Source of the DNA: Dehalococcoidia bacterium
GTDB lineage: Bacteria > Chloroflexota > Dehalococcoidia > Lucifugimonadales > GCA-2712585
NCBI GenBank assembly: GCA_965207845.1
Contig: CBDBNU010000002.1
Span: 805,129-869,128 of the forward strand
Length of the DNA stretch: 64,000 nt
Direction of reading: 5' to 3'
Shown: one piece after another, positions 1 to 64,000 of the stretch
How the letters are laid out: each line of letters starts with the position of its first letter
Position numbering within the stretch: the stretch's first letter is position 1
Translations under genes and position numbers: made by a program
The notes under the pieces: model-generated
Told to the model about the DNA's origin: nothing
Seen by the model: only the letters and a program-made list of their open reading frames with translations
Database searches by the model: none

Positions 1-2
1 AA

Positions 3-1169
3 GGTCTGCCCCCTGCGGCCGGGCCGTGGGAGGGACTGTACAAGTACAACTTCGTAACGGGACACGGGGACCCGGACCTGATTCCGGTTGAGGGTTTCAT
101 CGAGTCGGTGACGAAGGCCTTGGAGGATAATGGCCGAAACCTGGCCGTGTACTATTCCGATGGCGGGCCTTTGGGGAATCTGGCCCTCCGGGAGTATTTG
201 GTCAAGAAGCTGAAGAGTCACAGGGGAATCGACGTGTCGGTGGATGAGGTGATGATCTGCTCCGGCTCTACCCAGTGCATCCTGCTGATTAACGATACTC
301 TATTGGAGCCGGGCGACGTGGTACTCACGGAGCTGTTCACCTATTCCGGGGCAGTGAACAACGCAAAGAATAGCGGGGCGCGCATTGTCGGGGTCCCGAT
401 GGACGATGACGGGATGAAGACGGACGAGCTCGAGCGAATTCTGACGGAATTGCGTGAGGAGGGGATCAAGCCGAAGTACATCTACACAATACCCACGTGT
501 CAGAACCCAACGGGCACCAACCTGCCTATGGAGCGGCGTCTAGAGATGCTGCGCATAAGCCAGGAATTCGGCGTTCCCATCTTTGAAGACGAGTGCTATG
601 CGGACCTGATCTTCGAAGGGGAGTGGGAGAACGCCATTCGGTCCCTGGACGACACGAATCACGTGCTCCATATCGGGTCTTTCTCCAAGTCGTTGGCGCC
701 GGGGGTCAGGATCGGTTACATCGTTGCGCCACGGGATGTTATCAACCAGATTGTGGTGAGCAAGATTGACGTGGGCACCAACATGGTGACGCCGATGATG
801 ATTGCCGGATTCCTGGAGAACAACTACGAAGAGCACATTGAAACTGTGCGGGACATGCTTCACCGGAAGAAGGACGTGCTGGTGGCGTCCATGCGGGAGC
901 ACTTCGGCCCCACCGTTGAATTCTATGAGCCAAGGGGCGGAATGGTGATGTGGTTCAAGTTCCCTGAAGGGGTGGATACTATGAAGCCCCTGGAGGCGGC
1001 CAAGAAGCGTGGGCTGATTTACAACCCCGGCGTAGAATGGACGGCGGACCCGGATAACCACGGGTCGAACTACATTCGGATTTGCTACGGGCTGCCCACG
1101 GAGCAGGAGCTGCGGGAAGGGGTTGAGGTGTTGTCGCAGGTATTTCAGGAGGAGTTGGGAGAGCTGTAG
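3..1169 (+). CDS. PLP-dependent aminotransferase (class I, MocR/ARO8-like), 5'-truncated by the window
   Basis: Frame is open from nt 3. Motifs YTIPTCQNPTG, EDECY and GSFSKSLAPGVRIG (PLP lysine). Confidence 0.85.
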   Translation, partial: GLPPAAGPWEGLYKYNFVTGHGDPDLIPVEGFIESVTKALEDNGRNLAVYYSDGGPLGNLALREYLVKKLKSHRGIDVSVDEVMICSGSTQCILLINDTLLEPGDVVLTELFTYSGAVNNAKNSGARIVGVPMDDDGMKTDELERILTELREEGIKPKYIYTIPTCQNPTGTNLPMERRLEMLRISQEFGVPIFEDECYADLIFEGEWENAIRSLDDTNHVLHIGSFSKSLAPGVRIGYIVAPRDVINQIVVSKIDVGTNMVTPMMIAGFLENNYEEHIETVRDMLHRKKDVLVASMREHFGPTVEFYEPRGGMVMWFKFPEGVDTMKPLEAAKKRGLIYNPGVEWTADPDNHGSNYIRICYGLPTEQELREGVEVLSQVFQEELGEL

Positions 1170-1573
1170 TCCGCTTTTCCAAAGTGTTCGATGTTCGTTC
1201 CTCGACCACTTGCGGCGTAGAAGACCCCGGTTAGGTCGAAAGCGCCATGGGCCAGGACTATTGCGGGGGGATTCGTAGGATTTCGTCTCCCTTCCGAGGC
1301 GGGAGATTCACCTTGACATGGAGCGAATTTCTTGGCTAGAATTTTCTTATAGTCCAGCGGTGTTAAACCAGCCAAGTAAAGTAAGAAAGTCTCTGAAAAG
1401 GCACTACTATCTTTATTCTGAAACTGGCAATTCGTTGAAATCTTCATTCAGACAAAGCATCATCATTGAAACCATAATTACGCAGGCCTTGGGCATAATT
1501 TGCCCAGGGTGAAGAGAGACCGCCCAGGGGCATCTAGCAGGATGCCCCTAATTTTATCCTTTGACTCGGAGGG

Positions 1574-2614
1574 TTGTTGATGTCCCCAAACGGGGAGAAG
1601 TATCCATCCAGCACTAAGGCCCTTCCAACTCATCGTCGGTTGGGCCTGGGCGACGACCAGCTGCTCGATTTCTACGCGCAGATGGTTCTGGCTCGCATAA
1701 TGGACGACCGGCTCATCGCCCTGAACCGGCAGGGCAAGGTGCCGTTGGTGGCGTCTTGCCAGGGTTCGGAGGCGGCTTCGATGGCGCTGGGCCTGGCCGC
1801 CAAGATGGATGGCGATTGCTTCCTGTTTCCCTATTACCGGGACATGCCAATGAAGCTGGTGATGGGCATCACTCCAATGGAGACCATGATTGGACACATT
1901 GGAAAGGACGGCAACACCTTCAACGGGGGCCGTCAGTTTTTGCTCCAGGGGGCCTCTCCACATCATCCGATCATCCACCTGTCCAACGTGGTGGGTTCCA
2001 ATCTGAGCCAGGCAGTCGGCTATGCCATGGGATGCAGGGCATTGGGGGAGGATACCGTGGTCTTTGTGTGCTTTGGCGACGGGGGGTCGAGTGAGGGTGA
2101 ATGCCACGAGGCGATGAACTTCGCCGGCGTTCACAAGCTGCCCGTGGTTTTCTGCTGCTATAACAACCGGCTGGCCATCTCCGTGCCCCAGGAGAAGCAG
2201 ATGGCCATTGAGAATCTGGCCGACCGGGCAGAGGGTTACGGCTTTCCGGGACTGATTGTGGACGGAACGGATGTGATGGAGGTCTATCGGACTGCCAAGG
2301 AGGCCATAGACCGGGCGCGCGACCCCTCGGGCGGGCCCACTTTCCTGGAGTTGAAGGTGGAGCGGCTGAAGCCCCACACTTCCGACGATGACGACACCCG
2401 CTATCGCACTGCGAAGGATATGGAGGACTCGCAACGCCGCGACCCACTGTTGCGGCTGAGCGCATACCTTGAGGAGCTCGGAATTCTTACACCGGCCCAC
2501 GATGAGCAGATATTTCAGGAGTCGAGGGCCGAGGTCAACAGGGTGACGGACGCTGCCGAGAATGCTCCGTGGCCCGATGCTTCCAATCTCTATGGTCACC
2601 TCTACGCGCCTTAG
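1574..2614 (+). CDS. 2-oxoacid (probably branched-chain) dehydrogenase E1 alpha
   Basis: TPP motif GDGGSSEGE...NN, plus PYYRD and PHTSDDD. First gene of an E1a-E1b-E2-lipB run. Confidence 0.9.
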   Translation: MLMSPNGEKYPSSTKALPTHRRLGLGDDQLLDFYAQMVLARIMDDRLIALNRQGKVPLVASCQGSEAASMALGLAAKMDGDCFLFPYYRDMPMKLVMGITPMETMIGHIGKDGNTFNGGRQFLLQGASPHHPIIHLSNVVGSNLSQAVGYAMGCRALGEDTVVFVCFGDGGSSEGECHEAMNFAGVHKLPVVFCCYNNRLAISVPQEKQMAIENLADRAEGYGFPGLIVDGTDVMEVYRTAKEAIDRARDPSGGPTFLELKVERLKPHTSDDDDTRYRTAKDMEDSQRRDPLLRLSAYLEELGILTPAHDEQIFQESRAEVNRVTDAAENAPWPDASNLYGHLYAP

Positions 2615-2623
2615 GCCGCCTCC

Positions 2624-3607
2624 ATGAGCGTCAAATCGACTATAGAAGCGATCCGGGAGGCCATGCGGGAGGAGCTCTTAACAGACCCGCGGGTGATGGT
2701 TCTGGGAGAGGACGTGGGTATCCGGGGCGGTGTATTCCTGGCTACGCAGAACTTCATTGAGGAGTTCGGCGAGGAGCGTATCATCGACACTCCGCTGGCC
2801 GAATGCTCCATTGCCGGAATTTCGCTGGGGCTAGCGATGAGGGGTCTTCGGCCAATTGCGGAGATCCAGTTTTCCGATTTCTGGTGGTATGCGGCGAACC
2901 AACTGGTCGGAGAGGCTTCTCGGGTGCACTACGGAACGAACGGCTATCTGTCGGCTCCGATGGTGGTGCGAATACCCTACGGCGGTGGCGTGAGGGGGGG
3001 TCTGTTTCATTCGCAATATATTGAAAGTTACCTGTACAACACCCCGGGTCTCAAGGTAATTGCGCCGTCCAATCCGTACGACGCCAAGGGCCTGCTGAAG
3101 TCAGCCATAAGGGACGACAATCCTGTGATCTTCCTGGAGCACAAGAAGACGTACAGGGCAGTGCGGGGCGAAGTGCCGGACACGAGCTATACCATCCCCA
3201 TCGGCAGGGCGGAAGTGAAACGCCCCGGAACGGACATCACCCTAATCAGCTACGGCCTGGCCATCCACTACGGGATGGAGGCAGCTACCCTGCTGGAGGA
3301 TGAGGACGTGAGCGTGGAGGTGCTGGACCTGCGCACCCTTCGTCCGATGGACAACGAAACCATCCTGGAATCCGTGAAGCGAACGGGAAAGGCGCTTATT
3401 GTCCACGAGGCCAGCATCACGGGCGGTGTGGGGGCGGAAGTCGCCGCCATCATAGCCGAGGAGGCCTTCGAGTATCTGGACGCGCCTGTGATGAGGCTCT
3501 GCGGCCCGGACCTGCCGGCCATGGCCTTCGCGCCCACTATGGAAGACAGTTTCATGGTCAATACCCAGAAGATTTCCGACGCCCTGCTGAAGCTGGCGGC
3601 CTACTAG
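2624..3607 (+). CDS. 2-oxoacid dehydrogenase E1 beta
   Basis: GEDVG, DTPLAE, EIQFSDF, PVIFLEHK. Confidence 0.92.
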   Translation: MSVKSTIEAIREAMREELLTDPRVMVLGEDVGIRGGVFLATQNFIEEFGEERIIDTPLAECSIAGISLGLAMRGLRPIAEIQFSDFWWYAANQLVGEASRVHYGTNGYLSAPMVVRIPYGGGVRGGLFHSQYIESYLYNTPGLKVIAPSNPYDAKGLLKSAIRDDNPVIFLEHKKTYRAVRGEVPDTSYTIPIGRAEVKRPGTDITLISYGLAIHYGMEAATLLEDEDVSVEVLDLRTLRPMDNETILESVKRTGKALIVHEASITGGVGAEVAAIIAEEAFEYLDAPVMRLCGPDLPAMAFAPTMEDSFMVNTQKISDALLKLAAY

Positions 3608-3617
3608 AGGTTTACGA

Positions 3618-4895
3618 ATGCCAATTGTACCGATTGAACTACCCCAAGTCGGCGAATCCGTGGTGGAAGGCATAATCGAGAAGTGGCTCAAGCAGCCCGG
3701 TGACCAGGTGGAGAAGTACGATCCGCTGGTTGAGGTGGTGACCGACAAGGTGAACATGGAAATGCCTGCTCCCTATAGTGGCACTCTCACGCGAATTCTG
3801 GCCGGGGAGGGAGAGACCATTCCGGTTGGTGGGGTGATCGCGGAAATGGACACCGAGGATGAGGGCGCCACCGAGGGGGGGCCGTCCCAGCCGCCCCAGG
3901 TCAGCGAGACTATTATGAGCACCATGGGTGTGCTGGTGGAGAGCAACGTGAGCCTAGGGCCCACCGGTTCGCTGGCGCCGGAACAAGCGCCCGCACCGGT
4001 GCCCGCGCCTGCATCGCAGCGTCGGGCGGTTTACTCGCCGGTGGTGATGCGGCTGGCCGCGGAACACAACGTGGATCTGAGCCGGGTGGTGGGCACGGGC
4101 ATCAATGGACGGGTTACCAAGAAGGATGTCCTGAAGCACCTAGAAGCGGCTCCGGCAACACCGGCGCCAGTCGCTGCTGTTGCGCCCGTCCCGTCCGGCG
4201 CGGAAGAAACGGTGATTGTACCAACGGCCAAGCGTCGCATTATTGCCCAGAACATGGTCAAGAGCGCCACGCAGATCCCCCACGCCTGGGCCTTAATGGA
4301 GGTTGACGTAACCGGGCTGGTTGAACTCAGGCAGGCAGTTAGGGAGAGGTTCAAGCAGCTGGGTCAGGACATTACTATCTTTCCCTTCATAATCAACGCC
4401 GTTGCCCAGTCCTTGCGGGAGAATCCCCATCTAAACGCAACTTGGCGAGACGACAAGATAGTCCTCAAGAATCGCATAAACATTGGCGTAGCAGTTTCTG
4501 CGCCGAGCGGGCTTGTGGTTCCCGTAATACGGGATGCGGACACTCTATCCGTCACAGCTGCTAACACGCAGCTTCGCACCCTGGCCGAAAATGCCCGCAG
4601 AGACAACCTTATGTTGGAGCAGGTGCAAGGTGGGACGTTCACATTGAATAACACCGGCGCCCTTGGGACAACGGTGTCCAGTCCCATCATCAACTATCCT
4701 CAGGCGGCCATTCTCAGCACGGAGGCGGTTGTGCAACGGCCTGTCATCATCAACAATGCCATTGCCATTCGTTCGATGATGAACCTGTGTATGTCCTTTG
4801 ACCACCGAATTGTTGACGGCGCAGAGGCCTCTGCCTTTTTGAATGGGGTGAAGGACCGGCTGGAAGCTATCGGCCCCGAAACTCCCGTCTCATAA
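3618..4895 (+). CDS. Dihydrolipoamide acyltransferase E2
   Basis: Lipoyl domain EVVTDKV, peripheral subunit-binding motif GTGINGRVTKKD, catalytic DHRIVDG. Confidence 0.93.
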   Translation: MPIVPIELPQVGESVVEGIIEKWLKQPGDQVEKYDPLVEVVTDKVNMEMPAPYSGTLTRILAGEGETIPVGGVIAEMDTEDEGATEGGPSQPPQVSETIMSTMGVLVESNVSLGPTGSLAPEQAPAPVPAPASQRRAVYSPVVMRLAAEHNVDLSRVVGTGINGRVTKKDVLKHLEAAPATPAPVAAVAPVPSGAEETVIVPTAKRRIIAQNMVKSATQIPHAWALMEVDVTGLVELRQAVRERFKQLGQDITIFPFIINAVAQSLRENPHLNATWRDDKIVLKNRINIGVAVSAPSGLVVPVIRDADTLSVTAANTQLRTLAENARRDNLMLEQVQGGTFTLNNTGALGTTVSSPIINYPQAAILSTEAVVQRPVIINNAIAIRSMMNLCMSFDHRIVDGAEASAFLNGVKDRLEAIGPETPVS

Positions 4896-4901
4896 CGAGC
4901 G

Positions 4902-5600
4902 GTGAAATCCTGCCGAGTAGTGAACCTGGGTCTTGTGGACTATCTACGAGCCTGGGACATTCAGAAGACCCTCGTGGAGAGGGTCGCCGAGGGATCCGCA
5001 CCCAACACCTTGCTGATGCTTGAGCATCCTCACACTTACACCATTGGACGTCGGGGGCGGCGGGAGGACGTGCTTTTGGGCGATGAGGAGCTTGTTCGGT
5101 TGGGAGCGTCGGTGCACGACGTGGACCGGGGGGGTGAGGCCACCTACCACGGGCCGGGACAGGTGGTGGCATATCCCATAGTCGACATACGTCCGTTGGG
5201 TGGGCCGTTGAAATTCGTCCGCGCGCTGGAGCAGGTGATGATCAGCACGCTGGCTGACTATGGGATAGCTGCGGAGGCCAAAGCGGGTTGGACGGGGGTG
5301 TGGGTGGGGGAGGAGAAGATCGGGGCGATTGGCTTGAAGGTGAGCCGGGGCGTTGCCAGTCATGGACTTTCGCTGAATGTGAACCCGGACCTTGACTACT
5401 ACGGGCACGTGATTCCTTGCGGTATGCTTGATATTTCGGTTACGTCGATGGAGCTGCTGTTGGGCGAATCCGTGGACATGGAGGGGGTGGGGTACACGCT
5501 CCAGTACCACTTTGGGCGGCTGATGGGGTTGAAGATGGTGGAGGTGGGTGTAGGTGATGCGCTGGTTGGGACGGTTGCGAAGGCTGACGTCTCAGCATAG
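4902..5600 (+). CDS. lipB: Lipoyl(octanoyl) transferase
   Basis: EHPHTYTIG, DRGGEATYHGPGQ, KIGAIG, IPCG. Confidence 0.93.
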   Translation: MKSCRVVNLGLVDYLRAWDIQKTLVERVAEGSAPNTLLMLEHPHTYTIGRRGRREDVLLGDEELVRLGASVHDVDRGGEATYHGPGQVVAYPIVDIRPLGGPLKFVRALEQVMISTLADYGIAAEAKAGWTGVWVGEEKIGAIGLKVSRGVASHGLSLNVNPDLDYYGHVIPCGMLDISVTSMELLLGESVDMEGVGYTLQYHFGRLMGLKMVEVGVGDALVGTVAKADVSA

Positions 5601-5651
5601 GCGTCAGCCCGATTGGCGGTCACCTATCTTCAACAGGGAGCGGGCCTGGCG

Positions 5652-6941
5652 CTAGTTCAAGAGGTTGGGGACGATTTCGCCGAGTACCCAGCCGAGGCCG
5701 GCTGCCGCGGCACCTATGACGAGGATCTCGAGGCCCTGGAGGAGGGGCGAGCGTTGGACCAAGCGGCCCTTGCCCATGCCCAGCGCAAACAGGGCGGCCA
5801 GGGTGGCTCCGGCGGAGATTCCGATGGCGACGTTGCCGCCCATGAAGAAGTAGGGGATGATGGGAACCATTGCCGCGAGAATGAAGGTGCCGCCCATCGT
5901 CACAGCGTCCTTGACGGGGCTGACGGCAAGGTCGGGGTCGATTCCGAGTTCTTTCTCAACCAGGGTGCGCAGCCAGAGTTCTTTGTCGGAGGCTATGTGC
6001 TCCGCCATTTCCCTTGCTTCGTGGTAGCTGAGACCCTGCTGGTGGTATAGGAAGACCAGCTCCGCCATTTCTTCCGCGGGGTTTTCTTCCAGTTCCTTTG
6101 CTTCCTTTTCGATTTCTGCCTGGAAGACTTCCCGCTCCGCTTTGGAACCGAGATAGGTGCCTGTGCCCATGGAGATCATGCCGGCCAGGGCACCGGCGAG
6201 ACCGGCGATGACGACGGTGCTCTTGTCGGTGACCGCTGCGGAGACGGCTGTCACAAGGGCGAGGGTGCTTATGAGGCCGTCCTGGGCACCGAACACCACC
6301 TCACGGATGCGACCAAAGGCCGCGACTCGCCAGCGTTCGGTTGCAACCTCCTGCACGGCTTGGGGAAATTCGCTCTCGGCCCTCATGATGTGAGCGGCGT
6401 CGTGATGCTCCTCCCGATCCGCCACCGCCACGGCCGATTCTATCGGGGCGTCATCGTGAAATATGGGAGGGGCCAGAATGGGTTTGTCTATGTCCTCCAT
6501 GCGTTGCAGCTTCGCGACGAGGTCGTCGGTAGCTTTCATGAAGCTCTCTAGGTGGTGCCGTTCCCTATCCATTGCGACAGTGAAGGCGCGGGCGGCGTCG
6601 CGTCGACCCTCGTCCAGGGCTTCGCGAATCATCCGGGGATAGCGGCTGGTAATCTCCTTAGCCTCGCCGCTGGTAACTTCCTTCAGATTTTCGAGGGACG
6701 TCTTAATGGCTCCCGCCGTTCGCAGGTGGTTCATGCCGTGGATGTTCTCTGCTCCCGCGGTCTCCTGGAATATCTGGGCAATCTCGGGGTGGCCCTCTTC
6801 CAAGGCCTTGACGGCGTAGGCGTTGTATTTGAGCAACGCCATGGCCTCGCCGATTATGGCGTTCCACAGATTCCTGTCGGTCTTGCTCATAACTCCATCA
6901 GCATAGGACATGACTTCCTCCCAGCCATTTCGTGTTACCAA
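5652..6941 (-). CDS. Rubrerythrin/ferritin-like domain fused to a VIT1/CCC1 transporter
   Basis: N-terminal GE...Y...AENIH...ERHH diiron-type motifs. C-terminal GAQDGL and ISMGTGTYL with TM helices. Confidence 0.8.
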   Translation of the reverse strand: MVTRNGWEEVMSYADGVMSKTDRNLWNAIIGEAMALLKYNAYAVKALEEGHPEIAQIFQETAGAENIHGMNHLRTAGAIKTSLENLKEVTSGEAKEITSRYPRMIREALDEGRRDAARAFTVAMDRERHHLESFMKATDDLVAKLQRMEDIDKPILAPPIFHDDAPIESAVAVADREEHHDAAHIMRAESEFPQAVQEVATERWRVAAFGRIREVVFGAQDGLISTLALVTAVSAAVTDKSTVVIAGLAGALAGMISMGTGTYLGSKAEREVFQAEIEKEAKELEENPAEEMAELVFLYHQQGLSYHEAREMAEHIASDKELWLRTLVEKELGIDPDLAVSPVKDAVTMGGTFILAAMVPIIPYFFMGGNVAIGISAGATLAALFALGMGKGRLVQRSPLLQGLEILVIGAAAAGLGWVLGEIVPNLLN

Positions 6942-7042
6942 AGTCCGGATACTACTTTAGCATATTCGGAAGTCCCGGCCTTCAAGAGGGAGGGAATTGC
7001 GGTATAATGGCGCCACTACGACATAGGGGAGGAAGCGACTTA

Positions 7043-7855
7043 ATGCGGAAAAGAAGTCTTGCCGGCCTGGAGGTCAGCGCCATTGGAATGGGGAGTGCGC
7101 AGACGTTTGACGTGCATTCCCGCGAGGACGTGGAAGTTCGACGTCAGATCATGAATAAGTGCCTGGAGAAGGGAGTCACCTTCATTGACACCTCCCCCAT
7201 GTATGGGCGGGCGGAACAGGTATTGGGCGAAACGATGGACGGTATGGTTGACAAGTTTCAGCTGGCGACGAAGGTGTGGAGTTCCGGCAAGGAGACGGGG
7301 CGGGCCCAGATTGAGCGATCCTTCAAGCTCTTGAGGACGGACTACATCCACCTGTTTCAGATCCACAATCTGGTGGACTGGCAGACCCATCTGCCCTACC
7401 TGGAACAGCTGAAGTCGGAGGGGCGCATCGGTTCAATCGGGATTACGTACGGCTATCCGGACATGTTCCCGGAGATGATGAAGATCATGAAGACGCGTAG
7501 GGTGGACGCCATCCAGATTTCCTACAACATCCAGGACCGGGCGGTGGAGGATGAGATTTTGCCGTTGGCGGAGAGCCTTGGGATGGGGGTGGTGGTAATG
7601 AGGCCTACGGGCAAGGGGCTGCTGGCGACGGGTTTGAAGCAACAGCCGGACTTGGGGCCGCTGCAGGAATTCGGGATACGGACGTGGGGGCAAGCGGCGC
7701 TGGCGTGGCTGTTGGCGGATTCGAGGGTTTCTGTGCCGATTCCCGCTACGACCAAGCCGAGTCGGATAGTTGAGAATGCCCTGCCGGGGGAGATACCCCC
7801 GCTTCCGCCGGAGCTGCGGACTTACATTGAGAAAGAGACGGAACGCTGCTCGTAG
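7043..7855 (+). CDS. Aldo/keto reductase
   Basis: FIDTSPMYG, LATKV, QISYNI. Start moved to ATG 7043, which follows GGAGG. Confidence 0.88.
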   Translation: MRKRSLAGLEVSAIGMGSAQTFDVHSREDVEVRRQIMNKCLEKGVTFIDTSPMYGRAEQVLGETMDGMVDKFQLATKVWSSGKETGRAQIERSFKLLRTDYIHLFQIHNLVDWQTHLPYLEQLKSEGRIGSIGITYGYPDMFPEMMKIMKTRRVDAIQISYNIQDRAVEDEILPLAESLGMGVVVMRPTGKGLLATGLKQQPDLGPLQEFGIRTWGQAALAWLLADSRVSVPIPATTKPSRIVENALPGEIPPLPPELRTYIEKETERCS

Positions 7856-7900
7856 AAGGGCTGACGACCGTTCAGGAAGATTATCATTGGGAGGAAGATA

Positions 7901-8719
7901 TTGAATAAGAGAATGCTTGCAAGCCTGGAGGTGCCCGCCATCGGAATGGGCAGCGCCAGTACATTCGACGTGGAGGATGAGGATGGGCTGGGGGTGCGGC
8001 GTCAGATTATCGACAACTGCATAGAGTCGGGTTCCACTTTCATTGATACCTCGCCGATGTATGGGCGGGCGGAGCAGTGTCTGGGGGTGTCGATGGAGGG
8101 GAAGACGGACCAGTTTCAGTTTGCTACCAAGGTCTGGGCGGTTGGACGAGAGACTGGGCAGCGACAGATAGCCCGCTCTTTCGACCTGTTGAAGACTGAC
8201 CACATCGAGGTGTTCCAGATTCACAACATGGTGGACTGGAAGACGCATCTGCCCTACCTGGAGGGGCTGAGGGATGGGGGGAAGATCGATTTGATTGGGG
8301 TTACGTATACGTACCCGCCCGGATTTCCAGAGATGATGGAGATTATGAAGACGGGGCGGATTCAGACCATCCAGATTTCGTACAACGCTTTGGAGCGGGA
8401 GGCGGAGGAGGAGATGCTGCCATTGGCGGAGGAGCTGGGGATTGGCGTGATTGTGATGCGGCCCCTGGGTTCGGGCGCTCTCGCCAAGGATTTGAAGGAG
8501 CAGCCGGACTTGACGCCGCTAGCGGAATTCGGGATAACGACGTGGCCGCAGGCGTTGCTGGCGTGGGTGCTCGCGGACCCGCGAATCGGGATTCTGATAC
8601 CTTCCAGCACGCGGCCTGAGCGGATACTTCAGAATGCTGTGGCGGGGACGTTGCCGACGCTGCCGACGGAGTTGCGGGACCACATCGCGAGCGAGGCTGA
8701 TCGCTGCTTTAGCGGCTAG
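7901..8719 (+). CDS. Aldo/keto reductase (tandem paralog)
   Basis: Same motifs, colinear with the upstream AKR. Confidence 0.88.
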   Translation: MNKRMLASLEVPAIGMGSASTFDVEDEDGLGVRRQIIDNCIESGSTFIDTSPMYGRAEQCLGVSMEGKTDQFQFATKVWAVGRETGQRQIARSFDLLKTDHIEVFQIHNMVDWKTHLPYLEGLRDGGKIDLIGVTYTYPPGFPEMMEIMKTGRIQTIQISYNALEREAEEEMLPLAEELGIGVIVMRPLGSGALAKDLKEQPDLTPLAEFGITTWPQALLAWVLADPRIGILIPSSTRPERILQNAVAGTLPTLPTELRDHIASEADRCFSG

Positions 8720-9072
8720 ACTTTGGTGGGAGGAGGTTCGTCGAACCTTTCCCCCCGCCGCTCGGCTTCCAAGCGACGCTCATTCCAATCCTTGACCTTT
8801 TTGGCCAGCAGTTCTACGCCTTTTTCCATCCCTTCGTCGTATCGTCTTTTGAGATATCGTTCTGCCAGCATATAGATTGCCTCCACTGCCATCGTTGTGG
8901 TTGTCGCGCTGACGACCACGGCGTACGGCATCAATAATATAACTTCTACAATTCGATTGGGCCAGATTGCGGAATTCGGCCCGACGTAGTCAATTGCGAG
9001 TGCAAGTCCTACGAAGAATTGAATGCTGAAGAGTAGAAGAAACCAACCTTCGCTATGCCTTGGAAGCTGCAC
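8716..9072 (-). CDS. Hypothetical membrane protein
   Basis: Two hydrophobic segments and a charged tail ending FDEPPP. Confidence 0.6.
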   Translation of the reverse strand: MQLPRHSEGWFLLLFSIQFFVGLALAIDYVGPNSAIWPNRIVEVILLMPYAVVVSATTTTMAVEAIYMLAERYLKRRYDEGMEKGVELLAKKVKDWNERRLEAERRGERFDEPPPTKV

Positions 9073-9231
9073 CTGGAATTATGCAGATCCGGTTGAATCC
9101 GAGAATTTCTGGCGAGGTGGGAGTCGCCCTTCTTCATAGTACGTCTATTCTATTGAAGAAGAGGCGAGATGTCAAGAACCTTGGCACTAGTTTTTGTATT
9201 TCGTGGGCGGGATACGGGCGAGGTGTGTCGG

Positions 9232-10116
9232 TTAGAGGAGGGTGCGGCCGAGGGTCATCCAGTAGTAGACGATGTAGCAGCCAGCGATGATCATGAATAC
9301 AGCGCTGACGGGCTGGACGTATGGCTGCACCTTGCGGAGGAAGCGGACTATCAGTTCCTTGAAGATGGCCATGCTGACGGTCATGAGGATGATGACGAGG
9401 CCCATGCCCAGGGCGTATAGGATGAACTGGCCGATGCTGGTGAGGATGCTGGTGCCCGCGAGGGAGACGCCGATGACGGAGAGGAAGATTGGGAGGGTGC
9501 AGCTGAGGGAGGCGATACCGTAGCTGAGGCCGAAGAGGAAGAACTCCTTGGTGCTGACCTGGCCCGGGGTGCCGATGCGGGCGGCGGTCTGGCTGGCGAA
9601 GGCGGAGTAGAGTTTGCCGCCACCAAGCAGCCACGAGCCGACGGCCACCAGCAGGATGCCGATGCTGAGTCCAATCCAGGGAATGAAGTCGATGATGGCA
9701 CGAGTGCCCGCGCTGACGATGGTGCCTGAGATGCCGAAGAGGATGACAAAGCCGGATGTGACGATGAGTCCAACGAGGAGGGCGCGGTAGATCTTCTTTG
9801 GCATACCGGCCTGGGGGTCGTTGGACCCGACGTAGAGGCCGAGGTATGCGGGGAGCATGGCGAAGCCGCAGGGGTTGACGGTGGAGACCATGCCGGCGAC
9901 GAAGGGGAGGCCGAGGGGCAGCAGGTTACCCACCCGGTCGAGGCCGGAGCTGGAACGCCCTGAGAGTCCTTCGACGAAATTGTTGATGAAGCCGATGTTT
10001 TCGGCTCCGGTGGCGAGGGCGGCCATGAAGGCGGCAAAGAGGGCGAGGGCGCCGACAAGGAAGGCGAGTCCGTAGCTTTTGTAGGGTCTGGCTTTCTGTA
10101 CGAGGGTGTTCATCAT
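9232..10116 (-). CDS. ccdA: Cytochrome c biogenesis CcdA/DsbD-like membrane protein
   Basis: NPCGFAMLPAY and SLSCTLP redox cysteines, multiple TM helices. Confidence 0.82.
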   Translation of the reverse strand: MMNTLVQKARPYKSYGLAFLVGALALFAAFMAALATGAENIGFINNFVEGLSGRSSSGLDRVGNLLPLGLPFVAGMVSTVNPCGFAMLPAYLGLYVGSNDPQAGMPKKIYRALLVGLIVTSGFVILFGISGTIVSAGTRAIIDFIPWIGLSIGILLVAVGSWLLGGGKLYSAFASQTAARIGTPGQVSTKEFFLFGLSYGIASLSCTLPIFLSVIGVSLAGTSILTSIGQFILYALGMGLVIILMTVSMAIFKELIVRFLRKVQPYVQPVSAVFMIIAGCYIVYYWMTLGRTLL

Positions 10117-10425
10117 GGCTGTGTTGCTGTGCCTCGGCGGGGTATGGGCTGGATTTTATCGCCTTTGGAAATCTGGGGCAACAGGAGGAACTGCTTTGCC
10201 TTGGGGTCTGCATGTGATACGTCGGATTGGTGTGAGGGGATTTGTTGGGGAAGGTGGTGTGGGTTAGGAGGAGAGGATGTGGGGGAGGGAACGGTTTGGG
10301 CTTTCATGTACTATTATCGTGTAGGGGGAGACAGGTTAAACGCCGAATTTTCGGGATTGGGGGTTGAGTGAGATGATGAGCGGCAGCGGCCCTCTTTGCC
10401 TAGATTTTCATGCTAGGGAATATCC

Positions 10426-11976
10426 ATGACTGGAAGGCTAGCTCCTTGGTTAACCGCTCTTTGTGCAATGACGTTGCTCCTAGCCGTCTCTGTCTCAACC
10501 CTTGGGTGCCTCCTGCCCCCTCAGCCCATTACAGAGTTCGAGGAGACGGCATCACCTCCTCCTGACCTGCTTGTCCCAGCAGGCATCGATGAGCAGATCT
10601 TCAGGTCAGACATCATCGTGGTGGCCACCTTCGTGTCTACAGTGGCGGGGGTGCAGACAATCCCTGGAGGAATTGGAGTCAGACCCACGTACAGGCCCAT
10701 GCAGGTGTTCACCTTCCGCGCCGTGGAGTATCTCCAAGGATCCGGGCCGACTACCTTTACGGTCGAGGTGCTGGACACACGATCGAGTATCTACAACGAG
10801 GGAGATAATTACGAGGGATATCTCAGTTCGGATGACGCCATGGCAGAGGCGAGGCAGCTTATAGCCAGTCGGAACACAACCTGGGACGACCGACCGGGCG
10901 TACTCTTTGTGAAGGGTCCCCTGTCATCAGAAGCGTCCTCCACCGATACTTCAGAGGGCGATTCGGAGAATTCAGCTAGCCAGAACTATGGCTTTGCCCT
11001 ATTCAATACGTTGTCAGACCCAACCTTTTCATATTCGGTCGACACTAATGCGAGGGCCTGGCTGCCTGGTTCTACCGTTCCTACCGAGGGACCACGAGGT
11101 GAAAGCGACTCCACAGGTTCAGAATTCATCACTGATGGGACTGCAAATCCACCACCGGTGAAGACCTTGAGTGAACTGAAGACCAGGATTGCGGAGATAG
11201 CCGCCGAACGAGCAGCCGGAGATGGTAGTGAAGCGTATGAGACATGCCTATACCGCAAGTTCACTCGTGAGCGGACTCTTCGTGCCGGGTGGACCCCAGC
11301 TGAATATGACATATCCTTGAATTCTGGGATGCCCGCTGGTACTCATTTACATAAGAGCCAATTGTCTCTGGTTTACGATGAACGCTACAACATCTTCACC
11401 CAAAGCGGCACAGATGCTGATCTGTTCCAGACCATCATATCCGACAACGACTCGTATGGTGGAAACGGTTACTATTACGACGAAGCCACAAGACGACCCC
11501 TGCCCGAGGGTGAGTATACCGCCAACTTCCACCAACAGGTTAGCAATCACGTCATCTGCAACCACAACCCAACGACCTCTAACTTCAGAATCTACGCCGT
11601 CACGGTCGAGGCCCCTCTGTACACGCTGCACGAGGCCTTCTTCGACCCTGTTGCGGTGGGCACAGGGGTGGGGGCAGACGCAACCAACGGAGTGCTCAGT
11701 CCCACGGAGTTCACCGTTGGTGGTATGGCGGCGGAGGTGACGGGTCTTGGATGGGAGAATGAGCAGGTGGTGTTGACCATCAACCCCCATGTCTCGCTGA
11801 GTGGGCAGGTGTTGGAGTTTATTGAGTTGGATGGGAGTGGGTCGTTGTCGCTGGTTGTGGATGATGCGGTGGTGGATGTGGGGGTGGGGGCGTATTCGTG
11901 GCCGTTGGAAAGTCAGCCGTGGGAGGAGGGGGGCCTGCTGATGCTGCGGATTCGGGAGGTGCAGCCGGGAGGGTGA
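10426..11976 (+). CDS. Hypothetical exported protein / lipoprotein
   Basis: 516-aa ORF with a hydrophobic signal ending TLGC. No family recognised. Confidence 0.65.
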   Translation: MTGRLAPWLTALCAMTLLLAVSVSTLGCLLPPQPITEFEETASPPPDLLVPAGIDEQIFRSDIIVVATFVSTVAGVQTIPGGIGVRPTYRPMQVFTFRAVEYLQGSGPTTFTVEVLDTRSSIYNEGDNYEGYLSSDDAMAEARQLIASRNTTWDDRPGVLFVKGPLSSEASSTDTSEGDSENSASQNYGFALFNTLSDPTFSYSVDTNARAWLPGSTVPTEGPRGESDSTGSEFITDGTANPPPVKTLSELKTRIAEIAAERAAGDGSEAYETCLYRKFTRERTLRAGWTPAEYDISLNSGMPAGTHLHKSQLSLVYDERYNIFTQSGTDADLFQTIISDNDSYGGNGYYYDEATRRPLPEGEYTANFHQQVSNHVICNHNPTTSNFRIYAVTVEAPLYTLHEAFFDPVAVGTGVGADATNGVLSPTEFTVGGMAAEVTGLGWENEQVVLTINPHVSLSGQVLEFIELDGSGSLSLVVDDAVVDVGVGAYSWPLESQPWEEGGLLMLRIREVQPGG

Positions 11977-12029
11977 GAGGGGTGGGGATCGTCGGTGAAA
12001 GTCAGGGTTGATGGGGTGCAGAGACGGGG

Positions 12030-13346
12030 TTAGTCGGTGGCTTTTCGGAGGGGGACGAAGAGGGCGGCGAAAGCCACGATGGTCACGATGATGCCGGAGT
12101 AGTAGAAGACGCCGTCCATGCCGAAGGACTGGCGTAGCCAGCCCGCGATGATGGGGGAGACGGAGCCGAAGACGGCGGAGCCTGCGAACATGAGGGCAAC
12201 GCCGGAGGCCTCGGTGCCCTTCTTTGTAGCGTCGATGGCGGCGGCCATCATGATCGGGTTGACGGAGTAGAGGAAGAGGCCGATGAGGGCGAGGATAAGG
12301 GTGAAGCTCCAACCGCTGCCGAAGAAGAGCAGGGAGTAGATGAGGAGCGCCATGGTCAGGAGGCTGAAGAACATGACGGGTCGACGGTTTACGCGGTCGG
12401 AGATCCAGCCGAGCATTGGTGAGGAGGCGACACCAAACAGGGTGAGAAGGGCTACGTGGAAGCCGATCTTGAACTCGGAGAAGCCCAGATCCTCGGCCAT
12501 GTAGATGACGAGGAAGATAGTCAGGCTGTTATGGGCCATGGCGCGAACGCCGGAGATGCCGACCATGCCAAGGACGGTAGGGTTGCTGAGCATGGCGCGG
12601 GCGGACCGGACGTAGTTTCGGAAGCTGGGGCTATCTCTGGACGCGCCCTCGATTCTTCGGAAGCTGACGAGGACGACGATGGCGGCGAGTCCGGCGGGGA
12701 TGACGAGGAAGTAGGAGAGGGTGCGCCATTCGAGTCCGTTCCATTCGAGGCCCCAGAAGGCAAATCCGCCGAGGATGAGGCCCATGACGAGGGGGGCGAG
12801 GCTATCGCCGGAGGAGCCGCCCATGCGGTGGACGGCGAAGGAGGTGGCGCGCTTATTGGGGTATGCGATGGCGAGGGTGCCAAAGGCGGGGGCGTGCCAG
12901 ATGGACGCGCCGGCGCCGGTGATGGCCACGCCGACGAGCAGCAACCAGTAGCTGGGGGATGTGCCGATGATGAGGTAGCCGATGGCGAGGGAGGTGAGGC
13001 TGGCGGTGAGCATGAGGCCGACCTTGCTTCGCCACATATCGGCCATTATGCCGGCGGGGATGTTTATCACTGCGCCGAACACGGTGCGGGTGCTGCCGAT
13101 GACGCCGACTTCGATGTCGCTGAGGCCGAGGTAGGTCTTTACGGCGGGGAGAAGGAGCAGGAAGGCCTGGGAGTAGAAGTGCTTGATGCCGTGGCCCGCG
13201 GCGAGACCCAGCATGAGACCGAGGGAACGTTGGGTGGGTGGAGCCGGGTGGCTTGCTGCGGGTGGGCTGGGATTGCTGCCGTCCGAAGGGGCGTCAGAGG
13301 ACGCACCCTGGGCGGTCGGGTCCTCCCGAGGGGCGGGGCTATCCAA
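12030..13346 (-). CDS. MFS transporter
   Basis: About 12 TM helices, motif-A-like GIMADMWRSK and GWISDRVNRR. Confidence 0.88.
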   Translation of the reverse strand: MDSPAPREDPTAQGASSDAPSDGSNPSPPAASHPAPPTQRSLGLMLGLAAGHGIKHFYSQAFLLLLPAVKTYLGLSDIEVGVIGSTRTVFGAVINIPAGIMADMWRSKVGLMLTASLTSLAIGYLIIGTSPSYWLLLVGVAITGAGASIWHAPAFGTLAIAYPNKRATSFAVHRMGGSSGDSLAPLVMGLILGGFAFWGLEWNGLEWRTLSYFLVIPAGLAAIVVLVSFRRIEGASRDSPSFRNYVRSARAMLSNPTVLGMVGISGVRAMAHNSLTIFLVIYMAEDLGFSEFKIGFHVALLTLFGVASSPMLGWISDRVNRRPVMFFSLLTMALLIYSLLFFGSGWSFTLILALIGLFLYSVNPIMMAAAIDATKKGTEASGVALMFAGSAVFGSVSPIIAGWLRQSFGMDGVFYYSGIIVTIVAFAALFVPLRKATD

Positions 13347-13482
13347 TGAGCGCGGTCAACTTTCTTCGAACAACAGCCAGCGAGATTGCAGTCATCATGC
13401 CACGAGTGAATGTACTTGATATATCCGACAGGTGCAACCTGAGGGAGCCATTCTTTCGTAGTCCAGATTCCATTTGTCAGTG

Positions 13483-14466
13483 CTATCCGAGGTAGAACAC
13501 CAGGAAGAGGCCCGCGGCGTACAGGGTCGTAATCAGGGCCATGCTGGGGGACGAGAAGGAGAAGAGCTTGACGGGTCGCTTGAGAAGGAGCATCCAGATG
13601 CTGAGGGCCATTATGAGGATGGCGAAGAGGCCTGCGATGAGGGCGCCGTTGTCCATGTTGCCGAAGATTGAGCCGTCGGTGTAGAAGAAGTCGGCAATGG
13701 CGAGGACGAGGATGTTGAAGGAGTTGCTGCCGAAGAGGTTGGAAACGGCGAGGTCCGGGGCGTTCTGCCGGAGGGCGGCAATGGAGGTGGAGACTTCCGG
13801 GAGGGAGGTGACGAAGGCGAGGGCGAGGACGCCGATGAAGCTGCCGCCGATGCCGGTGATCTCGGCGATTTCGTCGGCGCTATTGGTCATGAAATAGGTG
13901 GCGACGAATATGACGGCGGAGGAGAGGGCGAAGATGGTCCACCCCCAGCGGAGGGTGCGGTCCGTTGAGGCGGCGTCTTCTTCTTCGGCGTCGGAGCTCT
14001 CTGAGAAGAGGCGCCAGGAGCCGACGATGTAGATGGCGAAAATGATCAGCGCGGCGGGACTGACAATCCACCACTTGACGTCGAGCTTGAGGGCGGCCAT
14101 GGCGAGGGCGGCGATGGTGAGGAAGGTGGCAAAGAAGGCGACGCGCTGCTGCTGGGGGAGGATTTTCTGGAGGACGAGGCCGCCGCCGAGAAGACCGAGG
14201 GCGAGGGTGAGGATGGTCATGTTGAGCATGTTGGAGCCGAAGACGTTGCCTCCGGCCATGCCGGCGTTGCCGATAAGGGCGGCGGTGCTGGTGGCGACAA
14301 GCTCGGGGAGGGAGGTGGCACCGGCGAGGAGAAGGGCGCCGACCCAGACATGCCCCCAGCCGGTCCTAATGGCAATGACGTCGCCTGAGGTAACGAGGAA
14401 TCGGGCGGCGGAGACCACCAGGACGGAGGTGCCGAGGAAGACGATGAGGGCCAGGGTTAGATCCAA
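13483..14466 (-). CDS. Sodium:calcium antiporter (YrbG/CaCA family)
   Basis: Duplicated alpha repeats ATSLPE...GNVFGSN and VTSLPE...NLFGSN. Confidence 0.9.
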   Translation of the reverse strand: MDLTLALIVFLGTSVLVVSAARFLVTSGDVIAIRTGWGHVWVGALLLAGATSLPELVATSTAALIGNAGMAGGNVFGSNMLNMTILTLALGLLGGGLVLQKILPQQQRVAFFATFLTIAALAMAALKLDVKWWIVSPAALIIFAIYIVGSWRLFSESSDAEEEDAASTDRTLRWGWTIFALSSAVIFVATYFMTNSADEIAEITGIGGSFIGVLALAFVTSLPEVSTSIAALRQNAPDLAVSNLFGSNSFNILVLAIADFFYTDGSIFGNMDNGALIAGLFAILIMALSIWMLLLKRPVKLFSFSSPSMALITTLYAAGLFLVFYLG

Positions 14467-14929
14467 GGGCCGCCTTTCAGATTTCGGACGTTGGTGAGGT
14501 AGATTAACGGATGGAGGGGGAAGAGGACTGGGGGCAGCGGGGCATCCCGTGCCGACTTTTCTGAGATTTCTGCTTGGGCAAAAGCAGTCGTCTTGATGAT
14601 ATAGAGTATTAGGAATGAGTGGGGAAACGAGTGACTCGTTTCAAATTGGCCAGCTTTGAGTATGACTCGTTTATTCAAAGGAGTATTGGCGCTTGGAGGC
14701 GTATTCACGCGTGAAGCAGACAATTTTGGCTGGTTTTCTCGTTTCCTGCAATTTTCGGGCATTTCGGTGAGTTGTAGTGAGAGTAAGTCCCGTATATGAC
14801 GAAGCTGATTTGTGTGAGCGGAGGTGATGGGGAGGGGTATTTCGTTCATGAAGAGAGGATAGCAAGGGTGAGAGTATGTTGGCAATGGGAAGGTGGCACT
14901 TTGGCAAGGGTGTCATCCCAACCACGCCC

Positions 14930-15300
14930 CGCCGTGGTCCCCTGCTTTCGCAGGGGCGACGAATTGGGGAGGCTGGGGCGACGAAGTCCTCTTGCATCGC
15001 GATGTTGTGGTGAGAGGGGGGCGTTTACGAAAGGGGGGGTGTAGTTGGGGGAGTCACCCCCATCCCTTCGACAAGCTCAGGACAGGCCAAACCCTCCCCC
15101 ATCGAGGAGAGCTTGGCATAACCCTCTGTTCAGCCCCACCGCCACCAAGATCACCCTCACCCCTTCGAAAGACTCAGGACAGGCTCAATCCTCTACCACG
15201 ACGGGAGAGGAGGAAAGACCGGGATGACGGTTTTGCAAAGGTCTCCATTGAGGGGGAAGGCATAAGAGGGAGGGAGAGGGAGGTTTGCGTACCGCCCCTA
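14930..15300 (+). repeat. Mosaic cluster of palindromic REP-like repeats
   Basis: CCCTTCGACAAGCTCAGGACAGGC-like units (15064, 15161), a CCCTGCTTTCGCAGGGG hairpin and an embedded MITE. Confidence 0.75.
15107..15245. mobile_element. MITE (family M1)
   Basis: Ends GAGAGCTTGGCATAACC and GGTTTTGCAAAGGTCTC. Flanks CATCGAG (15100-15106) and CATTGAG (15246-15252). Confidence 0.7.
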
Positions 15301-15382
15301 TGGTAGGCGGGGAATGGTGAAGGGGAGGAGGGGTGGTGTGATAGAATGGGCGAGAATTTCACAGAAAGGGAGTGAAGCTTTC

Positions 15383-17278
15383 GTGACGCATTTCAATAGA
15401 GGAGCCACTTTCACTGAAGAAGTACAGTTGCCTGATGACCCGCTCATTGACCTTCTGGCGCAGACTAACGCCAAGGTAGAGCATTTTGACCTTTCGTCGG
15501 ATGGGCAGAAGATTGCGTATTCGTCTGCCGAATCCGGGGGATATGACCTGTGGGTGTGTGACATCGACGGCGGGAACAATCGTCGAGTAGTGGCGATGTA
15601 TCCAGAGGAGTGTCTCAACCCTTCCTGGTCACCCGACGGGGAGTGGATTGCGTATACGTCCCGGTACGACGCATTCAAGGTCAGGGCGGACGGCTCGGAG
15701 CCGCCGATCAACCTCAGCTACGGACATGGCCCTTCCCGCGGGCACGAATTCATCCGATGGACGCCGGACGGAAAGCGGATTGTTTACGTGACGGGAGGTT
15801 CCAACGGATACAACCAGGTAGTGTCGCTGTCTACGGACATTCCGACGGGGAAGGTGCAGCCCCACTTCATCACCAACGAGGAGGCCAACAGCACCGACGT
15901 ATTCGTGTCGCCGGACGGGAAGTATGTGACGTTTATGTCCGACAGGTCCGTGTACGAGGACTTCAAGCGGATGGACGTGTGGATTGCGCCGATTGAGGGT
16001 GGATTAGCCCGGTGCATGACTCCGTATACGTTGAACAACTATGAGTACCGGCCGAGGTGGTCTCCCGATGGTAAGAAGCTGGTGTTCACCTCGGACCGCT
16101 CGGGCTGGCGTCGGGTGGGGACAATTGACGTGGAGAGCGGGGAGATCAACTTCCTGACGGATGAAGAGTGCGACCAGTACAATCCGCGGTATTCGCCGGA
16201 CGGCAAGTGGGTAGCCTACGTGGCCAACAAGGAGTGGAGCTTCCACATTATGAAGGTAGCGTCGGACGGCTCCGGCGATCCGATTCAGCTTACCCAAGGC
16301 GAGGCGATTCACGGCGGGATTGACGCGTACCAGGTGAGGGGTTCGATTCGGTGGACGCCCGACAGCAAGAGCATTCTCTACACGCACATGGACCACGCTA
16401 CGACTTCGGACCTGTGGTTGATTTCAGCGGACGGCGGGGAGCCTGAACAGGTTACTCATCACATGCCGAAGGCTCTGGAGGATTTTCCGTTTGTGAAGCC
16501 GACGCTCATCCATTACAAGTCCAAGGATGGGCTTGAGGTGCCGGCGTGGTTGTACAGGCCTGAGGGCGCGGAGGGGCGGACGCCGCTGGTGATTTATGCG
16601 CGGGCGAATACCAAGGGTCTGCACGTGCGGGCCTTCTATCCGTACATCCAGTACTGGGTACACAAGGGGTATTCGGTGATTGCGCCGCTGGTGCGGGGTT
16701 CGGCGGGACTGGGCAAGCAGTACGAGTTCCTGAACTTCGGGGACTGGGGCGGGGGAGACATCGACGACTTCGCATATGGCGCGTACTACCTGATTGAGGA
16801 GGGTCTGGCCGACGCGGACAAGGTGGTGATGCACGGCGGGTCGACGGGCGGATACTTCACCCTGTGCATGATATATCGTTACCCGGACCTGCTGAATGCG
16901 GCGGTGTGCTTCTATGGGCCGCCGGACCTGATTCACTCGGACAGGTACTCCACGGGCGGCGGAAAGCCGGTGCTTGGGGACGTGGTGGCGGGCGACCGGG
17001 GCGGGCCGGACATGGCGCCGGACCACTGGCGAGAGCGTTCCGCCATTTACAACCTGGACAAGGTGAAGACGCCGCTATTGATTCTGTGGGGAGACCGGGA
17101 CGGAGTTCGGATCAGCATGGCGGACGATTACTTCCGCGCTTCCAAGGAGCTAGGGTTGTACGCGGAGTATATCCAGTATAACTGCGAGCCCCACGGCTGG
17201 TACCACTGGCGTCCGGAGAACGTGCGGGACTCGATGCGTCGAATGGCGGCGCATTTCAAGAAGTTCACCGGGGTGTAG
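15383..17278 (+). CDS. S9 family peptidase with TolB-like beta-propeller
   Basis: PD40 repeats (WSPDG), nucleophile GGSTGG, triad Asp (GDRDG) and His (EPHG). GTG start chosen. Confidence 0.88.
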   Translation: MTHFNRGATFTEEVQLPDDPLIDLLAQTNAKVEHFDLSSDGQKIAYSSAESGGYDLWVCDIDGGNNRRVVAMYPEECLNPSWSPDGEWIAYTSRYDAFKVRADGSEPPINLSYGHGPSRGHEFIRWTPDGKRIVYVTGGSNGYNQVVSLSTDIPTGKVQPHFITNEEANSTDVFVSPDGKYVTFMSDRSVYEDFKRMDVWIAPIEGGLARCMTPYTLNNYEYRPRWSPDGKKLVFTSDRSGWRRVGTIDVESGEINFLTDEECDQYNPRYSPDGKWVAYVANKEWSFHIMKVASDGSGDPIQLTQGEAIHGGIDAYQVRGSIRWTPDSKSILYTHMDHATTSDLWLISADGGEPEQVTHHMPKALEDFPFVKPTLIHYKSKDGLEVPAWLYRPEGAEGRTPLVIYARANTKGLHVRAFYPYIQYWVHKGYSVIAPLVRGSAGLGKQYEFLNFGDWGGGDIDDFAYGAYYLIEEGLADADKVVMHGGSTGGYFTLCMIYRYPDLLNAAVCFYGPPDLIHSDRYSTGGGKPVLGDVVAGDRGGPDMAPDHWRERSAIYNLDKVKTPLLILWGDRDGVRISMADDYFRASKELGLYAEYIQYNCEPHGWYHWRPENVRDSMRRMAAHFKKFTGV

Positions 17279-17569
17279 GTCTGACGAATCGTTAGGGCAA
17301 GATTGTTCTTGTGGGGGATGATTTCGGTGACGGAATTCACCCCCATCCCTTCGGGAGACTCAGGGCAGGCTCCAACCTTCCCCCGTCGAGGGGGAAGGGG
17401 TTTTTTAGGAAGAATAGGGGCGGGTATGGAACCCGCCCCTATTGTGTTGAGGGATATTGCGTGTGTGGGCCTGCGTGAGGGTGATGGGTGTCGGGGTGGG
17501 CGAGGACCGGGGGCGAGATTCTTCGTCGTGGAGCCTCCTCAGAGTATCTGTGTTGAGAATCAAGGGTAT

Positions 17570-18511
17570 TCAGGTAGAAGAGGAGGGATTGGGGACCCAG
17601 GGAGTGCCGCGTTGGGCAACGGCGCTGAGGAGCAACAGGAGCTTACGCATGACGGCGGTGAGGGCGAGTTTGCCGGACTTGCCGCGACGACGGAGTCCTT
17701 GATAGAAGTTTTTGAGGTCGTAGTTATGTCGAACGGCGGAGAGGGCAGCCATGTAGAGGGCGCTGCGCACCTTGGCGCGTCCACCGCGGATGGAGCGATA
17801 GCCCCTTCGGGCGCCGCTGTCCTTGGACCAGGGGGCGAGGCCTACGAGGGAGGAGAGCTGTCTGCCGTTGTAGAGGCCCAACTCTGGGAGGTAGACGGCC
17901 AGTATGGCGCTGGTCTGCTGGCCCACGCCTGGGACACTCTGGTAGAGATCGGTCTTGCGGGTCAAGAGTTGGCACTGGTGCAATCTCTTGTGGCACTCCT
18001 TGTCGAGGCGCTGGATCTCGTTATCGAGCCATTTGATGTGGCGCTGCATAGAGGAGCGAGCGTCTTTGGCAACGCCTTTGTCGAGCCGGTTCTTCTCCCG
18101 GGTTCGCTCCTGTACCAGCTGTCGACGACGGCTTAGCAGGTCTCTGAGTTCCTCCTCCTCGGTGTTCGGAGAGATGGTGTTGGACAACTCAAAGGTCTCT
18201 CCGTAGCGGGAGAGCATTTGGGCGTCTAGGCGGTCGGTCTTGGCCTGGTTACCCACTATACGGGCGAAGTTGCGTACCCGGTTGGGGTGGATTGGGTGCT
18301 CATTGATCTCCGAGTCCCTGACGGCTTTGACGAGGGGTCTCTCATAGCCGCCGGTGGTTTCGTATACCAGGTGGGTGACGCTGCAGCTTCGCAACCAGCC
18401 CAGCAGCCGGGCTATCTCCTTTTGGTTGTTGTCAAAGCGCTGGGGTGAACCTCCTGACACTGACACGTCCAGGCTTCTCTTACCCACGTCCACTCCCGCT
18501 ACTACTTTCAC
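17570..18511 (-). CDS. IS110 DEDD recombinase/transposase
   Basis: GVDVGK, YETTG and KTDRLDA (DEDD), then SVPGVG and LAPWSKDSG (catalytic Ser). GTG start follows GAGGAGG. Confidence 0.95.
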   Translation of the reverse strand: MKVVAGVDVGKRSLDVSVSGGSPQRFDNNQKEIARLLGWLRSCSVTHLVYETTGGYERPLVKAVRDSEINEHPIHPNRVRNFARIVGNQAKTDRLDAQMLSRYGETFELSNTISPNTEEEELRDLLSRRRQLVQERTREKNRLDKGVAKDARSSMQRHIKWLDNEIQRLDKECHKRLHQCQLLTRKTDLYQSVPGVGQQTSAILAVYLPELGLYNGRQLSSLVGLAPWSKDSGARRGYRSIRGGRAKVRSALYMAALSAVRHNYDLKNFYQGLRRRGKSGKLALTAVMRKLLLLLSAVAQRGTPWVPNPSSST

Positions 18512-18539
18512 TTTGTGCACCTCCTCATCTATAATGCTT

Positions 18540-18718
18540 CTTGTCCTCCACACTTGCGATACGGGCCATTATGCCCAGGCATCCGTTCGGAGCGACATAG
18601 CGGCGTGAGGGGTGTCCAACTCTGAACGGCGCAGGGACCTTACTTGCAGTTCCCTCGCCCAATGACAGTCGACGCGCCCCTCTCGCCCGCCCTCCAGATT
18701 GGCCTATCTGGGGGGCTT
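18540..18718 (-). ncRNA. Predicted IS110 bridge RNA (copy 1)
   Basis: 5' hairpin, target-binding loop (UGUCAUU / UCAGA) and donor-binding loop (ACGGAUGC / GCAAGU). Ends approximate. Confidence 0.8.
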
Positions 18719-18799
18719 TTGCAATCATACAAATGACATGTGGGTGGAGAGGGAGGGGGAATTGGGGGTTAGGCGGTAGCATCCGTAGCTAAATCAGGG

Positions 18800-19260
18800 G
18801 ATTCTGGATTCCGGCTTTCGCCGGAATGAGGGTTATGCAGGAGTCTTCGTCGAGGGGTGAGGGAAGAAGAGTGGGCCCCCGCGTTCGCGGGGGAACGGGA
18901 GGGTTGGGCGGTGACGACGAGATGTGTCGTGGGTAGAGGGGGAGGGCGGTTCGCGAACCGCCCCTACGGGAGGTTGGTTGTGGGCAGGGGGTTGATTCCT
19001 GCCTTTTCAGGAACGAGATAGTGGGGGGATATCCTCATCCCTTCGGAAGACTCAGGGCAGGCTCTAACTTCCTCCCAGGATGGAGGGCTTTGCGTAACTG
19101 CTGAATGCCCCATCCACACCACCCGAATCACCCCCATCTCAATCTTCCCCCATCGAGGGGGAAGAGGCTAAGAGACGCCGACGGGGGGTTGGGCGAGGAC
19201 CGGGGGCGAGATTCTTCGTCGCGAGGCCTCCTCAGAATGACATGTGGATGGAGGGGGAGG
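18800..19260 (+). repeat. Mosaic cluster of palindromic repeats including an empty IS110 target (19208-19242)
   Basis: CTGGATTCCGGCTTTCGCCGGAATGA, GGGCCCCCGCGTTCGCGGGGGAAC, GGGCGGTTCGCGAACCGCCCCTAC, a truncated M1 MITE and GAGATTCTTCGTCGCGAGGCCTCCTCAGAATGACA. Confidence 0.85.
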
Positions 19261-19277
19261 GTGGGGAGGGAGTGGGG

Positions 19278-19565
19278 TTAGGGGGCTATTTGGAAGCGTT
19301 CGGATTCCGGGGGGCGGGACCATAGGTCGGGTGCGCCGGCCATGGCGGCGGCTCGTTCGGGGCTGGCGCGCCACTGGTCGTAAATTTCGTTGCTGTCCCA
19401 GGTGACGAGGGAAGTGATTTTCGTGGGGTCTGCGAGGGAGTAGAGGGTGGTTCTAGTTCCGAAGCCCGGGGCTTGGCTTTGGGCGCGTCCGTTGCCGTCC
19501 AAGAGGGTCTTGGCTTCGTCGATTTTGTCGTCCTTAGCCCAGTGGTGGGTCAAAATTCCGATCAT
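19278..19565 (-). CDS. Antibiotic biosynthesis monooxygenase (ABM) family protein
   Basis: 95 aa, QAPGF...LVTWDS...W pattern, AGGAG RBS. Confidence 0.75.
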   Translation of the reverse strand: MIGILTHHWAKDDKIDEAKTLLDGNGRAQSQAPGFGTRTTLYSLADPTKITSLVTWDSNEIYDQWRASPERAAAMAGAPDLWSRPPESERFQIAP

Positions 19566-19600
19566 GTTGACTCCTTTTTGTGGTTGGTTGGGGGTTGGGG

Positions 19601-20017
19601 TTATTTGGCCAGAAGGAATATGGCTCCGGCGGCGAGGATGACGCCGATTATTCTTTCGACGCTGATGGGTTCCTTGAGGATGAGAAAGCCCAAGACCGCA
19701 ACGATGGCGATGTTCATGCCAAACAGGGGGTAGACGGTGGAAACGGGGCCACGGCTGAGGGCCACGTACTGGCTGACGATGGCTACGGTCAGGGCGATTC
19801 CTGAGATCACGAGGAGGAGGGTTGGCTGATTCATGCCAAGGTGGTCGGTGACTTTGACGCCGCGGTAGAGGGCCCAGATGAGAGCGCCAACGACGAGGAA
19901 GGTGTTGGTGACGACGACGGCGGCCTCCGGGGGGATGCTGCGGAGGGAGAATTTGAGGAGGATGACCATGACGGCGTAGGACGACATGGCTATCAGAGTC
20001 CAGACAATATAGTGCAC
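19601..20017 (-). CDS. EamA/DMT family transporter
   Basis: ALSRGPVSTVYPL and ILKEPIS...IGVIL. Confidence 0.85.
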   Translation of the reverse strand: MHYIVWTLIAMSSYAVMVILLKFSLRSIPPEAAVVVTNTFLVVGALIWALYRGVKVTDHLGMNQPTLLLVISGIALTVAIVSQYVALSRGPVSTVYPLFGMNIAIVAVLGFLILKEPISVERIIGVILAAGAIFLLAK

Positions 20018-20331
20018 GGGTCGTCTCTCCTGGGTTGGGTGGTTCGTGTGCCTATTGTACAGGAAAGGCTCAATCTTCCCCCATCAAGGAGAGTTTTCAC
20101 CCTTACCCCTTTGACAGACTCAGGGCAGGCTTTAGTCCTCTCCCTCAGAGAGAGGGGGTTTTGCGAAGGTCTACGTTGAGGAGAAGAGTGGGCCCCCGCG
20201 TTCGCGGGGGAACGGGAGGGTGGTTCGCGAACCGCTCCTACGGGAGAGGGGAGCACAGAAGGGCGGCTACTGGTACGAGATTCTTCGTCGCGGGGCCTCC
20301 TCAGAGTATCTGTGTTGAGAATCAAGGGTAT

Positions 20332-21273
20332 TCAGGTAGAAGAGGAGGGATTGGGGACCCAGGGAGTGCCGCGTTGGGCAACGGCGCTGAGGAGCAACAG
20401 GAGCTTACGCATGACGGCGGTGAGGGCGAGTTTGCCGGACTTGCCGCGACGACGGAGTCCTTGATAGAAGTTTTTGAGGTCGTAGTTATGTCGAACGGCG
20501 GAGAGGGCAGCCATGTAGAGGGCGCTGCGCACCTTGGCGCGTCCACCGCGGATGGAGCGATAGCCCCTTCGGGCGCCGCTGTCCTTGGACCAGGGGGCGA
20601 GGCCTACGAGGGAGGAGAGCTGTCTGCCGTTGTAGAGGCCCAACTCTGGGAGGTAGACGGCCAGTATGGCGCTGGTCTGCTGGCCCACGCCTGGGACACT
20701 CTGGTAGAGATCGGTCTTGCGGGTCAAGAGTTGGCACTGGTGCAATCTCTTGTGGCACTCCTTGTCGAGGCGCTGGATCTCGTTATCGAGCCATTTGATG
20801 TGGCGCTGCATAGAGGAGCGAGCGTCTTTGGCAACGCCTTTGTCGAGCCGGTTCTTCTCCCGGGTTCGCTCCTGTACCAGCTGTCGACGACGGCTTAGCA
20901 GGTCTCTGAGTTCCTCCTCCTCGGTGTTCGGAGAGATGGTGTTGGACAACTCAAAGGTCTCTCCGTAGCGGGAGAGCATTTGGGCGTCTAGGCGGTCGGT
21001 CTTGGCCTGGTTACCCACTATACGGGCGAAGTTGCGTACCCGGTTGGGGTGGATTGGGTGCTCATTGATCTCCGAGTCCCTGACGGCTTTGACGAGGGGT
21101 CTCTCATAGCCGCCGGTGGTTTCGTATACCAGGTGGGTGACGCTGCAGCTTCGCAACCAGCCCAGCAGCCGGGCTATCTCCTTTTGGTTGTTGTCAAAGC
21201 GCTGGGGTGAACCTCCTGACACTGACACGTCCAGGCTTCTCTTACCCACGTCCACTCCCGCTACTACTTTCAC
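20332..21273 (-). CDS. IS110 DEDD recombinase/transposase
   Basis: Translation identical to copy 1. Confidence 0.95.
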   Translation of the reverse strand: MKVVAGVDVGKRSLDVSVSGGSPQRFDNNQKEIARLLGWLRSCSVTHLVYETTGGYERPLVKAVRDSEINEHPIHPNRVRNFARIVGNQAKTDRLDAQMLSRYGETFELSNTISPNTEEEELRDLLSRRRQLVQERTREKNRLDKGVAKDARSSMQRHIKWLDNEIQRLDKECHKRLHQCQLLTRKTDLYQSVPGVGQQTSAILAVYLPELGLYNGRQLSSLVGLAPWSKDSGARRGYRSIRGGRAKVRSALYMAALSAVRHNYDLKNFYQGLRRRGKSGKLALTAVMRKLLLLLSAVAQRGTPWVPNPSSST

Positions 21274-21301
21274 TTTGTGCACCTCCTCATCTATAATGCT
21301 T

Positions 21302-21480
21302 CTTGTCCTCCACACTTGCGATACGGGCCATTATGCCCAGGCATCCGTTCGGAGCGACATAGCGGCGTGAGGGGTGTCCAACTCTGAACGGCGCAGGGAC
21401 CTTACTTGCAGTTCCCTCGCCCAATGACAGTCGACGCGCCCCTCTCGCCCGCCCTCCAGATTGGCCTATCTGGGGGGCTT
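21302..21480 (-). ncRNA. Predicted IS110 bridge RNA (copy 2)
   Basis: Same sequence as the copy 1 non-coding end. Confidence 0.8.
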
Positions 21481-21610
21481 TTGCAATCATACAAATGACA
21501 TTTGGGTTGCGGGGGAACGGGAGGGTTGGGTGGTATTGACTATGGTGGAGGGTTGGTACAGAATCCCACTTGGGGAAGGGTGGCGGCGTAGCAACAGTTG
21601 TGGAGGGGTG

Positions 21611-22960
21611 ATGATTTACGATTCGGCCCAAGGAAATATAACCATCGCGGTGGCGGGGGACGCCATGATTACGCGTCCGATGCGGATGTACCGGGAGCCG
21701 TCCTTCCTGAAACTGGTGGAGCTGCTGAAGGGGGCGGACGCGAGTGTGGTGAACCTGGAGATGCTCTTTCACGACTACGAAATGAGCTGGGAATACAAGG
21801 ATACGGTGTCGTTCCAGGTGTCGGAGCCTGCCAATATCACGGAGTTGCAGTGGATGGGGTTCGACGTGGTGACGACAGCGAACAACCACTCCTACGACTA
21901 CTCGGAGGCGGGGTTTATGAAGACGCTTCAGCATTGCAGGGAGCAGGGGCTGAAGCAGGCGGGGGGAGGAAGGGACCTGGACCACGCACGGGCGCCGGCG
22001 TATCTGGACACGGCGGGGGGGCGGGTGGCGGTGATGAGCGCGACGACGACTTTTTCCAAGGACTCGCCGGCGGGATTCGGCAGGCCGGACTTTCCGGGAA
22101 AGCCGGGGGTGAACGCGCTACGGCATAGCGTGATGCACCACGTGGAGCGGGATGTGTTCGATGCGCTGCACAAGGCAAATGATGAGTTGGGATTCAGGGA
22201 AACGGAGCTGGCGGGTCGGCGGTTCCATCCCGTGAATGCGGATGAGTACGATCCGACGCGGGAGGCGCGGTTCATGGGGGGCAAGTTTGCGCTGGCGGAG
22301 GAGTTTGGCATCACGACGGCTTGCAACAGGGACGACCTTGCTGGGATAGGCAACTGGATTCGGGGAGCGAAGAAGGCGGCGGACTGGCCGGTCTACGGGG
22401 TACACTGTCACGAGAGCGGCGAAGACGGGGAGTTTCACGGGGCCTCGCGGATTGCGCCGCCGAAGTTCCTGGAGGAGTTTGCTCACTTCAGCATAGACCG
22501 GGGGTGCAGCCTGTTCTTTGCGCACGGGCCGCACTTTCTGAGGGGCATTGAGATCTATAAGGGCAAGCCAATTTTCTACAGCCTGGGGAATTTTATATTT
22601 CAAAATGAGACGGTTCAGTGGGTGCCGGAGCCGGTGTACAGAGGGCTGAACCTGAGGGACGAGCACAACCCGGGGGACTGGGGGCTGGCCCGTTCCGGCG
22701 GAGAGAGGTTCGGTTTTGCGGCTGACCCCGTCTTCTACCGGAGCGTGGTGGCGCTGTGCGACTACCGGGATGGGGACTTGAAGGAGATCCGGCTGCATCC
22801 GATAGACTTGGGATTCATGCAGCCGATGAGCCAGCGGGGACGCCCGGTGATGGCCCACGGGCCGGTGGCGCAGCAGTCGCTTCGGTGGCTACAGCAGGTG
22901 TCGAAGCCGTACGGGACGGAGATTAGCATTGAGGGGGATGTGGGGGTCATACGGCTATAG
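21611..22960 (+). CDS. CapA/PGA_cap family metallophosphoesterase-like protein
   Basis: AVAGD, VVNLE, ANNHSYDY, HGPH, YSLGNFIF. Start at ATG 21611 after GGAGG. Confidence 0.88.
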   Translation: MIYDSAQGNITIAVAGDAMITRPMRMYREPSFLKLVELLKGADASVVNLEMLFHDYEMSWEYKDTVSFQVSEPANITELQWMGFDVVTTANNHSYDYSEAGFMKTLQHCREQGLKQAGGGRDLDHARAPAYLDTAGGRVAVMSATTTFSKDSPAGFGRPDFPGKPGVNALRHSVMHHVERDVFDALHKANDELGFRETELAGRRFHPVNADEYDPTREARFMGGKFALAEEFGITTACNRDDLAGIGNWIRGAKKAADWPVYGVHCHESGEDGEFHGASRIAPPKFLEEFAHFSIDRGCSLFFAHGPHFLRGIEIYKGKPIFYSLGNFIFQNETVQWVPEPVYRGLNLRDEHNPGDWGLARSGGERFGFAADPVFYRSVVALCDYRDGDLKEIRLHPIDLGFMQPMSQRGRPVMAHGPVAQQSLRWLQQVSKPYGTEISIEGDVGVIRL

Positions 22961-22973
22961 GCCGGAGGTTGTC

Positions 22974-23139
22974 ATGTGTAGAAGTATGTCAGTCTTTGCC
23001 AGAAGTAGACGACCAAAATTGAATTGCGAGAACATTGATACCCGTGTGTAGAAGCATGTCAGTTTTTGCATTGATTCAACCAGTTCTACAAGGTCGCCAA
23101 CGCAGAGGGATTCATGTGTAGGAGCATCAAGACTTTACG
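22974..23139 (+). repeat. Three ~26-bp direct repeats with exact 70-bp period
   Basis: ATGTGTAGAAGTATGTCAGTCTTTGC (22974), GTGTGTAGAAGCATGTCAGTTTTTGC (23044) and the more diverged ATGTGTAGGAGCATCAAGACTTTACG (23114). Confidence 0.7.
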
Positions 23140-23341
23140 GCAGGTTGATCGAGCGGCCACCTCAGAGGAGATAGAGGCGGCAGCGCTGCAGTTCGTACGA
23201 AAGATCAGCGGATATCGTAAGCCTTCGAGGGTCAACGCAGAGGCTTTTGATGATGCTGTGCGGGTGGTTGCGGAGGCGTCGGAGCGGTTGCTGGGCAGGC
23301 TGACGTCGCGTCGTAATTCGTCGGGAAGCGTCGGCGGCTGA
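23114..23341 (+). CDS. DUF2277 family protein
   Basis: MCRSIKTL...AALQFVRKISG..KPS signature. Confidence 0.85.
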   Translation: MCRSIKTLRQVDRAATSEEIEAAALQFVRKISGYRKPSRVNAEAFDDAVRVVAEASERLLGRLTSRRNSSGSVGG

Positions 23342-23404
23342 GGGCTGTCGAGGGACCGACAAGACCACGAATTCTAGAGATGATTCGCAACTGATGGTCC
23401 GTCC

Positions 23405-24700
23405 GTGATTGTAGGCTGGCTCATTTCCAAACCGAGGAATCTTTTCTATGGCTGGTGGATTGTGGGCGCCGGCCTGGTGAGCATGACGCTTTCTTCCGGG
23501 CTGTTCTTCAACGGGTTCGGGTTTTACTTTCTGCCGATACAGTCGCAATTTGGGTGGAGCAGCACGGCGATGTCCGGGGCCGTCTCGCTTTCCAGGTTGG
23601 AGAGCGGGCTGCTGGGGCCGTTGGAGGGGTATCTGATCCAGCGATACGGGCCGCAGAGGGTGATGCTGGTGGGGTACCTGGTGTTTGCGGCGGGGTTTGC
23701 CCTGCTGAGCCAGTCCAGCCACATTGTAATTTTCTATTTGGCGATACTGGTGATGGCGTTGGGTTCGGGGTTGGCGGGATTCGCGGCGGTGGTGGCGGCG
23801 ATCAACAACTGGTTCCGTCGGAACAAGACCAAGGCATTCGGGATATCCATGCTTGGGCTGGGGCTTGGGGGAGTGATTTTCTCGTCATTTCTGGCTTGGT
23901 CGATAGCGGAGTATGGGTGGGAGATGACGGCGCTGTTTTCAGCGGGGATTCTGCTGATTGTGGGCGTTCCTATTTCCAGGATGGTCCGATACAGCCCGGA
24001 ACCATACGGCCTGCTGCCGGACGGGGACGACCCGGAGGAAGAGGAGGAATCGTCAACGGAGGAGAGGCCGAGGCGACGGGTGGATCCGATGGCGGACGAG
24101 GACTTTACGTGGAAGGAAGCTTTGCAGACGCCGGCGTTCTGGATTATTTCCGTGTGTCACGCGCTGGCGTTGGTGGCCATCTCGGCGACGGGAGTGCACC
24201 AGGTAGCGTACATGGAGGAAGACCTGGGGTTGTCGGGGGCGAGCGCGGCGCTGGTTGTGGTGGTGCTTTCCTCGGTGATGATGGTGTGTCAGCCGGTGGG
24301 GGGATTCCTGGGGGACCGGTATTCGAAGAGGCACATAGCGGCGATATGTCTGCTGGGGCACGGGGTGGCGATGGTACTGCTGGCGATGGCGACGGGGTTC
24401 GGGTTTCTGATGATTTACGCGGTGGTGCAGGGGCTGGCGTGGGGGACGCGGGGGCCGATAATCACGGCGATGCGGGGCGACTACTTCGGTCGGAAGGACT
24501 TTGCGCTGATCAACGGGTATTCGCAGGTGATTATGATGATGGGGATGATTGTGGGGCCGCTATTGGCCGGGATCATGGCCGACAACTACAGTTATCAGAG
24601 CGGATTTCTGATTATCGCGGGGCTGGTGGCAATGGGTTCGATTCTGTTCTTGATTATGAGGAAGCCCGTGAAGAAGAATAGGGAGAGGGCGGCAGGGTGA
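23405..24700 (+). CDS. MFS transporter (MCT/OFA-like)
   Basis: FYGWWIV, WFRRNK, GFLGDRYSKR, DYFGRK. Confidence 0.88.
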   Translation: MIVGWLISKPRNLFYGWWIVGAGLVSMTLSSGLFFNGFGFYFLPIQSQFGWSSTAMSGAVSLSRLESGLLGPLEGYLIQRYGPQRVMLVGYLVFAAGFALLSQSSHIVIFYLAILVMALGSGLAGFAAVVAAINNWFRRNKTKAFGISMLGLGLGGVIFSSFLAWSIAEYGWEMTALFSAGILLIVGVPISRMVRYSPEPYGLLPDGDDPEEEEESSTEERPRRRVDPMADEDFTWKEALQTPAFWIISVCHALALVAISATGVHQVAYMEEDLGLSGASAALVVVVLSSVMMVCQPVGGFLGDRYSKRHIAAICLLGHGVAMVLLAMATGFGFLMIYAVVQGLAWGTRGPIITAMRGDYFGRKDFALINGYSQVIMMMGMIVGPLLAGIMADNYSYQSGFLIIAGLVAMGSILFLIMRKPVKKNRERAAG

Positions 24701-24731
24701 GCCGGAGAATTCGTCCAGAAGAAGGAGGAGA

Positions 24732-25241
24732 GTGTTGATAAGGAGCCTTGGCGGAAAGACGCCGCGCATTGCGGAGACGGCGTGGGTGAGCGAGTTTGCC
24801 TACGTGATTGGGGACGTGGAGATTGGGGAGCATTCCAGTGTTTGGCCGGGGGTGACGATTCGAGGGGACGGGGACGGGCCGGTGGTGCTGGGGAATTACG
24901 TGAACGTGCAGGAAGGGTCGGTGATTCACGGGAACCACATGGTGATTGAGGACTATGTGACGGTGGGTCATTGCGTGGTGGTGCACTGCCAGCGAATTGG
25001 GGAGGGGTCTCTGATGGGGAATAACAGCACGATTTTGAACGGGACGACGGTGGGGAAGCGGTGCCTGGTGGCGGCGAACGCAGTGGTGCTGGCGAATGCG
25101 GAGGTGCCGGAGGGGTCTTTTGTGACGGGGGTGCCTGGGAAGGTGAAGCGTCCGGTGACGGAGGCGCAGGTTGAGCGGATGATGCGGACGGCGCGAAGCC
25201 TGGCGGCGAAGGCGGAGGTGTTCAAGGAGGAAGGGGTCTAG
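24732..25241 (+). CDS. Gamma carbonic anhydrase family protein
   Basis: Hexapeptide repeats, IRGD, NVQEGSVIH, VTVGH...VH. Confidence 0.88.
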   Translation: MLIRSLGGKTPRIAETAWVSEFAYVIGDVEIGEHSSVWPGVTIRGDGDGPVVLGNYVNVQEGSVIHGNHMVIEDYVTVGHCVVVHCQRIGEGSLMGNNSTILNGTTVGKRCLVAANAVVLANAEVPEGSFVTGVPGKVKRPVTEAQVERMMRTARSLAAKAEVFKEEGV

Positions 25242-25560
25242 GGTCATTGCATGACGGCAAGTTTTGCGGGGTTGGGTGGGGGTTGGGGTTTGTGGTGACG
25301 GTTGGAGGTGGGCGAGGTGGGGATGGGTGATTCGAGAACCGCGCCTACAGGGAGCTGAGAGGGAAGGGGGAAGCTGGATTCCGGCTTTCGCCGGAATGAC
25401 GGATAGGGTGGAGCGCTGCGGCTTGGGGTTGGACATGGGCAGGGTATGGGTTCCTCTGCCTTTGTAGGAGTAAGAGGGGGGAAGGGTGGTTTCTGAAACG
25501 AGGTTCCTTGGCTGTGCTGTGATCGGGGGGACATGTGGGTTGAGGGGGGGCTGGTTTGAT

Positions 25561-25730
25561 GAGGCTGTTTCAGAAGTCCGACCTCCGCGAGGAATGGGAC
25601 TTCTGGATTCCGGCATTCGCCGGAATGACGAGTTCTGGTGCGATATTCCGCACTCCAACTGAGAAAGTCTCGTAGGATCGTCTAGTGGTTCTTGGCATGA
25701 AGCATGGGTGGGGACTTCTGAAACACGTTC
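25561..25730. mobile_element. MITE-like element (family M2)
   Basis: Near-terminal perfect 14-bp IR TGTTTCAGAAGTCC / GGACTTCTGAAACA, enclosing a REP-like hairpin. No clear TSD. Confidence 0.55.
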
Positions 25731-25791
25731 GAGGAAGATACCCTCATCCCTTCGGAAGACTCAGGGGAGGCTCTAACCTTCTCCCAGGACG

Positions 25792-25912
25792 GAGAGCCTT
25801 GCGTAACTGCTGAATGTCCCATCCACACCACCCGAATCACCCCCATCTCAATCTTCCCCCATCGAGGGGGAAGAGGCTAAGAGACACCGGCGGGGGGTTA
25901 TGCAAAGGTCTC
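25792..25912. mobile_element. MITE (family M1), 121 bp
   Basis: TIR GAGAGCCTTGCGTAAC / GTTATGCAAAGGTCTC (13/16). Perfect CAGGACG duplication. An uninterrupted host hairpin is at about 41901-41926. Confidence 0.8.
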
Positions 25913-25977
25913 CAGGACGGGAGAGGGGAGGGACGGGGGGTGCGGTTTGGGGTGTGGGTTGGCGTTGAAGGGAGAGA

Positions 25978-26835
25978 TTAGGGGTGGGATTCGGACCAGA
26001 AGGCGGCGGCACCGAGAAGGCCAACGTCGTCGCCGGTTTGGGCCATGGCGACGCGGACGCGGGTGGTGATGTGGTAGGGGCCGGCGTGGGCAAGGAGGTC
26101 TCTCAGGGGTTCTAATAGGGGTTCCCCGGCGGTGGTCATTCCGCCGCCAACGACGACTAGTTCCGGGGAGAAGCAGAGCACCAGATTTCGGATGCCGATG
26201 GCGAGGTCTCTACGGAGTTGATCGAAGACTTTGGCGGCTTCTGGGTCGCCGCTGGCGGCGCGTTGGGCGACCTCTGAGACGTCGAGGCCGATGGACTGCC
26301 GCAAGGCGATGCCGGAGGCGAGTTGCTCGACGGTTCGGCCGGTGGTCCTGTCGATGATGGTGTGGCCGATTTCGCCGAGGGAGAATCTTCCCCTGAGCAT
26401 GCGACCGTTGAGGACGACGCCTGCGCCGACGCCGGTGCCTGCGGCGATGTACACCATGTCCTGGGAGCCGCGACCTGCGCCGAAGCGGAATTCGCCGAGG
26501 GCTCCTAGGTCTGCGTCGTTGGCGAGAAGGGTCTCGAGGCCGAGTGCCTCGGACAGGCGGGAGCTGCTGATGACGCCCTCCCAGGCGGGTAGGTTGGGGA
26601 GTTTGACGACACTCTGGTTGTGGTAGTCCACCAGGCCGGGGACGCCGACGACCGCGCCGGCGACTTTGCAGGGAGACTGCTGATGGGCGGAGCGCAGTGC
26701 TTCGATGAGGGTGTCGGGGTTGCCGTCGGGACTGAAGACGACCTGCTTGTCGTGGACGGAGCCACTTGTGGAAACGAGGGCGACGCGCAAACGGGTGCCG
26801 CCGAGGTCACAGGCGAGTACGTGCTGGTCAGGCAA
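25978..26835 (-). CDS. ROK family sugar kinase
   Basis: DLGGT, ANDADLGALGE, GTGVGAG, GEIGH. Confidence 0.9.
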   Translation of the reverse strand: MPDQHVLACDLGGTRLRVALVSTSGSVHDKQVVFSPDGNPDTLIEALRSAHQQSPCKVAGAVVGVPGLVDYHNQSVVKLPNLPAWEGVISSSRLSEALGLETLLANDADLGALGEFRFGAGRGSQDMVYIAAGTGVGAGVVLNGRMLRGRFSLGEIGHTIIDRTTGRTVEQLASGIALRQSIGLDVSEVAQRAASGDPEAAKVFDQLRRDLAIGIRNLVLCFSPELVVVGGGMTTAGEPLLEPLRDLLAHAGPYHITTRVRVAMAQTGDDVGLLGAAAFWSESHP

Positions 26836-26845
26836 TTCGGTTCGG

Positions 26846-27337
26846 TCAGGCGGGGCCGGAGGTCTTGAGATAGGAGCGTTCGAGGGAGAGGACCTTGTTC
26901 AGGCGACGCTGGTACTTTTCCTCTGGGAGGAAGCGGGCGTTCAGGAACTCTGTGACGAACTTCTTTGCCTGTTCGGGGGAGATGATGCGTGCGCCGAGGC
27001 AGAGGACGTTCATGTCATCGTGCTCGACGCCCTGGCGTGCGGAATATTCGTCGTGGCAGACGGAGGCTCGGACGCTTGGGACCTTGTTGGCGGCGACGGA
27101 GGCGCCGACGCCGCTGCCGCAGATGACGATTCCGCGCCATGCCTGGCCGGAAGCAACGGATTCGGCGACAGCGCGGGCGAAGTCGGGGAAGTCGTCGAGG
27201 GGATCGAGGGTGTGGGCGCCGACGTCGTGGACGTCGTAGCCGAGGCTCCGGAGGAAGGGGAGGAGTTGCTGCTTGAGGGGAAAGCCGCCGTGGTCGGCGC
27301 CGATGGCGAGGGTATGGGGGGTGGGAGGGTTGGTCAT
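26846..27337 (-). CDS. rpiB: Ribose-5-phosphate isomerase B
   Basis: GADHGG, ICGSGVG, ANKV, NVLCLGAR. Confidence 0.92.
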   Translation of the reverse strand: MTNPPTPHTLAIGADHGGFPLKQQLLPFLRSLGYDVHDVGAHTLDPLDDFPDFARAVAESVASGQAWRGIVICGSGVGASVAANKVPSVRASVCHDEYSARQGVEHDDMNVLCLGARIISPEQAKKFVTEFLNARFLPEEKYQRRLNKVLSLERSYLKTSGPA

Positions 27338-27386
27338 GGTTGTGGGCGCCTATTCTCAGTGGGTTCTTGATGTTTCCTGAATTGGG

Positions 27387-28250
27387 TTATTCACCCTTTT
27401 GGAGCTCCCATATTATCACGATGGGGATTCCCTTTTCTGCAACTTCCATTAATCCGTCCAGGTGAAGGTCTTCAATCTGCCTCCCCAAGTTCCCGGCGGA
27501 AATTTCCTGATCGCCATAGAGGGGCTCAATACATTGTACGATGTTGAGTCCAGCTTCTTGAATGGCAGACAGATAAGCCGATACTTGATGGACGTGGTTC
27601 CTCACGAACCTGGTCGTGGTTTGACCCAGTTGATAGTCAGCGTGCGCACCCAGCATTATGAGGAAAGGATGGACATCGGAGATGATCAGAGTTCCTCCCG
27701 GGCGGATGACTCGCGAAAGTTCGGTGATGGGAGGGATGAGGTTGGGGCAGTGCGTCAGCGACAGCGAGCAAACAGCCAGGTCAACTGCGTCGTCCGGCAG
27801 CGGGATGGAGTCCAACTCCGCAAGCTCAAACCTTGCTCCGGGCACCTTTGACCTGGCCACTTCGAGCATTTCGGAGGTGGCGTCGATACCAGTTACCCGG
27901 TGACCCAAGGAGGCGAGGTATTCAGCATGCCGCCCTGTGCCACAGGCCGCATCGAGGGCCTTGCCGACGGGATGATTGGCGATGAGACTGCGTATGATGG
28001 GCTGTTCCGCCAGAATCGGTGGGCTGCTTGAATTGTCATAGGAGGTTGCCCATTCAGCGTAACCCGTTATGGCAGTGCGCTCCATTCCCTCAATAGCGTT
28101 GGACCAAGGAGGCTTTTCAAGCTGCCTGACGATTTCCGCGATCATCTTTGATCTGGCTTTAACTGTTGCAGGGTCTATCATCCAGGAGCGAAGGATTGCG
28201 AGTCCCTCCAAGCCGAGGACAAATTCGCCGAATGTGGGATGCTCAGACAT
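27387..28250 (-). CDS. Class I SAM-dependent methyltransferase
   Basis: LDAACGTGRH, RVIRPGG. Confidence 0.88.
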   Translation of the reverse strand: MSEHPTFGEFVLGLEGLAILRSWMIDPATVKARSKMIAEIVRQLEKPPWSNAIEGMERTAITGYAEWATSYDNSSSPPILAEQPIIRSLIANHPVGKALDAACGTGRHAEYLASLGHRVTGIDATSEMLEVARSKVPGARFELAELDSIPLPDDAVDLAVCSLSLTHCPNLIPPITELSRVIRPGGTLIISDVHPFLIMLGAHADYQLGQTTTRFVRNHVHQVSAYLSAIQEAGLNIVQCIEPLYGDQEISAGNLGRQIEDLHLDGLMEVAEKGIPIVIIWELQKGE

Positions 28251-28266
28251 GATTGACCGTCTTCAT

Positions 28267-29619
28267 CTAGTTTACTTGGTAGATTTCGGTGTCGGGGTAG
28301 AAATCGGTCCAGCCGAACCAGAAGGAGAGGGTGGTGGGGATTTGCTGGAGGGTATTACCCTGGAGTTCGCCTTCGACAGCCTCGCCGGTGAGGGCGAACC
28401 AGCTGGTGTTTGTTTCCGTGTCCTGGATGTAGAGGGACTCGCCAGTTGTCTCGGAAGGCTCGAAGGTGAGGGTCTGACCGTCGACGATTCTGCTGAAGAC
28501 CACGCCTGCGCCGGAGCCTGCATCGAAAGTGACGAGGACGGGGTCGTCGCCGACGACGTCGTTGACGATGGGGGAGTCGTTGAGAACGCTGAAGGGGTAG
28601 GCGCGGATGACGTCGTTGTGAACGAGGCCGACGACGTACTCCTTGGTGTAGAGGCGGTCGTCGGGGTTGGACTCGCCGAGGACACCGGCGTCGGACCTTG
28701 CGTAGTAGGACTCGTAGGAGTCGCGGCTGGAGCTGCTGCCCTTGTCGAGGACGAGGGTGTCGGGGTGGAGTTCGGCCCAGGTGGCCCAATCAGTCATGAG
28801 GGCGGGTAGGAGTTTGAGTTCAGTGCCTCTGAGGTCGCCGCGAATGGCGCGGGTGAGGAACTGGCTCCAGAGGCTGTCGGTCTGGTGGTCGTACATGATG
28901 AGGGTGTTCATGACGAGTTTTCCGGAGACGCCGAAGGTGAGGGTCTGTTCGTTGATATCGCGGGCAAAAACCATGCCCGTAAAGCAGAGGGGTCACCAGG
29001 TGGCCGCAATGGCCACACCTCCAAGCTCGTCGTTGACGATTTCGCGATTGCTGAGGTAGGGAACGGAGTAGGCCTTGTGTTCATCGTTGATGGAGACACC
29101 GAGGATGAGTTCGTCGGGCTGGTACTGGTCCCACGCCTCGGTGGCGTTGATGAAGGTGGGGTCGAGGATGGCGGGGATGGCATCCTTGGGAAGGAGGGTG
29201 ATGACGTTCAGGTCGTCGTCGGGGAGAGATTCGGCCGGAGTGGGTTGTGCAGTGGCGGTGATGGTTGGTGCCTGGGTTGGGGATATGGGGGTTGGAGTTG
29301 CGATGGCGGTAGTTGTCGGAGTAGGGCTGGGAGGAGGATCGGGAATGGGTGTGGGGTCTGGACTTCTGGGAGTGAACCCGGTGGGTCGTTGGATGGGAGT
29401 GCGGACGTAGGATGTTGGGGAGGGTGACGGCGCGGGAGTGGTGGCGGGAGTTTCGGCTGCAATGGCGGGGGTTGTTGGCTGAGGGGAGGGGGCAGCCTGG
29501 GCGGGCTGCGATGCGACTGTCGGCTCGGGGATGGGGTCCTGGCCGCAGGCGGCGATTAACAGTGCGGTGGTGAGGACTAGAATGAGGGTGGCGAGGGGGA
29601 ATCCGAGAATTTTCGTCAA
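28267..29619 (-). CDS. DUF3179 family (seleno)lipoprotein; TGA at 28993-28995 read as Sec
   Basis: The two track ORFs are in frame across one TGA, giving ATW-U-PLC-FTG. Also LLPKDAIPAI, FGVSGKL, MYDHQTDSLWSQ, FWFGW..FYP and lipobox IAAC. Confidence 0.85.
28961..28979 (-). promoter_or_regulatory. Candidate bacterial SECIS hairpin
   Basis: CGGGCA-UGGUUUU-UGCCCG begins 13 nt after the UGA. Confidence 0.6.
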
Positions 29620-29782
29620 CTAAGTCCTCTTATTGGGGGGAGTGAGGGATTGGGGAATGCGGGGAGGCGTTCCATGAGATTATACGAAATGATTGAAGGA
29701 ATGGATGGGTTGGGGGGCTAACGTTTGGGGAATGAGGGTGAATGGGCCCCGCTTGTGGGAGGCGATTGTATGGGTGTGGGTG

Positions 29783-30577
29783 TCATTTGACGGCCCTGAT
29801 TGAGAAGAGATGAGGGTATGAGTCATTGTACTGCGGGAACCGCCACCAGCCGTCGTTGTGCTTGGTCATGGAGGGAAAGACTTGATAGGCGGAGACCGGA
29901 AACTCGTGGAGATACTTAATGGTGAGGCCGGCCTTGGCCAGAGCAGTGACTATGTCGCCGATGCTGTGCTGCCATTCGTAATCCGGACTGGCGATGAGGT
30001 TTCCGTCGGTGTAGGTGGGGCGGCTGCCTTCGAAGAACCGCTGGTGGTGGAAGTAGCTGTATGTTGGGAGGATTTTGCCTGTCTCGGACTCCTTGAACAT
30101 TCCCATTGCAGGGTGTTTGTCCAGGATGTAGAAGATGCCGCCCGGTCGAAGGAAGCGGTGAATGATTGAGGCCCATCGGTCAAGGTCAGGCAGCCAACTG
30201 AGAACGCCGATTGACGTAAAGACGATGTCGAATTGCTCTTGCAGGATGTGGGGCAGTTCGTATAAGTCGGAACGAATGAACCGGGTATCGGCGATGGCCT
30301 CATCATTCAGGGCGCGGGCAAGGTCTATGGCTGTGTTGGAGAAGTCAATTCCGGTGGCCTTTGCACCGAGGCGCGACCATGACATTGTGTCCAATCCGAA
30401 GTGGCATTGAAGATGCAGGAGAGTCTTGCCAGATACGTGGCCGACTTCACGGCGTTCGATGTCATTCAGGGTGATGCGGCCCTTTTTGAAGCTTTCGACG
30501 TCGTAGAAGACTGAGGCAGCATGGACTGGTGTGCGCTCGTTCCAGTTGTTGCGATTGACTGCTAGTCGTTTATCCAT
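29783..30577 (-). CDS. Class I SAM-dependent methyltransferase
   Basis: LLHLQCHFGLD, WLPDL..W, LRPGG. Confidence 0.88.
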   Translation of the reverse strand: MDKRLAVNRNNWNERTPVHAASVFYDVESFKKGRITLNDIERREVGHVSGKTLLHLQCHFGLDTMSWSRLGAKATGIDFSNTAIDLARALNDEAIADTRFIRSDLYELPHILQEQFDIVFTSIGVLSWLPDLDRWASIIHRFLRPGGIFYILDKHPAMGMFKESETGKILPTYSYFHHQRFFEGSRPTYTDGNLIASPDYEWQHSIGDIVTALAKAGLTIKYLHEFPVSAYQVFPSMTKHNDGWWRFPQYNDSYPHLFSIRAVK

Positions 30578-30653
30578 ATATGCCGGTCTCTCTTGAGAAT
30601 GGACGCTGTGCGAAGGATGGATTCCCGCCTCCGTGGGGGGGAAGGGGATGGGG

Positions 30654-31436
30654 TTATTGGCCGGTGAATTTTGGGGGTGTTTTGTTCAAGAAGGAGTTGA
30701 TGCCGCGCTGGCGGTCCTGGGTGGTCTGAAGGATGAAGCTGAGGTCGGCTTCCAGGTTGAGGCCCTGGGGCAGGGGCATATCGAGGCCTTTGTGGACGGC
30801 TTCTTTGAGGTAGCGGACGGCTATGGGGGCGGCGTGGGCGATGGTGGTGGCAAGCTTTATGGCGGCAGTTTCGAGGTCTCTTTCGGGGGTGATGGCGTTG
30901 AGGAGGCCGATTTCGAGCGCTTCGGAGGCTGAGAGGGGGCGTCCGGTGAGGAGGAGTTCGAGGGCGCGGGCGCGTCCGACGATCCGGGGGAGTCGCTGTG
31001 TGCCGCCGTCGAAGGGGATGAAGCCTTCAGTGAGGGATGAGAAGCAGAAGGTTGCGTTTTCGTCAGCGATGCGGAGGTCGCAGGCGAGGGCGAGTTCGAG
31101 GGCCTGATTCCAGGCACGGCCCCGGATGGCGGCGATGGTGGGGGCCTTCAGGTTGGCGACATGGGATGCGATGCGTAAGCGTTGGAGGGTGAGTTTGGAG
31201 TCGTCGTCGGGGGGGTTGTTTTGGGAGAAGGGGTTGGGGTCTTCGGGCCAGAATGTTGGGCACGCGTTTGTCAAGATTATGGCGCGGAGGGTGGGGTCTT
31301 CGTTGAGGGACTGGCAGATATCGATAAGCTGCTCGGCGGAGGTGGGGTTAGGGGAGGCATCGTCGCCTGGGATTTGAAGGCGTATGGCGGCAATCGTGTC
31401 GTGGATTTCGAGGCGAATGTTATTGCGAATCGACAT
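30654..31436 (-). CDS. Enoyl-CoA hydratase/isomerase family protein
   Basis: PTIAAIRG, ELALACDLRIA, GGTQRLPRIVG. Confidence 0.88.
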   Translation of the reverse strand: MSIRNNIRLEIHDTIAAIRLQIPGDDASPNPTSAEQLIDICQSLNEDPTLRAIILTNACPTFWPEDPNPFSQNNPPDDDSKLTLQRLRIASHVANLKAPTIAAIRGRAWNQALELALACDLRIADENATFCFSSLTEGFIPFDGGTQRLPRIVGRARALELLLTGRPLSASEALEIGLLNAITPERDLETAAIKLATTIAHAAPIAVRYLKEAVHKGLDMPLPQGLNLEADLSFILQTTQDRQRGINSFLNKTPPKFTGQ

Positions 31437-31491
31437 AAGTAAGGGGAAATCAAGGGCTTTGGGTTACGATTTTCGCTGAAAAATTGGTCTA

Positions 31492-31520
31492 TTGACAGTA
31501 TTCAGGGCGTAGTTTATCAT
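31492..31520 (+). promoter_or_regulatory. Sigma70-type promoter of groESL
   Basis: TTGACA-N17-TATCAT. Confidence 0.8.
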
Positions 31521-31531
31521 ACCTGTTGATT

Positions 31532-31558
31532 TTAGCACTCTGCAGATTCGACTGCTAA
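31532..31558 (+). promoter_or_regulatory. CIRCE element (HrcA operator)
   Basis: TTAGCACTC-N9-GACTGCTAA, one mismatch to consensus, upstream of groES. Confidence 0.92.
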
Positions 31559-31618
31559 TTTAGTAGTCATAACGATGAAGGCAGATCCGATAATACACCA
31601 AATTTATAGGAGGAAGCA

Positions 31619-31912
31619 TTGGTGAAATTCACGCCTTTAGGAGAAAGGTTGATAGTCAAGCCTCTGGAAGAGGAACAGACCACATCTTCAGGAATAATCC
31701 TTCCGGATACAGCCAAGGAGAAGCCGCAGGAGGGTGAGGTTGTGGCGGTGGGGCCCGGCCGGGTGACCGACGATGGCGCGCGAGTGCCGATGGAAATCCA
31801 GACCGGTGACAGGATCATCTACTCCAAGTACGCAGGTACGGAGTACAAGGACGAGGGTCAGGAGTACCTGATTCTCCGCGAGAGCGACGTGCTGGCCAAG
31901 GTGAACCGGTAG
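31619..31912 (+). CDS. groES: Co-chaperonin GroES
   Basis: [22 protein letters not shown]. Confidence 0.97.
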
Positions 31913-31944
31913 ATTCGGAATCGGTCTGACGACGCAAGAGATGA

Positions 31945-33594
<1,650 letters not shown>

Positions 33595-33633
33595 AGAAGA
33601 GAAACTTCGCTCCCTGAGGGGAGCGGGGATGAA

Positions 33634-33666
33634 GAAGGGCGGCCCGGTTGGGCCGCCCTTCTTTTT
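33634..33666 (+). terminator. Rho-independent terminator
   Basis: GAAGGGCGGCCC-GGTT-GGGCCGCCCTTC followed by TTTTT. Confidence 0.85.
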
Positions 33667-33699
33667 GCCTTATATATTTGTCTAGTCGGGTATTTCTAG

Positions 33700-34800
33700 G
33701 AAGATGGAGCTGAATTAGCTTCCTCACTCATACCTCTGGTCTCTCTAACCTGATTGCTGTGTCTCTTCCATCCAAGATGTCCCCATACTCCCGACAATAC
33801 AGTTACTAGACTTGCAACCATCACTATAGCCAAGAACATCGATTACATGAAGAACTACATTTCGGACGTCAGTAGGGCAACCAACGCAGTAATCCCAATG
33901 CCGGGAGAAGCACACAGTGCTCCAAGCCACATTTCGTAGTGATTGGAAGTAAGATTATCTAACCGATCCTCACTAACCTCGTACAGTGTAGGCCTAGCTT
34001 CGAGTACTCGAACGTTCCTTCTGCCGGTTCTGAAAACACTGCGACAAGGTGTCTCCTGATTAGACACTGTAGGGTTCTAGTCCCAAGATATCGCCTAGCC
34101 CAAGCGTCATTATATTGATGTAGAACGTATAGCCACAGTGGCTGCACATTACTGAAGCCATTGGATATACAACTGGCTTGCGAACAATTTAACCGGACCG
34201 AAATTCTGTTGCAGGCATCATCACCAAATCTTCAGACACCGACCATTCTTCTACGGTGTTACCACTCACTGGACAACTCAGAATCCTGTCTATCAGCTTT
34301 TCCTGAATGGCCTCGATAACGAGCGCGCTGATATCACCTTCGTAAGGAGTGCTTACGCTTTCAGTAATTGCTTTTGACTCATATTCTATTCCTTCCTTCA
34401 TTGGCAATAGTCTCTATTGCATCGGCGATAGCTGCCAGATATCTAGCCTGAATAGCCATATATCTCGTCTGCATAATCATGAGATTACGTTCACTCAATT
34501 CATCCTCACCAAGTATCTGCCGATCATCCTCTAGTACCTCTTCGTAATGATCAATCCAACGTCGAGACATGATTCTTTGACTCCTTGAGAAACTCATTAA
34601 CACATTCTAGTAAGTTGACTGTCAAGCAAGACTTGATCGAAGTATCTCGATCTACGGAATTCAGGAATGTACTAATGGCTGATAGGCCTTGTGTCCCTTA
34701 TCTGTTCATAGCTTATAATTCCGGATCTCGAGCCAAGTATAGCCGTAATGGTGCCTCCATGTCTGCTTAGTTCATGTATGGTGTTCGTATTGATTCTTAC
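33700..34800 (-). pseudogene. Lower-GC region of fragmented, probably decayed foreign ORFs
   Basis: Abrupt composition change. Chain of short overlapping minus-strand ORFs broken by stops and frameshifts. Confidence 0.4.
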
Positions 34801-35117
34801 AATGTTCCGAATTGCCTGCGACGGCGAGTAAGGCCAGCTAGGATCGTTGTGTTTTTGACTGCGGTAGGCAGGGATAAACATGTGGCATGTGAGGCCGATG
34901 GGCATGAGTGGGGTTCTCGTGGGGCAGACGAGAATGGAAAGGACGCAGTAATCAGGGGACTGGATTCGGGAATTCGCTGGAATGACGGAAGAGGAGGCTA
35001 GGGGGTGGGAGGTAGCGAGGGGCGGGGATTTCACCCCCATCCAAACCTTCCCCCGTCGAGGGGGAAGGTTTGGGAGTGAAGGGGTATGACGGTGTGGGAG
35101 GGGTCTGTTACGGAGGC

Positions 35118-35152
35118 GAGATCCTTCGTCGCGGAGCCTCCTCAGGATGACA
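35118..35152 (+). repeat. Variant of the IS110 target repeat (empty)
   Basis: GAGATCCTTCGTCGCGGAGCCTCCTCAGGATGACA. Confidence 0.85.
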
Positions 35153-35295
35153 TGTGCTTATGCAAGGGGGACAGGGAAGGGAGTTGGGCGGGTATGGCGA
35201 AAAATGGAACGTGGGTGGAGTGTTGATTCCTGCCTTCGCAGGAACAAGAGGGGGTGGTAGAATGCGGGGAGCGTTGATTTCGGGAGGGTTTCTTC

Positions 35296-35970
35296 GTGGC
35301 TCATGGGAAGGTCTATTCGTCGGCAGTGGAGGCGTTGGAGGGCGTGTTTGACGGGGCTGTCATCATGCTGGGGGGCTTCGGCGTGGCGGGGCTGCCTCAG
35401 AATCTGGTGAAGGCCTTGATGGAGTTGGGGACGCGGGATTTGACGACTATCAGCAACACGTGCTTCGAGCCGAAGCCGGATGAGTATGACGTGGCGCGCT
35501 TGGTGGAGAGGGGGCAAGTGCGGAAGGTGATTACGACGTTCTTTGGTCGTCCGAACCAGGAGATTCCGGCGTTGGAGTTGTGGCGTTCCGGGAAGCTGGA
35601 GGTGGAGGTGATGCCGCAGGGAATTATGGCGGAACGGATGCGGGCGGCGGGTGCGGGCCTCGGCGGGGTGTACGTGCCGAATTACGTGGGGACGGTGTTT
35701 GAGGAGTCGGACGTGCGGGAGTTTGGTGAGAAGGAGTATGTGATGGCGTCGCCGTTGGGGGCGGACTTCGCGTTGGTTGGGGGGCACCGGGCGGACAGGT
35801 CGGGGAATCTGACGTATCGGCTGGCGCAGCGGAATTACAATCCGACGATGGCGTCGGCGGCGAGGGTGACGGTGGCGGAGGTGCGGGAGGTGGTTGAGGT
35901 GGGGGAGTTGGACCCGGAGCGGGTGGTGACGCCGGGGATATATGTGAATCGGATTGTTGTGGGAGGGTGA
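35296..35970 (+). CDS. 3-oxoacid CoA-transferase subunit A
   Basis: LGGFG, PQGIMAERMRAAGAG, GNL.Y...RNYNP.MA, TPGIYV. Confidence 0.92.
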   Translation: MAHGKVYSSAVEALEGVFDGAVIMLGGFGVAGLPQNLVKALMELGTRDLTTISNTCFEPKPDEYDVARLVERGQVRKVITTFFGRPNQEIPALELWRSGKLEVEVMPQGIMAERMRAAGAGLGGVYVPNYVGTVFEESDVREFGEKEYVMASPLGADFALVGGHRADRSGNLTYRLAQRNYNPTMASAARVTVAEVREVVEVGELDPERVVTPGIYVNRIVVGG

Positions 35971-36185
35971 GAGAGATGGTGGCAGCGTGCATCACCCCCA
36001 TCCAAACCTTCCCCCATCGAGGGGGAAGGGTGAAGAGGGGAGGGGGACATCCGCCTCACGCCCCGCACTGGGTTGTGCTGGCATTGCAGGAACAAGAAGG
36101 GGAGCACCCCCATCCCTTCGACAGGCTCAGGGCAGGCTCAATCTTCCCCCTTCGATGGGGAAGAGGTTTTGGGAGTTGGAGTTAG

Positions 36186-37616
36186 GTGATGGGTGAGCGG
36201 TTGAGCAGGGAGTTGATGGCGCTGCGGGTGGCGGCGGAGCTGCGCCCGCGGGAGGTGGTGAATCTGGGTATCGGGATGCCGACGCTGGTGGCGAATTTTG
36301 TGCCGGAGGGTCGGGGGGTGGTGCTTCACTCGGAGAACGGGATTCTGGGCTATGGCGTCCACGCGAGGGAGGGGGAGGAGGATCCGGACCTGATCAATGC
36401 CCGGGCGGAGCATGTGACGTGGCAGCCGGGGGGATCGGTCATCAGTCATACGGACGCTTTCAGCATTGTGCGGAGTGGGCGGCTGGACGTGGCGGTGTTG
36501 GGGGCGTTGCAGGTGTCGGAGCGGGGAAACCTGGCAAACTGGATGGTGCCGAGCAAGGGTGTGGGGAGTCCGGGAGGGGGTCTGGACATGGCGGCCGGGG
36601 CGAAGCGTCTCATCGCGATCATGGAGCATTCGAAGGATGGGGAGCCGAAGATCCTGAGAGAGTGCAGCTATCCTTTGACGGTGGCGGGTCGCGTGAATCT
36701 CATAGTAACGGACATTGCGGTGATTGAAGTGACGTCGGAGGGGTTGGCGCTGCGGGAGCGGGCACCGGGGTGGTCTGTAGATGATATCCAGGCGGAGACG
36801 GAGGCGCGGCTGAAAGTGGCGGAGACGGTGAGGGAGATGGAATTTGTGATTCCGGAGACTCTCCCTTCGAGCAAGGTGTATACGAGCGCGGCTGCGGCGG
36901 TGTCGGACATTCCGGATGGGGCGACGATATTGATGGACGGGTTCGGGGGGATTGGGGGGATGTCGCACTTGCTGATGCTGGCGCTGCGGGACCAGGGGGC
37001 GAAGGGGTTGACGGTGGTAGGCAACACTGTGGGCATCGCGCGGGTTTCTGCATTCGGGCAGCCGCCGGAACCGGTCCTGCAGGCGATAGACCATGCCATT
37101 CTGGTGGAGAGGGGGCAGATCAGCCACGCTATCGCGTCGTTCCCGGTGTCGCCTTCGCCTTCGAGGCCGTCGGCGTTCGAGGAGGCGTACCAGAGGGGGG
37201 AGGTTACGCTGGAGGTTGTGCCGCAGGGGACGCTGGCGGAGCGGCTGCGGGCGGGGGGCGCCGGAGTGCCGGCATTCTTGACGCCGACGGGTGCGGGGAC
37301 GGTGGTGGCGGAGGGGAAGGAGACGCGGGTCATAGACGGCCGGGAGTATGTGCTGGAGCGGGCGATTCGAGGGGATTACGCGTTCATCCGGGCACACAAG
37401 GCGGACACGGCGGGGAACCTGGTCTATCGGGGAACTTCCCGGAACTTCAACGCTGCTATGGCGACGGCGGCGGCGGTGACAATTGCGGAGGTGGACGAGA
37501 TTGTGGAGGCGGGATCGCTGGACCCGGAGGAGATAGTGACGCCGGGGTTGTACGTGGACAGGATTGTTGAGAGGCCGTCGGGGTTTTCTCCGTTCAGGCC
37601 GGTTGAGGAGGGTTAG
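36186..37616 (+). CDS. Fused CoA-transferase, subunit B followed by subunit A
   Basis: N-half VNLGIGMPT, HSENG, GNLANW. C-half DGFGG, PQGTLAERLRAGGAG, RNFN. Confidence 0.88.
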   Translation: MMGERLSRELMALRVAAELRPREVVNLGIGMPTLVANFVPEGRGVVLHSENGILGYGVHAREGEEDPDLINARAEHVTWQPGGSVISHTDAFSIVRSGRLDVAVLGALQVSERGNLANWMVPSKGVGSPGGGLDMAAGAKRLIAIMEHSKDGEPKILRECSYPLTVAGRVNLIVTDIAVIEVTSEGLALRERAPGWSVDDIQAETEARLKVAETVREMEFVIPETLPSSKVYTSAAAAVSDIPDGATILMDGFGGIGGMSHLLMLALRDQGAKGLTVVGNTVGIARVSAFGQPPEPVLQAIDHAILVERGQISHAIASFPVSPSPSRPSAFEEAYQRGEVTLEVVPQGTLAERLRAGGAGVPAFLTPTGAGTVVAEGKETRVIDGREYVLERAIRGDYAFIRAHKADTAGNLVYRGTSRNFNAAMATAAAVTIAEVDEIVEAGSLDPEEIVTPGLYVDRIVERPSGFSPFRPVEEG

Positions 37617-37617
37617 G

Positions 37618-38283
37618 TTGGAGAAGGAGCGGCTGCCGAGGGACGTAATCGCGATGCGGGTGGCGAAGGAGCTGCCGGCGGGGGCGGTGGTGAATTTGGG
37701 GATCGGGATACCTACGCTGGTGTCGAATTACCTGGAGGGGGATCTGTCGGTTTCGTACCACAGCGAGAGCGGGGTGCTGAATTACGGGCCGCTGGCGGAG
37801 GACGTCGAGAAGGACTATGACCTGATCAACGCGGGCGGGCAGTTTCTGAGCTGGGTGCCGGGGATGGCATTCTTCGGCTCGGACGAGGCGTTTGCGATGA
37901 TTCGAGGGGGGCACGTGGAAGTGACGGTGCTGGGGGCGCTGCAGGTGTCGGAGAGGGGAGACCTGGCGAACTGGATGCTGCCACAGCGGGGGGTAGGGAA
38001 CATCGGCGGCGCGATGGACCTGGCGGTGGGGGCGAAGCGGGTGATAGTGGCGATGGAGCACACGGACCGTCGGAACCGGCCGAAGGTGGTGAGGGAGTGT
38101 ACGTTTCCGTTGACGGGGAGGGGGTGTGTGAGCCTGGTGGTGACGGACCTGGCGGTGATGGAGGTTACGCCGGAGGGTTTAGTGCTGCGGGAGGTGGCGC
38201 CGGACTGGACGGCGGCTGAGGTGCAGGAGTTGACGGAGGCGCGGCTGTTGGTGGGGGAGGACTTGAGGGAGTATGAGTTGTAG
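37618..38283 (+). CDS. 3-oxoacid CoA-transferase subunit B
   Basis: VNLGIGIPT, HSESG, GGAMDL. TTG start 1 nt after the upstream stop. Confidence 0.9.
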   Translation: MEKERLPRDVIAMRVAKELPAGAVVNLGIGIPTLVSNYLEGDLSVSYHSESGVLNYGPLAEDVEKDYDLINAGGQFLSWVPGMAFFGSDEAFAMIRGGHVEVTVLGALQVSERGDLANWMLPQRGVGNIGGAMDLAVGAKRVIVAMEHTDRRNRPKVVRECTFPLTGRGCVSLVVTDLAVMEVTPEGLVLREVAPDWTAAEVQELTEARLLVGEDLREYEL

Positions 38284-38856
38284 GGGGGAGAGCCTGGGCA
38301 GCCGCCCCTTCTGCCCAGACTCTCGATAGTGGTTATTTGGGCTTATTCAGCCAATTGCTAGTGATAGGTTCGATAAAAATTAGCAAATGTATGAATATGT
38401 GTAGCGAGATTAGGAATTCCATCTCGCGGTCACAGCGATTGGTTTAACATGCATTTCATGTTTCAAAGCATTCCTCCTTTTGGCTTATTCATTGGTTTAC
38501 ATTGGAATCTCTATAGCCGAAAATAAGGTCTCAAAATATAGAACAATACAAGAATGCAAGCGAAGATAAGGAACGTCGCGGGGCGGCTAACAACGGAAAA
38601 TAAAGAAAGTGGAAAAATGAAAATGCTCCATATGTCTGGAGCAAGAAGAGGAATTGCGGAATGCCTAGCGGGATCTAGGAATTGCAACAAGCCGAGAATA
38701 ACAGAATTCTGTTATTTCAAGGTCAAATCAAAAAGCTTTGGTTAATATTAGTAATGTACTACAGTTTCGATGTCGCATAGCGCTGACCAAGGACTATTTT
38801 ACGACGAAAACATCATTGCATACTGGATGGCAAACAGTCAACCCCTGGGCATCCTC

Positions 38857-39936
38857 TTATTCAGCCGCTGCCGTAATCTCCGCTATCAGGGAGGCGGCCC
38901 GTTCCTGTGCAGCTGCTGCCTTTGCCTGCTCATCTGTGATGCGCGCTTCAAGGGTTCTCTTTTCGCTTTCGTTTTTAGCCTGAATCCGGTCAATTTCGTC
39001 AATGAGGGGCTGTATGCTCTCTGTCCATGTGTCCCACATAAAGATTTGGGTTTCAAGAAATAAGCTAGTTAGCTCCTCCCTGGTCTTGGTGGCCTCGTTC
39101 TGGGTCGTCAATATCTGCTGCTCAATGTCTTCAATGCGGGCTTGAATCTCCAAGCGGATCCCCAAAGCATCCGTTACTATCTTCTCGATTTCCTTAACCG
39201 TCTCGAGTTTACGCTCTATTGAGGCTAGCTCTATCTTTGCAGCCTGCAAATTGGCTTCCTCGACAATCTTGGCTTGCTCCAGCCGGGTTGCTTCTTCTCT
39301 GGCAGATTTCTCGGCTGCAAGTTCAGCAATGCAGGCGTTGATAAGCTGACCGCGGATTGCCCAAGATGCGGGGATTTCAAAGTATGGGCTGAAGTAACCG
39401 AGACGATGAAGAGGGTGCGGTCCGGCATAGCGATTTTTCTCTGGCTCGAACATTGCGAGGTAAATGTAGCTGTAATCCGATCCTATTGGCACATTGAAAT
39501 CCGGTACTGAGGAATCCACCCCGTAGTTAGTGGTTGCCCGGACTGACACATGCCTATCATTGCCGGTTACACCGTTGATTCCGATAACTGTTAAAGGGTG
39601 GTATTGCTGGTCATCCCAATCTTCCGATGTGTTTCGACGGGAGGGGTAGACGCGCGGCGGCCCAGAGCCTCCTCCTGGGGCAATGTCCCGCTCGTAGTTG
39701 ACCCCGTGGAATCTGAACACGCCATAGCAAACAGGGTATTCCTTAACCATCAGGAATTCCACTGACGTGGCATTATCCAAATGGTAGTGCCAGCGGCATG
39801 GACTGTTGGTGTTGCCGGGTATCTCCCTGTCTGATGGGTCGCAATCAGTGGGAATGTCTGCCGAGACGGAAGCGGACGTACCTATGGATAGAGTGATAAC
39901 GCAGATTAGAACAAAGACGACGAGCTTCGTGACCAT
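38857..39936 (-). CDS. Hypothetical exported protein with C-terminal coiled coil
   Basis: Signal peptide ending VSA-D, E/K/A-rich helical C-half, lower GC than neighbours. Confidence 0.7.
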   Translation of the reverse strand: MVTKLVVFVLICVITLSIGTSASVSADIPTDCDPSDREIPGNTNSPCRWHYHLDNATSVEFLMVKEYPVCYGVFRFHGVNYERDIAPGGGSGPPRVYPSRRNTSEDWDDQQYHPLTVIGINGVTGNDRHVSVRATTNYGVDSSVPDFNVPIGSDYSYIYLAMFEPEKNRYAGPHPLHRLGYFSPYFEIPASWAIRGQLINACIAELAAEKSAREEATRLEQAKIVEEANLQAAKIELASIERKLETVKEIEKIVTDALGIRLEIQARIEDIEQQILTTQNEATKTREELTSLFLETQIFMWDTWTESIQPLIDEIDRIQAKNESEKRTLEARITDEQAKAAAAQERAASLIAEITAAAE

Positions 39937-40158
39937 ATACAGGAACCCCCTCGCAGCACGGGATTGGGACTACTTGCCACAGCAGTCATTCACCACGAGA
40001 ATCTGCAAGGGGGCACGATGCCCCTTTCCAGTGCTGGAACCAGATTCTACGTGGGAGTGAGTTTCCTGCTGTGGCAGATAGAATGTTAGACACGCTCCAA
40101 ATATGTGTCAAGCAAATGTACTCGCTCACAGTTAACAAGCAGGAAGGGAGTTTGGGTT

Positions 40159-41541
40159 ATGACGTTTACGGAGAGGATGGCTGAGTTTGCGTTTTCGCTG
40201 GGGAGTGACGGGGTGCCGGAGGGGGTGGAGAGGGCGGCGCGGATGTATTTGGCGGATACGATGGGGTGCATGGTGGGGGCGTATGATGGCGAGCCGGTTA
40301 GGGCGTTGCGTCGGTGGGTGGTGGAGAGGGGAAGCGTTGGGGAGTCGACGATTCTTGTGGGCGGTGACAGGGTGGGGGTTGCGGAGGCGGCGCTGGTGAA
40401 CGGGACGATGGTTAGGTATCTGGACGCCAACGACATCATGATTGAGGCGGGAGGGAGTGCCGGTCACTTCAGTGACGCGACGCCGAGTTTGCTGGCAATG
40501 GCTGAGAAGCATGGGCGGACGGCGGAGGAGTTTGTGACGTGCGTGGTGGCTTCGTATGAATTGCAGGCGGCGCTGAACCGGGCCTTCCCCTTCATGTCGC
40601 GGGGGTTTCATTCGCTGTCGCAGGTCTCGTGGGTTGCGCCGATTCTGTCGGTGTGGTTGGCGGGTGGGACAAGGGAACAGGCCGTGCACGCGGCGGGGCT
40701 TTCGGGGACTACAGGGATGGTGCTCAACACGTGGCTCAAACCTTCCGCGAATATTCCGTGGATAAAGGCGGTGGGGGTGGGGATGGCCGGACAGCGGGCG
40801 GTGGAGTCGGCGGAGATGGCGATGATGGGCGTGACGGCGTCTGAGGGCGCGCTGGAGAGCATGGTGGAGGCGCTGGGGCCGGCTGAGGCGGAGGACGTGG
40901 ATCTGAGGGAGATGGAGCGTTTGGGGGAGGTGTGGCATACGCCGCGGAACATAATCAAGGCGTATCCGTCGCAGATTTACACGCAGGCGGCGGTGGAGGC
41001 GTCGGTGGAGCTGTACCGGCGGGGGGTGCGGGCCGGGCGGGTGGAGAGGATAATTTTGTATGGGCATCGGAATGTGGCTTCGGGGGTGCAGGGGTCCGGG
41101 GAGGCTTACCGGCCTACGAGTCGAGAGTCGGCGGACCACAGCACACCGTTTGTGATGTCGATGGCGCTGCTTAGGGGGGAGCTGACGCGGAGGGAGTTTG
41201 AGGGGGCGCCGTGGGAGCGCGGGGAGGTGCGGGCGTTGATGGACAGGATTGGGCTTGTGGTGGAGGATGAACGGGACAGAGCGTACGTGGAAAGGGGGGT
41301 GCTGGGGGTCAGGGTGGAGGCGGAGATGGTGGGAGGGGTAAGGGAGGTTGTTGAGATTGAGCAGCCGAAGGGGCACCCGGATGCGCCGTTCGGGGAGGAT
41401 GATTTGGTGCGGAAGATTGGGTGGTTGGTGGAGGGAGTGGGGGATTCTGGGACGGCTGGGCGGTTGGTGGAGCATTGTCGGGGGATGTCGTCGAGGGGGG
41501 ATTTGGAGGAGTTGATTGATGCTTGTAGGGTTGGGGTGTAG
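40159..41541 (+). CDS. MmgE/PrpD family protein
   Basis: AALVNGTMVRYLDAND, IKAYPS, SADHS, PKGHP. Confidence 0.88.
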   Translation: MTFTERMAEFAFSLGSDGVPEGVERAARMYLADTMGCMVGAYDGEPVRALRRWVVERGSVGESTILVGGDRVGVAEAALVNGTMVRYLDANDIMIEAGGSAGHFSDATPSLLAMAEKHGRTAEEFVTCVVASYELQAALNRAFPFMSRGFHSLSQVSWVAPILSVWLAGGTREQAVHAAGLSGTTGMVLNTWLKPSANIPWIKAVGVGMAGQRAVESAEMAMMGVTASEGALESMVEALGPAEAEDVDLREMERLGEVWHTPRNIIKAYPSQIYTQAAVEASVELYRRGVRAGRVERIILYGHRNVASGVQGSGEAYRPTSRESADHSTPFVMSMALLRGELTRREFEGAPWERGEVRALMDRIGLVVEDERDRAYVERGVLGVRVEAEMVGGVREVVEIEQPKGHPDAPFGEDDLVRKIGWLVEGVGDSGTAGRLVEHCRGMSSRGDLEELIDACRVGV

Positions 41542-41790
41542 GGGGAAAAAGTGGGCCCCCGCGTGCGCGAGGGAACGGGTGGGGGGATTATTCGTTTCGG
41601 GGGGATTTGTTGTTGTTGTAGTGGAATCGAATATTGGACCTGGGCAGGGATGAGCGTTCATGTGTGCTAGTGTGGGAGATTGTAGCAGGGAGAGGGGCAT
41701 TGTGACAAGGGAATGTTGTCAGTTCCGCGGAGGTGGGTAGTGAAGCGGCTCGGGTGGGAGAGGGTGGCGGAATCAGGCGTAAAGGGCAAC

Positions 41791-41992
41791 GAGATTCTTC
41801 GTCGCGGGGCCTCCTCAGAATGACATTTGGGTTGGAGGGGGAAGGGTGGAGAGGGGGAACGGGGAGACCCTCAACCCTTCGGAAGACTCAGGGCAGGCTC
41901 TAACCTTCTCCCAGGACGGGAGAAGGGAGGGAACGGGTAGGGAGGCCCCCCCACTACTAGATTCTTCGTCGGGGGGCCTCCTCAGAATGACA
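41791..41992 (+). repeat. Repeat cluster with two empty IS110 targets (41791-41825, 41958-41992)
   Basis: Two copies of AGATTCTTCGTCGNGGGGCCTCCTCAGAATGACA around a CCCTTCGGAAGACTCAGGGCAGGC unit. Confidence 0.88.
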
Positions 41993-42020
41993 TGCAGGTA
42001 GAGGAGAAGAGGGGAGGGGG

Positions 42021-44585
42021 TCAGGTGATGCGGGCGGTTGCGGCGCCGTTTTGTTTTTGGACTTCGATTCGGACGGGGAAGTAGTCCTTCAGCTCTTCCA
42101 GGTGGGTTATGACGATGATGCACTTGAAGTCCTGTTCCAGGGTTGAGAGGACGTCCAGGATCTGCTCACGTCCGGCGGAGTCCTGAGTGCCGAAGCCTTC
42201 GTCGATGAAGAGGGTTGGGAGGGGCGCGCCGCTGCGGTTGGCGAGAACTTTGGACAGGGCGATGCGGAGGGCGAGGTTGATGCGGAAGGACTCGCCGCCG
42301 CTGAACATTTCGTAGCTGCGGTGTCCCAGTTCATCGCTGACCTTGATTTCGAGGGTCTCGGCGAACTGGCCCTTGCGGGACTGGAGGGGGCGCTGGCTTT
42401 CGAGCTTGAGACGCATGCGGCCTTCGGTCATGCGGCCGAGGAGGCCGTTGGCTTCCTGCTCGATTTGGGGAAGGATGGTGTCGATGAGTAGTGCCTGGAC
42501 GCCTTCGCGTCCGAAGGCAATTCGGAGTTCCTCGTAGATGGCTTGATCCTCGCGGATGCTTCGGAGTTCGCGGGTCTGGTGGGTAATCTGGTGTTCAAGC
42601 TCTTCGATGCGGTGGAGACTTCCCTGGAGTCGGCCTTGCTGGGCTAAGAGTTTCTGCTGTTGGGACTCCAACTCGGCTACGTGAGTGGTGAGGCGAGAGA
42701 GGTGGGGGGAGATTTCGGCGAGGCGGGTCTGGTCTGAATCGAGGGATGCCAGGGATTCGCGGATTTGGGAGAGTCGGTCGTGGCGATCCTTGGCGGCTTT
42801 CTGGGCCTGGACGAGGTTTTCTCGCTCCTGGGGGAGGTTTTGGGCGGCGTCGGATAGCTGCTGGTGAAGGAGTTGGAAGGGTTGGAGTTCCTGGAGATCG
42901 CGGGCGAGTTCGATGTGGCTTTGTGGGGAGTAGTTCAGGGAGTTCAGGGAGGATTGGGCGGTCTGGAGTTCAGCCTGCTTGTCGGGGGCGTATTGGGCGT
43001 CCAGGAGCAGTTTTTCGAGCCGATGGACTTCGGGGAGGAGATTTTCGGCTTCTTCGGCGGCTCGGTTGGAGTCTTCGAGTTGACGCCCCAAGAGGGCGGT
43101 CTGTTGGAGGTATTGCTGATTGCGGCGTTGGAGGTTTTCCTGGTCTTTGCGCAGTTGGAGGGTGAGGCGATTCTGTTGGGTTTGCAGGTCTTTCAGGGTG
43201 CGTTGGATTTGGGAGTATAGTTGGCGCTTTTCGCGGATTTCGCGCTCGTAGTTGGAGGCGAGGCTGTGGCAGCCTTCTTCGCCGAGGGAGGTGTCGCAGA
43301 GGGGGCAGCGAGCGTTCTGGTGGGAGGCGTTGAGGAGCTTCAGCTTGTCGGCCAGCTGTCGGCCTTCGGTTTCGAGGCGGGTCTGGGTGTCGGCGAGGGT
43401 GTGGGTCTGGACCGTTAACTGCTGGAGGCGGGCGGATTCCTGTTCGAGGGATTTTTCATCCTGGGCGAGAGATTCGAGGGCACTGGCAGTTTTCGAGAGT
43501 TGGCGCTTAACGTCGGTTGCCCTTTGTGCCGCGGGCGCCAATTCTGATTCCAGGCGGTACTTATGGGTCCGCAGCTGCTCTTCGAGGCGTGCCCTGGATT
43601 GGGCGATGGACTGTTGGAGGGAGTTGATCTGGCGGCTGAATTCGTCGAATTGGTGGCGGGCGGCGTTGAGGCGTTCGTTTTCCTGAAGGGAACGTTGGTA
43701 GCGGGCGTGGCCTTCTTCGATGGATGACTGGCGGTTGATGAGGTCTCGGTAGCCCAAAATGCGGGCGGAGCGTTGCCGGATTTCTGATTGGTAGCGGGAG
43801 ATTTCGGTTTGAAGTTGGGGGACTAGCCGTCGGAGTTCTTCGGCCTCAGCGATGCGGCGTTGGAGTTCCTGAATTTCGAGCCGGAGTTGTTCGGCCTGGA
43901 GATTATTCTGATCGAGGTCGTTGGATAGAGCCTTTAGTTCGCGTTGGGTGGTTTCCAAATGTTTCTGAAGTTGGGGTTTGGCGGCGGTCTCGCGTCGCTT
44001 ATATTCGACCTCGCCTTCGAGGAAGTTGCCGCGTTCACGTCGGTCTCGGGCCTTGTCGCGGCTGCGTTGCTGGAGTTCGTTGAAGCGGTCGAGGCCGATT
44101 ATCTTGCCGAGAACCTCCTTGCGTTCGGCGGGAGTCTTGTTGGTGAATTCGTCGGCGCGGCCCTGAATGAGGAAGGCGCTGTTGATGAAGGTGTCGTAGT
44201 CCATGCCGATGATCCGGTTGATCCTGGCCTGGGACTCGCGGATGCTGTTGCCGGTGACTGGGAAGAAGGCGTCGGAGCCTTTGAGCTGGAGCTGGAGGTC
44301 GCTGCCGCCGGGGTTGCGGTAGCGGCGGGTGACACGGTAGTGGGAATCGGCGGCCTGAAATTCCAACTCAACCCACATGTCGGAGTGTCCGTAGTGGACG
44401 AGGTCGGCATGGCTGCTTCCGCGGGCCTTGCCCCAGAGGGCCCAGGTGATGCTATCGAGGAGGGCGGACTTGCCATGTCCGTTGTAACCGCAGAGGCAGG
44501 CAACGCGGATGCCGCTGAGGTCCAGGGTGTGGTTGTCGTCGCGGTAGCAGAGGAAGTTCTGGAGGGATAACTTGAGGGGAATCAT
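42021..44585 (-). CDS. sbcC: SbcC/Rad50-like SMC ATPase
   Basis: Walker A GYNGHGKS, zinc hook CPLC, signature FSGGE, Walker B FIDEGFG, coiled coil. Confidence 0.88.
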   Translation of the reverse strand: MIPLKLSLQNFLCYRDDNHTLDLSGIRVACLCGYNGHGKSALLDSITWALWGKARGSSHADLVHYGHSDMWVELEFQAADSHYRVTRRYRNPGGSDLQLQLKGSDAFFPVTGNSIRESQARINRIIGMDYDTFINSAFLIQGRADEFTNKTPAERKEVLGKIIGLDRFNELQQRSRDKARDRRERGNFLEGEVEYKRRETAAKPQLQKHLETTQRELKALSNDLDQNNLQAEQLRLEIQELQRRIAEAEELRRLVPQLQTEISRYQSEIRQRSARILGYRDLINRQSSIEEGHARYQRSLQENERLNAARHQFDEFSRQINSLQQSIAQSRARLEEQLRTHKYRLESELAPAAQRATDVKRQLSKTASALESLAQDEKSLEQESARLQQLTVQTHTLADTQTRLETEGRQLADKLKLLNASHQNARCPLCDTSLGEEGCHSLASNYEREIREKRQLYSQIQRTLKDLQTQQNRLTLQLRKDQENLQRRNQQYLQQTALLGRQLEDSNRAAEEAENLLPEVHRLEKLLLDAQYAPDKQAELQTAQSSLNSLNYSPQSHIELARDLQELQPFQLLHQQLSDAAQNLPQERENLVQAQKAAKDRHDRLSQIRESLASLDSDQTRLAEISPHLSRLTTHVAELESQQQKLLAQQGRLQGSLHRIEELEHQITHQTRELRSIREDQAIYEELRIAFGREGVQALLIDTILPQIEQEANGLLGRMTEGRMRLKLESQRPLQSRKGQFAETLEIKVSDELGHRSYEMFSGGESFRINLALRIALSKVLANRSGAPLPTLFIDEGFGTQDSAGREQILDVLSTLEQDFKCIIVITHLEELKDYFPVRIEVQKQNGAATARIT

Positions 44586-44633
44586 GGGGCGTGGGTATTG
44601 TAGCATAGGGGGTGTGCTAGAATTGGAGGCGAT

Positions 44634-45965
44634 ATGTTTGAGGCATTGACAGACAAGCTGACGGGAGCGCTGGACCGGCTGACGAGCCGGGGGCGGCTTA
44701 CTGAGAAGGACGTGGACGAGGCGCTGCGGCAGGTGCGGCTGGCGCTGTTGGGAGCGGACGTGAATTTCAGGGTGGCGAGGGAGTTTGTGGCGCGGGTGAA
44801 GGAGCGTTCGGTGGGGAGGGATGTGCTGGATTCAATTACCCCGGGGCAGCAGGTGGTGAAGATTGTCCACGAAGAGCTTACGGAGATACTCAGCGCGGGC
44901 GACCATAAGCTGACGGCCTCGAGCCGGGCGCCGACGACAGTGATGCTAGTGGGTCTGCAGGGGTCCGGCAAAACTACGGCAGCGGCGAAGCTGGCAGCGC
45001 ACCTGCGGCGACAGGGGCAGAGTTCGCTGCTGGTGGCGGGGGACTTGAGACGGGCGGCGGCGGTGCAGCAGCTGGAGGCTTTGGGGAAGCAGATAGCGAT
45101 TCCCGTGTACAGCGACAAGACTTCTATGGATGCGGTGAAGGTGGCGTCGGCGGGGGTGGAGCATGGTTCGGAGCTGGGGAGCCAGTGGGTGATTGTGGAC
45201 ACGGGGGGGCGGATGCAGGTGGACGAGGATCTAATGGATGAGATGGAGGAGGTCCATGGCCGGATATCGCCGGACGAGGTGATTCTGGTGCTGGACGCGA
45301 TGACGGGGCAGGACGCGGTGTCTGTGGCGGAGGAGTTTCATCGCCGGGTGCCGCTGACGGGGATCATCATGACGAAGCTGGACGGGGACGCGCGGGGCGG
45401 GGCTGCGCTTTCGGTAACGAAGGTGACGGGAGTGCCGATCAAGTTCCTGGGAGTGGGAGAGCGGGCGGACGCGCTGGACCCCTTCTATCCAGATAGGCTA
45501 GCGTCGCGGATTCTTGGGATGGGGGACGTGCTGAGCCTGGTGGAGAAGGCGCAGCAGGTGGTGGACCAGAAGAAGGCGAAGGAGATGGAGCGGAAGCTGC
45601 GTCGGGCGAGCTTCGACCTGGAGGACTTTCTGGAGCAGCTGCAGAGCGTGAAGCAGATGGGATCGATAGGGCAGTTCATGGAGATGATTCCGGGGTTTTC
45701 CAAGATGAGCAAGAAGCTTCCGGTGGGGGCTATCGACGACGGAGAGGTGAAGAAGGTGGAGGCGATAATCCGGTCGATGACGCCGCTGGAGCGGCGGAGT
45801 CCGAATATCATCAACGGGAGCAGGCGTCGTCGGATTGCGCTCGGGAGCGGGACGAAGCCGCAGGATGTAAACCGGCTGCTGAACCAGTTCGGCCAGGTGC
45901 AGAAGATGATCCGGCAGGTGACGAGCGGGCGGGGGAGTCGGACTTTGGAGCAGCTGTTTCGGTAG
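44634..45965 (+). CDS. ffh: Signal recognition particle protein
   Basis: GLQGSGKTT, TKLDGDARGG, SRRRRIALGSG. Confidence 0.97.
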   Translation: MFEALTDKLTGALDRLTSRGRLTEKDVDEALRQVRLALLGADVNFRVAREFVARVKERSVGRDVLDSITPGQQVVKIVHEELTEILSAGDHKLTASSRAPTTVMLVGLQGSGKTTAAAKLAAHLRRQGQSSLLVAGDLRRAAAVQQLEALGKQIAIPVYSDKTSMDAVKVASAGVEHGSELGSQWVIVDTGGRMQVDEDLMDEMEEVHGRISPDEVILVLDAMTGQDAVSVAEEFHRRVPLTGIIMTKLDGDARGGAALSVTKVTGVPIKFLGVGERADALDPFYPDRLASRILGMGDVLSLVEKAQQVVDQKKAKEMERKLRRASFDLEDFLEQLQSVKQMGSIGQFMEMIPGFSKMSKKLPVGAIDDGEVKKVEAIIRSMTPLERRSPNIINGSRRRRIALGSGTKPQDVNRLLNQFGQVQKMIRQVTSGRGSRTLEQLFR

Positions 45966-46334
45966 GGGAGGGGCTGGATTCCGGCACCCGTGTCGGAGCA
46001 CGAGGTCAGGTTTTTCGCTGGGATGACGGGTGGTGATGTTCGTTGAGGGCGAGCTTCTTCGACTTTGTGGCGCAGCGACCGGAATGGCTCTGGGGTGCCT
46101 GGCAGGAGCGGTCGTATGTTGCGGTTTGGGTAGTTCGCAGGTGGAGAGTGTGTTCCTGCCTTCGCAGGAACAAGTGCGGGAAACATGAATGGGGGTTGGG
46201 ATTGGGTAAAGGGGAGGGCGGTTCGCGAACCGCCCCTACGTGAGGTGGGGGGACTGGTTTGGAGGGGTGGAGTCTGCCTTTCCAGGAACACGAAGAGTGG
46301 GCCCCCGCGTTCGCGGGGGAACGAGGGTGGGGGG

Positions 46335-47279
46335 TTAGGGGGTGAGGATGTTTGGGGGGAGGAGGCCGCGGCGGAGGGCGGCGAAGAGGTAGGTGGTGTG
46401 GAGGGAACGCCAGGGGGCCCAGCGTAGGGAGAAATCTTCCAGTTCTGCGACTGATAGGACTTTGTCTTTGAAGTAGAGGCGGGAGACGACGCGGCGGAGG
46501 GCGAGGTCGCCGGCGGGGAATGCGTCCATTCTGCCCAAGGCTCGGAGGAGCAGCCAGTGGGCGGTCCAGGGGCCGACGCCGCGGAGGGCGAGGAGGCGCT
46601 TGGTGGCTTCGTCGTCTGACAGGAGGCGGAGGCTTTCAAGGTCTAGGGAGCCGTTCGTAATGGCGGTTGAAACGTCGAGGATGTACTCGGCCTTGCGGTT
46701 GCTCAGCTTGATGGCGCGTAGGCCGGGGATGCCCTTGGGGAGGAGGGCGGCAGGGGTGGGAAAGGCATGGTAGGTACGGCCCTGGTGGACTATGGTGGAG
46801 CCGTAGTTTTCCAGGAGCAGGCTGCCGATGATTCGGGCGACGTTTGTGGCTATCTGCTGGCTGAAGATGGACTGGACGAAGGCTTCGAAGACGGTGGGGG
46901 TCTGGCTTATTTTGAGGCCGTAGAGATTGTTGATAAGGGGTGCGAGGACGGGATCGTCGTTCGCAGTGGCGTAGAATTCGGCGAGGGGGGTGTCGACGCC
47001 GAGAACCCATGAAAGGGTGTCGACAATCATTCGCAAAGCCTGGTCGGTAATTGCGTTTCCGTGTGCGGTCACTTCGAGGCGGGGGTTTTCGACAGTGCCG
47101 CTTGAGCGGACCTGGGTGAGGATGAGGTTGTCTTCAATGTTGAGGAGCCGGGTGAACTGGTCGTCTTCGAAGATGTTTACGCGGGCGCCCGTGCCAAATG
47201 AAGCCATGTGCTCCATGGAGAGGCGGAAGTCGTAGGGTGGGGTGGGAGTGAGCGTCAGGCGACGTTTATGCATAGACAT
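46335..47279 (-). CDS. DNA-3-methyladenine glycosylase II (AlkA-like, HhH-GPD)
   Basis: SQQI, LRGVGPWTA, FPAGDL, RWAPWRS. Confidence 0.9.
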   Translation of the reverse strand: MSMHKRRLTLTPTPPYDFRLSMEHMASFGTGARVNIFEDDQFTRLLNIEDNLILTQVRSSGTVENPRLEVTAHGNAITDQALRMIVDTLSWVLGVDTPLAEFYATANDDPVLAPLINNLYGLKISQTPTVFEAFVQSIFSQQIATNVARIIGSLLLENYGSTIVHQGRTYHAFPTPAALLPKGIPGLRAIKLSNRKAEYILDVSTAITNGSLDLESLRLLSDDEATKRLLALRGVGPWTAHWLLLRALGRMDAFPAGDLALRRVVSRLYFKDKVLSVAELEDFSLRWAPWRSLHTTYLFAALRRGLLPPNILTP

Positions 47280-47285
47280 TTCGGC

Positions 47286-47885
47286 CTATGGCGATGGGGG
47301 AGCGCTGGGAAGGGTTGCGGCGCCGAGGGAGCGGTAGATGGCGCCCCGGGGGGTGAGGGTGCTGTGGATGAGGTGGATTTCACGGACGGGCCAGACGAGG
47401 TCGCCGGCGTTGGCACTTGCCTCGATGGCGTCGCGGAGGAGTTCCCCTTGGGGTTCGGGAAGGGAGCGGCGGACGCGTCCGAGGGTGAGGTGGGGCCTAA
47501 ATCGCCGTCGATCCGGGTCGAAGCCGAGGATGCGGCACTGGTTTTCGACGGAGGCCTGAAGATTGCTGAGGGCGGTGAGGTCGCCGCTGAGGCCGACCCA
47601 GAGGACGCGGGGGTTGTTGGGGTTGGGGAAGACTCCAACGGCGCCGAGGCCGAGGCTGAAGGGAGGCTTTTCCCGGGCGGCGGACTCGATGGCGTCTAGT
47701 AGGAGGGGGACTGTGGAAGTAAGGACGTTACCGAGGAACTTGAGGGTGAGATGGATGCCGGCGGAGTTGACCCAGCGGACATCGGAAAGGCCGCGGGACT
47801 TGAGGGATTGGGTGAGATTGTCGAGGGCGTCCTTGGCTTCGCTGGGAAGATCGATGGCGATGAAGGTGCGGATTTCTTCGGTCAT
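47286..47885 (-). CDS. thpR: RNA 2',3'-cyclic phosphodiesterase
   Basis: Two HxT motifs, HLTLKFLG and PHLTLGR. Confidence 0.9.
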   Translation of the reverse strand: MTEEIRTFIAIDLPSEAKDALDNLTQSLKSRGLSDVRWVNSAGIHLTLKFLGNVLTSTVPLLLDAIESAAREKPPFSLGLGAVGVFPNPNNPRVLWVGLSGDLTALSNLQASVENQCRILGFDPDRRRFRPHLTLGRVRRSLPEPQGELLRDAIEASANAGDLVWPVREIHLIHSTLTPRGAIYRSLGAATLPSAPPSP

Positions 47886-48415
47886 TGGGACTTCAGGCTG
47901 TCGCGAAGTTCTTTGAGGCCTTGGAACCAGGAGACGAGAGCGTCGAGGGAATATTGGGCGTTGGCGGGGCTGGGGTTTGGAACAACGAAGACCTGCGACG
48001 TCCCGATGGTCTGGGGCTGGAGGCCTAGTTGCACCTTGAACTTTTCACCTTCGGCGTAGCGGAGATAGTTGCTGTAGACCATGAGGCCCTGGAAGCAGGC
48101 GATGAGGGGTCGGTATTGCAGGAGTTTCTGTTTGAGGATGGGCGCGCCTTCCCGGTAGTCCCTGGCGCGGAGGGCGGATGCCTGCCGGGAGGGGCGTTTT
48201 ACGAGGTCGGTGAAGCCGATGCCGTGGAGGGGGAGGAGGTGGTCGTCTTCCATGGTGACGGAAGTCTTGACGAGGCCGGAGGAGTTGAAGGCGCGCCAGA
48301 AGCGGTTGCGGGGGTTGGCGAAATAGTGGCCGCGCTCGACGGAGATTTGGGAGGGGTTGAGGCCGACGAGGACGATGTCGAGGTTGGGCTGGAGGTGGTC
48401 GGGTAGGGTGTTCAT
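47882..48415 (-). CDS. mug: Mismatch-specific uracil/thymine DNA glycosylase
   Basis: GLNPS, GHYFANPRNRFW, PNPSPAN. True start MNTLPD at 48415. Confidence 0.88.
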   Translation of the reverse strand: MNTLPDHLQPNLDIVLVGLNPSQISVERGHYFANPRNRFWRAFNSSGLVKTSVTMEDDHLLPLHGIGFTDLVKRPSRQASALRARDYREGAPILKQKLLQYRPLIACFQGLMVYSNYLRYAEGEKFKVQLGLQPQTIGTSQVFVVPNPSPANAQYSLDALVSWFQGLKELRDSLKSQ

Positions 48416-49251
48416 AGGTTGAGGAGGGTTTTGGCGTTTCCGCCGAGGATTTTGTGTTTCTGGGCCTGGGTGAGCGGACTGTTGTTGACCTGGTCGAGGA
48501 GGCGTTGATGGGAGAGGAGGGGATAGTCGGTGCCGAGGAGGACTTTTTCGGCTCCGATGATGCGGGTTACTGACTCGAAGATTTCGGAGGTGTAGAGGAA
48601 GGGGGAAGCGGCGGTGTCGAAGTAGACGTTTTCGAGGCCTTTCAGGACTTCCGGCATGAGGGCATAGAAGGGGAGCCCGCCGCCCCAGTGGGCGCAGACT
48701 ATCTTGTTGTGGGGGAAGTTCCGTATGAAGGCCCACAGCTTGTCCGGAGTGGTCTTGCCCTTGGCAGGGTAACAGTGGCCGACGGGTTCGGAGCTGTGGA
48801 CGAGGACGATGAGGTCGAGGTCGCGGGCGGCGTCCATGAGGGGGGCCATCACTTTGTAATCGGCGATGTCGAAGCGCTGGGTATCGGGGTGGAGTTCGCC
48901 GATGCCGCGGGCGCCCCGGGAGGCGCAGCGTTCGACTTCTCGGACGGCATCGTTGCCCCAGGCGGGGTTGACTGAGCAGAAGGGGATGAGGCGGCCTTCG
49001 CTTGCGGCTGCGGCGCTGAGGAGGTAGCTGTTGGCTTCGCGGGCGATGTCCGGGTCGGTCCAGCCGAATCCGAGGACGACGGTAGCGTCTACGTTGGCTT
49101 TTTCCATGGCGATGACGATTTCGGGGCCGAAGGGGGTTTTGCCCTTGGGGTTGCTGAAGAGATTCGCGTAGGTTTCGTCACGGCGCATTATTTCTTTGCG
49201 TCGAACCGTGAAGGAGGGCGGGTACAGGTGGGCGTGAAAGTCGATGATCAT
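48412..49251 (-). CDS. Amidohydrolase_2 family protein
   Basis: IIDFHAH, AHWGGG, YFDTAA, GTDYP. Confidence 0.88.
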   Translation of the reverse strand: MIIDFHAHLYPPSFTVRRKEIMRRDETYANLFSNPKGKTPFGPEIVIAMEKANVDATVVLGFGWTDPDIAREANSYLLSAAAASEGRLIPFCSVNPAWGNDAVREVERCASRGARGIGELHPDTQRFDIADYKVMAPLMDAARDLDLIVLVHSSEPVGHCYPAKGKTTPDKLWAFIRNFPHNKIVCAHWGGGLPFYALMPEVLKGLENVYFDTAASPFLYTSEIFESVTRIIGAEKVLLGTDYPLLSHQRLLDQVNNSPLTQAQKHKILGGNAKTLLNL

Positions 49252-49413
49252 GTCAAACTTATTATAGTGAGGGAGACTGGGCGACGCTAGACAGTGTTAT
49301 GGGGCGTTGCTATAATGCGCCATCGGCAAGGCCAATATAGAATGCTGGGGGACTATTGAGTAGGGATTTCGCAAATTACCTTGGCAGTGCGGTAGATGAT
49401 GGGAGACTGAAAC

Positions 49414-50232
49414 GTGGGTAGGGGTGCGGGCATCGGCGAGTTGGAGGGGATTGCCAGGGAGTCGCGTCGCAACATTTTGAAGATGGTCTATGAGGCGGGG
49501 AGCGGGCACCCGGGTGGATCGCTTTCGGAGATTGACATTCTGACGGCGCTTTACTTTCGGGTGATGCGGGTGGACCCGGCGAATCCGCGGTGGGAAGGCC
49601 GAGACCGGTTTATTCTGAGCAAGGCACATGCGTGTCCGGGCTTGTATGCGACGCTGGCGGCGAGGGGATTCTTTCCCGAAGAGGAATTGCTGACATTTCG
49701 TAAGATAGACAGCCGACTGCAGGGGCACGCCCACGTTAAGACGCCGGGGGTGGAGATGAGCGGGGGTTCTTTGGGGCAGGGGCTTTCCTTCGGAGTCGGA
49801 TGCGCGCTGTCGGCGCGGCTGGACGGGTTGGACCATCGGGTGTTTGTGATGCTGGGCGACGGCGAATGCGACGAGGGGCAAGTGTGGGAAGCGGCGATGT
49901 CGGCTTCGCATTATGGTTTGGGTAACCTGGTTGCTATTGTGGACCGGAACGGCATTCAGAATGACAGGTTTACGGACGAGGTGATGAGGTTGGAGCCGCT
50001 GGCGCAGAAGTGGGGGGCCTTCGGGTGGAGGGTCGTCGAGATTGACGGGCACGACATGTGCGCCGTGGTGGAGGGATTGGAGGAGGCGTCGGCCGGAGAG
50101 GGTGGGCCAACGGTGATTATCGCCAAGACGGTGAAGGGGAAGGGGATCAGCTTCATGGAGAACAACCCCGCATTTCATGGAGCTTCGCCGAATGAGGAAG
50201 AGTTCCAACGGGCGCTGGCTGAGCTGGCATGA
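49414..50232 (+). CDS. Transketolase, N-terminal subunit
   Basis: GHPGGSLS, GSLGQG, GDGECDEG. Confidence 0.92.
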   Translation: MGRGAGIGELEGIARESRRNILKMVYEAGSGHPGGSLSEIDILTALYFRVMRVDPANPRWEGRDRFILSKAHACPGLYATLAARGFFPEEELLTFRKIDSRLQGHAHVKTPGVEMSGGSLGQGLSFGVGCALSARLDGLDHRVFVMLGDGECDEGQVWEAAMSASHYGLGNLVAIVDRNGIQNDRFTDEVMRLEPLAQKWGAFGWRVVEIDGHDMCAVVEGLEEASAGEGGPTVIIAKTVKGKGISFMENNPAFHGASPNEEEFQRALAELA

Positions 50233-50244
50233 GGAGGGGACGGA

Positions 50245-51192
50245 ATGATTGAATCTCTGCCTAAAGTTGCGACTCGGGAGGCCTACGGCAAGGCACTTGT
50301 GGAGCTTGGGCATGAGAATCCCGACATTGTGGTGTTGGGTGGCGACCTGAACAAGTCGACGTTTGTGCACCTGTTTGCGGCGGAGTTTCCGGAGAGGTTC
50401 TTTGACTTTGGGCCGGCGGAGCAGAACATCATGGGGGTTGCGGCGGGGATGGCGGCTTCGGGCAAGGTGCCCTTCGTGAGCACGTTCTCAGTGTTTGGGA
50501 TGTGCAGGCCCTTCGACCAGGTGCGAGTGAGCATAGCGCAGCCGCAGTTGGGGGTGAAGATTGTCTGCACCCACGCCGGGATTCTGACGGGGGAAGACGG
50601 GATGTCGGCGCACGGTATAGAAGACCTTTCGCTGGCGTGTTCGTTGCCGGGATTCACGGTGGTGGCGCCTTCGGACGCGGTGGAAGCGGTGGCTGCGGTG
50701 CGGGCGGCGGCGGAAACGCCGGGGCCTTTCTACGTGCGGCTGTACAGGCCTGCGACGCCGGTCCTTCACTCGGACGGGTATGAATTTGAACTGGGCAAGG
50801 GGGACGTGGTCCGGGATGGGGAGGACGCGACGATAATTGCCACGGGGGTGATGGTGTCGACGGCGCTGGAGGCGGCGGAGTCGTTAGCGTCGAGGGGAGT
50901 GTCGTGCCGGGTGTTGAACATTCACACGCTGTGCCCGCTGGACGAGGATGCGATTGCGTCGGCGTCGCGGGAGACGGGCGGGGTTGTTACGGTGGAGGAG
51001 CATTTGTCGCACGGGGGGTTGGGAAGCCGAGTTGCGCAGGCGTTGGGTCGGAAGGCACCGGCGCCGATGGAGATGGTGGCGCTGCAGGGGTACACGGAGT
51101 CTGGGGACCCTTCGCTGCTGATGAAGAAGTACCACCTGGCGGTGGAGGACGTGGAGGCTGCGGTGGATCGGGTGATGGTGAGGAAGGGGTAG
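50245..51192 (+). CDS. Transketolase, C-terminal subunit
   Basis: AEQN, GEDGMSAH, VEEH...GGLG. Confidence 0.92.
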   Translation: MIESLPKVATREAYGKALVELGHENPDIVVLGGDLNKSTFVHLFAAEFPERFFDFGPAEQNIMGVAAGMAASGKVPFVSTFSVFGMCRPFDQVRVSIAQPQLGVKIVCTHAGILTGEDGMSAHGIEDLSLACSLPGFTVVAPSDAVEAVAAVRAAAETPGPFYVRLYRPATPVLHSDGYEFELGKGDVVRDGEDATIIATGVMVSTALEAAESLASRGVSCRVLNIHTLCPLDEDAIASASRETGGVVTVEEHLSHGGLGSRVAQALGRKAPAPMEMVALQGYTESGDPSLLMKKYHLAVEDVEAAVDRVMVRKG

Positions 51193-51193
51193 G

Positions 51194-51720
51194 GGGGCGG
51201 GTTCGCGAACGGTTGGTAGGGGTGGCTGGAAAGTTAAGGGGGCAGGTTTGAAACCTGCCCCCTTTGTAGTTTAAGTAGACCATGGCATCGGGTTCCTCGG
51301 CTGCGAGGGCGGGTGGTTCGCGAGCCGCCCCTACGTGGGGATGCCTGAAGAAATCTGGCGTCGACCGGTGTCGAGACCCTTCGACTCCGCTGCGCTGCGC
51401 TCAGGGTGACATGTGGGTAGGGGGGTAAAGAGTGGGTTCCCGCATGCGCGCGAACACGGGGTGGGTGGGGTTGTTACGGTTGGGTGTCCCAATGCGTTTG
51501 GGATAATGTGGGTAGAGAGCGGATTCCTGCCTCCGCAGGAACAAGAGGGCGGGGCGGAATGACTATTGTCCAAAGGCCCTCCGCCTCCGCGGGCATAAGC
51601 GCCCCTTCGCAGAAACGGGGGACTGCTACAGGGGCGAGATTCTTTAGTTGCGCTGCACTCAGCGTGAAATCTTAGTTACGAGGTAAGCCAAGTGGGCAGG
51701 TTTGAAACCTGCCCCTACCG
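51194..51720 (+). repeat. Mosaic cluster of palindromic repeats
   Basis: Two GGGCAGGTTTGAAACCTGCCCC units, GAGACCCTTCGACTCCGCTGCGCTGCGCTCAGGGTGACA and TTCCTGCCTCCGCAGGAA. Confidence 0.8.
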
Positions 51721-51756
51721 TTTTACGGGGCCGCAATCGAGGTGGGAAGAGGGAGG

Positions 51757-52059
51757 TTAGATGAGGCCGGGGATGTTTAGGCCGCCGGCGAGGCCGCCGA
51801 GTTTTTGGGCGGCCATTTCCTGGACTTTGGAGGCGGCGTCGTTTACGGCGGCGGTCACTAGGTCCTGGAGGAGTTCGATGTCCTCGGCGGCTTCGGGGTC
51901 GATTTCGACGGACTCGACGGTCTGCTTTCCGGTCATGACGACCTTGATCACGCCGCCTCCGGCGGTGCCGACGACGGTGGCAGATTCGAGTTCTGTCTGG
52001 GCCCTCTGAAGTTGGGCTTGAAGCTTCTGGGCCTGTTTGATCATCTTTCGGTTCATCAA
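51757..52059 (-). CDS. ybaB: YbaB/EbfC nucleoid-associated protein
   Basis: AGGGVIKV, LQDLVTAAVNDA. Directly downstream of dnaX. Confidence 0.92.
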   Translation of the reverse strand: MMNRKMIKQAQKLQAQLQRAQTELESATVVGTAGGGVIKVVMTGKQTVESVEIDPEAAEDIELLQDLVTAAVNDAASKVQEMAAQKLGGLAGGLNIPGLI

Positions 52060-53702
52060 GGTTCGATGGTCCTCTCGTCTAGAATTCGTCCGCCCATATT
52101 TCTGGCGGCGCGCACAAGGGGGCTGGTTGCGGCTGCCGGACGGCGGCCTGCGTTTTCGAGCACAGTCAGTTTGATTTCGTAGGGTTTGCCAAGGTAGTGG
52201 TTGATGGCGTTTTTGACGGCGTCGCTGCCTTTGGCCTCCTGCAGTTCGCTCTCCATGCGTTCCATGTTGGAGCGGTGGCTGAATGGCAGAATGATGGAGC
52301 CGTTTTCGACGTGGGGACTGCGGCAGTCCTTGAGGAGGGCGCCGAGGAAGAAACGTCTTCCCTTCTCCCGGCGGAGGGAGCGGACAATCTGTTCCCAGAT
52401 GGCTGGGGAGATGGAGTCGCCGTTTCCCTGGGCCACGGGGACGGGTGCGGGGGCAGGTGTGGGAGTGGGGGCGTCTGCCGGGGGAGTCCGGGTTGGACGG
52501 GCGGGCTGACGCTGGGGTTGAGGTTGAGCCGGCGCGGGACGGCGTTGGTAGGAATTGGGACGGGTGCCGCCGCTGGCAGCGGGCTGGGGAGCCCTTGTTG
52601 GAGCGGCGGGTTGCGTGGGTTGGGCTTCTTCGGCCAGAGAGGTCTCAACAACGGCCAGCTCCAGGGGGAGGCTGCTGGTAGCATCGAGGCGCATGTTGAT
52701 TTCGCCGAGGGACTTGAGGCAGCGCATGATCTTGGGGAGCTGGACTTTGCGGGCGAGGGCGGCCATTTCGTTCAGGGTCTCGGCGCCGATGTCGAGGGTA
52801 TCGGCGGCGCCGGACTTGATCAGTAGCACGGCCCGGAGAAGTTCCACTGATTGGCGGTGGACCTGACGGAGGTCGACGCCTTCGCTGGCGGCTTTGCCGA
52901 TGACGCCGAGGGCGCCGGGAGTGTTGCCGAGGAGGAAATGGGCTACGAGGGCCTGGGCTTCGCGTGAGTGGGACAGGCCCAGCATATCCTGAAGTGCGTT
53001 GATGTCCGGGTTCTGGCCGAAAGAGACCACCACCTGCTCCAGGAGATTTTCGGCGTCGCGGAGGCTGCCACCGGCGGCCCTGGCGAGGGCGCCAAGGACG
53101 GCGGCATCGGCTTCGATGCCTTCCTGCTCGCAGATGAAGCGGAGTCGTTCAACGATGGTCTCGGAGGAGATGCGGCGGAAGTCGAATCGCTGGCAGCGGG
53201 AGATGATAGTTGGGAGGATTTTGTGGGGCTCAGTGGTGCAGAGGACGAAGATGACGTGGGGAGGCGGTTCCTCGAGGGTCTTGAGGAAGGCGTTGGAGGC
53301 GGCCTCGGTGAGCATGTGGGCTTCGTCGACGATATAGACCTTGTACTTGCTCTCGACGGGGGAGAAGTTTACACGGTCGCGGATGCTGCGAATCTCGTCA
53401 ATGCCGCGGTTGCTGGCGGCGTCCATTTCGATGAGGTCCATGGCGCGGCCGGTGTCGATATTCTCGCAGAGGGAGCAGGTGTTGTCGGGCTCGCCGTCCT
53501 GGGGGTTGAGGCAGCTGAGGGTGCGGGCGAGGACGCGGGCGGTGGTGGTCTTGCCGGTGCCGCGGGGGCCGCAGAAGAGGTAGGCGTGGGAGATGCGGTC
53601 CTGGATTACGGCCTGTCGGAGGACGGTGGTGACGTGCTCCTGACCGGCGAGGTCGGAGAAACGGCGGGGACGCCACTTGCGATACAGGACCTGGGAGGAC
53701 AT
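52056..53702 (-). CDS. dnaX: DNA polymerase III subunit gamma/tau
   Basis: LYRKWRP, GPRGTGKTT, DAASN, DEAHML, SRCQ. Start MSSQVLY. Confidence 0.96.
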   Translation of the reverse strand: MSSQVLYRKWRPRRFSDLAGQEHVTTVLRQAVIQDRISHAYLFCGPRGTGKTTTARVLARTLSCLNPQDGEPDNTCSLCENIDTGRAMDLIEMDAASNRGIDEIRSIRDRVNFSPVESKYKVYIVDEAHMLTEAASNAFLKTLEEPPPHVIFVLCTTEPHKILPTIISRCQRFDFRRISSETIVERLRFICEQEGIEADAAVLGALARAAGGSLRDAENLLEQVVVSFGQNPDINALQDMLGLSHSREAQALVAHFLLGNTPGALGVIGKAASEGVDLRQVHRQSVELLRAVLLIKSGAADTLDIGAETLNEMAALARKVQLPKIMRCLKSLGEINMRLDATSSLPLELAVVETSLAEEAQPTQPAAPTRAPQPAASGGTRPNSYQRRPAPAQPQPQRQPARPTRTPPADAPTPTPAPAPVPVAQGNGDSISPAIWEQIVRSLRREKGRRFFLGALLKDCRSPHVENGSIILPFSHRSNMERMESELQEAKGSDAVKNAINHYLGKPYEIKLTVLENAGRRPAAATSPLVRAARNMGGRILDERTIEP

Positions 53703-54027
53703 GGGTTGATTGTACCAGTTTTTCGGGGGAGCGAGAAAGAAAAAGGTGTCAGTTGCGGGAGGGTTGGGGATGGGTGCTACGGGGTGCACGTGAGTGGGTA
53801 TTTACGGCAACGAGATTCTTCGACTCCGCTGCGCTGCGCTCAGAATGAGAAGTGGGTGGAGGGGGAGGAGGAGTGGGCCCCCGCGTCCGCGAGGGAACGG
53901 GAAGGGGGGAGGGAGGTTCGATTGCGGTTGTGTGATTTGGGGGTAGGGTATGGGCTCCTGCCTTCGCAGGAGCAAGAGCGGGGGGATTGGGTTTGAAAAG
54001 GGGCTAGAACTTCGTTGCGGGGAAGTT

Positions 54028-54249
54028 TCACAGAGCGAGAACTTCGTCACGAACGAAGTGAAGACGAATCAAGCTGGGGCGCTTCATGGTCTCGTCAAAG
54101 TAGCATTCTACAGCCTCTCTGACGTTTGAGCGCAACTCACTCAGGGTCTCGGCCTGGGTGTGGATGCCGTAGCCCAAGGCGCTTGCGGAGTAACCGCCGT
54201 CGACATCGTCCTCACGAACTTCAAGAATGACTTCTAAAGCGGTAGACAC
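54028..54249 (-). CDS. HicB-like (UPF0150) small protein
   Basis: DGGYSASALG..IHTQAETLSELRSNVREAV.CYF. Confidence 0.7.
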   Translation of the reverse strand: MSTALEVILEVREDDVDGGYSASALGYGIHTQAETLSELRSNVREAVECYFDETMKRPSLIRLHFVRDEVLAL

Positions 54250-54415
54250 TATTCTCTGCCTCATCACAAGTTGGCGAATTGGAAGGGATTTGTGTGGGGG
54301 CACGTTCTCCAGTTCGAATGAAAGTATATCAGATAGATTGCAGCTCGAGGTGATGGGTCGCGACTATGAGAGGGGGGTACTTAAGGACAGTTGGAAGGTT
54401 GAGGACGCGGACCAA

Positions 54416-54937
54416 TCAGCGTCTGCCTTCTTGAAACAGAGCGGTCATGGCCAGGTTTTGGAGGGACCACATGTGGGCTTTTTCTTGTTCGTCGTAGTGA
54501 TCGTGACCGAGGAGGTGTAGGATGCCGTGGATGACGAGGAGGGCGGTCTCTTTTTGGGGAGAATGGCAAGCCTCGGCGGCCTGCCGGTGGGCCTGGGGGA
54601 GGCAAACGATAACGTCGCCGAGGTAGGGGGGGTCGTTGGGTGGTGTGGGGAAGGCGGAGTGGGGTTCTGGCTGGAAGGGTTGGGGGTCGTCGTCGCCCTG
54701 CCAGGGGCCGTCGTGAGTTGAGGAGAAGGCGAGAACGTCGGTGATTTTATTTTCGCCACGGAAACGGGAGTTGAGGTCCAGGATTGTGTCGTCGTCGCAG
54801 AGGGCGAGAGTCAGCTGGCAGTCCTGTTTGGGGAAGCCGGCGTCGAGAGCGGCGAGGGCGGCGCTGTTCAGGCAGGCTTCGGGAGGAGAGGAGGGGAGGC
54901 CTTCTTGGATGGAGAGATGGATTTGGCGGTTGGGCAT
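54416..54937 (-). CDS. ybeY: rRNA maturation endoribonuclease YbeY
   Basis: TDVLAF, LGDV, HGILHLLGHDH. Confidence 0.93.
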   Translation of the reverse strand: MPNRQIHLSIQEGLPSSPPEACLNSAALAALDAGFPKQDCQLTLALCDDDTILDLNSRFRGENKITDVLAFSSTHDGPWQGDDDPQPFQPEPHSAFPTPPNDPPYLGDVIVCLPQAHRQAAEACHSPQKETALLVIHGILHLLGHDHYDEQEKAHMWSLQNLAMTALFQEGRR

Positions 54938-55060
54938 GGGCGTTTGGGATAGGATGTTAGCACGGGTTGCGGTTGGGTGGTAGAGGGTGGAGGAGCGGGT
55001 CCCCGTCTCCGTCAGGGGGAAAGGAGGAAAGGGGGGGAGGGTTGGACGTCAATCGGGGGC

Positions 55061-55095
55061 GAGATTCTTCGTCGCGGAGCCTCCTCAGAATGACA
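55061..55095 (+). repeat. Empty IS110 target repeat
   Basis: GAGATTCTTCGTCGCGGAGCCTCCTCAGAATGACA. Confidence 0.88.
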
Positions 55096-55118
55096 GGTGG
55101 GTATAGGGAGGTTGAAAA

Positions 55119-55147
55119 TTGACAGTGTATGGAGGGGTTATTACAAT
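55119..55147 (+). promoter_or_regulatory. Sigma70-type promoter upstream of sdhA
   Basis: TTGACA-N17-TACAAT. Confidence 0.78.
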
Positions 55148-55278
55148 GGGCGCTGACCCCACTGTCGTAATCCCTATTGATGGGCAGATGGCACCTTTGA
55201 GGGAACGGCGGTGGAGGCTATGCCACTTGACCCTGCTGCTTGTGCAAATAGTATTGCGGGGAAGCGAGAGGAGGGCCC

Positions 55279-56925
55279 TTGCCTCAACATGACGTATTAG
55301 TAGTTGGCGGCGGATTTGCGGGACTGCGGGCGGCCCTGGGCGCTCGGGCGTCCGGCGCAGACGTTGCGGTGATTTCCAAGGTGCATCCGATGCGGAGCCA
55401 CTCTTCGGGAGCACACAGCGGAATAAACGCAGCGTTGAAGTCTGGGGATTCCTGGGAGGCCCACGCGAAGGATACGATTGCCGCGGGCGGAGACCTTTCG
55501 GACCGGAAGGCGGTGGAGGTGATGTGTCAGAGTGCCGCGTCGGACGTGGTGGCGCTGGAGCACATGGGAGTCATCTTCAATCGAGATGCGGAGGGGCGGA
55601 TAGACGTTACGGCCTTTCCGGGCTCGTCCCAGGCCAGAACGGCTTATGTGGGAGACTCCGCGGGACACGTTATATTGCAGGTGCTGTTCGAGCAGCTGGT
55701 TCGGAATGAGATCCGCATCTACGATGAGTGGTTCGCCGGGTCGCTTCTGGTCGAGGATGGGATGTGCAAGGGGATCATCGCCCGGGACCTGAGGACGGGA
55801 GAGCTTCATCCTTTCCACTCCAAGGCCGTAGTGATGGCGACGGGGAACCTGGGCCAGATGTATAACGGCGGCACGTGTTCGCTTACAGGCACGGGGGACG
55901 GAGTGGCGCTTGCGTACAGGGCAGGGGTGCCTCTGATAGACATGGAGATGATGCAATATCATCCGACTACGCTGGGAGACAGGGGAATTCTGATTACGGA
56001 GGGAGTGCGGGCCGAGGGCGCTCACCTGGTGAACAAGAAGGGCGAGCGATTCATGGAGCGGTACGACGCCGACGCGATGGAGATGTCCACGAGGGACGTG
56101 GTGGCTAGGGCGGCGCTGACGGAGGTGAGGAAGAACAGGGGAGAGAAGGGGCACATTTTCCTGGACATGCGACACCTGGACAAGGCGCGGATGACGGAGC
56201 GGCTGCAGGAGACTCTGTGGATGGTGGACGATCTGGAGGGGTTGGACCCTTCTGAAGACCTGATTCCCGTGAAGCCCGGGATGCATCGTCCGCTGGGCGG
56301 GATAAAGATCGACACGTTCGGGGCCACGGGACTGTCCGGCCTGTTTGCCGCCGGGGAGTGCGCTTCCTCCGGGGTTCACGGAGCGAACCGGCTGGGCGGG
56401 AACTCACTCCTGGACTGCATTGTGTTCGGCCGCAGGGCCGGAGAGTCGGCCAGCCGCCACGCACGTGGTGTGACCTGGAGGGCTGCGACGGCGGACCTGG
56501 TGCAGCAGCAGGAGGATGGGCTCAACGAGGTAACGGCGAAGGACGCGAACAGCGACACCCCCGGGGCGGTGCGTCGGGACCTGGGCGAGATCATGGACAA
56601 GAACGTGGGGATAGTGCGGAATCTGAGGGGCCTGAGGCGAGCTGCTAATGCGGCGGCCAAGCTGCAGGAGCGTTTTGCGGCGCTGGGAGTGCGTGACAAG
56701 AGCGGGGCCTACAACATGGAGCTCAGGTCTTTGAGGGAGCTGGGGAACATGTTGGACGTGGCGCAGGTGATTATCGCCAGCGCGGAGGCCCGCGAGGAGA
56801 GTCGTGGGGCGCACTTCAGGTCGGACTTCCCCGACAGGGACGACGAGAATTGGATGAAGCGCATCGTCGCGACGTGTGGAGATGAGGGGCCGAAGCTGGA
56901 CTACGAGCCTGTGGAGGCCGATTGA
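55279..56925 (+). CDS. sdhA: Succinate dehydrogenase/fumarate reductase flavoprotein
   Basis: GGGFAG, RSHS, QYHPT, TEGVRAEG, HGANRLGGNSL, REESRGAH. Confidence 0.88.
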   Translation: MPQHDVLVVGGGFAGLRAALGARASGADVAVISKVHPMRSHSSGAHSGINAALKSGDSWEAHAKDTIAAGGDLSDRKAVEVMCQSAASDVVALEHMGVIFNRDAEGRIDVTAFPGSSQARTAYVGDSAGHVILQVLFEQLVRNEIRIYDEWFAGSLLVEDGMCKGIIARDLRTGELHPFHSKAVVMATGNLGQMYNGGTCSLTGTGDGVALAYRAGVPLIDMEMMQYHPTTLGDRGILITEGVRAEGAHLVNKKGERFMERYDADAMEMSTRDVVARAALTEVRKNRGEKGHIFLDMRHLDKARMTERLQETLWMVDDLEGLDPSEDLIPVKPGMHRPLGGIKIDTFGATGLSGLFAAGECASSGVHGANRLGGNSLLDCIVFGRRAGESASRHARGVTWRAATADLVQQQEDGLNEVTAKDANSDTPGAVRRDLGEIMDKNVGIVRNLRGLRRAANAAAKLQERFAALGVRDKSGAYNMELRSLRELGNMLDVAQVIIASAEAREESRGAHFRSDFPDRDDENWMKRIVATCGDEGPKLDYEPVEAD

Positions 56926-57010
56926 CGGGGGCAGAAAAAGGTTGGGAGTTTGATGGACGTAGAGTTAGGGCAGACAATCGAGAATCTGCCGTTGTAATCA
57001 GGAAGGAGTC

Positions 57011-57982
57011 TTGAAGATGGAAGTGAAATTTGCGGTCAAGCGATACGATCCGATAACCAACGCAGACAGTTCCACGCAGAACTATACCGCAGAGGTTGGG
57101 GAGGGGGATATGGTGCTGGACGCTCTGCTGAAGATTCGGGACGAGCAGGACCCGACGCTGGCGTTTCGGGGAAGCTGCCGGACGGGGTTTTGCGGGGACT
57201 GCACCATGACGGTGAATGGCAAGGGGGCGATTGCGTGCCGGACGAAGGTGAAGAAGGCGTGGGACGGGGCGGATGACGGCGCGATTGAGCTTGAGCCGCT
57301 CAAGATGAGTCGGACGATGAAGGACCTGGTCTACAACGCGAGGGAATTCCACTGGAACAAATTCAGGGCGGTGGAGCCTTGGGTTGATCCGGTGCAGCCA
57401 CCTGAGGAGGGGGAGCACCTGGTGCCGGGCGGACACAGCAAGCATCTGCAGGAAGCGATGAGGTGCACCCAGTGCGGGTTGTGCGACCAGGGTTGCACGG
57501 TACTGGTGGTAGACAAGACCTTCGTGGGGCCGGCGGCGTTGACGAAGGCGTACCGGGCGGTTGCCGACGAGCGGGACAGCCGGAAGCGCCAACGATTGGA
57601 CAAGCTGAGTCTACCGAGGGGCATGTGGGATTGCACGCACTGCTTCGAGGCCAGCGAGCACTGTCCGAAGTACATTGAGCCGACGGACCGGATATTTGAC
57701 CTGCACGACATGGCCATCAAGGCGGAGGCAGGGCCTCCCAAGGTGGTGCATCACTACAAGAGCTTTGCCGCCTCGGTGAAGGCCCACGGCTGGCTGGACG
57801 AGGGTCGTCTGGCGATTGAGACAGAAGGTTATACGAATGTGAAGGGGCTGATGAAGCTGCTGCCCTTCGCGGTGAAGGCGGCGGTGAAGGGGAAGCGGCC
57901 GATGCCGTATATGCTTCACAAGAAGCGGCCCGGAGCCGAGCGTATCAAGAGGATCTTCGAGAAGTGGGAGTCTTCCGGATAG
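57011..57982 (+). CDS. sdhB: Succinate dehydrogenase/fumarate reductase Fe-S subunit
   Basis: SCRTGFCGDC, CTQCGLCDQGC, CTHCFEASEHCP. Confidence 0.9.
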   Translation: MKMEVKFAVKRYDPITNADSSTQNYTAEVGEGDMVLDALLKIRDEQDPTLAFRGSCRTGFCGDCTMTVNGKGAIACRTKVKKAWDGADDGAIELEPLKMSRTMKDLVYNAREFHWNKFRAVEPWVDPVQPPEEGEHLVPGGHSKHLQEAMRCTQCGLCDQGCTVLVVDKTFVGPAALTKAYRAVADERDSRKRQRLDKLSLPRGMWDCTHCFEASEHCPKYIEPTDRIFDLHDMAIKAEAGPPKVVHHYKSFAASVKAHGWLDEGRLAIETEGYTNVKGLMKLLPFAVKAAVKGKRPMPYMLHKKRPGAERIKRIFEKWESSG

Positions 57983-58025
57983 GAGACTGCTTTTCTAATT
58001 TGACAACATTTTCAGGAGGCGCTCC

Positions 58026-58946
58026 ATGACGACCAACGGACAGGTGAAGACGAAATACGCATTCTATCCCGGCTGCGTGTCGAAGGGCGGCTGCCCTGAA
58101 CTGTATGAAGCGGTTGTGCAGGTGGCGGAAAAGCTGGGATTCGAACTTGACGATGAGGTGTTGGAAAGCGCGGGATGCACCGGCGCGGGCGTGTTGAGCA
58201 AAGAGGTTTCGGACCCCATCAACGCCCGCACCTTCGCCATGGCAGAGTCGGCGGGACTTGAGATAATGACGATTTGCAGCACCTGCCAGGGGATTATGAC
58301 GCAGGCCCACCACCGATTGAAGGACGAAGAATACCGGACGATGATCAACCGAGAGTTCCTTGCTGAGGAGGGGTTGGTGTACAAGGGGACGACGGTTATA
58401 CGTCACATGCTCTGGGCCATCGTGGAGGACTTCGGGCTTGAGAAGCTGAAGTCGATGGTGACCCATCCGCTGAACGGGATGCCGATTGCGCACTTCTACG
58501 GCTGTTACATGAAGCGTCCGCCGGAATTGATGGTGCCTAAAGAGTTCGCCAAGACGAGGAAGACTGCCTTGGAAGATGTAATCGAGGCGCTGGGCGGCAA
58601 GGCTGTGAAGACTTCCGGCAGGGGCAAGTGCTGCGGCTTTCCAATTTTGACGTCGAACGAGGACAACTCCATGGCAATGTTGGGGGACCATACGCTGGAC
58701 GCGAAGGCGAAAGGGGTAAAGGCGATGGTGACTCCCTGCCCGCTGTGCCACCTGCAACTGGACGGGAAGCAGGCGGACGCCGAGGAGCACAAGGGGGAGG
58801 AGATAGACTTGCCGGTGTTCCATCTGCCGCAGCTAGTGGGGTTGGCTTTGGGATTCAGCCCCAAGGAGATGAACCTGCAGCGGCATCTGGTGTCGACGAG
58901 GGGTATAGAGGAGGAGTTGGGGCTGGGCGTCGAGGTGAAGGCGTAG
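58026..58946 (+). CDS. HdrB-like CCG-domain protein (SdhE-type anchor)
   Basis: FYPGC, CSTC, FYGC, CCG, PCPLCH, HLPQLVGLALG. Confidence 0.88.
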   Translation: MTTNGQVKTKYAFYPGCVSKGGCPELYEAVVQVAEKLGFELDDEVLESAGCTGAGVLSKEVSDPINARTFAMAESAGLEIMTICSTCQGIMTQAHHRLKDEEYRTMINREFLAEEGLVYKGTTVIRHMLWAIVEDFGLEKLKSMVTHPLNGMPIAHFYGCYMKRPPELMVPKEFAKTRKTALEDVIEALGGKAVKTSGRGKCCGFPILTSNEDNSMAMLGDHTLDAKAKGVKAMVTPCPLCHLQLDGKQADAEEHKGEEIDLPVFHLPQLVGLALGFSPKEMNLQRHLVSTRGIEEELGLGVEVKA

Positions 58947-59003
58947 GTCCGGGATTGACTGCCGGTCGAGCAGGAAGTGAGACTCTCCATCTAAGGATGG
59001 CGT

Positions 59004-59477
59004 ATGGCTAAGAGGTATTGGCTATTCAAGTCGGAACCTTCCGCGTATTCGTTTGACGACCTGGTGGATGACGGAGTTGCGGAGTGGGACGGGGTGAGGA
59101 ACTACCAGGCGCGAAACTTGCTGCGGGACGACATCAAGGAGGGGGACGAGATACTGTTTTATCACAGCAGTACGAAGCCCCTGGCGGTGATTGGCACGGC
59201 GGTTGTTGTGAATGAGGGCTACCCGGATGCGACGGCGTGGGACCCTAAGTCGGAGCACCCGGACGCCAAGAGCACGCCGGACAATCCCATCTGGTACATG
59301 GTTGACATAAAGGCGACGAGGCGATTTCTGCGTCCGGTGACACGGGACATGTTGAAGTCGGCGCCGGAGCTTAAGGAGATGATGGTGCTTCGTCGGGGGG
59401 CGCGGCTGTCAATTCAGCCGGTGACGGAGGGGGAGTGGGAGTCGGTGGTGCGTATGGGGAATACGCCGGCGGACTAG
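59004..59477 (+). CDS. EVE domain protein
   Basis: YWLFKSEP, WDGVRNYQARN, FYHS, RLSIQPV. Confidence 0.93.
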   Translation: MAKRYWLFKSEPSAYSFDDLVDDGVAEWDGVRNYQARNLLRDDIKEGDEILFYHSSTKPLAVIGTAVVVNEGYPDATAWDPKSEHPDAKSTPDNPIWYMVDIKATRRFLRPVTRDMLKSAPELKEMMVLRRGARLSIQPVTEGEWESVVRMGNTPAD

Positions 59478-59664
59478 GGTTTTGGGGTTAGGGTTCTCCC
59501 ACGAGATTCGGTGGAGAGTTAGTGTGGTGGCAGGTTTGAAGAAGCCTGCCACCTTTTATTTTGGGAGGGGTCGGGCGCTCGGAGGGGGTGGATGGTGTAG
59601 GCAGGGTATTGGTTCCTGCCTTCGCAGGAACAAGAAGAGGGGGAGGGTGGTTCTCTACGGCAAC

Positions 59665-59699
59665 GAGATTCTTCGTCGTGGAGCCTCCTCAGAATGACA
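59665..59699 (+). repeat. Empty IS110 target repeat within a segment paralogous to the flanks of IS copy 3
   Basis: GAGATTCTTCGTCGTGGAGCCTCCTCAGAATGACA. Flanks match 60683-60773 and 61963-61986. Confidence 0.9.
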
Positions 59700-59893
59700 T
59701 GTGGGAGGAGGGGGAAGGGCGAAGAGGAGAGGGTGCGGGTAGAGGGGTGGCAAGAGCCTTCGGCTTCACTCCACTTTCCTCAGGGTAACAAGTTGGAATT
59801 GGGAGGAAGAGTGGCTCCCCGCGTCCGCGGGGGAACGGGGAGGGGACGGGCAACTACGATGTTCGCCGATGCCGAGGGGGAAGACTAGAGGGA

Positions 59894-60053
59894 TTACGGC
59901 GGTGGCGTTTCGTTGGGGTCCGGTTTGTGGGGGCGGTTTTGGCGTATGTCGTCGAGCTTGTGGCGGAGGATGCTCCGTCGCTGCCTGGAGGCGAGACGTC
60001 GCCAGGGTCTTCGGCTAAGGATGGAGGACGGCTTGAGGGAGACGCCTCGCTGG
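59894..60053 (-). pseudogene. Diverged duplicate of the 3' end of the MFS gene at 61997-63442
   Basis: Colinear with 61997-62156 (...RQNRPHKPDPNETPPP*), with scattered substitutions and no 5' part. Confidence 0.8.
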
Positions 60054-60255
60054 CTGTACTTAATGCCACGCGGACACCCTTGCCTAGCGTCCGTTTAAAT
60101 TGAACACACAGGCCGTTCAGGCGCTACAAACTGCGGAACACTGGTATTGTGTCCAGCCTCGGATACGCAACGCCGATTGGAGGGCTTGCCCTGACGAGGT
60201 GCTGGGCCACATTCCAGCGAGGGTCATCAGGAAAGGGCATAAAGTAGATGAAAGC

Positions 60256-60423
60256 ATGAGTAAACGATCGAACACCTCGATCGGTGTAGGACTAGCACTC
60301 GAAATTGGAGTTGGCGCAGCCATAGGCTCGTCACTCGGCAACATCGGCCTAGGCGTGGCAGTGGGAATCGTCTTCGGCATCGTGTTCGGTATCGCTTTGG
60401 GCAGCGAACGTGACAAAGGGTAG
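60256..60423 (+). CDS. Small glycine-zipper membrane protein
   Basis: 55 aa with GxxxG repeats. Confidence 0.6.
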   Translation: MSKRSNTSIGVGLALEIGVGAAIGSSLGNIGLGVAVGIVFGIVFGIALGSERDKG

Positions 60424-60799
60424 GCAGTGGTGACATTCTCCGATCACTGCAGCTTAAGAGACATTGGAGAGCCGGATTGGGGTGAAAGAGTCACCGGAGG
60501 CATATCTTTTCGCGGAGGGATGCTTTCGTGCAGGGAGCAGAATTGGTTCCCGTATACGCGGGGTAGGGAGGGATCGCCGAATCTCTTCGACGAGTTCAGA
60601 GGAGGTCTTAAGGGACTTCCCCATAAAAGGGGAAGGGTGAAGATTGGGAAGGTTGACGCTAAGGTTGAGGTAGGGTGTGGCTAGGGTATTGGTTCCTGTC
60701 TTCGCAGAAACAAGAAGAGGGGGAGGGTGGTTCTCTACGGCAACGAGATTCTTCGTCGCGGGGCCTCCTCAGAGTATCTGTGTTGAGAATCAAGGGTAT

Positions 60800-61741
60800 T
60801 CAGGTAGAAGAGGAGGGATTGGGGACCCAGGGAGTGCCGCGTTGGGCAACGGCGCTGAGGAGCAACAGGAGCTTACGCATGACGGCGGTGAGGGCGAGTT
60901 TGCCGGACTTGCCGCGACGACGGAGTCCTTGATAGAAGTTTTTGAGGTCGTAGTTATGTCGAACGGCGGAGAGGGCAGCCATGTAGAGGGCGCTGCGCAC
61001 CTTGGCGCGTCCACCGCGGATGGAGCGATAGCCCCTTCGGGCGCCGCTGTCCTTGGACCAGGGGGCGAGGCCTACGAGGGAGGAGAGCTGTCTGCCGTTG
61101 TAGAGGCCCAACTCTGGGAGGTAGACGGCCAGTATGGCGCTGGTCTGCTGGCCCACGCCTGGGACACTCTGGTAGAGATCGGTCTTGCGGGTCAAGAGTT
61201 GGCACTGGTGCAATCTCTTGTGGCACTCCTTGTCGAGGCGCTGGATCTCGTTATCGAGCCATTTGATGTGGCGCTGCATAGAGGAGCGAGCGTCTTTGGC
61301 AACGCCTTTGTCGAGCCGGTTCTTCTCCCGGGTTCGCTCCTGTACCAGCTGTCGACGACGGCTTAGCAGGTCTCTGAGTTCCTCCTCCTCGGTGTTCGGA
61401 GAGATGGTGTTGGACAACTCAAAGGTCTCTCCGTAGCGGGAGAGCATTTGGGCGTCTAGGCGGTCGGTCTTGGCCTGGTTACCCACTATACGGGCGAAGT
61501 TGCGTACCCGGTTGGGGTGGATTGGGTGCTCATTGATCTCCGAGTCCCTGACGGCTTTGACGAGGGGTCTCTCATAGCCGCCGGTGGTTTCGTATACCAG
61601 GTGGGTGACGCTGCAGCTTCGCAACCAGCCCAGCAGCCGGGCTATCTCCTTTTGGTTGTTGTCAAAGCGCTGGGGTGAACCTCCTGACACTGACACGTCC
61701 AGGCTTCTCTTACCCACGTCCACTCCCGCTACTACTTTCAC
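60800..61741 (-). CDS. IS110 DEDD recombinase/transposase
   Basis: Translation identical to copy 1. Confidence 0.95.
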   Translation of the reverse strand: MKVVAGVDVGKRSLDVSVSGGSPQRFDNNQKEIARLLGWLRSCSVTHLVYETTGGYERPLVKAVRDSEINEHPIHPNRVRNFARIVGNQAKTDRLDAQMLSRYGETFELSNTISPNTEEEELRDLLSRRRQLVQERTREKNRLDKGVAKDARSSMQRHIKWLDNEIQRLDKECHKRLHQCQLLTRKTDLYQSVPGVGQQTSAILAVYLPELGLYNGRQLSSLVGLAPWSKDSGARRGYRSIRGGRAKVRSALYMAALSAVRHNYDLKNFYQGLRRRGKSGKLALTAVMRKLLLLLSAVAQRGTPWVPNPSSST

Positions 61742-61769
61742 TTTGTGCACCTCCTCATCTATAATGCTT

Positions 61770-61948
61770 CTTGTCCTCCACACTTGCGATACGGGCCATT
61801 ATGCCCAGGCATCCGTTCGGAGCGACATAGCGGCGTGAGGGGTGTCCAACTCTGAACGGCGCAGGGACCTTACTTGCAGTTCCCTCGCCCAATGACAGTC
61901 GACGCGCCCCTCTCGCCCGCCCTCCAGATTGGCCTATCTGGGGGGCTT
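61770..61948 (-). ncRNA. Predicted IS110 bridge RNA (copy 3)
   Basis: Same sequence as the copy 1 non-coding end. Confidence 0.8.
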
Positions 61949-61996
61949 TTGCAATCATACAAATGACATGTGGGAGGAGGGGGAAGACTAGAGGGA

Positions 61997-63442
61997 TTAC
62001 GGCGGTGGCGTTTCGTTGGGGTCCGGTTTGTGGGGGCGGTTTTGGCGGAGGTCGTCTAGCTTGTGGCGAAGGATACTCCGTCGTTGCCTGGAGGAGAGAC
62101 GTCGCCAGGGTCTTCGGCTGAAGATGGAGGACGGCTTGCGGAAGACGCCTCGCTGGTCGGGTTTGGGTGGGGGCGGTTCGGGAGGCTCGGGAGGTTCCTC
62201 GGGGGTATCGTCCACTCTGACGATGGGACGTCGGAGGGCGGGCATGAAGATGGCGATCAGGAGTAGTAGGACGAAGGCTCCGGCGGCGTTGACGGCAATG
62301 GCGGCGCTCATGCCGAGGATGGAGGCGAGGGCGCCGAGTTCGACGTTGCCCAGCTGACCGCTGCTGACGGCCATTCCCTGTGCGCCAAAGACGCGGCTGT
62401 GGAACCTGGTGGGACTACTGGTGAGAAGGATGCCGCTTTGCATGGTGGAGAATCCGGACTGGAAGGTTCCGAGGACGATGAGGATGAAGAAGGACAAGAG
62501 GAACCAGGGGGTTAGGGCGAAGGCGAGGAGGAAAATGGAGACGCCGATGCAGCCGCCGAGGAAGATTTTGCCGCTAATTCTGACGCGTGCTCCGAGGAGT
62601 CCGATGAGTAGGGAGCCGATGACGAAACCTATCCCGTCGGCGGCGGCGAGGAGGCCCATGAGGCCAGGGCCGACGTTGAGATGTTCGTCGGCGATGACGG
62701 GGATGAAGAGGTGGTACTGGAACATGACGTTCATGACCACGCTGGCGGTAAGGGTGGCGGCAATGGCTGGTGTGGTGTAGGCGTATTTCATGCCCTCGCC
62801 GATGCTTCTGATGACGGAGCGTTGAGCGCGTGGGGCGATGACGGGGGGGATTTTGAGGAAGAAGATGCATAGGAAGCCGACGAAGTACAGGCCGGTGAGG
62901 AGGGCGTAGGCGCTGATGGCGGTACCTGTGAGCTGGAGGAGGGCACCGATGGCGAGGGGGCCGATGATTCTGCCGGCGCTGAATCCGAGCTGTTCCATGG
63001 AGATGGCCTGGACGAGGTTGCCCTGTCCGACGACGTGGAACATGAGGGCTCTGCGGCTGGTGTTGTCGAAGGCCCGGGTGGCCCCACGGAGGGCGGCGGC
63101 GATGAAGAGGTGGTAGGGCTCGACGGTGCCGAAGACGAGGGTGCCGAGGACGGTGGCGACGACGGCGAGGGTGACGAGGTTGGAGGCCATGATGACGTGG
63201 CGTCGGTCCTGTCGGTCGCCGATGGCACCACCGATGAGGGTGAAGGAGAACATGGCGACGGTGCGGGCGAGGCCGACGAGGGCGACCTGCCATGGAGAGC
63301 CGGTGATCTGGAAGACGAGCCAACCCATGACGAGGAGTTCGGTCATATCCCCGCTGGTGGAGATGCTGCCGTTGGTCAGGAGAAACTGGAAGTTCCGGTT
63401 TCTGATGACGTTGATGAGAGGATTTTTGGATTTGGGTTGCAC
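61997..63442 (-). CDS. MFS transporter (MFS_3/EntS-like)
   Basis: RNRNF, GGAIGDRQDRR, GRIIGP, about 12 TM helices, Pro/Arg-rich tail. Confidence 0.88.
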   Translation of the reverse strand: MQPKSKNPLINVIRNRNFQFLLTNGSISTSGDMTELLVMGWLVFQITGSPWQVALVGLARTVAMFSFTLIGGAIGDRQDRRHVIMASNLVTLAVVATVLGTLVFGTVEPYHLFIAAALRGATRAFDNTSRRALMFHVVGQGNLVQAISMEQLGFSAGRIIGPLAIGALLQLTGTAISAYALLTGLYFVGFLCIFFLKIPPVIAPRAQRSVIRSIGEGMKYAYTTPAIAATLTASVVMNVMFQYHLFIPVIADEHLNVGPGLMGLLAAADGIGFVIGSLLIGLLGARVRISGKIFLGGCIGVSIFLLAFALTPWFLLSFFILIVLGTFQSGFSTMQSGILLTSSPTRFHSRVFGAQGMAVSSGQLGNVELGALASILGMSAAIAVNAAGAFVLLLLIAIFMPALRRPIVRVDDTPEEPPEPPEPPPPKPDQRGVFRKPSSIFSRRPWRRLSSRQRRSILRHKLDDLRQNRPHKPDPNETPPP

Positions 63443-63625
63443 GGTTTCTCACCGGGGGTTGGGGGGCGCTTCGGTGGGGTAGAACGGAATTGCCTTATAT
63501 TGTATTGAGGTGGGAGTGCTATGCCATAGGGTAGGGGGTGCGGGGTTTGGGTGGGATGGCGGTGGGAGGGTGACAGAAATCAAGACAGGTCACAGGAATT
63601 GAGTAAGACTGGGCAATAGGAGGCC

Positions 63626-63864
63626 ATGATGCCAAGATAGACAAATATGATTGAATCTTATTGCCTCCTGAAATGGCGGAGCGAGTGGACCAGGAAATGA
63701 TTCAGCAGGGGAAGTCCAGAAGTGAAGTGGTGCGCGAGGCTCTGTTAAGGTACATGGAAGAATGCGAGTGGAAGCGCCTGATTCGGTATGGGGCGAGGAG
63801 GGCAAGGGAAATGGGAATTGGGCCGGAGGACGTGGTTGGCTTGGTGGAGGAATATCGAATTTAG
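63626..63864 (+). pseudogene. CopG/RHH antitoxin with disrupted 5' end
   Basis: AGGAGG-ATG ATG CCA AGA TAG. The body LPPEMAERVD...SRSEVVREAL is in another frame from 63661. Confidence 0.6.
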
Positions 63865-63884
63865 GTAGGCCAACAGCATCGGGG

Positions 63885-64000
63885 ATCAGGGTAGTCCTGG
63901 ACAACAACGTAATTGTCTCTGGACTGGATTTTCCTGGGAATGAGCAATGGGTAGTGCAACTTGGTTTGCGGGGTAGGTACGAGCTGTACTTGTCCACGTT
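63885..64000 (+). CDS. PIN-domain toxin, N-terminal part (no clear start codon, truncated by window)
   Basis: IRVVLDNNVIVSGL..PG directly after an RHH gene. Confidence 0.65.
   Translation, partial: MRVVLDNNVIVSGLDFPGNEQWVVQLGLRGRYELYLST

Follow-up and report, generated by a model that had tools for sequence, protein, structure and literature searches.

The window, a stretch of 64,000 nucleotides from the genome of a Dehalococcoidia bacterium (Chloroflexota; genome G000), harbours three copies of an insertion sequence (IS) of the IS110 group, each 1189 bp long and 100% identical to the others. Copy 1 occupies positions 17544..18732, and the same sequence recurs as copy 2 (20306..21494) and copy 3 (60774..61962). 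All three are oriented alike, and their transposase genes lie on the minus strand. In copy 1 the coding sequence of the transposase, a predicted bridge recombinase, spans 17570..18511 (minus strand) within an ORF open to 18553; its start is probably the GTG at 18511, 8 nt past a GGAGG motif. The stop codon is followed by a right end (RE) of only 26 nt (17544..17569, minus strand), which carries the left donor half ending in ACAGATAC and a -35 box TTGATT at 17558-17563. Upstream of the coding sequence lies a left end (LE) of approximately 221 non-coding nt (18512..18732, minus strand), which spans 179 nt to the first possible start, contains a -10 box TATGAT at 18724-18729 and is predicted to encode a bridge RNA in which a 5' stem-loop is followed by two loops, one binding the target and one the donor. 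A candidate sigma-70-type promoter (TTGATT, 17 bp, TATGAT) forms only over the joined RE-LE ends, and such a split promoter, TTGA(T/C)N, 17 bp, TATG(A/T)T, is found in all five orthologues with both ends known.

The transposase matches the Pfam profiles DEDD_Tnp_IS110 (PF01548, 84 bits) and Transposase_20 (PF02371, 64 bits), both above cut-off, as well as the NCBIfam model NF033542 “IS110 family RNA-guided transposase” (200 bits, cut-off 140). Residues 19-319 match the structure of IS621 (8wt6, E 1e-36), and in a HMMER alignment to 8wt6, whose chain numbering is offset by 2 as counted by hand, the IS621 catalytic residues D11, E60, D102, D105 and S241-G242, as given in the available text of Hiraizumi 2024, are all identical. 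A long non-coding LE and a short RE distinguish the IS110 group from the IS1111 group, where the arrangement is reversed (Durrant 2024, available text), and the element has the long LE and the short RE. The transposase frame is open in all six genomic copies. Judged by its sequence, the element is an intact, IS110-family, IS621-like RNA-guided insertion sequence. The initial annotation had proposed such IS621-like targeting, and the protein matches, leader guides that fit the repeat to the left and to the right of the crossover and the covariation of guides and flanks all support this assignment.

Each window copy interrupts the same repeat. The 5' flanks read ...GAGATTCTTCGTCG(T/C)GG(A/G)GCCTCCTCAGA, and the 3' flanks read ATGACAT.... 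At copy 1, the left half of the split repeat (GAGATTC...CCTCAGA) occupies 17516..17543 and the right half (ATGACATGTGGGT) 18733..18745, both on the plus strand; in transposase orientation they represent the right target (RT) and the left target (LT), respectively. The uninterrupted 11-mer TGTCATTCTGA occurs six times in the window, compared to 0.02 expected from shuffles. Five of these matches are empty family members on the plus strand, located at 19208..19242, 41791..41825, 41958..41992, 55061..55095 and 59665..59699. The initial annotation had listed all five but not the sixth, a chance match at 49956..49966 (minus strand), which lies outside the repeat family in a coding-like ORF, is unoccupied and fails to match the last RT base of the guide-covered 12-mer. 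The site at 59665 is a paralogous empty site: it belongs to a segment (59594-60053) that is 94% identical to the flanks of copy 3 (60674-60773 and 61962-62156) and shows the pre-insertion sequence of that copy directly. When filled and empty sites are compared (6 filled, 77 empty and the paralogous empty site), only one base remains ambiguous (T in transposase orientation), and therefore there is no target-site duplication. The junctions and the empty sites thus agree with the earlier statement that the copies at 17544, 20306 and 60774 are inserted at the same point, in the same orientation and without duplication.

The genome assembly consists of three contigs and holds six full IS copies, five of them identical and one with a single substitution. 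One contig break falls at an IS copy: the end of contig C2 bears a 32-nt IS stub, which overlaps with the IS copy that terminates contig C1, and hence the two represent one copy. In the contig set assembled from the probable source run, depth is 29.8 for the IS unitig and 4.4-5.9 for its flanks. All six genomic copies lie in the target repeat, with the base of insertion and the relative orientation unchanged from copy to copy, which disposes of the scenario that the initial annotation had named as fatal to its own proposal, namely that most other copies lie in unrelated sequence. The guide-covered 12-mer CTCAGAATGACA is found empty 77 times and filled six times, and 42 sites that differ by one mismatch (TGTCATT followed by CCGAG) are empty as well. 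An occupancy of three in eight, as put forward earlier, is correct for the window, but genome-wide it amounts to 6/83 (~7%). The copies are clustered, with five of the six located within 95.6 kb. Their near-identity fits a recent expansion, and the IS was not found in the 40 related species genomes searched, G000 being the only positive one among 41; the high local density, which had also been adduced for such an expansion, reflects the clustering.

The target is an interspersed non-coding repeat of ~40 nt, which is older than the element and common across the genus. A profile search for the family yields 165 matches, 117 of them near full length. Coding-like ORFs account for 64% of the genome and overlap 5 of the 77 empty and none of the six filled sites, which supports the abundant non-coding target proposed in the initial annotation. 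The 13-mer target is present in 12 of the 13 genomes of the genus, i.e., in 11 of the 12 relatives (it is absent from G001), and the reversed control in none. In relative G003, the collinear spacer contains one uninterrupted variant repeat. The designation of the repeat as “palindromic” did not hold: only a 5-bp dyad ATTCT/AGAAT is evident, and DNA folding of four stretches (both strands of one repeat copy and one strand of each of two others) predicted no stable stem-loop in or next to the repeat, with energies of -1.8 to -5.2 kcal/mol and z-scores of -0.27 to +1.24 against shuffles. A search for RAYT (Y1 transposase, PF01797) gave no matches in G000, the assembly of which is 94.7% complete; the control search was positive in 6 of 14 reference genomes. 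By strict REP criteria the repeat is short, abundant, interspersed and extragenic, and neither a stable stem-loop palindrome nor a cognate RAYT was found in the searches described.

The leader contains putative guides that match target and donor on the strands expected from the IS621 model (Durrant 2024, available text). The left target guide (LTG) UGUCAUU (18661..18667, minus strand; leader 66-72) is the same as the target top strand TGTCA plus the core TT, with agreement at 7/9 positions only. The right target guide (RTG) UUCAGAGU (18619..18626, minus strand; leader 107-114) is complementary to A-TT-CTGAG on the top strand; the pairs at the last base and at core position 8, the first core base of the target, are G.T wobbles. 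The left donor guide (LDG) ACGGAUGC (18579..18586, minus strand; leader 147-154) fits the RE end ACAGATAC if two G.T wobbles are allowed, its last base being unpaired, and in the right donor guide (RDG) region GUAUCGCAAGUGU (18550..18562, minus strand; leader 176-183) the motif CAAG pairs with the core CT and the TG of the LE start. TGTCATT and CTCTGA(G), one on either side of the crossover, are thus read by the leader's first internal loop, and the element's own ends by its second. An RNAalifold consensus of seven related leaders comprises 52 pairs, 15 of them showing compensatory changes. These pairs form a stem-loop at the 5' end and two further stem-loops, each containing an internal loop, and it is in these internal loops that the guides fall. 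Folded as a single sequence, the leader has a z-score of -2.78, and the minimum-energy structure misses the donor-binding loop, which was derived from the leader alignment and the analogy to IS621.

In related elements the predicted target guides track their own flanks, and this covariation is the strongest evidence for RNA guiding. The reverse complement of the RTG agrees with its own right junction at 6-7/7 positions in all five elements with both ends known, compared to 2-5/7 for non-cognate junctions, two elements with a common target excepted. The RTG versions found across relatives are UCAGAG, GCGGGAG, CUCGCAG and CGUCAAG. The LTG matches its own left flank at 7-8/9 positions in six of seven elements and at 6/9 in the seventh; in G039 and G040, which have unrelated targets, the LTGs differ and score 8/9 on their own flank and 3-6/9 on others. 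Sister elements occur in other Dehalococcoidia, i.e., L001 (61% amino-acid identity), L002 (49%), G001 (four copies), G004 and G008 (a remnant). They share with the present element the leader scaffold, the LTG core GUCAUU, the TT left and CT right junctions and insertion behind GTCATT, which stands at the foot of a short repeat, but differ in their RTGs and right flanks (CCCGC, GCGAG, CTAAG); hence, each sister element appears to target its own repeat subfamily.

Overall, we are highly confident that the locus harbours a recently expanded IS110-group element of the IS621 kind, which is guided by a bridge RNA into a host repeat. By analogy to IS621, the element would leave its site as a circle, and joining of RE and LE would create the split promoter, from which the LE would be transcribed as bridge RNA. 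The first internal loop of this RNA would pair with the host repeat and the second with the joined ends ACAGATA-CT-TGTAT of the element, whereupon the DEDD/Ser recombinase would swap the top strands past position 9 of target and donor. The element would thereby come to lie between TGTCATT and CTGAG of the repeat, without duplication. The cores differ, being TT in the target and CT in the donor, which accounts for the TT left junction and the CT right junction of every copy; these junctions fit a top-strand exchange after T9. Core position 8 is reported to be only loosely constrained (Hiraizumi 2024, available text).

The repeat might instead be recognised by the transposase protein alone, the leader being a 5' UTR or a regulatory RNA. 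An Rfam search of the leader gave no match, and the LTG motif GUCAUU is constant in five elements (the present one, L001, L002, G001 and G004), which could be plain sequence conservation. However, the RTG is fully changed between relatives, each version fitting its own right junction (6-7/7 versus 2-5/7 for non-cognate pairs), the differing LTGs of G039 and G040 fit their own left flanks at 8/9, and the RNA of IS621 is needed for recombination in vitro (Durrant 2024, available text), so that recognition by protein alone is very improbable. It is barely credible that the repeat family is not an independent host repeat but was made or spread by the IS, as footprints or as a miniature element derived from it. 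The family shows a short imperfect terminal symmetry (G..ATTC ... GAAT..C), and the arrays at the copy 2 and copy 3 loci are found in G000 alone; yet outside the guide segments the IS ends and the repeat are not similar, and BLAST with the IS retrieves only full copies and one contig-end stub. Moreover, IS110 excision is described as scarless, creating no new sequence (Durrant 2024, available text), and 11 of the 12 genus relatives possess the 13-mer, none of them with the IS among those searched.

The copies might also have multiplied mainly from a filled site that underwent segmental duplication or homologous recombination, rather than by repeated targeted transposition. Two copies (C2:822672 and C1:1048290) have an identical 170-bp flank that is unique to the pair genome-wide, and thus an independent clean insertion is not required for every copy. 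Furthermore, the flanks of copy 3 lie within a local 94% duplication, and the span of 95.6 kb encloses five of the six copies. On the other hand, the six left flanks are all distinct beyond and inside the repeat, five distinct right flanks are present, and a repeat search of the window (300-nt minimum) recovered only the IS itself. The paralogue of the copy 3 flanks is empty and 94% alike, whereas the IS copies are 100% alike, and therefore this duplication predates the insertion. We consider duplication as the main route to be quite unlikely.

IS621 of Escherichia coli was reportedly treated by Choi in 2003. Like the present element, it combines a two-domain DEDD/Ser recombinase with catalytic residues kept, a long LE and a short RE, and a leader folded into one 5' stem-loop and two others that bear internal loops. 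In both cases LTG and LDG read the bottom strand and RTG and RDG the top strand, the donor has the form ...AT(A/C)-CT-TGTAT, the promoter is split over the RE-LE junction, there is no target duplication, and an abundant intergenic repeat serves as natural target. IS621 has CT in both target and donor, whereas the present element has a TT target and UU in the LTG, with CT kept in RTG, RDG and donor. It also belongs to another phylum (here Chloroflexota, Dehalococcoidia) and uses another target sequence. Unlike in the IS621 case, the target repeat shows no convincing palindrome, no RAYT-type gene was found in G000, and the element is known from its sequence alone. The available texts describe IS621 as an E. 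coli IS110-group bridge recombinase with a bridge RNA (Durrant 2024; Hiraizumi 2024) and E. coli REPs as its natural target (Durrant 2024, PMC11208160); the parallel drawn in the initial annotation is therefore in print. ISPpu9 and ISPpu10 of Pseudomonas putida and other “REP-recogniser” IS110 elements (Tobes & Pareja 2006) likewise are described as having multiple identical copies, all in one conserved intergenic repeat, many repeats being unoccupied. The ISPpu10 target is reported to require a GC-rich stem-loop beside the guide-matched sequence (10.64898/2026.03.19.712850, available text), in contrast to the target analysed here, in or beside which no stable stem-loop is predicted.

The case is a clean example of known behaviour, and the mechanism is not new. 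A literature search combining Dehalococcoidia and IS110 retrieved no published report, and for a phylum without an example found in print, the element provides a natural and well-resolved case of bridge-RNA targeting. With 77 matched empty sites, 42 empty one-mismatch sites and sister elements with a rewritten right guide, the system has built-in controls and offers material to study single-mismatch discrimination, cores that differ between donor and target, and the evolution of guides in nature.

Within the favoured reading, RNA-guided insertion into a host repeat, a more specific combination of features is well possible, if somewhat short of likely. The LTG would be fixed on GTCATT, a terminal motif common to a superfamily of miniature intergenic repeats, a switch between subfamilies would occur by rewriting of the RTG only, unequal cores would be native, and short-range reinsertion would be preferred. 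Regarding the cores, the TT target would be read as UU by the LTG and the CT donor as AG by RTG and RDG, such that the mismatch at position 8 would be a native feature and not a tolerated defect. The preference for short-range reinsertion is drawn from the five of six copies that lie within 96 kb.

The three copies of the IS621-like insertion sequence (IS) in the window, at 17544-18732 (copy 1), 20306-21494 (copy 2) and 60774-61962 (copy 3), are each 1189 bp long and 100% identical to one another. Each one sits between GAGATTCTTCGTCG(T/C)GG(A/G)GCCTCCTCAGA on its left and ATGACAT on its right. In uninterrupted form, the junction 11-mer TGTCATTCTGA is present six times in the window, where 0.02 would be expected; these matches include the five intact targets listed in the initial annotation, as well as one at 49956, which lies outside the repeat family and within a coding-like ORF. 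Filled (IS-interrupted) and empty junctions share one single base, and the earlier statement that the element inserts without target duplication is therefore borne out. The empty form of the copy 3 site is carried by a 94% paralogue of its own flanks (59594-60053). This local duplication pairs 59594-60053 with 60674-60773 plus 61962-62156, takes in a copy of about 160 bp of 3'-terminal sequence from the minus-strand gene 61997-63442 and holds a 156-bp extra module in its first copy.

The pattern extends to the entire assembly (3.47 Mb, three contigs, 60% G+C; the window is C2:805129-869128). BLAST recovers six full IS copies; it also finds a 32-nt stub where contig C2 ends, and this stub overlaps the copy located at the C1 end. 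Five copies are identical, and the sixth differs by one substitution at position 158 of the leader, i.e., the left end. The proposed fixed insertion base holds for all six, which also share the target repeat and their orientation relative to it. Empty 11-mer sites number 87 (three outside the repeat family), and the 12-mer covered by the predicted guides, CTCAGAATGACA, is found empty 77 times, which puts occupancy at 6 of 83 matched sites. No filled site occurs in the one-base-different subfamily TGTCATT|CCGAG (42 sites), the CTGAA variant (7 sites) or the CTTGA variant (12 sites, all within one 122-bp tandem array). Five of the six copies fall within 95.6 kb, and an equally tight cluster arose in only 80 of 100,000 random draws of six from the 83 sites. 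An origin-proximal location, with the GC-skew switch near C2:780 kb taken as origin, was considered for this cluster and abandoned, since dnaA lies far off at C3:119.9 kb.

Two IS copies share a 170-bp leader-side flank that is 100% identical (window 18733-18902, i.e., C2:823861-824030, and C1:1048120-1048289) and has no further occurrence in the genome; their opposite flanks differ. This could reflect gene conversion or recombination between copies, co-mobilisation of the flank, or an effect of assembly at the contig end. The genome also harbours seven IS110-family transposase genes of other types (PF01548, 60-76 bits), at C3:1408465, C2:35227, C2:119125, C2:126700, C1:111395, C1:217509 and C1:221798.

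The minus-strand ORF of the element comprises 327 codons, contains both Pfam domains of IS110 transposases and scores 200 bits against the NCBIfam model “IS110 family RNA-guided transposase”. Its alignment with the structure of IS621 (E 1e-36) shows conservation of the DEDD residues and of the Ser-Gly pair, and none of the six copies has an interrupted frame. Translation probably starts at the GTG at 18511, positioned 8 nt downstream of GGAGG. Given this start, the left end measures 221 nt and the right end 26 nt, the arrangement of the IS110 group (Durrant 2024, PMC11208160).

The leader is predicted to encode a bridge RNA, which was read according to the IS621 model as described in Durrant 2024 (PMC11208160) and Hiraizumi 2024. 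In that model, the 5' side of each internal loop has the same sequence as left half-site and core on the top strand, and the 3' side is complementary to core plus right half-site. Read in the direction of the transposase gene, the target is CATGTCA-TT-CTGAG and the joined element ends are ACAGATA-CT-TGTAT. The putative left target guide (LTG, leader 66-72) is UGUCAUU, and the right target guide (RTG, leader 107-114), UUCAGAGU, can pair with A-TT-CTGAG through G.T wobbles at two positions, the first core base and the last matched base. The left donor guide (LDG, leader 147-154), ACGGAUGC, matches ACAGATAC with two G.T wobbles, and the CAAG of the right donor guide (RDG, leader 176-183), GCAAGUGU, pairs with CT-TG. 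The consensus fold of seven aligned related leaders consists of a 5' stem-loop and then two further stem-loops, whose internal loops are exactly these four segments; 15 of its 52 pairs show compensatory changes. A search of Rfam with element and flanks returned no match at E up to 1, from which no conclusion is drawn.

At the sequence level, the decisive test of how the element would find its repeat is whether guides and flanks covary. Related elements with differing flanks were compared from other Dehalococcoidia, namely the loci L001 and L002 (transposases 61% and 49% identical in amino acids to that of the present element), four copies in the genus relative G001, and the genomes G039, G040 and G004. 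Both ends are known for five elements, and in each of these the reverse-complemented RTG agrees with the right junction of its own element at 6-7 of 7 positions; agreement is 2-5 of 7 for non-cognate pairs, except for two elements that share one target. Six of seven elements have an LTG that matches their left flank at 7-8 of 9 positions; in G004 the match is 6 of 9. G039 and G040 have unrelated targets and different LTGs, and each matches its own flank at 8 of 9. In the same five elements, TTGA(T/C)N and TATG(A/T)T, separated by 17 bp, are formed only across the joined ends.

The core dinucleotides are unequal. The left junction carries TT, and the LTG ends in UU, in the present element, L001, L002, G001 and G004; CT stands in the right junction of the first four, those for which it is known, and the RTG and RDG read CT in all five. 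Hiraizumi 2024 describes top strands that are cut and exchanged after T9, an almost invariant T9 and a less conserved position 8 without protein contact. TT/CT junctions are what such a top-strand exchange would predict when donor and target differ at position 8, and the unequal cores amount to a variant that stays within the known mechanism.

The target is an interspersed repeat of about 40 nt (165 hits in a profile search, 117 near full length) located almost always outside coding-like ORFs. It had been called palindromic, a description that is weak, as it is a poor palindrome. A REP-associated Y1 transposase (RAYT) gene was not found in the genome either, so that “REP-like” is only loosely apt. 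Sister subfamilies have common termini, TGTCATT...GAATCTCG, and variable interiors, and the insertion point of sister ISs lies after GTCATT in other subfamilies. One subfamily, ending in TCAGAAAAAAGA..., was considered as a second element inserted at the same base; the downstream sequences are unrelated G-rich arrays, and it is thus a sequence variant without insertion.

The repeat predates the IS: 12 of 13 genomes of the genus contain the 13-mer target (68 copies here, 43 in G003, none in G001), and three other Dehalococcoidia records have exact 23-mers, whereas a search of 40 relatives did not find this IS in any of them. A remnant of a closely related leader at about 224-310 of locus L033 (G008:C1:800700-802500), covering roughly the first 85 nt at 86% identity over 59 nt, indicates that the IS lineage visited a sister species earlier. 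The remnant follows CCATGTCAT and precedes two empty TGTCATTCTGAAC... repeats and, by eye, a tRNA-like stretch.

Among relatives, an uninterrupted repeat in collinear position exists only for copy 1; it has the variant form TCAGGGTGATAT, and the flank to its right lines up with the empty site 19208, not with copy 1. The relatives G003, G006 and G004 entirely lack the multi-module repeat array of the copy 2 locus (window 20065-20305), and 8-110 bp separate the flanking genes in these genomes. The copy 3 array (59486-60773) is missing from G003, which has a spacer of about 300 bp without a family member, and from G006, which looks similar; G004 gave no informative match. The arrays therefore expanded in the present genome.

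Four public sequencing runs were examined as Logan contigs, which provide hints only. The runs listed for this stretch included none of RNA. The IS unitig has 5-7x the depth of its flanks in the probable source run. Run X4, from another study, contains a 96.8%-identical IS unitig at about 4x flank depth, which ends 6-8 nt inside the same target halves, and run X7 has the neighbouring gene at about 94% identity and no IS contig. Several contig joints, such as 17564 to 18654 or 17399 to 18944, have sides below 30 nt within repeated modules and are uninterpretable.

REP targeting by IS110-family elements is already established, as reported for IS621 (Durrant 2024, PMC11208160) and for ISPpu9, ISPpu10 and others (Tobes & Pareja 2006), and the present element belongs with these. 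A preprint on ISPpu10 (10.64898/2026.03.19.712850) likewise deals with REP-targeting IS110 elements. A different preprint describes copy-and-paste behaviour for IS621, which would fit the persistence of filled sites while copies accumulate.

A tandem array at C2:432292-433639 comprises 12 units of about 122 bp, each with a target variant one base longer (CTCAAGAATGACA) and a second ...CTCGGAATGACA element, and the window contains G-rich intergenic arrays (e.g., 18733-19277). Across the genome, the GAGATTC...AATGACA strand lies on the locally G-rich strand in 83 of 84 family repeats (50-kb skew windows). Repeat orientation flips with cumulative GC skew near C2:780 kb and C3:1.26 Mb, and dnaA is at neither switch. 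The arrays may cause the skew, or they may follow replication or transcription polarity.

Follow-up and report, generated by a model that had tools for sequence, protein, structure and literature searches.

The closest described system is IS621 of E. coli, whose bridge recombinase and bridge RNA have been known since 2024 (Durrant et al., PMC11208160; Hiraizumi et al., PMC11208158). According to the cryo-EM structures, residues D11, E60, D102, D105 and S241 of this recombinase form a composite active site (PMC11208158). Two guide segments of the RNA, LTG and LDG, read like the top DNA strand and pair with the bottom strand, while the top strand is the partner of RTG and RDG (PMC11208160, PMC11208158). 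In the numbering of IS621, which we use throughout (left arm 1-7, core 8-9, top-strand cut after 9), position 9 is almost always T, while position 8 varies more and a TT core is functional (PMC11208158). Cognate handshake pairing is reported to hinder exchange in this system (PMC11208158) and to set directionality. For elements of the IS621 type, a promoter that is incomplete while the element is integrated is described as normal (PMC11208158). Further literature consulted includes PMC13626964 and 10.1101/2025.10.25.684509.

The present analysis concerns a stretch of 64,000 nucleotides (hereafter the window) of a 3.47-Mb genome. It contains three copies of an element (Table 1) that is very probably an insertion sequence of the IS110 group, IS621 type, active in recent times and with a bridge RNA of about 175 nt encoded in its left end. 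For the bridge-RNA part of this reading, sequence, covariation and homology agree. The whole genome carries six copies, five of them identical across the 1186-bp query and one at 99.9%, and all of them have intact 313-aa reading frames. An extra right-end fragment found at a contig end is probably part of the same copy as that at the end of contig C1. The comparison of three filled sites with empty sites sets the ends of the element at TGTATG... and ...ACAGATACT, with an ambiguity of one shared T. The left end measures 220 nt (18731-18512), the right end, core included, 27 nt (17569-17543). This long left end and the covariance-model match that it contains place the element in the IS110 rather than the IS1111 group. 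A megablast search of the element against a plasmid collection gave no match.

Table 1. Positions of the element copies, of the gene, promoter boxes and candidate bridge RNA of copy 1, and of target sites in the window, with other IS110-family genes of the same genome
Feature	Position	Strand	Basis or remark
IS110-group element, copy 1	17543..18731	minus	1189 bp; from RD TGTATGA... to ...ACAGATA-CT; filled versus empty sites
Donor core CT of copy 1	17544-17543	minus	counted inside the element
Copy 2	20305..21493	minus	identical to copy 1; covariance-model match 21303-21449
Copy 3	60773..61961	minus	identical to copy 1; covariance-model match 61771-61917
Recombinase gene, 313 aa	17570..18511	minus	GTG start; Pfam, NCBIfam, IS621 alignment
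Shine-Dalgarno GAGGAGGT	18519..18526	minus	7 nt ahead of the GTG start
Candidate -10 box TATGAT	18724..18729	minus	left end; sequence reading
Candidate -35 box TTGATT	17558..17563	minus	right end; sequence reading
Left donor and donor core ACAGATA-CT	17543..17551	minus	
5' stem-loop CCCC-CCAGAU-AGGCCA-AUCUGG-AGGG	18690..18715	minus	fold
Target-binding module	18607..18682	minus	fold, covariance-model register, guide/target table
Outer stem of target module	18682-18670 with 18616-18607	minus	
LTG ACUGUCA-UU	18669-18661	minus	
Inner hairpin of target module	18660-18628	minus	
RTG GUUCAG	18627-18622	minus	
Core-binding AG of target module	18621-18620	minus	
Handshake UU of target module	18619-18618	minus	
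Donor-binding module	18543..18596	minus	fold, covariance-model register, guide/DNA table
Stem of donor module	18596-18588 with 18549-18543	minus	
LDG ACGGAUG-CC	18586-18578	minus	
Inner hairpin of donor module	18576-18563	minus	
RDG GCA	18557-18555	minus	
Core-binding AG of donor module	18554-18553	minus	
Handshake UG of donor module	18552-18551	minus	
Left target and target core CATGTCA-TT (positions 1-9)	18732..18740	minus	flank, outside the element; empty sites ...ATGTCATT^CTGAGGAGG
Right target CTGAGGAGG (positions 10 onward)	17534..17542	minus	flank; filled/empty comparison
Unoccupied target site TGTCATTCTGAGGAGG	19227..19242	minus	
Other five unoccupied target sites	35137-35152, 41810-41825, 41977-41992, 55080-55095, 59684-59699		
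Further IS110-family DEDD genes	C3:1408465, C2:35227, C2:126700, C2:119125, C1:217509, C1:221798, C1:111395		other lineages, same genome

All the copies share one orientation and one insertion point (marked by a caret) within a REP-like repeat, (C)ATGTCA-TT^CTGAGGAGG. The left flank of every copy ends in ...(C)ATGTCATT and the right flank reads CTGAGGAGGC(C/T)CC(G/A)(C/T)GACGAAG(A/C)ATCT.... The preliminary description of this locus had proposed TGTCATT^CTGA as insertion site. This site is real, since the empty form ATGTCATT^CTGAGGAGG occurs six times in the window and 106 times genome-wide at two mismatches or fewer over 16 nt. The exact 12-mer TGTCATTCTGAG is present 77 times in the genome, compared to 0.41 expected by chance. 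Because the flanks are uniform and the empty copies many, the target is a dispersed REP-like repeat. This repeat (...CCCACATGTCATTCTGAGGAGGCCCCGCGACGAAGAATCTCG...) is about 45 nt long and has more than 100 copies in the genome. Kindred repeats with other middle parts, GTCATT-CCCGCGAAAG... and GTCATT-GCGAGGCGC..., are abundant in the genomes that carry two relatives of the element, L001 and L002 respectively.

Several observations were made on the surroundings of the element and on the assembly. Two of the three contigs of the genome (C1 and C2) terminate inside or beside a copy of the element, which probably caused these assembly breaks. Besides the six copies, the genome carries seven more IS110-family DEDD genes belonging to other lineages, with open frames of 312-385 aa. 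Copy 1 adjoins a 654-aa ORF (15314-17278, plus strand) that combines beta-propeller-like repeats with a C-terminal hydrolase-like part. Just upstream of copy 1 (18777-18878) lie short palindromic repeats, for example CATTCCGGCGAAAGCCGGAATCC, which belong to another abundant repeat family and show a very high summed contig depth (3605 in the public run X1). The material mapped to the window from public runs (X1, X3, X4 and X14) consisted of contigs only, which are uninformative on starts, ends and expression. Two joints in these contigs, 17542->18732 (which skips 1189 nt) and 17543->18734, look like an empty site. Since their sides are only 21-22 nt long and more than 100 paralogous empty sites exist, they do not indicate excision of copy 1. 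A third joint, 17564->18654, has 27-nt sides and depths of 69 (X1) and 41.7 (X3). The assembled genome contains no such junction, which may derive from a deletion or be an artefact of the assembly graph.

The recombinase matches PF01548 (DEDD_Tnp_IS110, E = 9.9e-24) and PF02371 (E = 1.5e-17) of Pfam, as well as the NCBIfam model NF033542, "IS110 family RNA-guided transposase", with 200.6 bits for a cut-off of 140. Its best solved relatives in a phmmer search are IS621 (8wt6, E = 1.7e-36) and ISCro4 (9t56, E = 1.4e-35). In the alignment with IS621, residues D8, E51, D93 and D96 of the N-terminal RuvC-like DEDD domain stand opposite D11, E60, D102 and D105, and S232 of the C-terminal Tnp domain (motif KDSGA) stands opposite the catalytic S241. 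A longer ORF of 327 aa, starting at 18553, was rejected because its start lies inside the donor loop, has no Shine-Dalgarno sequence before it and precedes a protein whose alignment with IS621 begins at residue 5 of the 313-aa form. The protein had been called compact, but with 313 aa it is not notably so compared to the PDB chains of IS621 (328 aa) and ISCro4 (341 aa).

For comparison, relatives were searched in 401 genomes of the same class. A protein match with E ≤ 1e-30 was obtained in 37 of them, including the genome of the window, and 60 regions were taken. A search of Dehalococcoidia MAG contigs added two more loci, L001 and L002 (61% and 49% protein identity), which are the nearest relatives found. 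From these 62 loci and the window, 30 elements were scored, i.e. one per element family per genome plus the single copies. The set leaves out (i) further copies of the same element within one genome, (ii) L015-L017, L060, L034 and L036, which are the same elements as L007 and L028, (iii) the partial matches L051 and L057, the latter at a contig end, and (iv) L056, in which neither donor-loop anchor nor right-end motif was found. Copies within a genome define ...ACAGTTG-CT and CT-TGTATCTT... as the ends of the relatives, while the junctions of single-copy relatives were deduced from conserved end motifs.

The two ends of the element would together carry a promoter. Joined to each other (RE-LE joint), they read TTGATT-17 nt-TATGAT, a candidate promoter as far as the sequence alone can be read, and the same split arrangement is found in 22 of the 30 elements with at least four of six matches per hexamer. 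On the minus strand of the integrated copy, a search for a promoter-like site found none, and among the public sequencing runs recorded as RNA, none containing the element was found. Both results would speak for a relic, whose left end once encoded a bridge RNA but whose copy is now untranscribed or immobile. We consider this very unlikely since the incomplete promoter of the integrated state is the normal condition of IS621-type elements (PMC11208158), the six copies are identical over the query or, for one, 99.9% identical with intact 313-aa frames, and the catalytic residues, stems and guides are all intact. A recently active element remains the preferred reading.

The minimum free energy fold of 18535-18730(-) consists of a 5' hairpin followed by two modules, in each of which an outer stem leads through an internal loop to an inner hairpin. 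With -87.2 kcal/mol (z = -3.57), it is more stable than all of 200 shuffles. This is the three-part layout that the preliminary description had drawn. The 5' hairpin that it claimed is located at 18715-18690, and the four segments that it named lie on the minus strand at 18667-18661 (TGTCATT), 18625-18621 (TCAGA), 18586-18579 (ACGGATGC) and 18557-18552 (GCAAGT), as it had said. Its attribution of the locus to an IS621-type bridge RNA with a DEDD/Ser recombinase also holds, since structural covariation, guide/target covariation, RNA homology and catalytic residues agree. Rfam 15, searched over 17400-18900 with E up to 10, returned no bridge-RNA family and four chance-level matches to lncRNAs or sRNAs.

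Covariation was searched for in the left ends of 27 relatives. Their RNAalifold consensus shows compensatory changes in 16 of the 28 predicted pairs. This consensus also pairs UUGC of LDG with GCAA of RDG, a pairing that was left out of the model because these columns never vary. Without the invariant guide-guide pairs, 97.8% of the cells of the structure are paired, and a shift of the partners by 1-3 columns lowers this value to 37-51%. Both sides change in 15 of 24 pairs, and none of 500 shuffles reaches any of five measures. A covariance model, which had been proposed as a check of the initial reading, was built from the relatives alone (about 40% identical) and searched over the 64-kb window, L001 and L002. 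It gave five matches in total, corresponding to the three copies of the window and to the expected places in L001 and L002. Those in the window (18541-18687 and, for copies 2 and 3, as listed in Table 1) are on the minus strand and full length, with 25.4 bits and an E value of about 1e-4 by a rough short calibration. The alignment to the model places ACUGUCAUU, GUUCAG-AG, ACGGAUGCC and GCAAG in the loop-strand columns of the relatives. MAFFT misaligned the target loops of the window, L001 and L002; the guides were set from the folds and then confirmed by the covariance-model alignment.

The complementarity between guides and target could equally be read from DNA, and single-stranded circular intermediates are mentioned in recent preprints. 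The matching segments might then act as DNA, either as subterminal protein-binding sites or as DNA-pairing sites, and the fold would be a by-product of palindromic ends. This explanation is even less probable than a relic. Stems stay paired through G.U pairs, which work only on the minus (RNA) strand (for example, one stem pair is U-G in 8 of the 27 elements), and 15 pairs carry compensatory changes. Furthermore, the module lies downstream of the conserved candidate split promoter, and in the homologous IS621 the RNA has been directly shown to be the guide (PMC11208160).

The guides of this RNA were compared with the target (CATGTCA-TT-CTGAGG) and the donor (ACAGATA-CT-TGTATGA) of the window. 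LTG (ACUGUCA-UU) matches five of the seven non-core positions of the left arm and both core positions. RTG (GUUCAG) forms four Watson-Crick pairs and one G.U pair with CTGAG. The adjacent AG is fully complementary to the donor core CT and forms a wobble with the target core TT. On the donor side, two G.T wobbles are required for LDG, whose second core-binding base (C) mismatches T9, as in most relatives, while RDG (GCA-AG) pairs with CT-TGT via one wobble. The three differences between guides and donor, initially described as A-to-G changes, are indeed all an A in the DNA for a G in the RNA. A second variant of the repeat, ACTGTCATTCCGAGC, is present at 16 sites of the genome and contains none of the six insertions. 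This variant matches LTG at 9/9 positions, better than the used sites, and mismatches RTG at position 11, next to the core, in ACTGTCATT-CCGAGC.

The fit between guides and targets was scored over 13 positions (seven of the left target arm and six of the right one), with a slide of LTG by 1-2 bases for cognate and non-cognate targets alike. In the 30 elements, the guides score 10.2/13 on their own target and 5.8 on those of others, and the own target comes first in 22 elements (17 without ties), although such counts overstate independence because the elements are related. The guides of the window rank their own target above those of all 29 other elements, without any tie. Of the eight elements whose target does not come first, six lose only to near-identical targets of sister elements, and L014 and L047 fit their flanks poorly. 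The sequence beyond the right end of L014 starts with TGTAT..., like a left end, and could be a tandem or nested copy. On the donor side, LDG tracks the left donor arm: ACAGUUG faces ACAGTTG in 25 of the 30 elements, ACGGUUG faces ACGGTTG in L026 and ACGGAUA faces ACGGATA in L001, while the match involves G.T wobbles in the window, L002 and L055. The handshake bases follow the pattern of IS621, pairing with position 7 of the non-cognate DNA: the first handshake base of the TBL pairs with donor position 7 in 30/30 elements and that of the DBL with target position 7 in 28/30. The element had also been credited with a specificity of its own. Such specificity is ordinary in a family for which REP targeting and thousands of bRNA-target pairs have been published (PMC11208160, PMC11208158).

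The two nearest relatives, both from Dehalococcoidia MAGs, share with the window the left target GTCA-TT, the donor AC(A/G)GATA-CT-TGTATG, the LTG ..GUCAUU, the handshake U. and the split of cores between TT and CT. Their right targets and RTGs differ from those of the window, and in each case fit the REP variant present in the same genome. RTG and right target vary in concert: UUCAG with CTGAG in the window, GCGGG with CCCGC in L001 and CUCGC with GCGAG in L002. The empty site predicted for L001, GTCATT+CCCGCGAAAG, is found 30 times as an exact match in its own genome and 65 times at two mismatches or fewer, compared to one for a reversed-pattern control. For L002, the predicted empty site TGTCATT+GCGAGGCGC has 42 exact matches in its own genome and 131 at two mismatches or fewer, compared to three for the control. 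That the guide matches are due to chance, the left end being merely a structured 5' leader of the transposase mRNA, is hardly conceivable, for although the matches span no more than 7, 5-6, 8 and 6 nt, with three wobbles among them, this idea is already contradicted by a register fixed by the covariance model from the relatives, by an own-target score above all 29 non-cognate ones, and by the covariation of RTG with the right target in L001 and L002, whose genomes do contain the predicted empty sites.

By analogy with IS621, the element would leave its site as a circle. The joining of its right and left ends would assemble the sigma-70-type promoter TTGATT-17 nt-TATGAT, which would drive the bridge RNA. 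According to sequence, covariation and homology, LTG of the target loop corresponds to the top strand TGTCA-TT and pairs with the bottom strand, while RTG (UUCAG-AG) pairs with the top strand (C/T)T-CTGAG; in the donor loop, RDG (GCA-AG) pairs with CT-TGT. A tetramer of the 313-aa DEDD + Ser recombinase would then, judging from the IS621 structures, cut the top strands after position 9 and exchange them. The outcome is an insertion at one fixed point, and in one orientation, of the REP-like repeat. In 6/6 copies, TT of the target core is retained at the left junction and CT of the donor core at the right one, as top-strand exchange after T9 predicts. The sole, indirect sign of RNA-dependent, reprogrammable recombination consists of the six near-identical copies at one site type.

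The cores deserve further consideration. In IS621, target and donor share the same core dinucleotide, CT, whereas here the right junction has CT and the left junction and empty sites have TT. The core had initially been taken to be the single shared T; relatives with CT on both sides indicate that a dinucleotide (TT in the target, CT in the donor) describes it better. This deviation stays within the tolerance of the family because position 8 is less conserved in IS621 and TT cores work there. Unlike cores are found in the window, L001 and L002, while the 27 other scored elements have CT on both sides, and cognate handshake pairing is possible in 3/3 of the former compared to 0/27 of the latter. 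A literature search on unlike natural cores found no paper naming them, which is weak evidence. It is conceivable, although we would not bet on it, that these three elements form a natural subfamily of bridge recombinases that join unlike cores (TT target and CT donor, with T9 shared and A at position 7) and whose RTGs track the REP variants of the hosts. If so, the junctions (left TT, right CT; 6/6 copies and both relatives) would record a top-strand exchange after T9 that fixes the product. This would fit the copy-out or top-strand models under debate for IS621 and CazIS110, and the rule against cognate handshake pairing could be relaxed.

The element can now be compared with the known systems. 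Like IS621, it has (i) a recombinase with a DEDD RuvC-like domain and a Tnp domain with a catalytic Ser, (ii) a long left end and a short right end, (iii) a predicted RNA, about 175-177 nt long, in which a 5' stem-loop precedes the target and donor loops, (iv) an LTG of 7 + 2 nt, a core-binding AG in both RTG and RDG and handshake dinucleotides, and (v) a candidate promoter split over the RE-LE joint and a REP-type target. Its donor, ACAGATA.CT.TGTAT, resembles that given for IS621, ACAGTAT.CT.TGTAT (10.64898/2026.08.31.748434). Unlike IS621, it comes from a Dehalococcoidia-class bacterium and its protein is only distantly similar, as the phmmer E value given above indicates. Furthermore, its target core TT and donor core CT have T9 in common but differ at position 8, while both are CT in IS621, and position 7 is A in both its target and its donor, so that the first handshake base can pair before and after exchange. 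Its RTG pairs with five right-target bases beyond the core, one of them by wobble, whereas the native RTG of IS621 has 4 nt with the core included.

The Dehalococcoidia-class relatives L003-L062 (37-44% protein identity over the aligned part; ends ACAGTTG-CT and CT-TGTATCTT) have the same two-module RNA as the window, with the same loop lengths and invariant core-binding AG, as well as the candidate split promoter. However, they have CT cores on both sides, and their left donor arm is ACAGTTG instead of ACAGATA. L053 and L039-L045 also insert into repeats of the type GTCATTC...GAATC, but at other positions: two bases further on for L053 (TGTCATT-CT^GAGCG) and at the far arm for L039-L045 (...GAGGAAT-CT^). 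Several IS110 lineages hence exploit one family of REP-like repeats at different positions, with guides that follow host-specific repeat variants. The recombinase family and guide logic are also those of the IS1111-group/seekRNA systems (Siddiquee et al.; PMC11208160). Nevertheless, in IS1111 elements the RNA is located in a long right end and the subterminal inverted repeats are longer, whereas here the right end extends about 26 nt past the stop codon and the RNA lies in the left end.

As read from its copies, the element appears to be an evidently active bridge recombinase of the class Dehalococcoidia with readable target, donor, guides and handshake, and with more than 100 natural sites in its own genome. 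For engineers, it would offer a natural configuration in which a TT target core faces a CT donor core, the donor guides contain G.T wobbles and position 7 is the same in both partners. The element might already figure among the IS110 elements tabulated in the supplement of Durrant et al. 2024. Overall, it adds a member to a known system rather than constituting a new one, and the mechanism as known from IS621 is unchanged.
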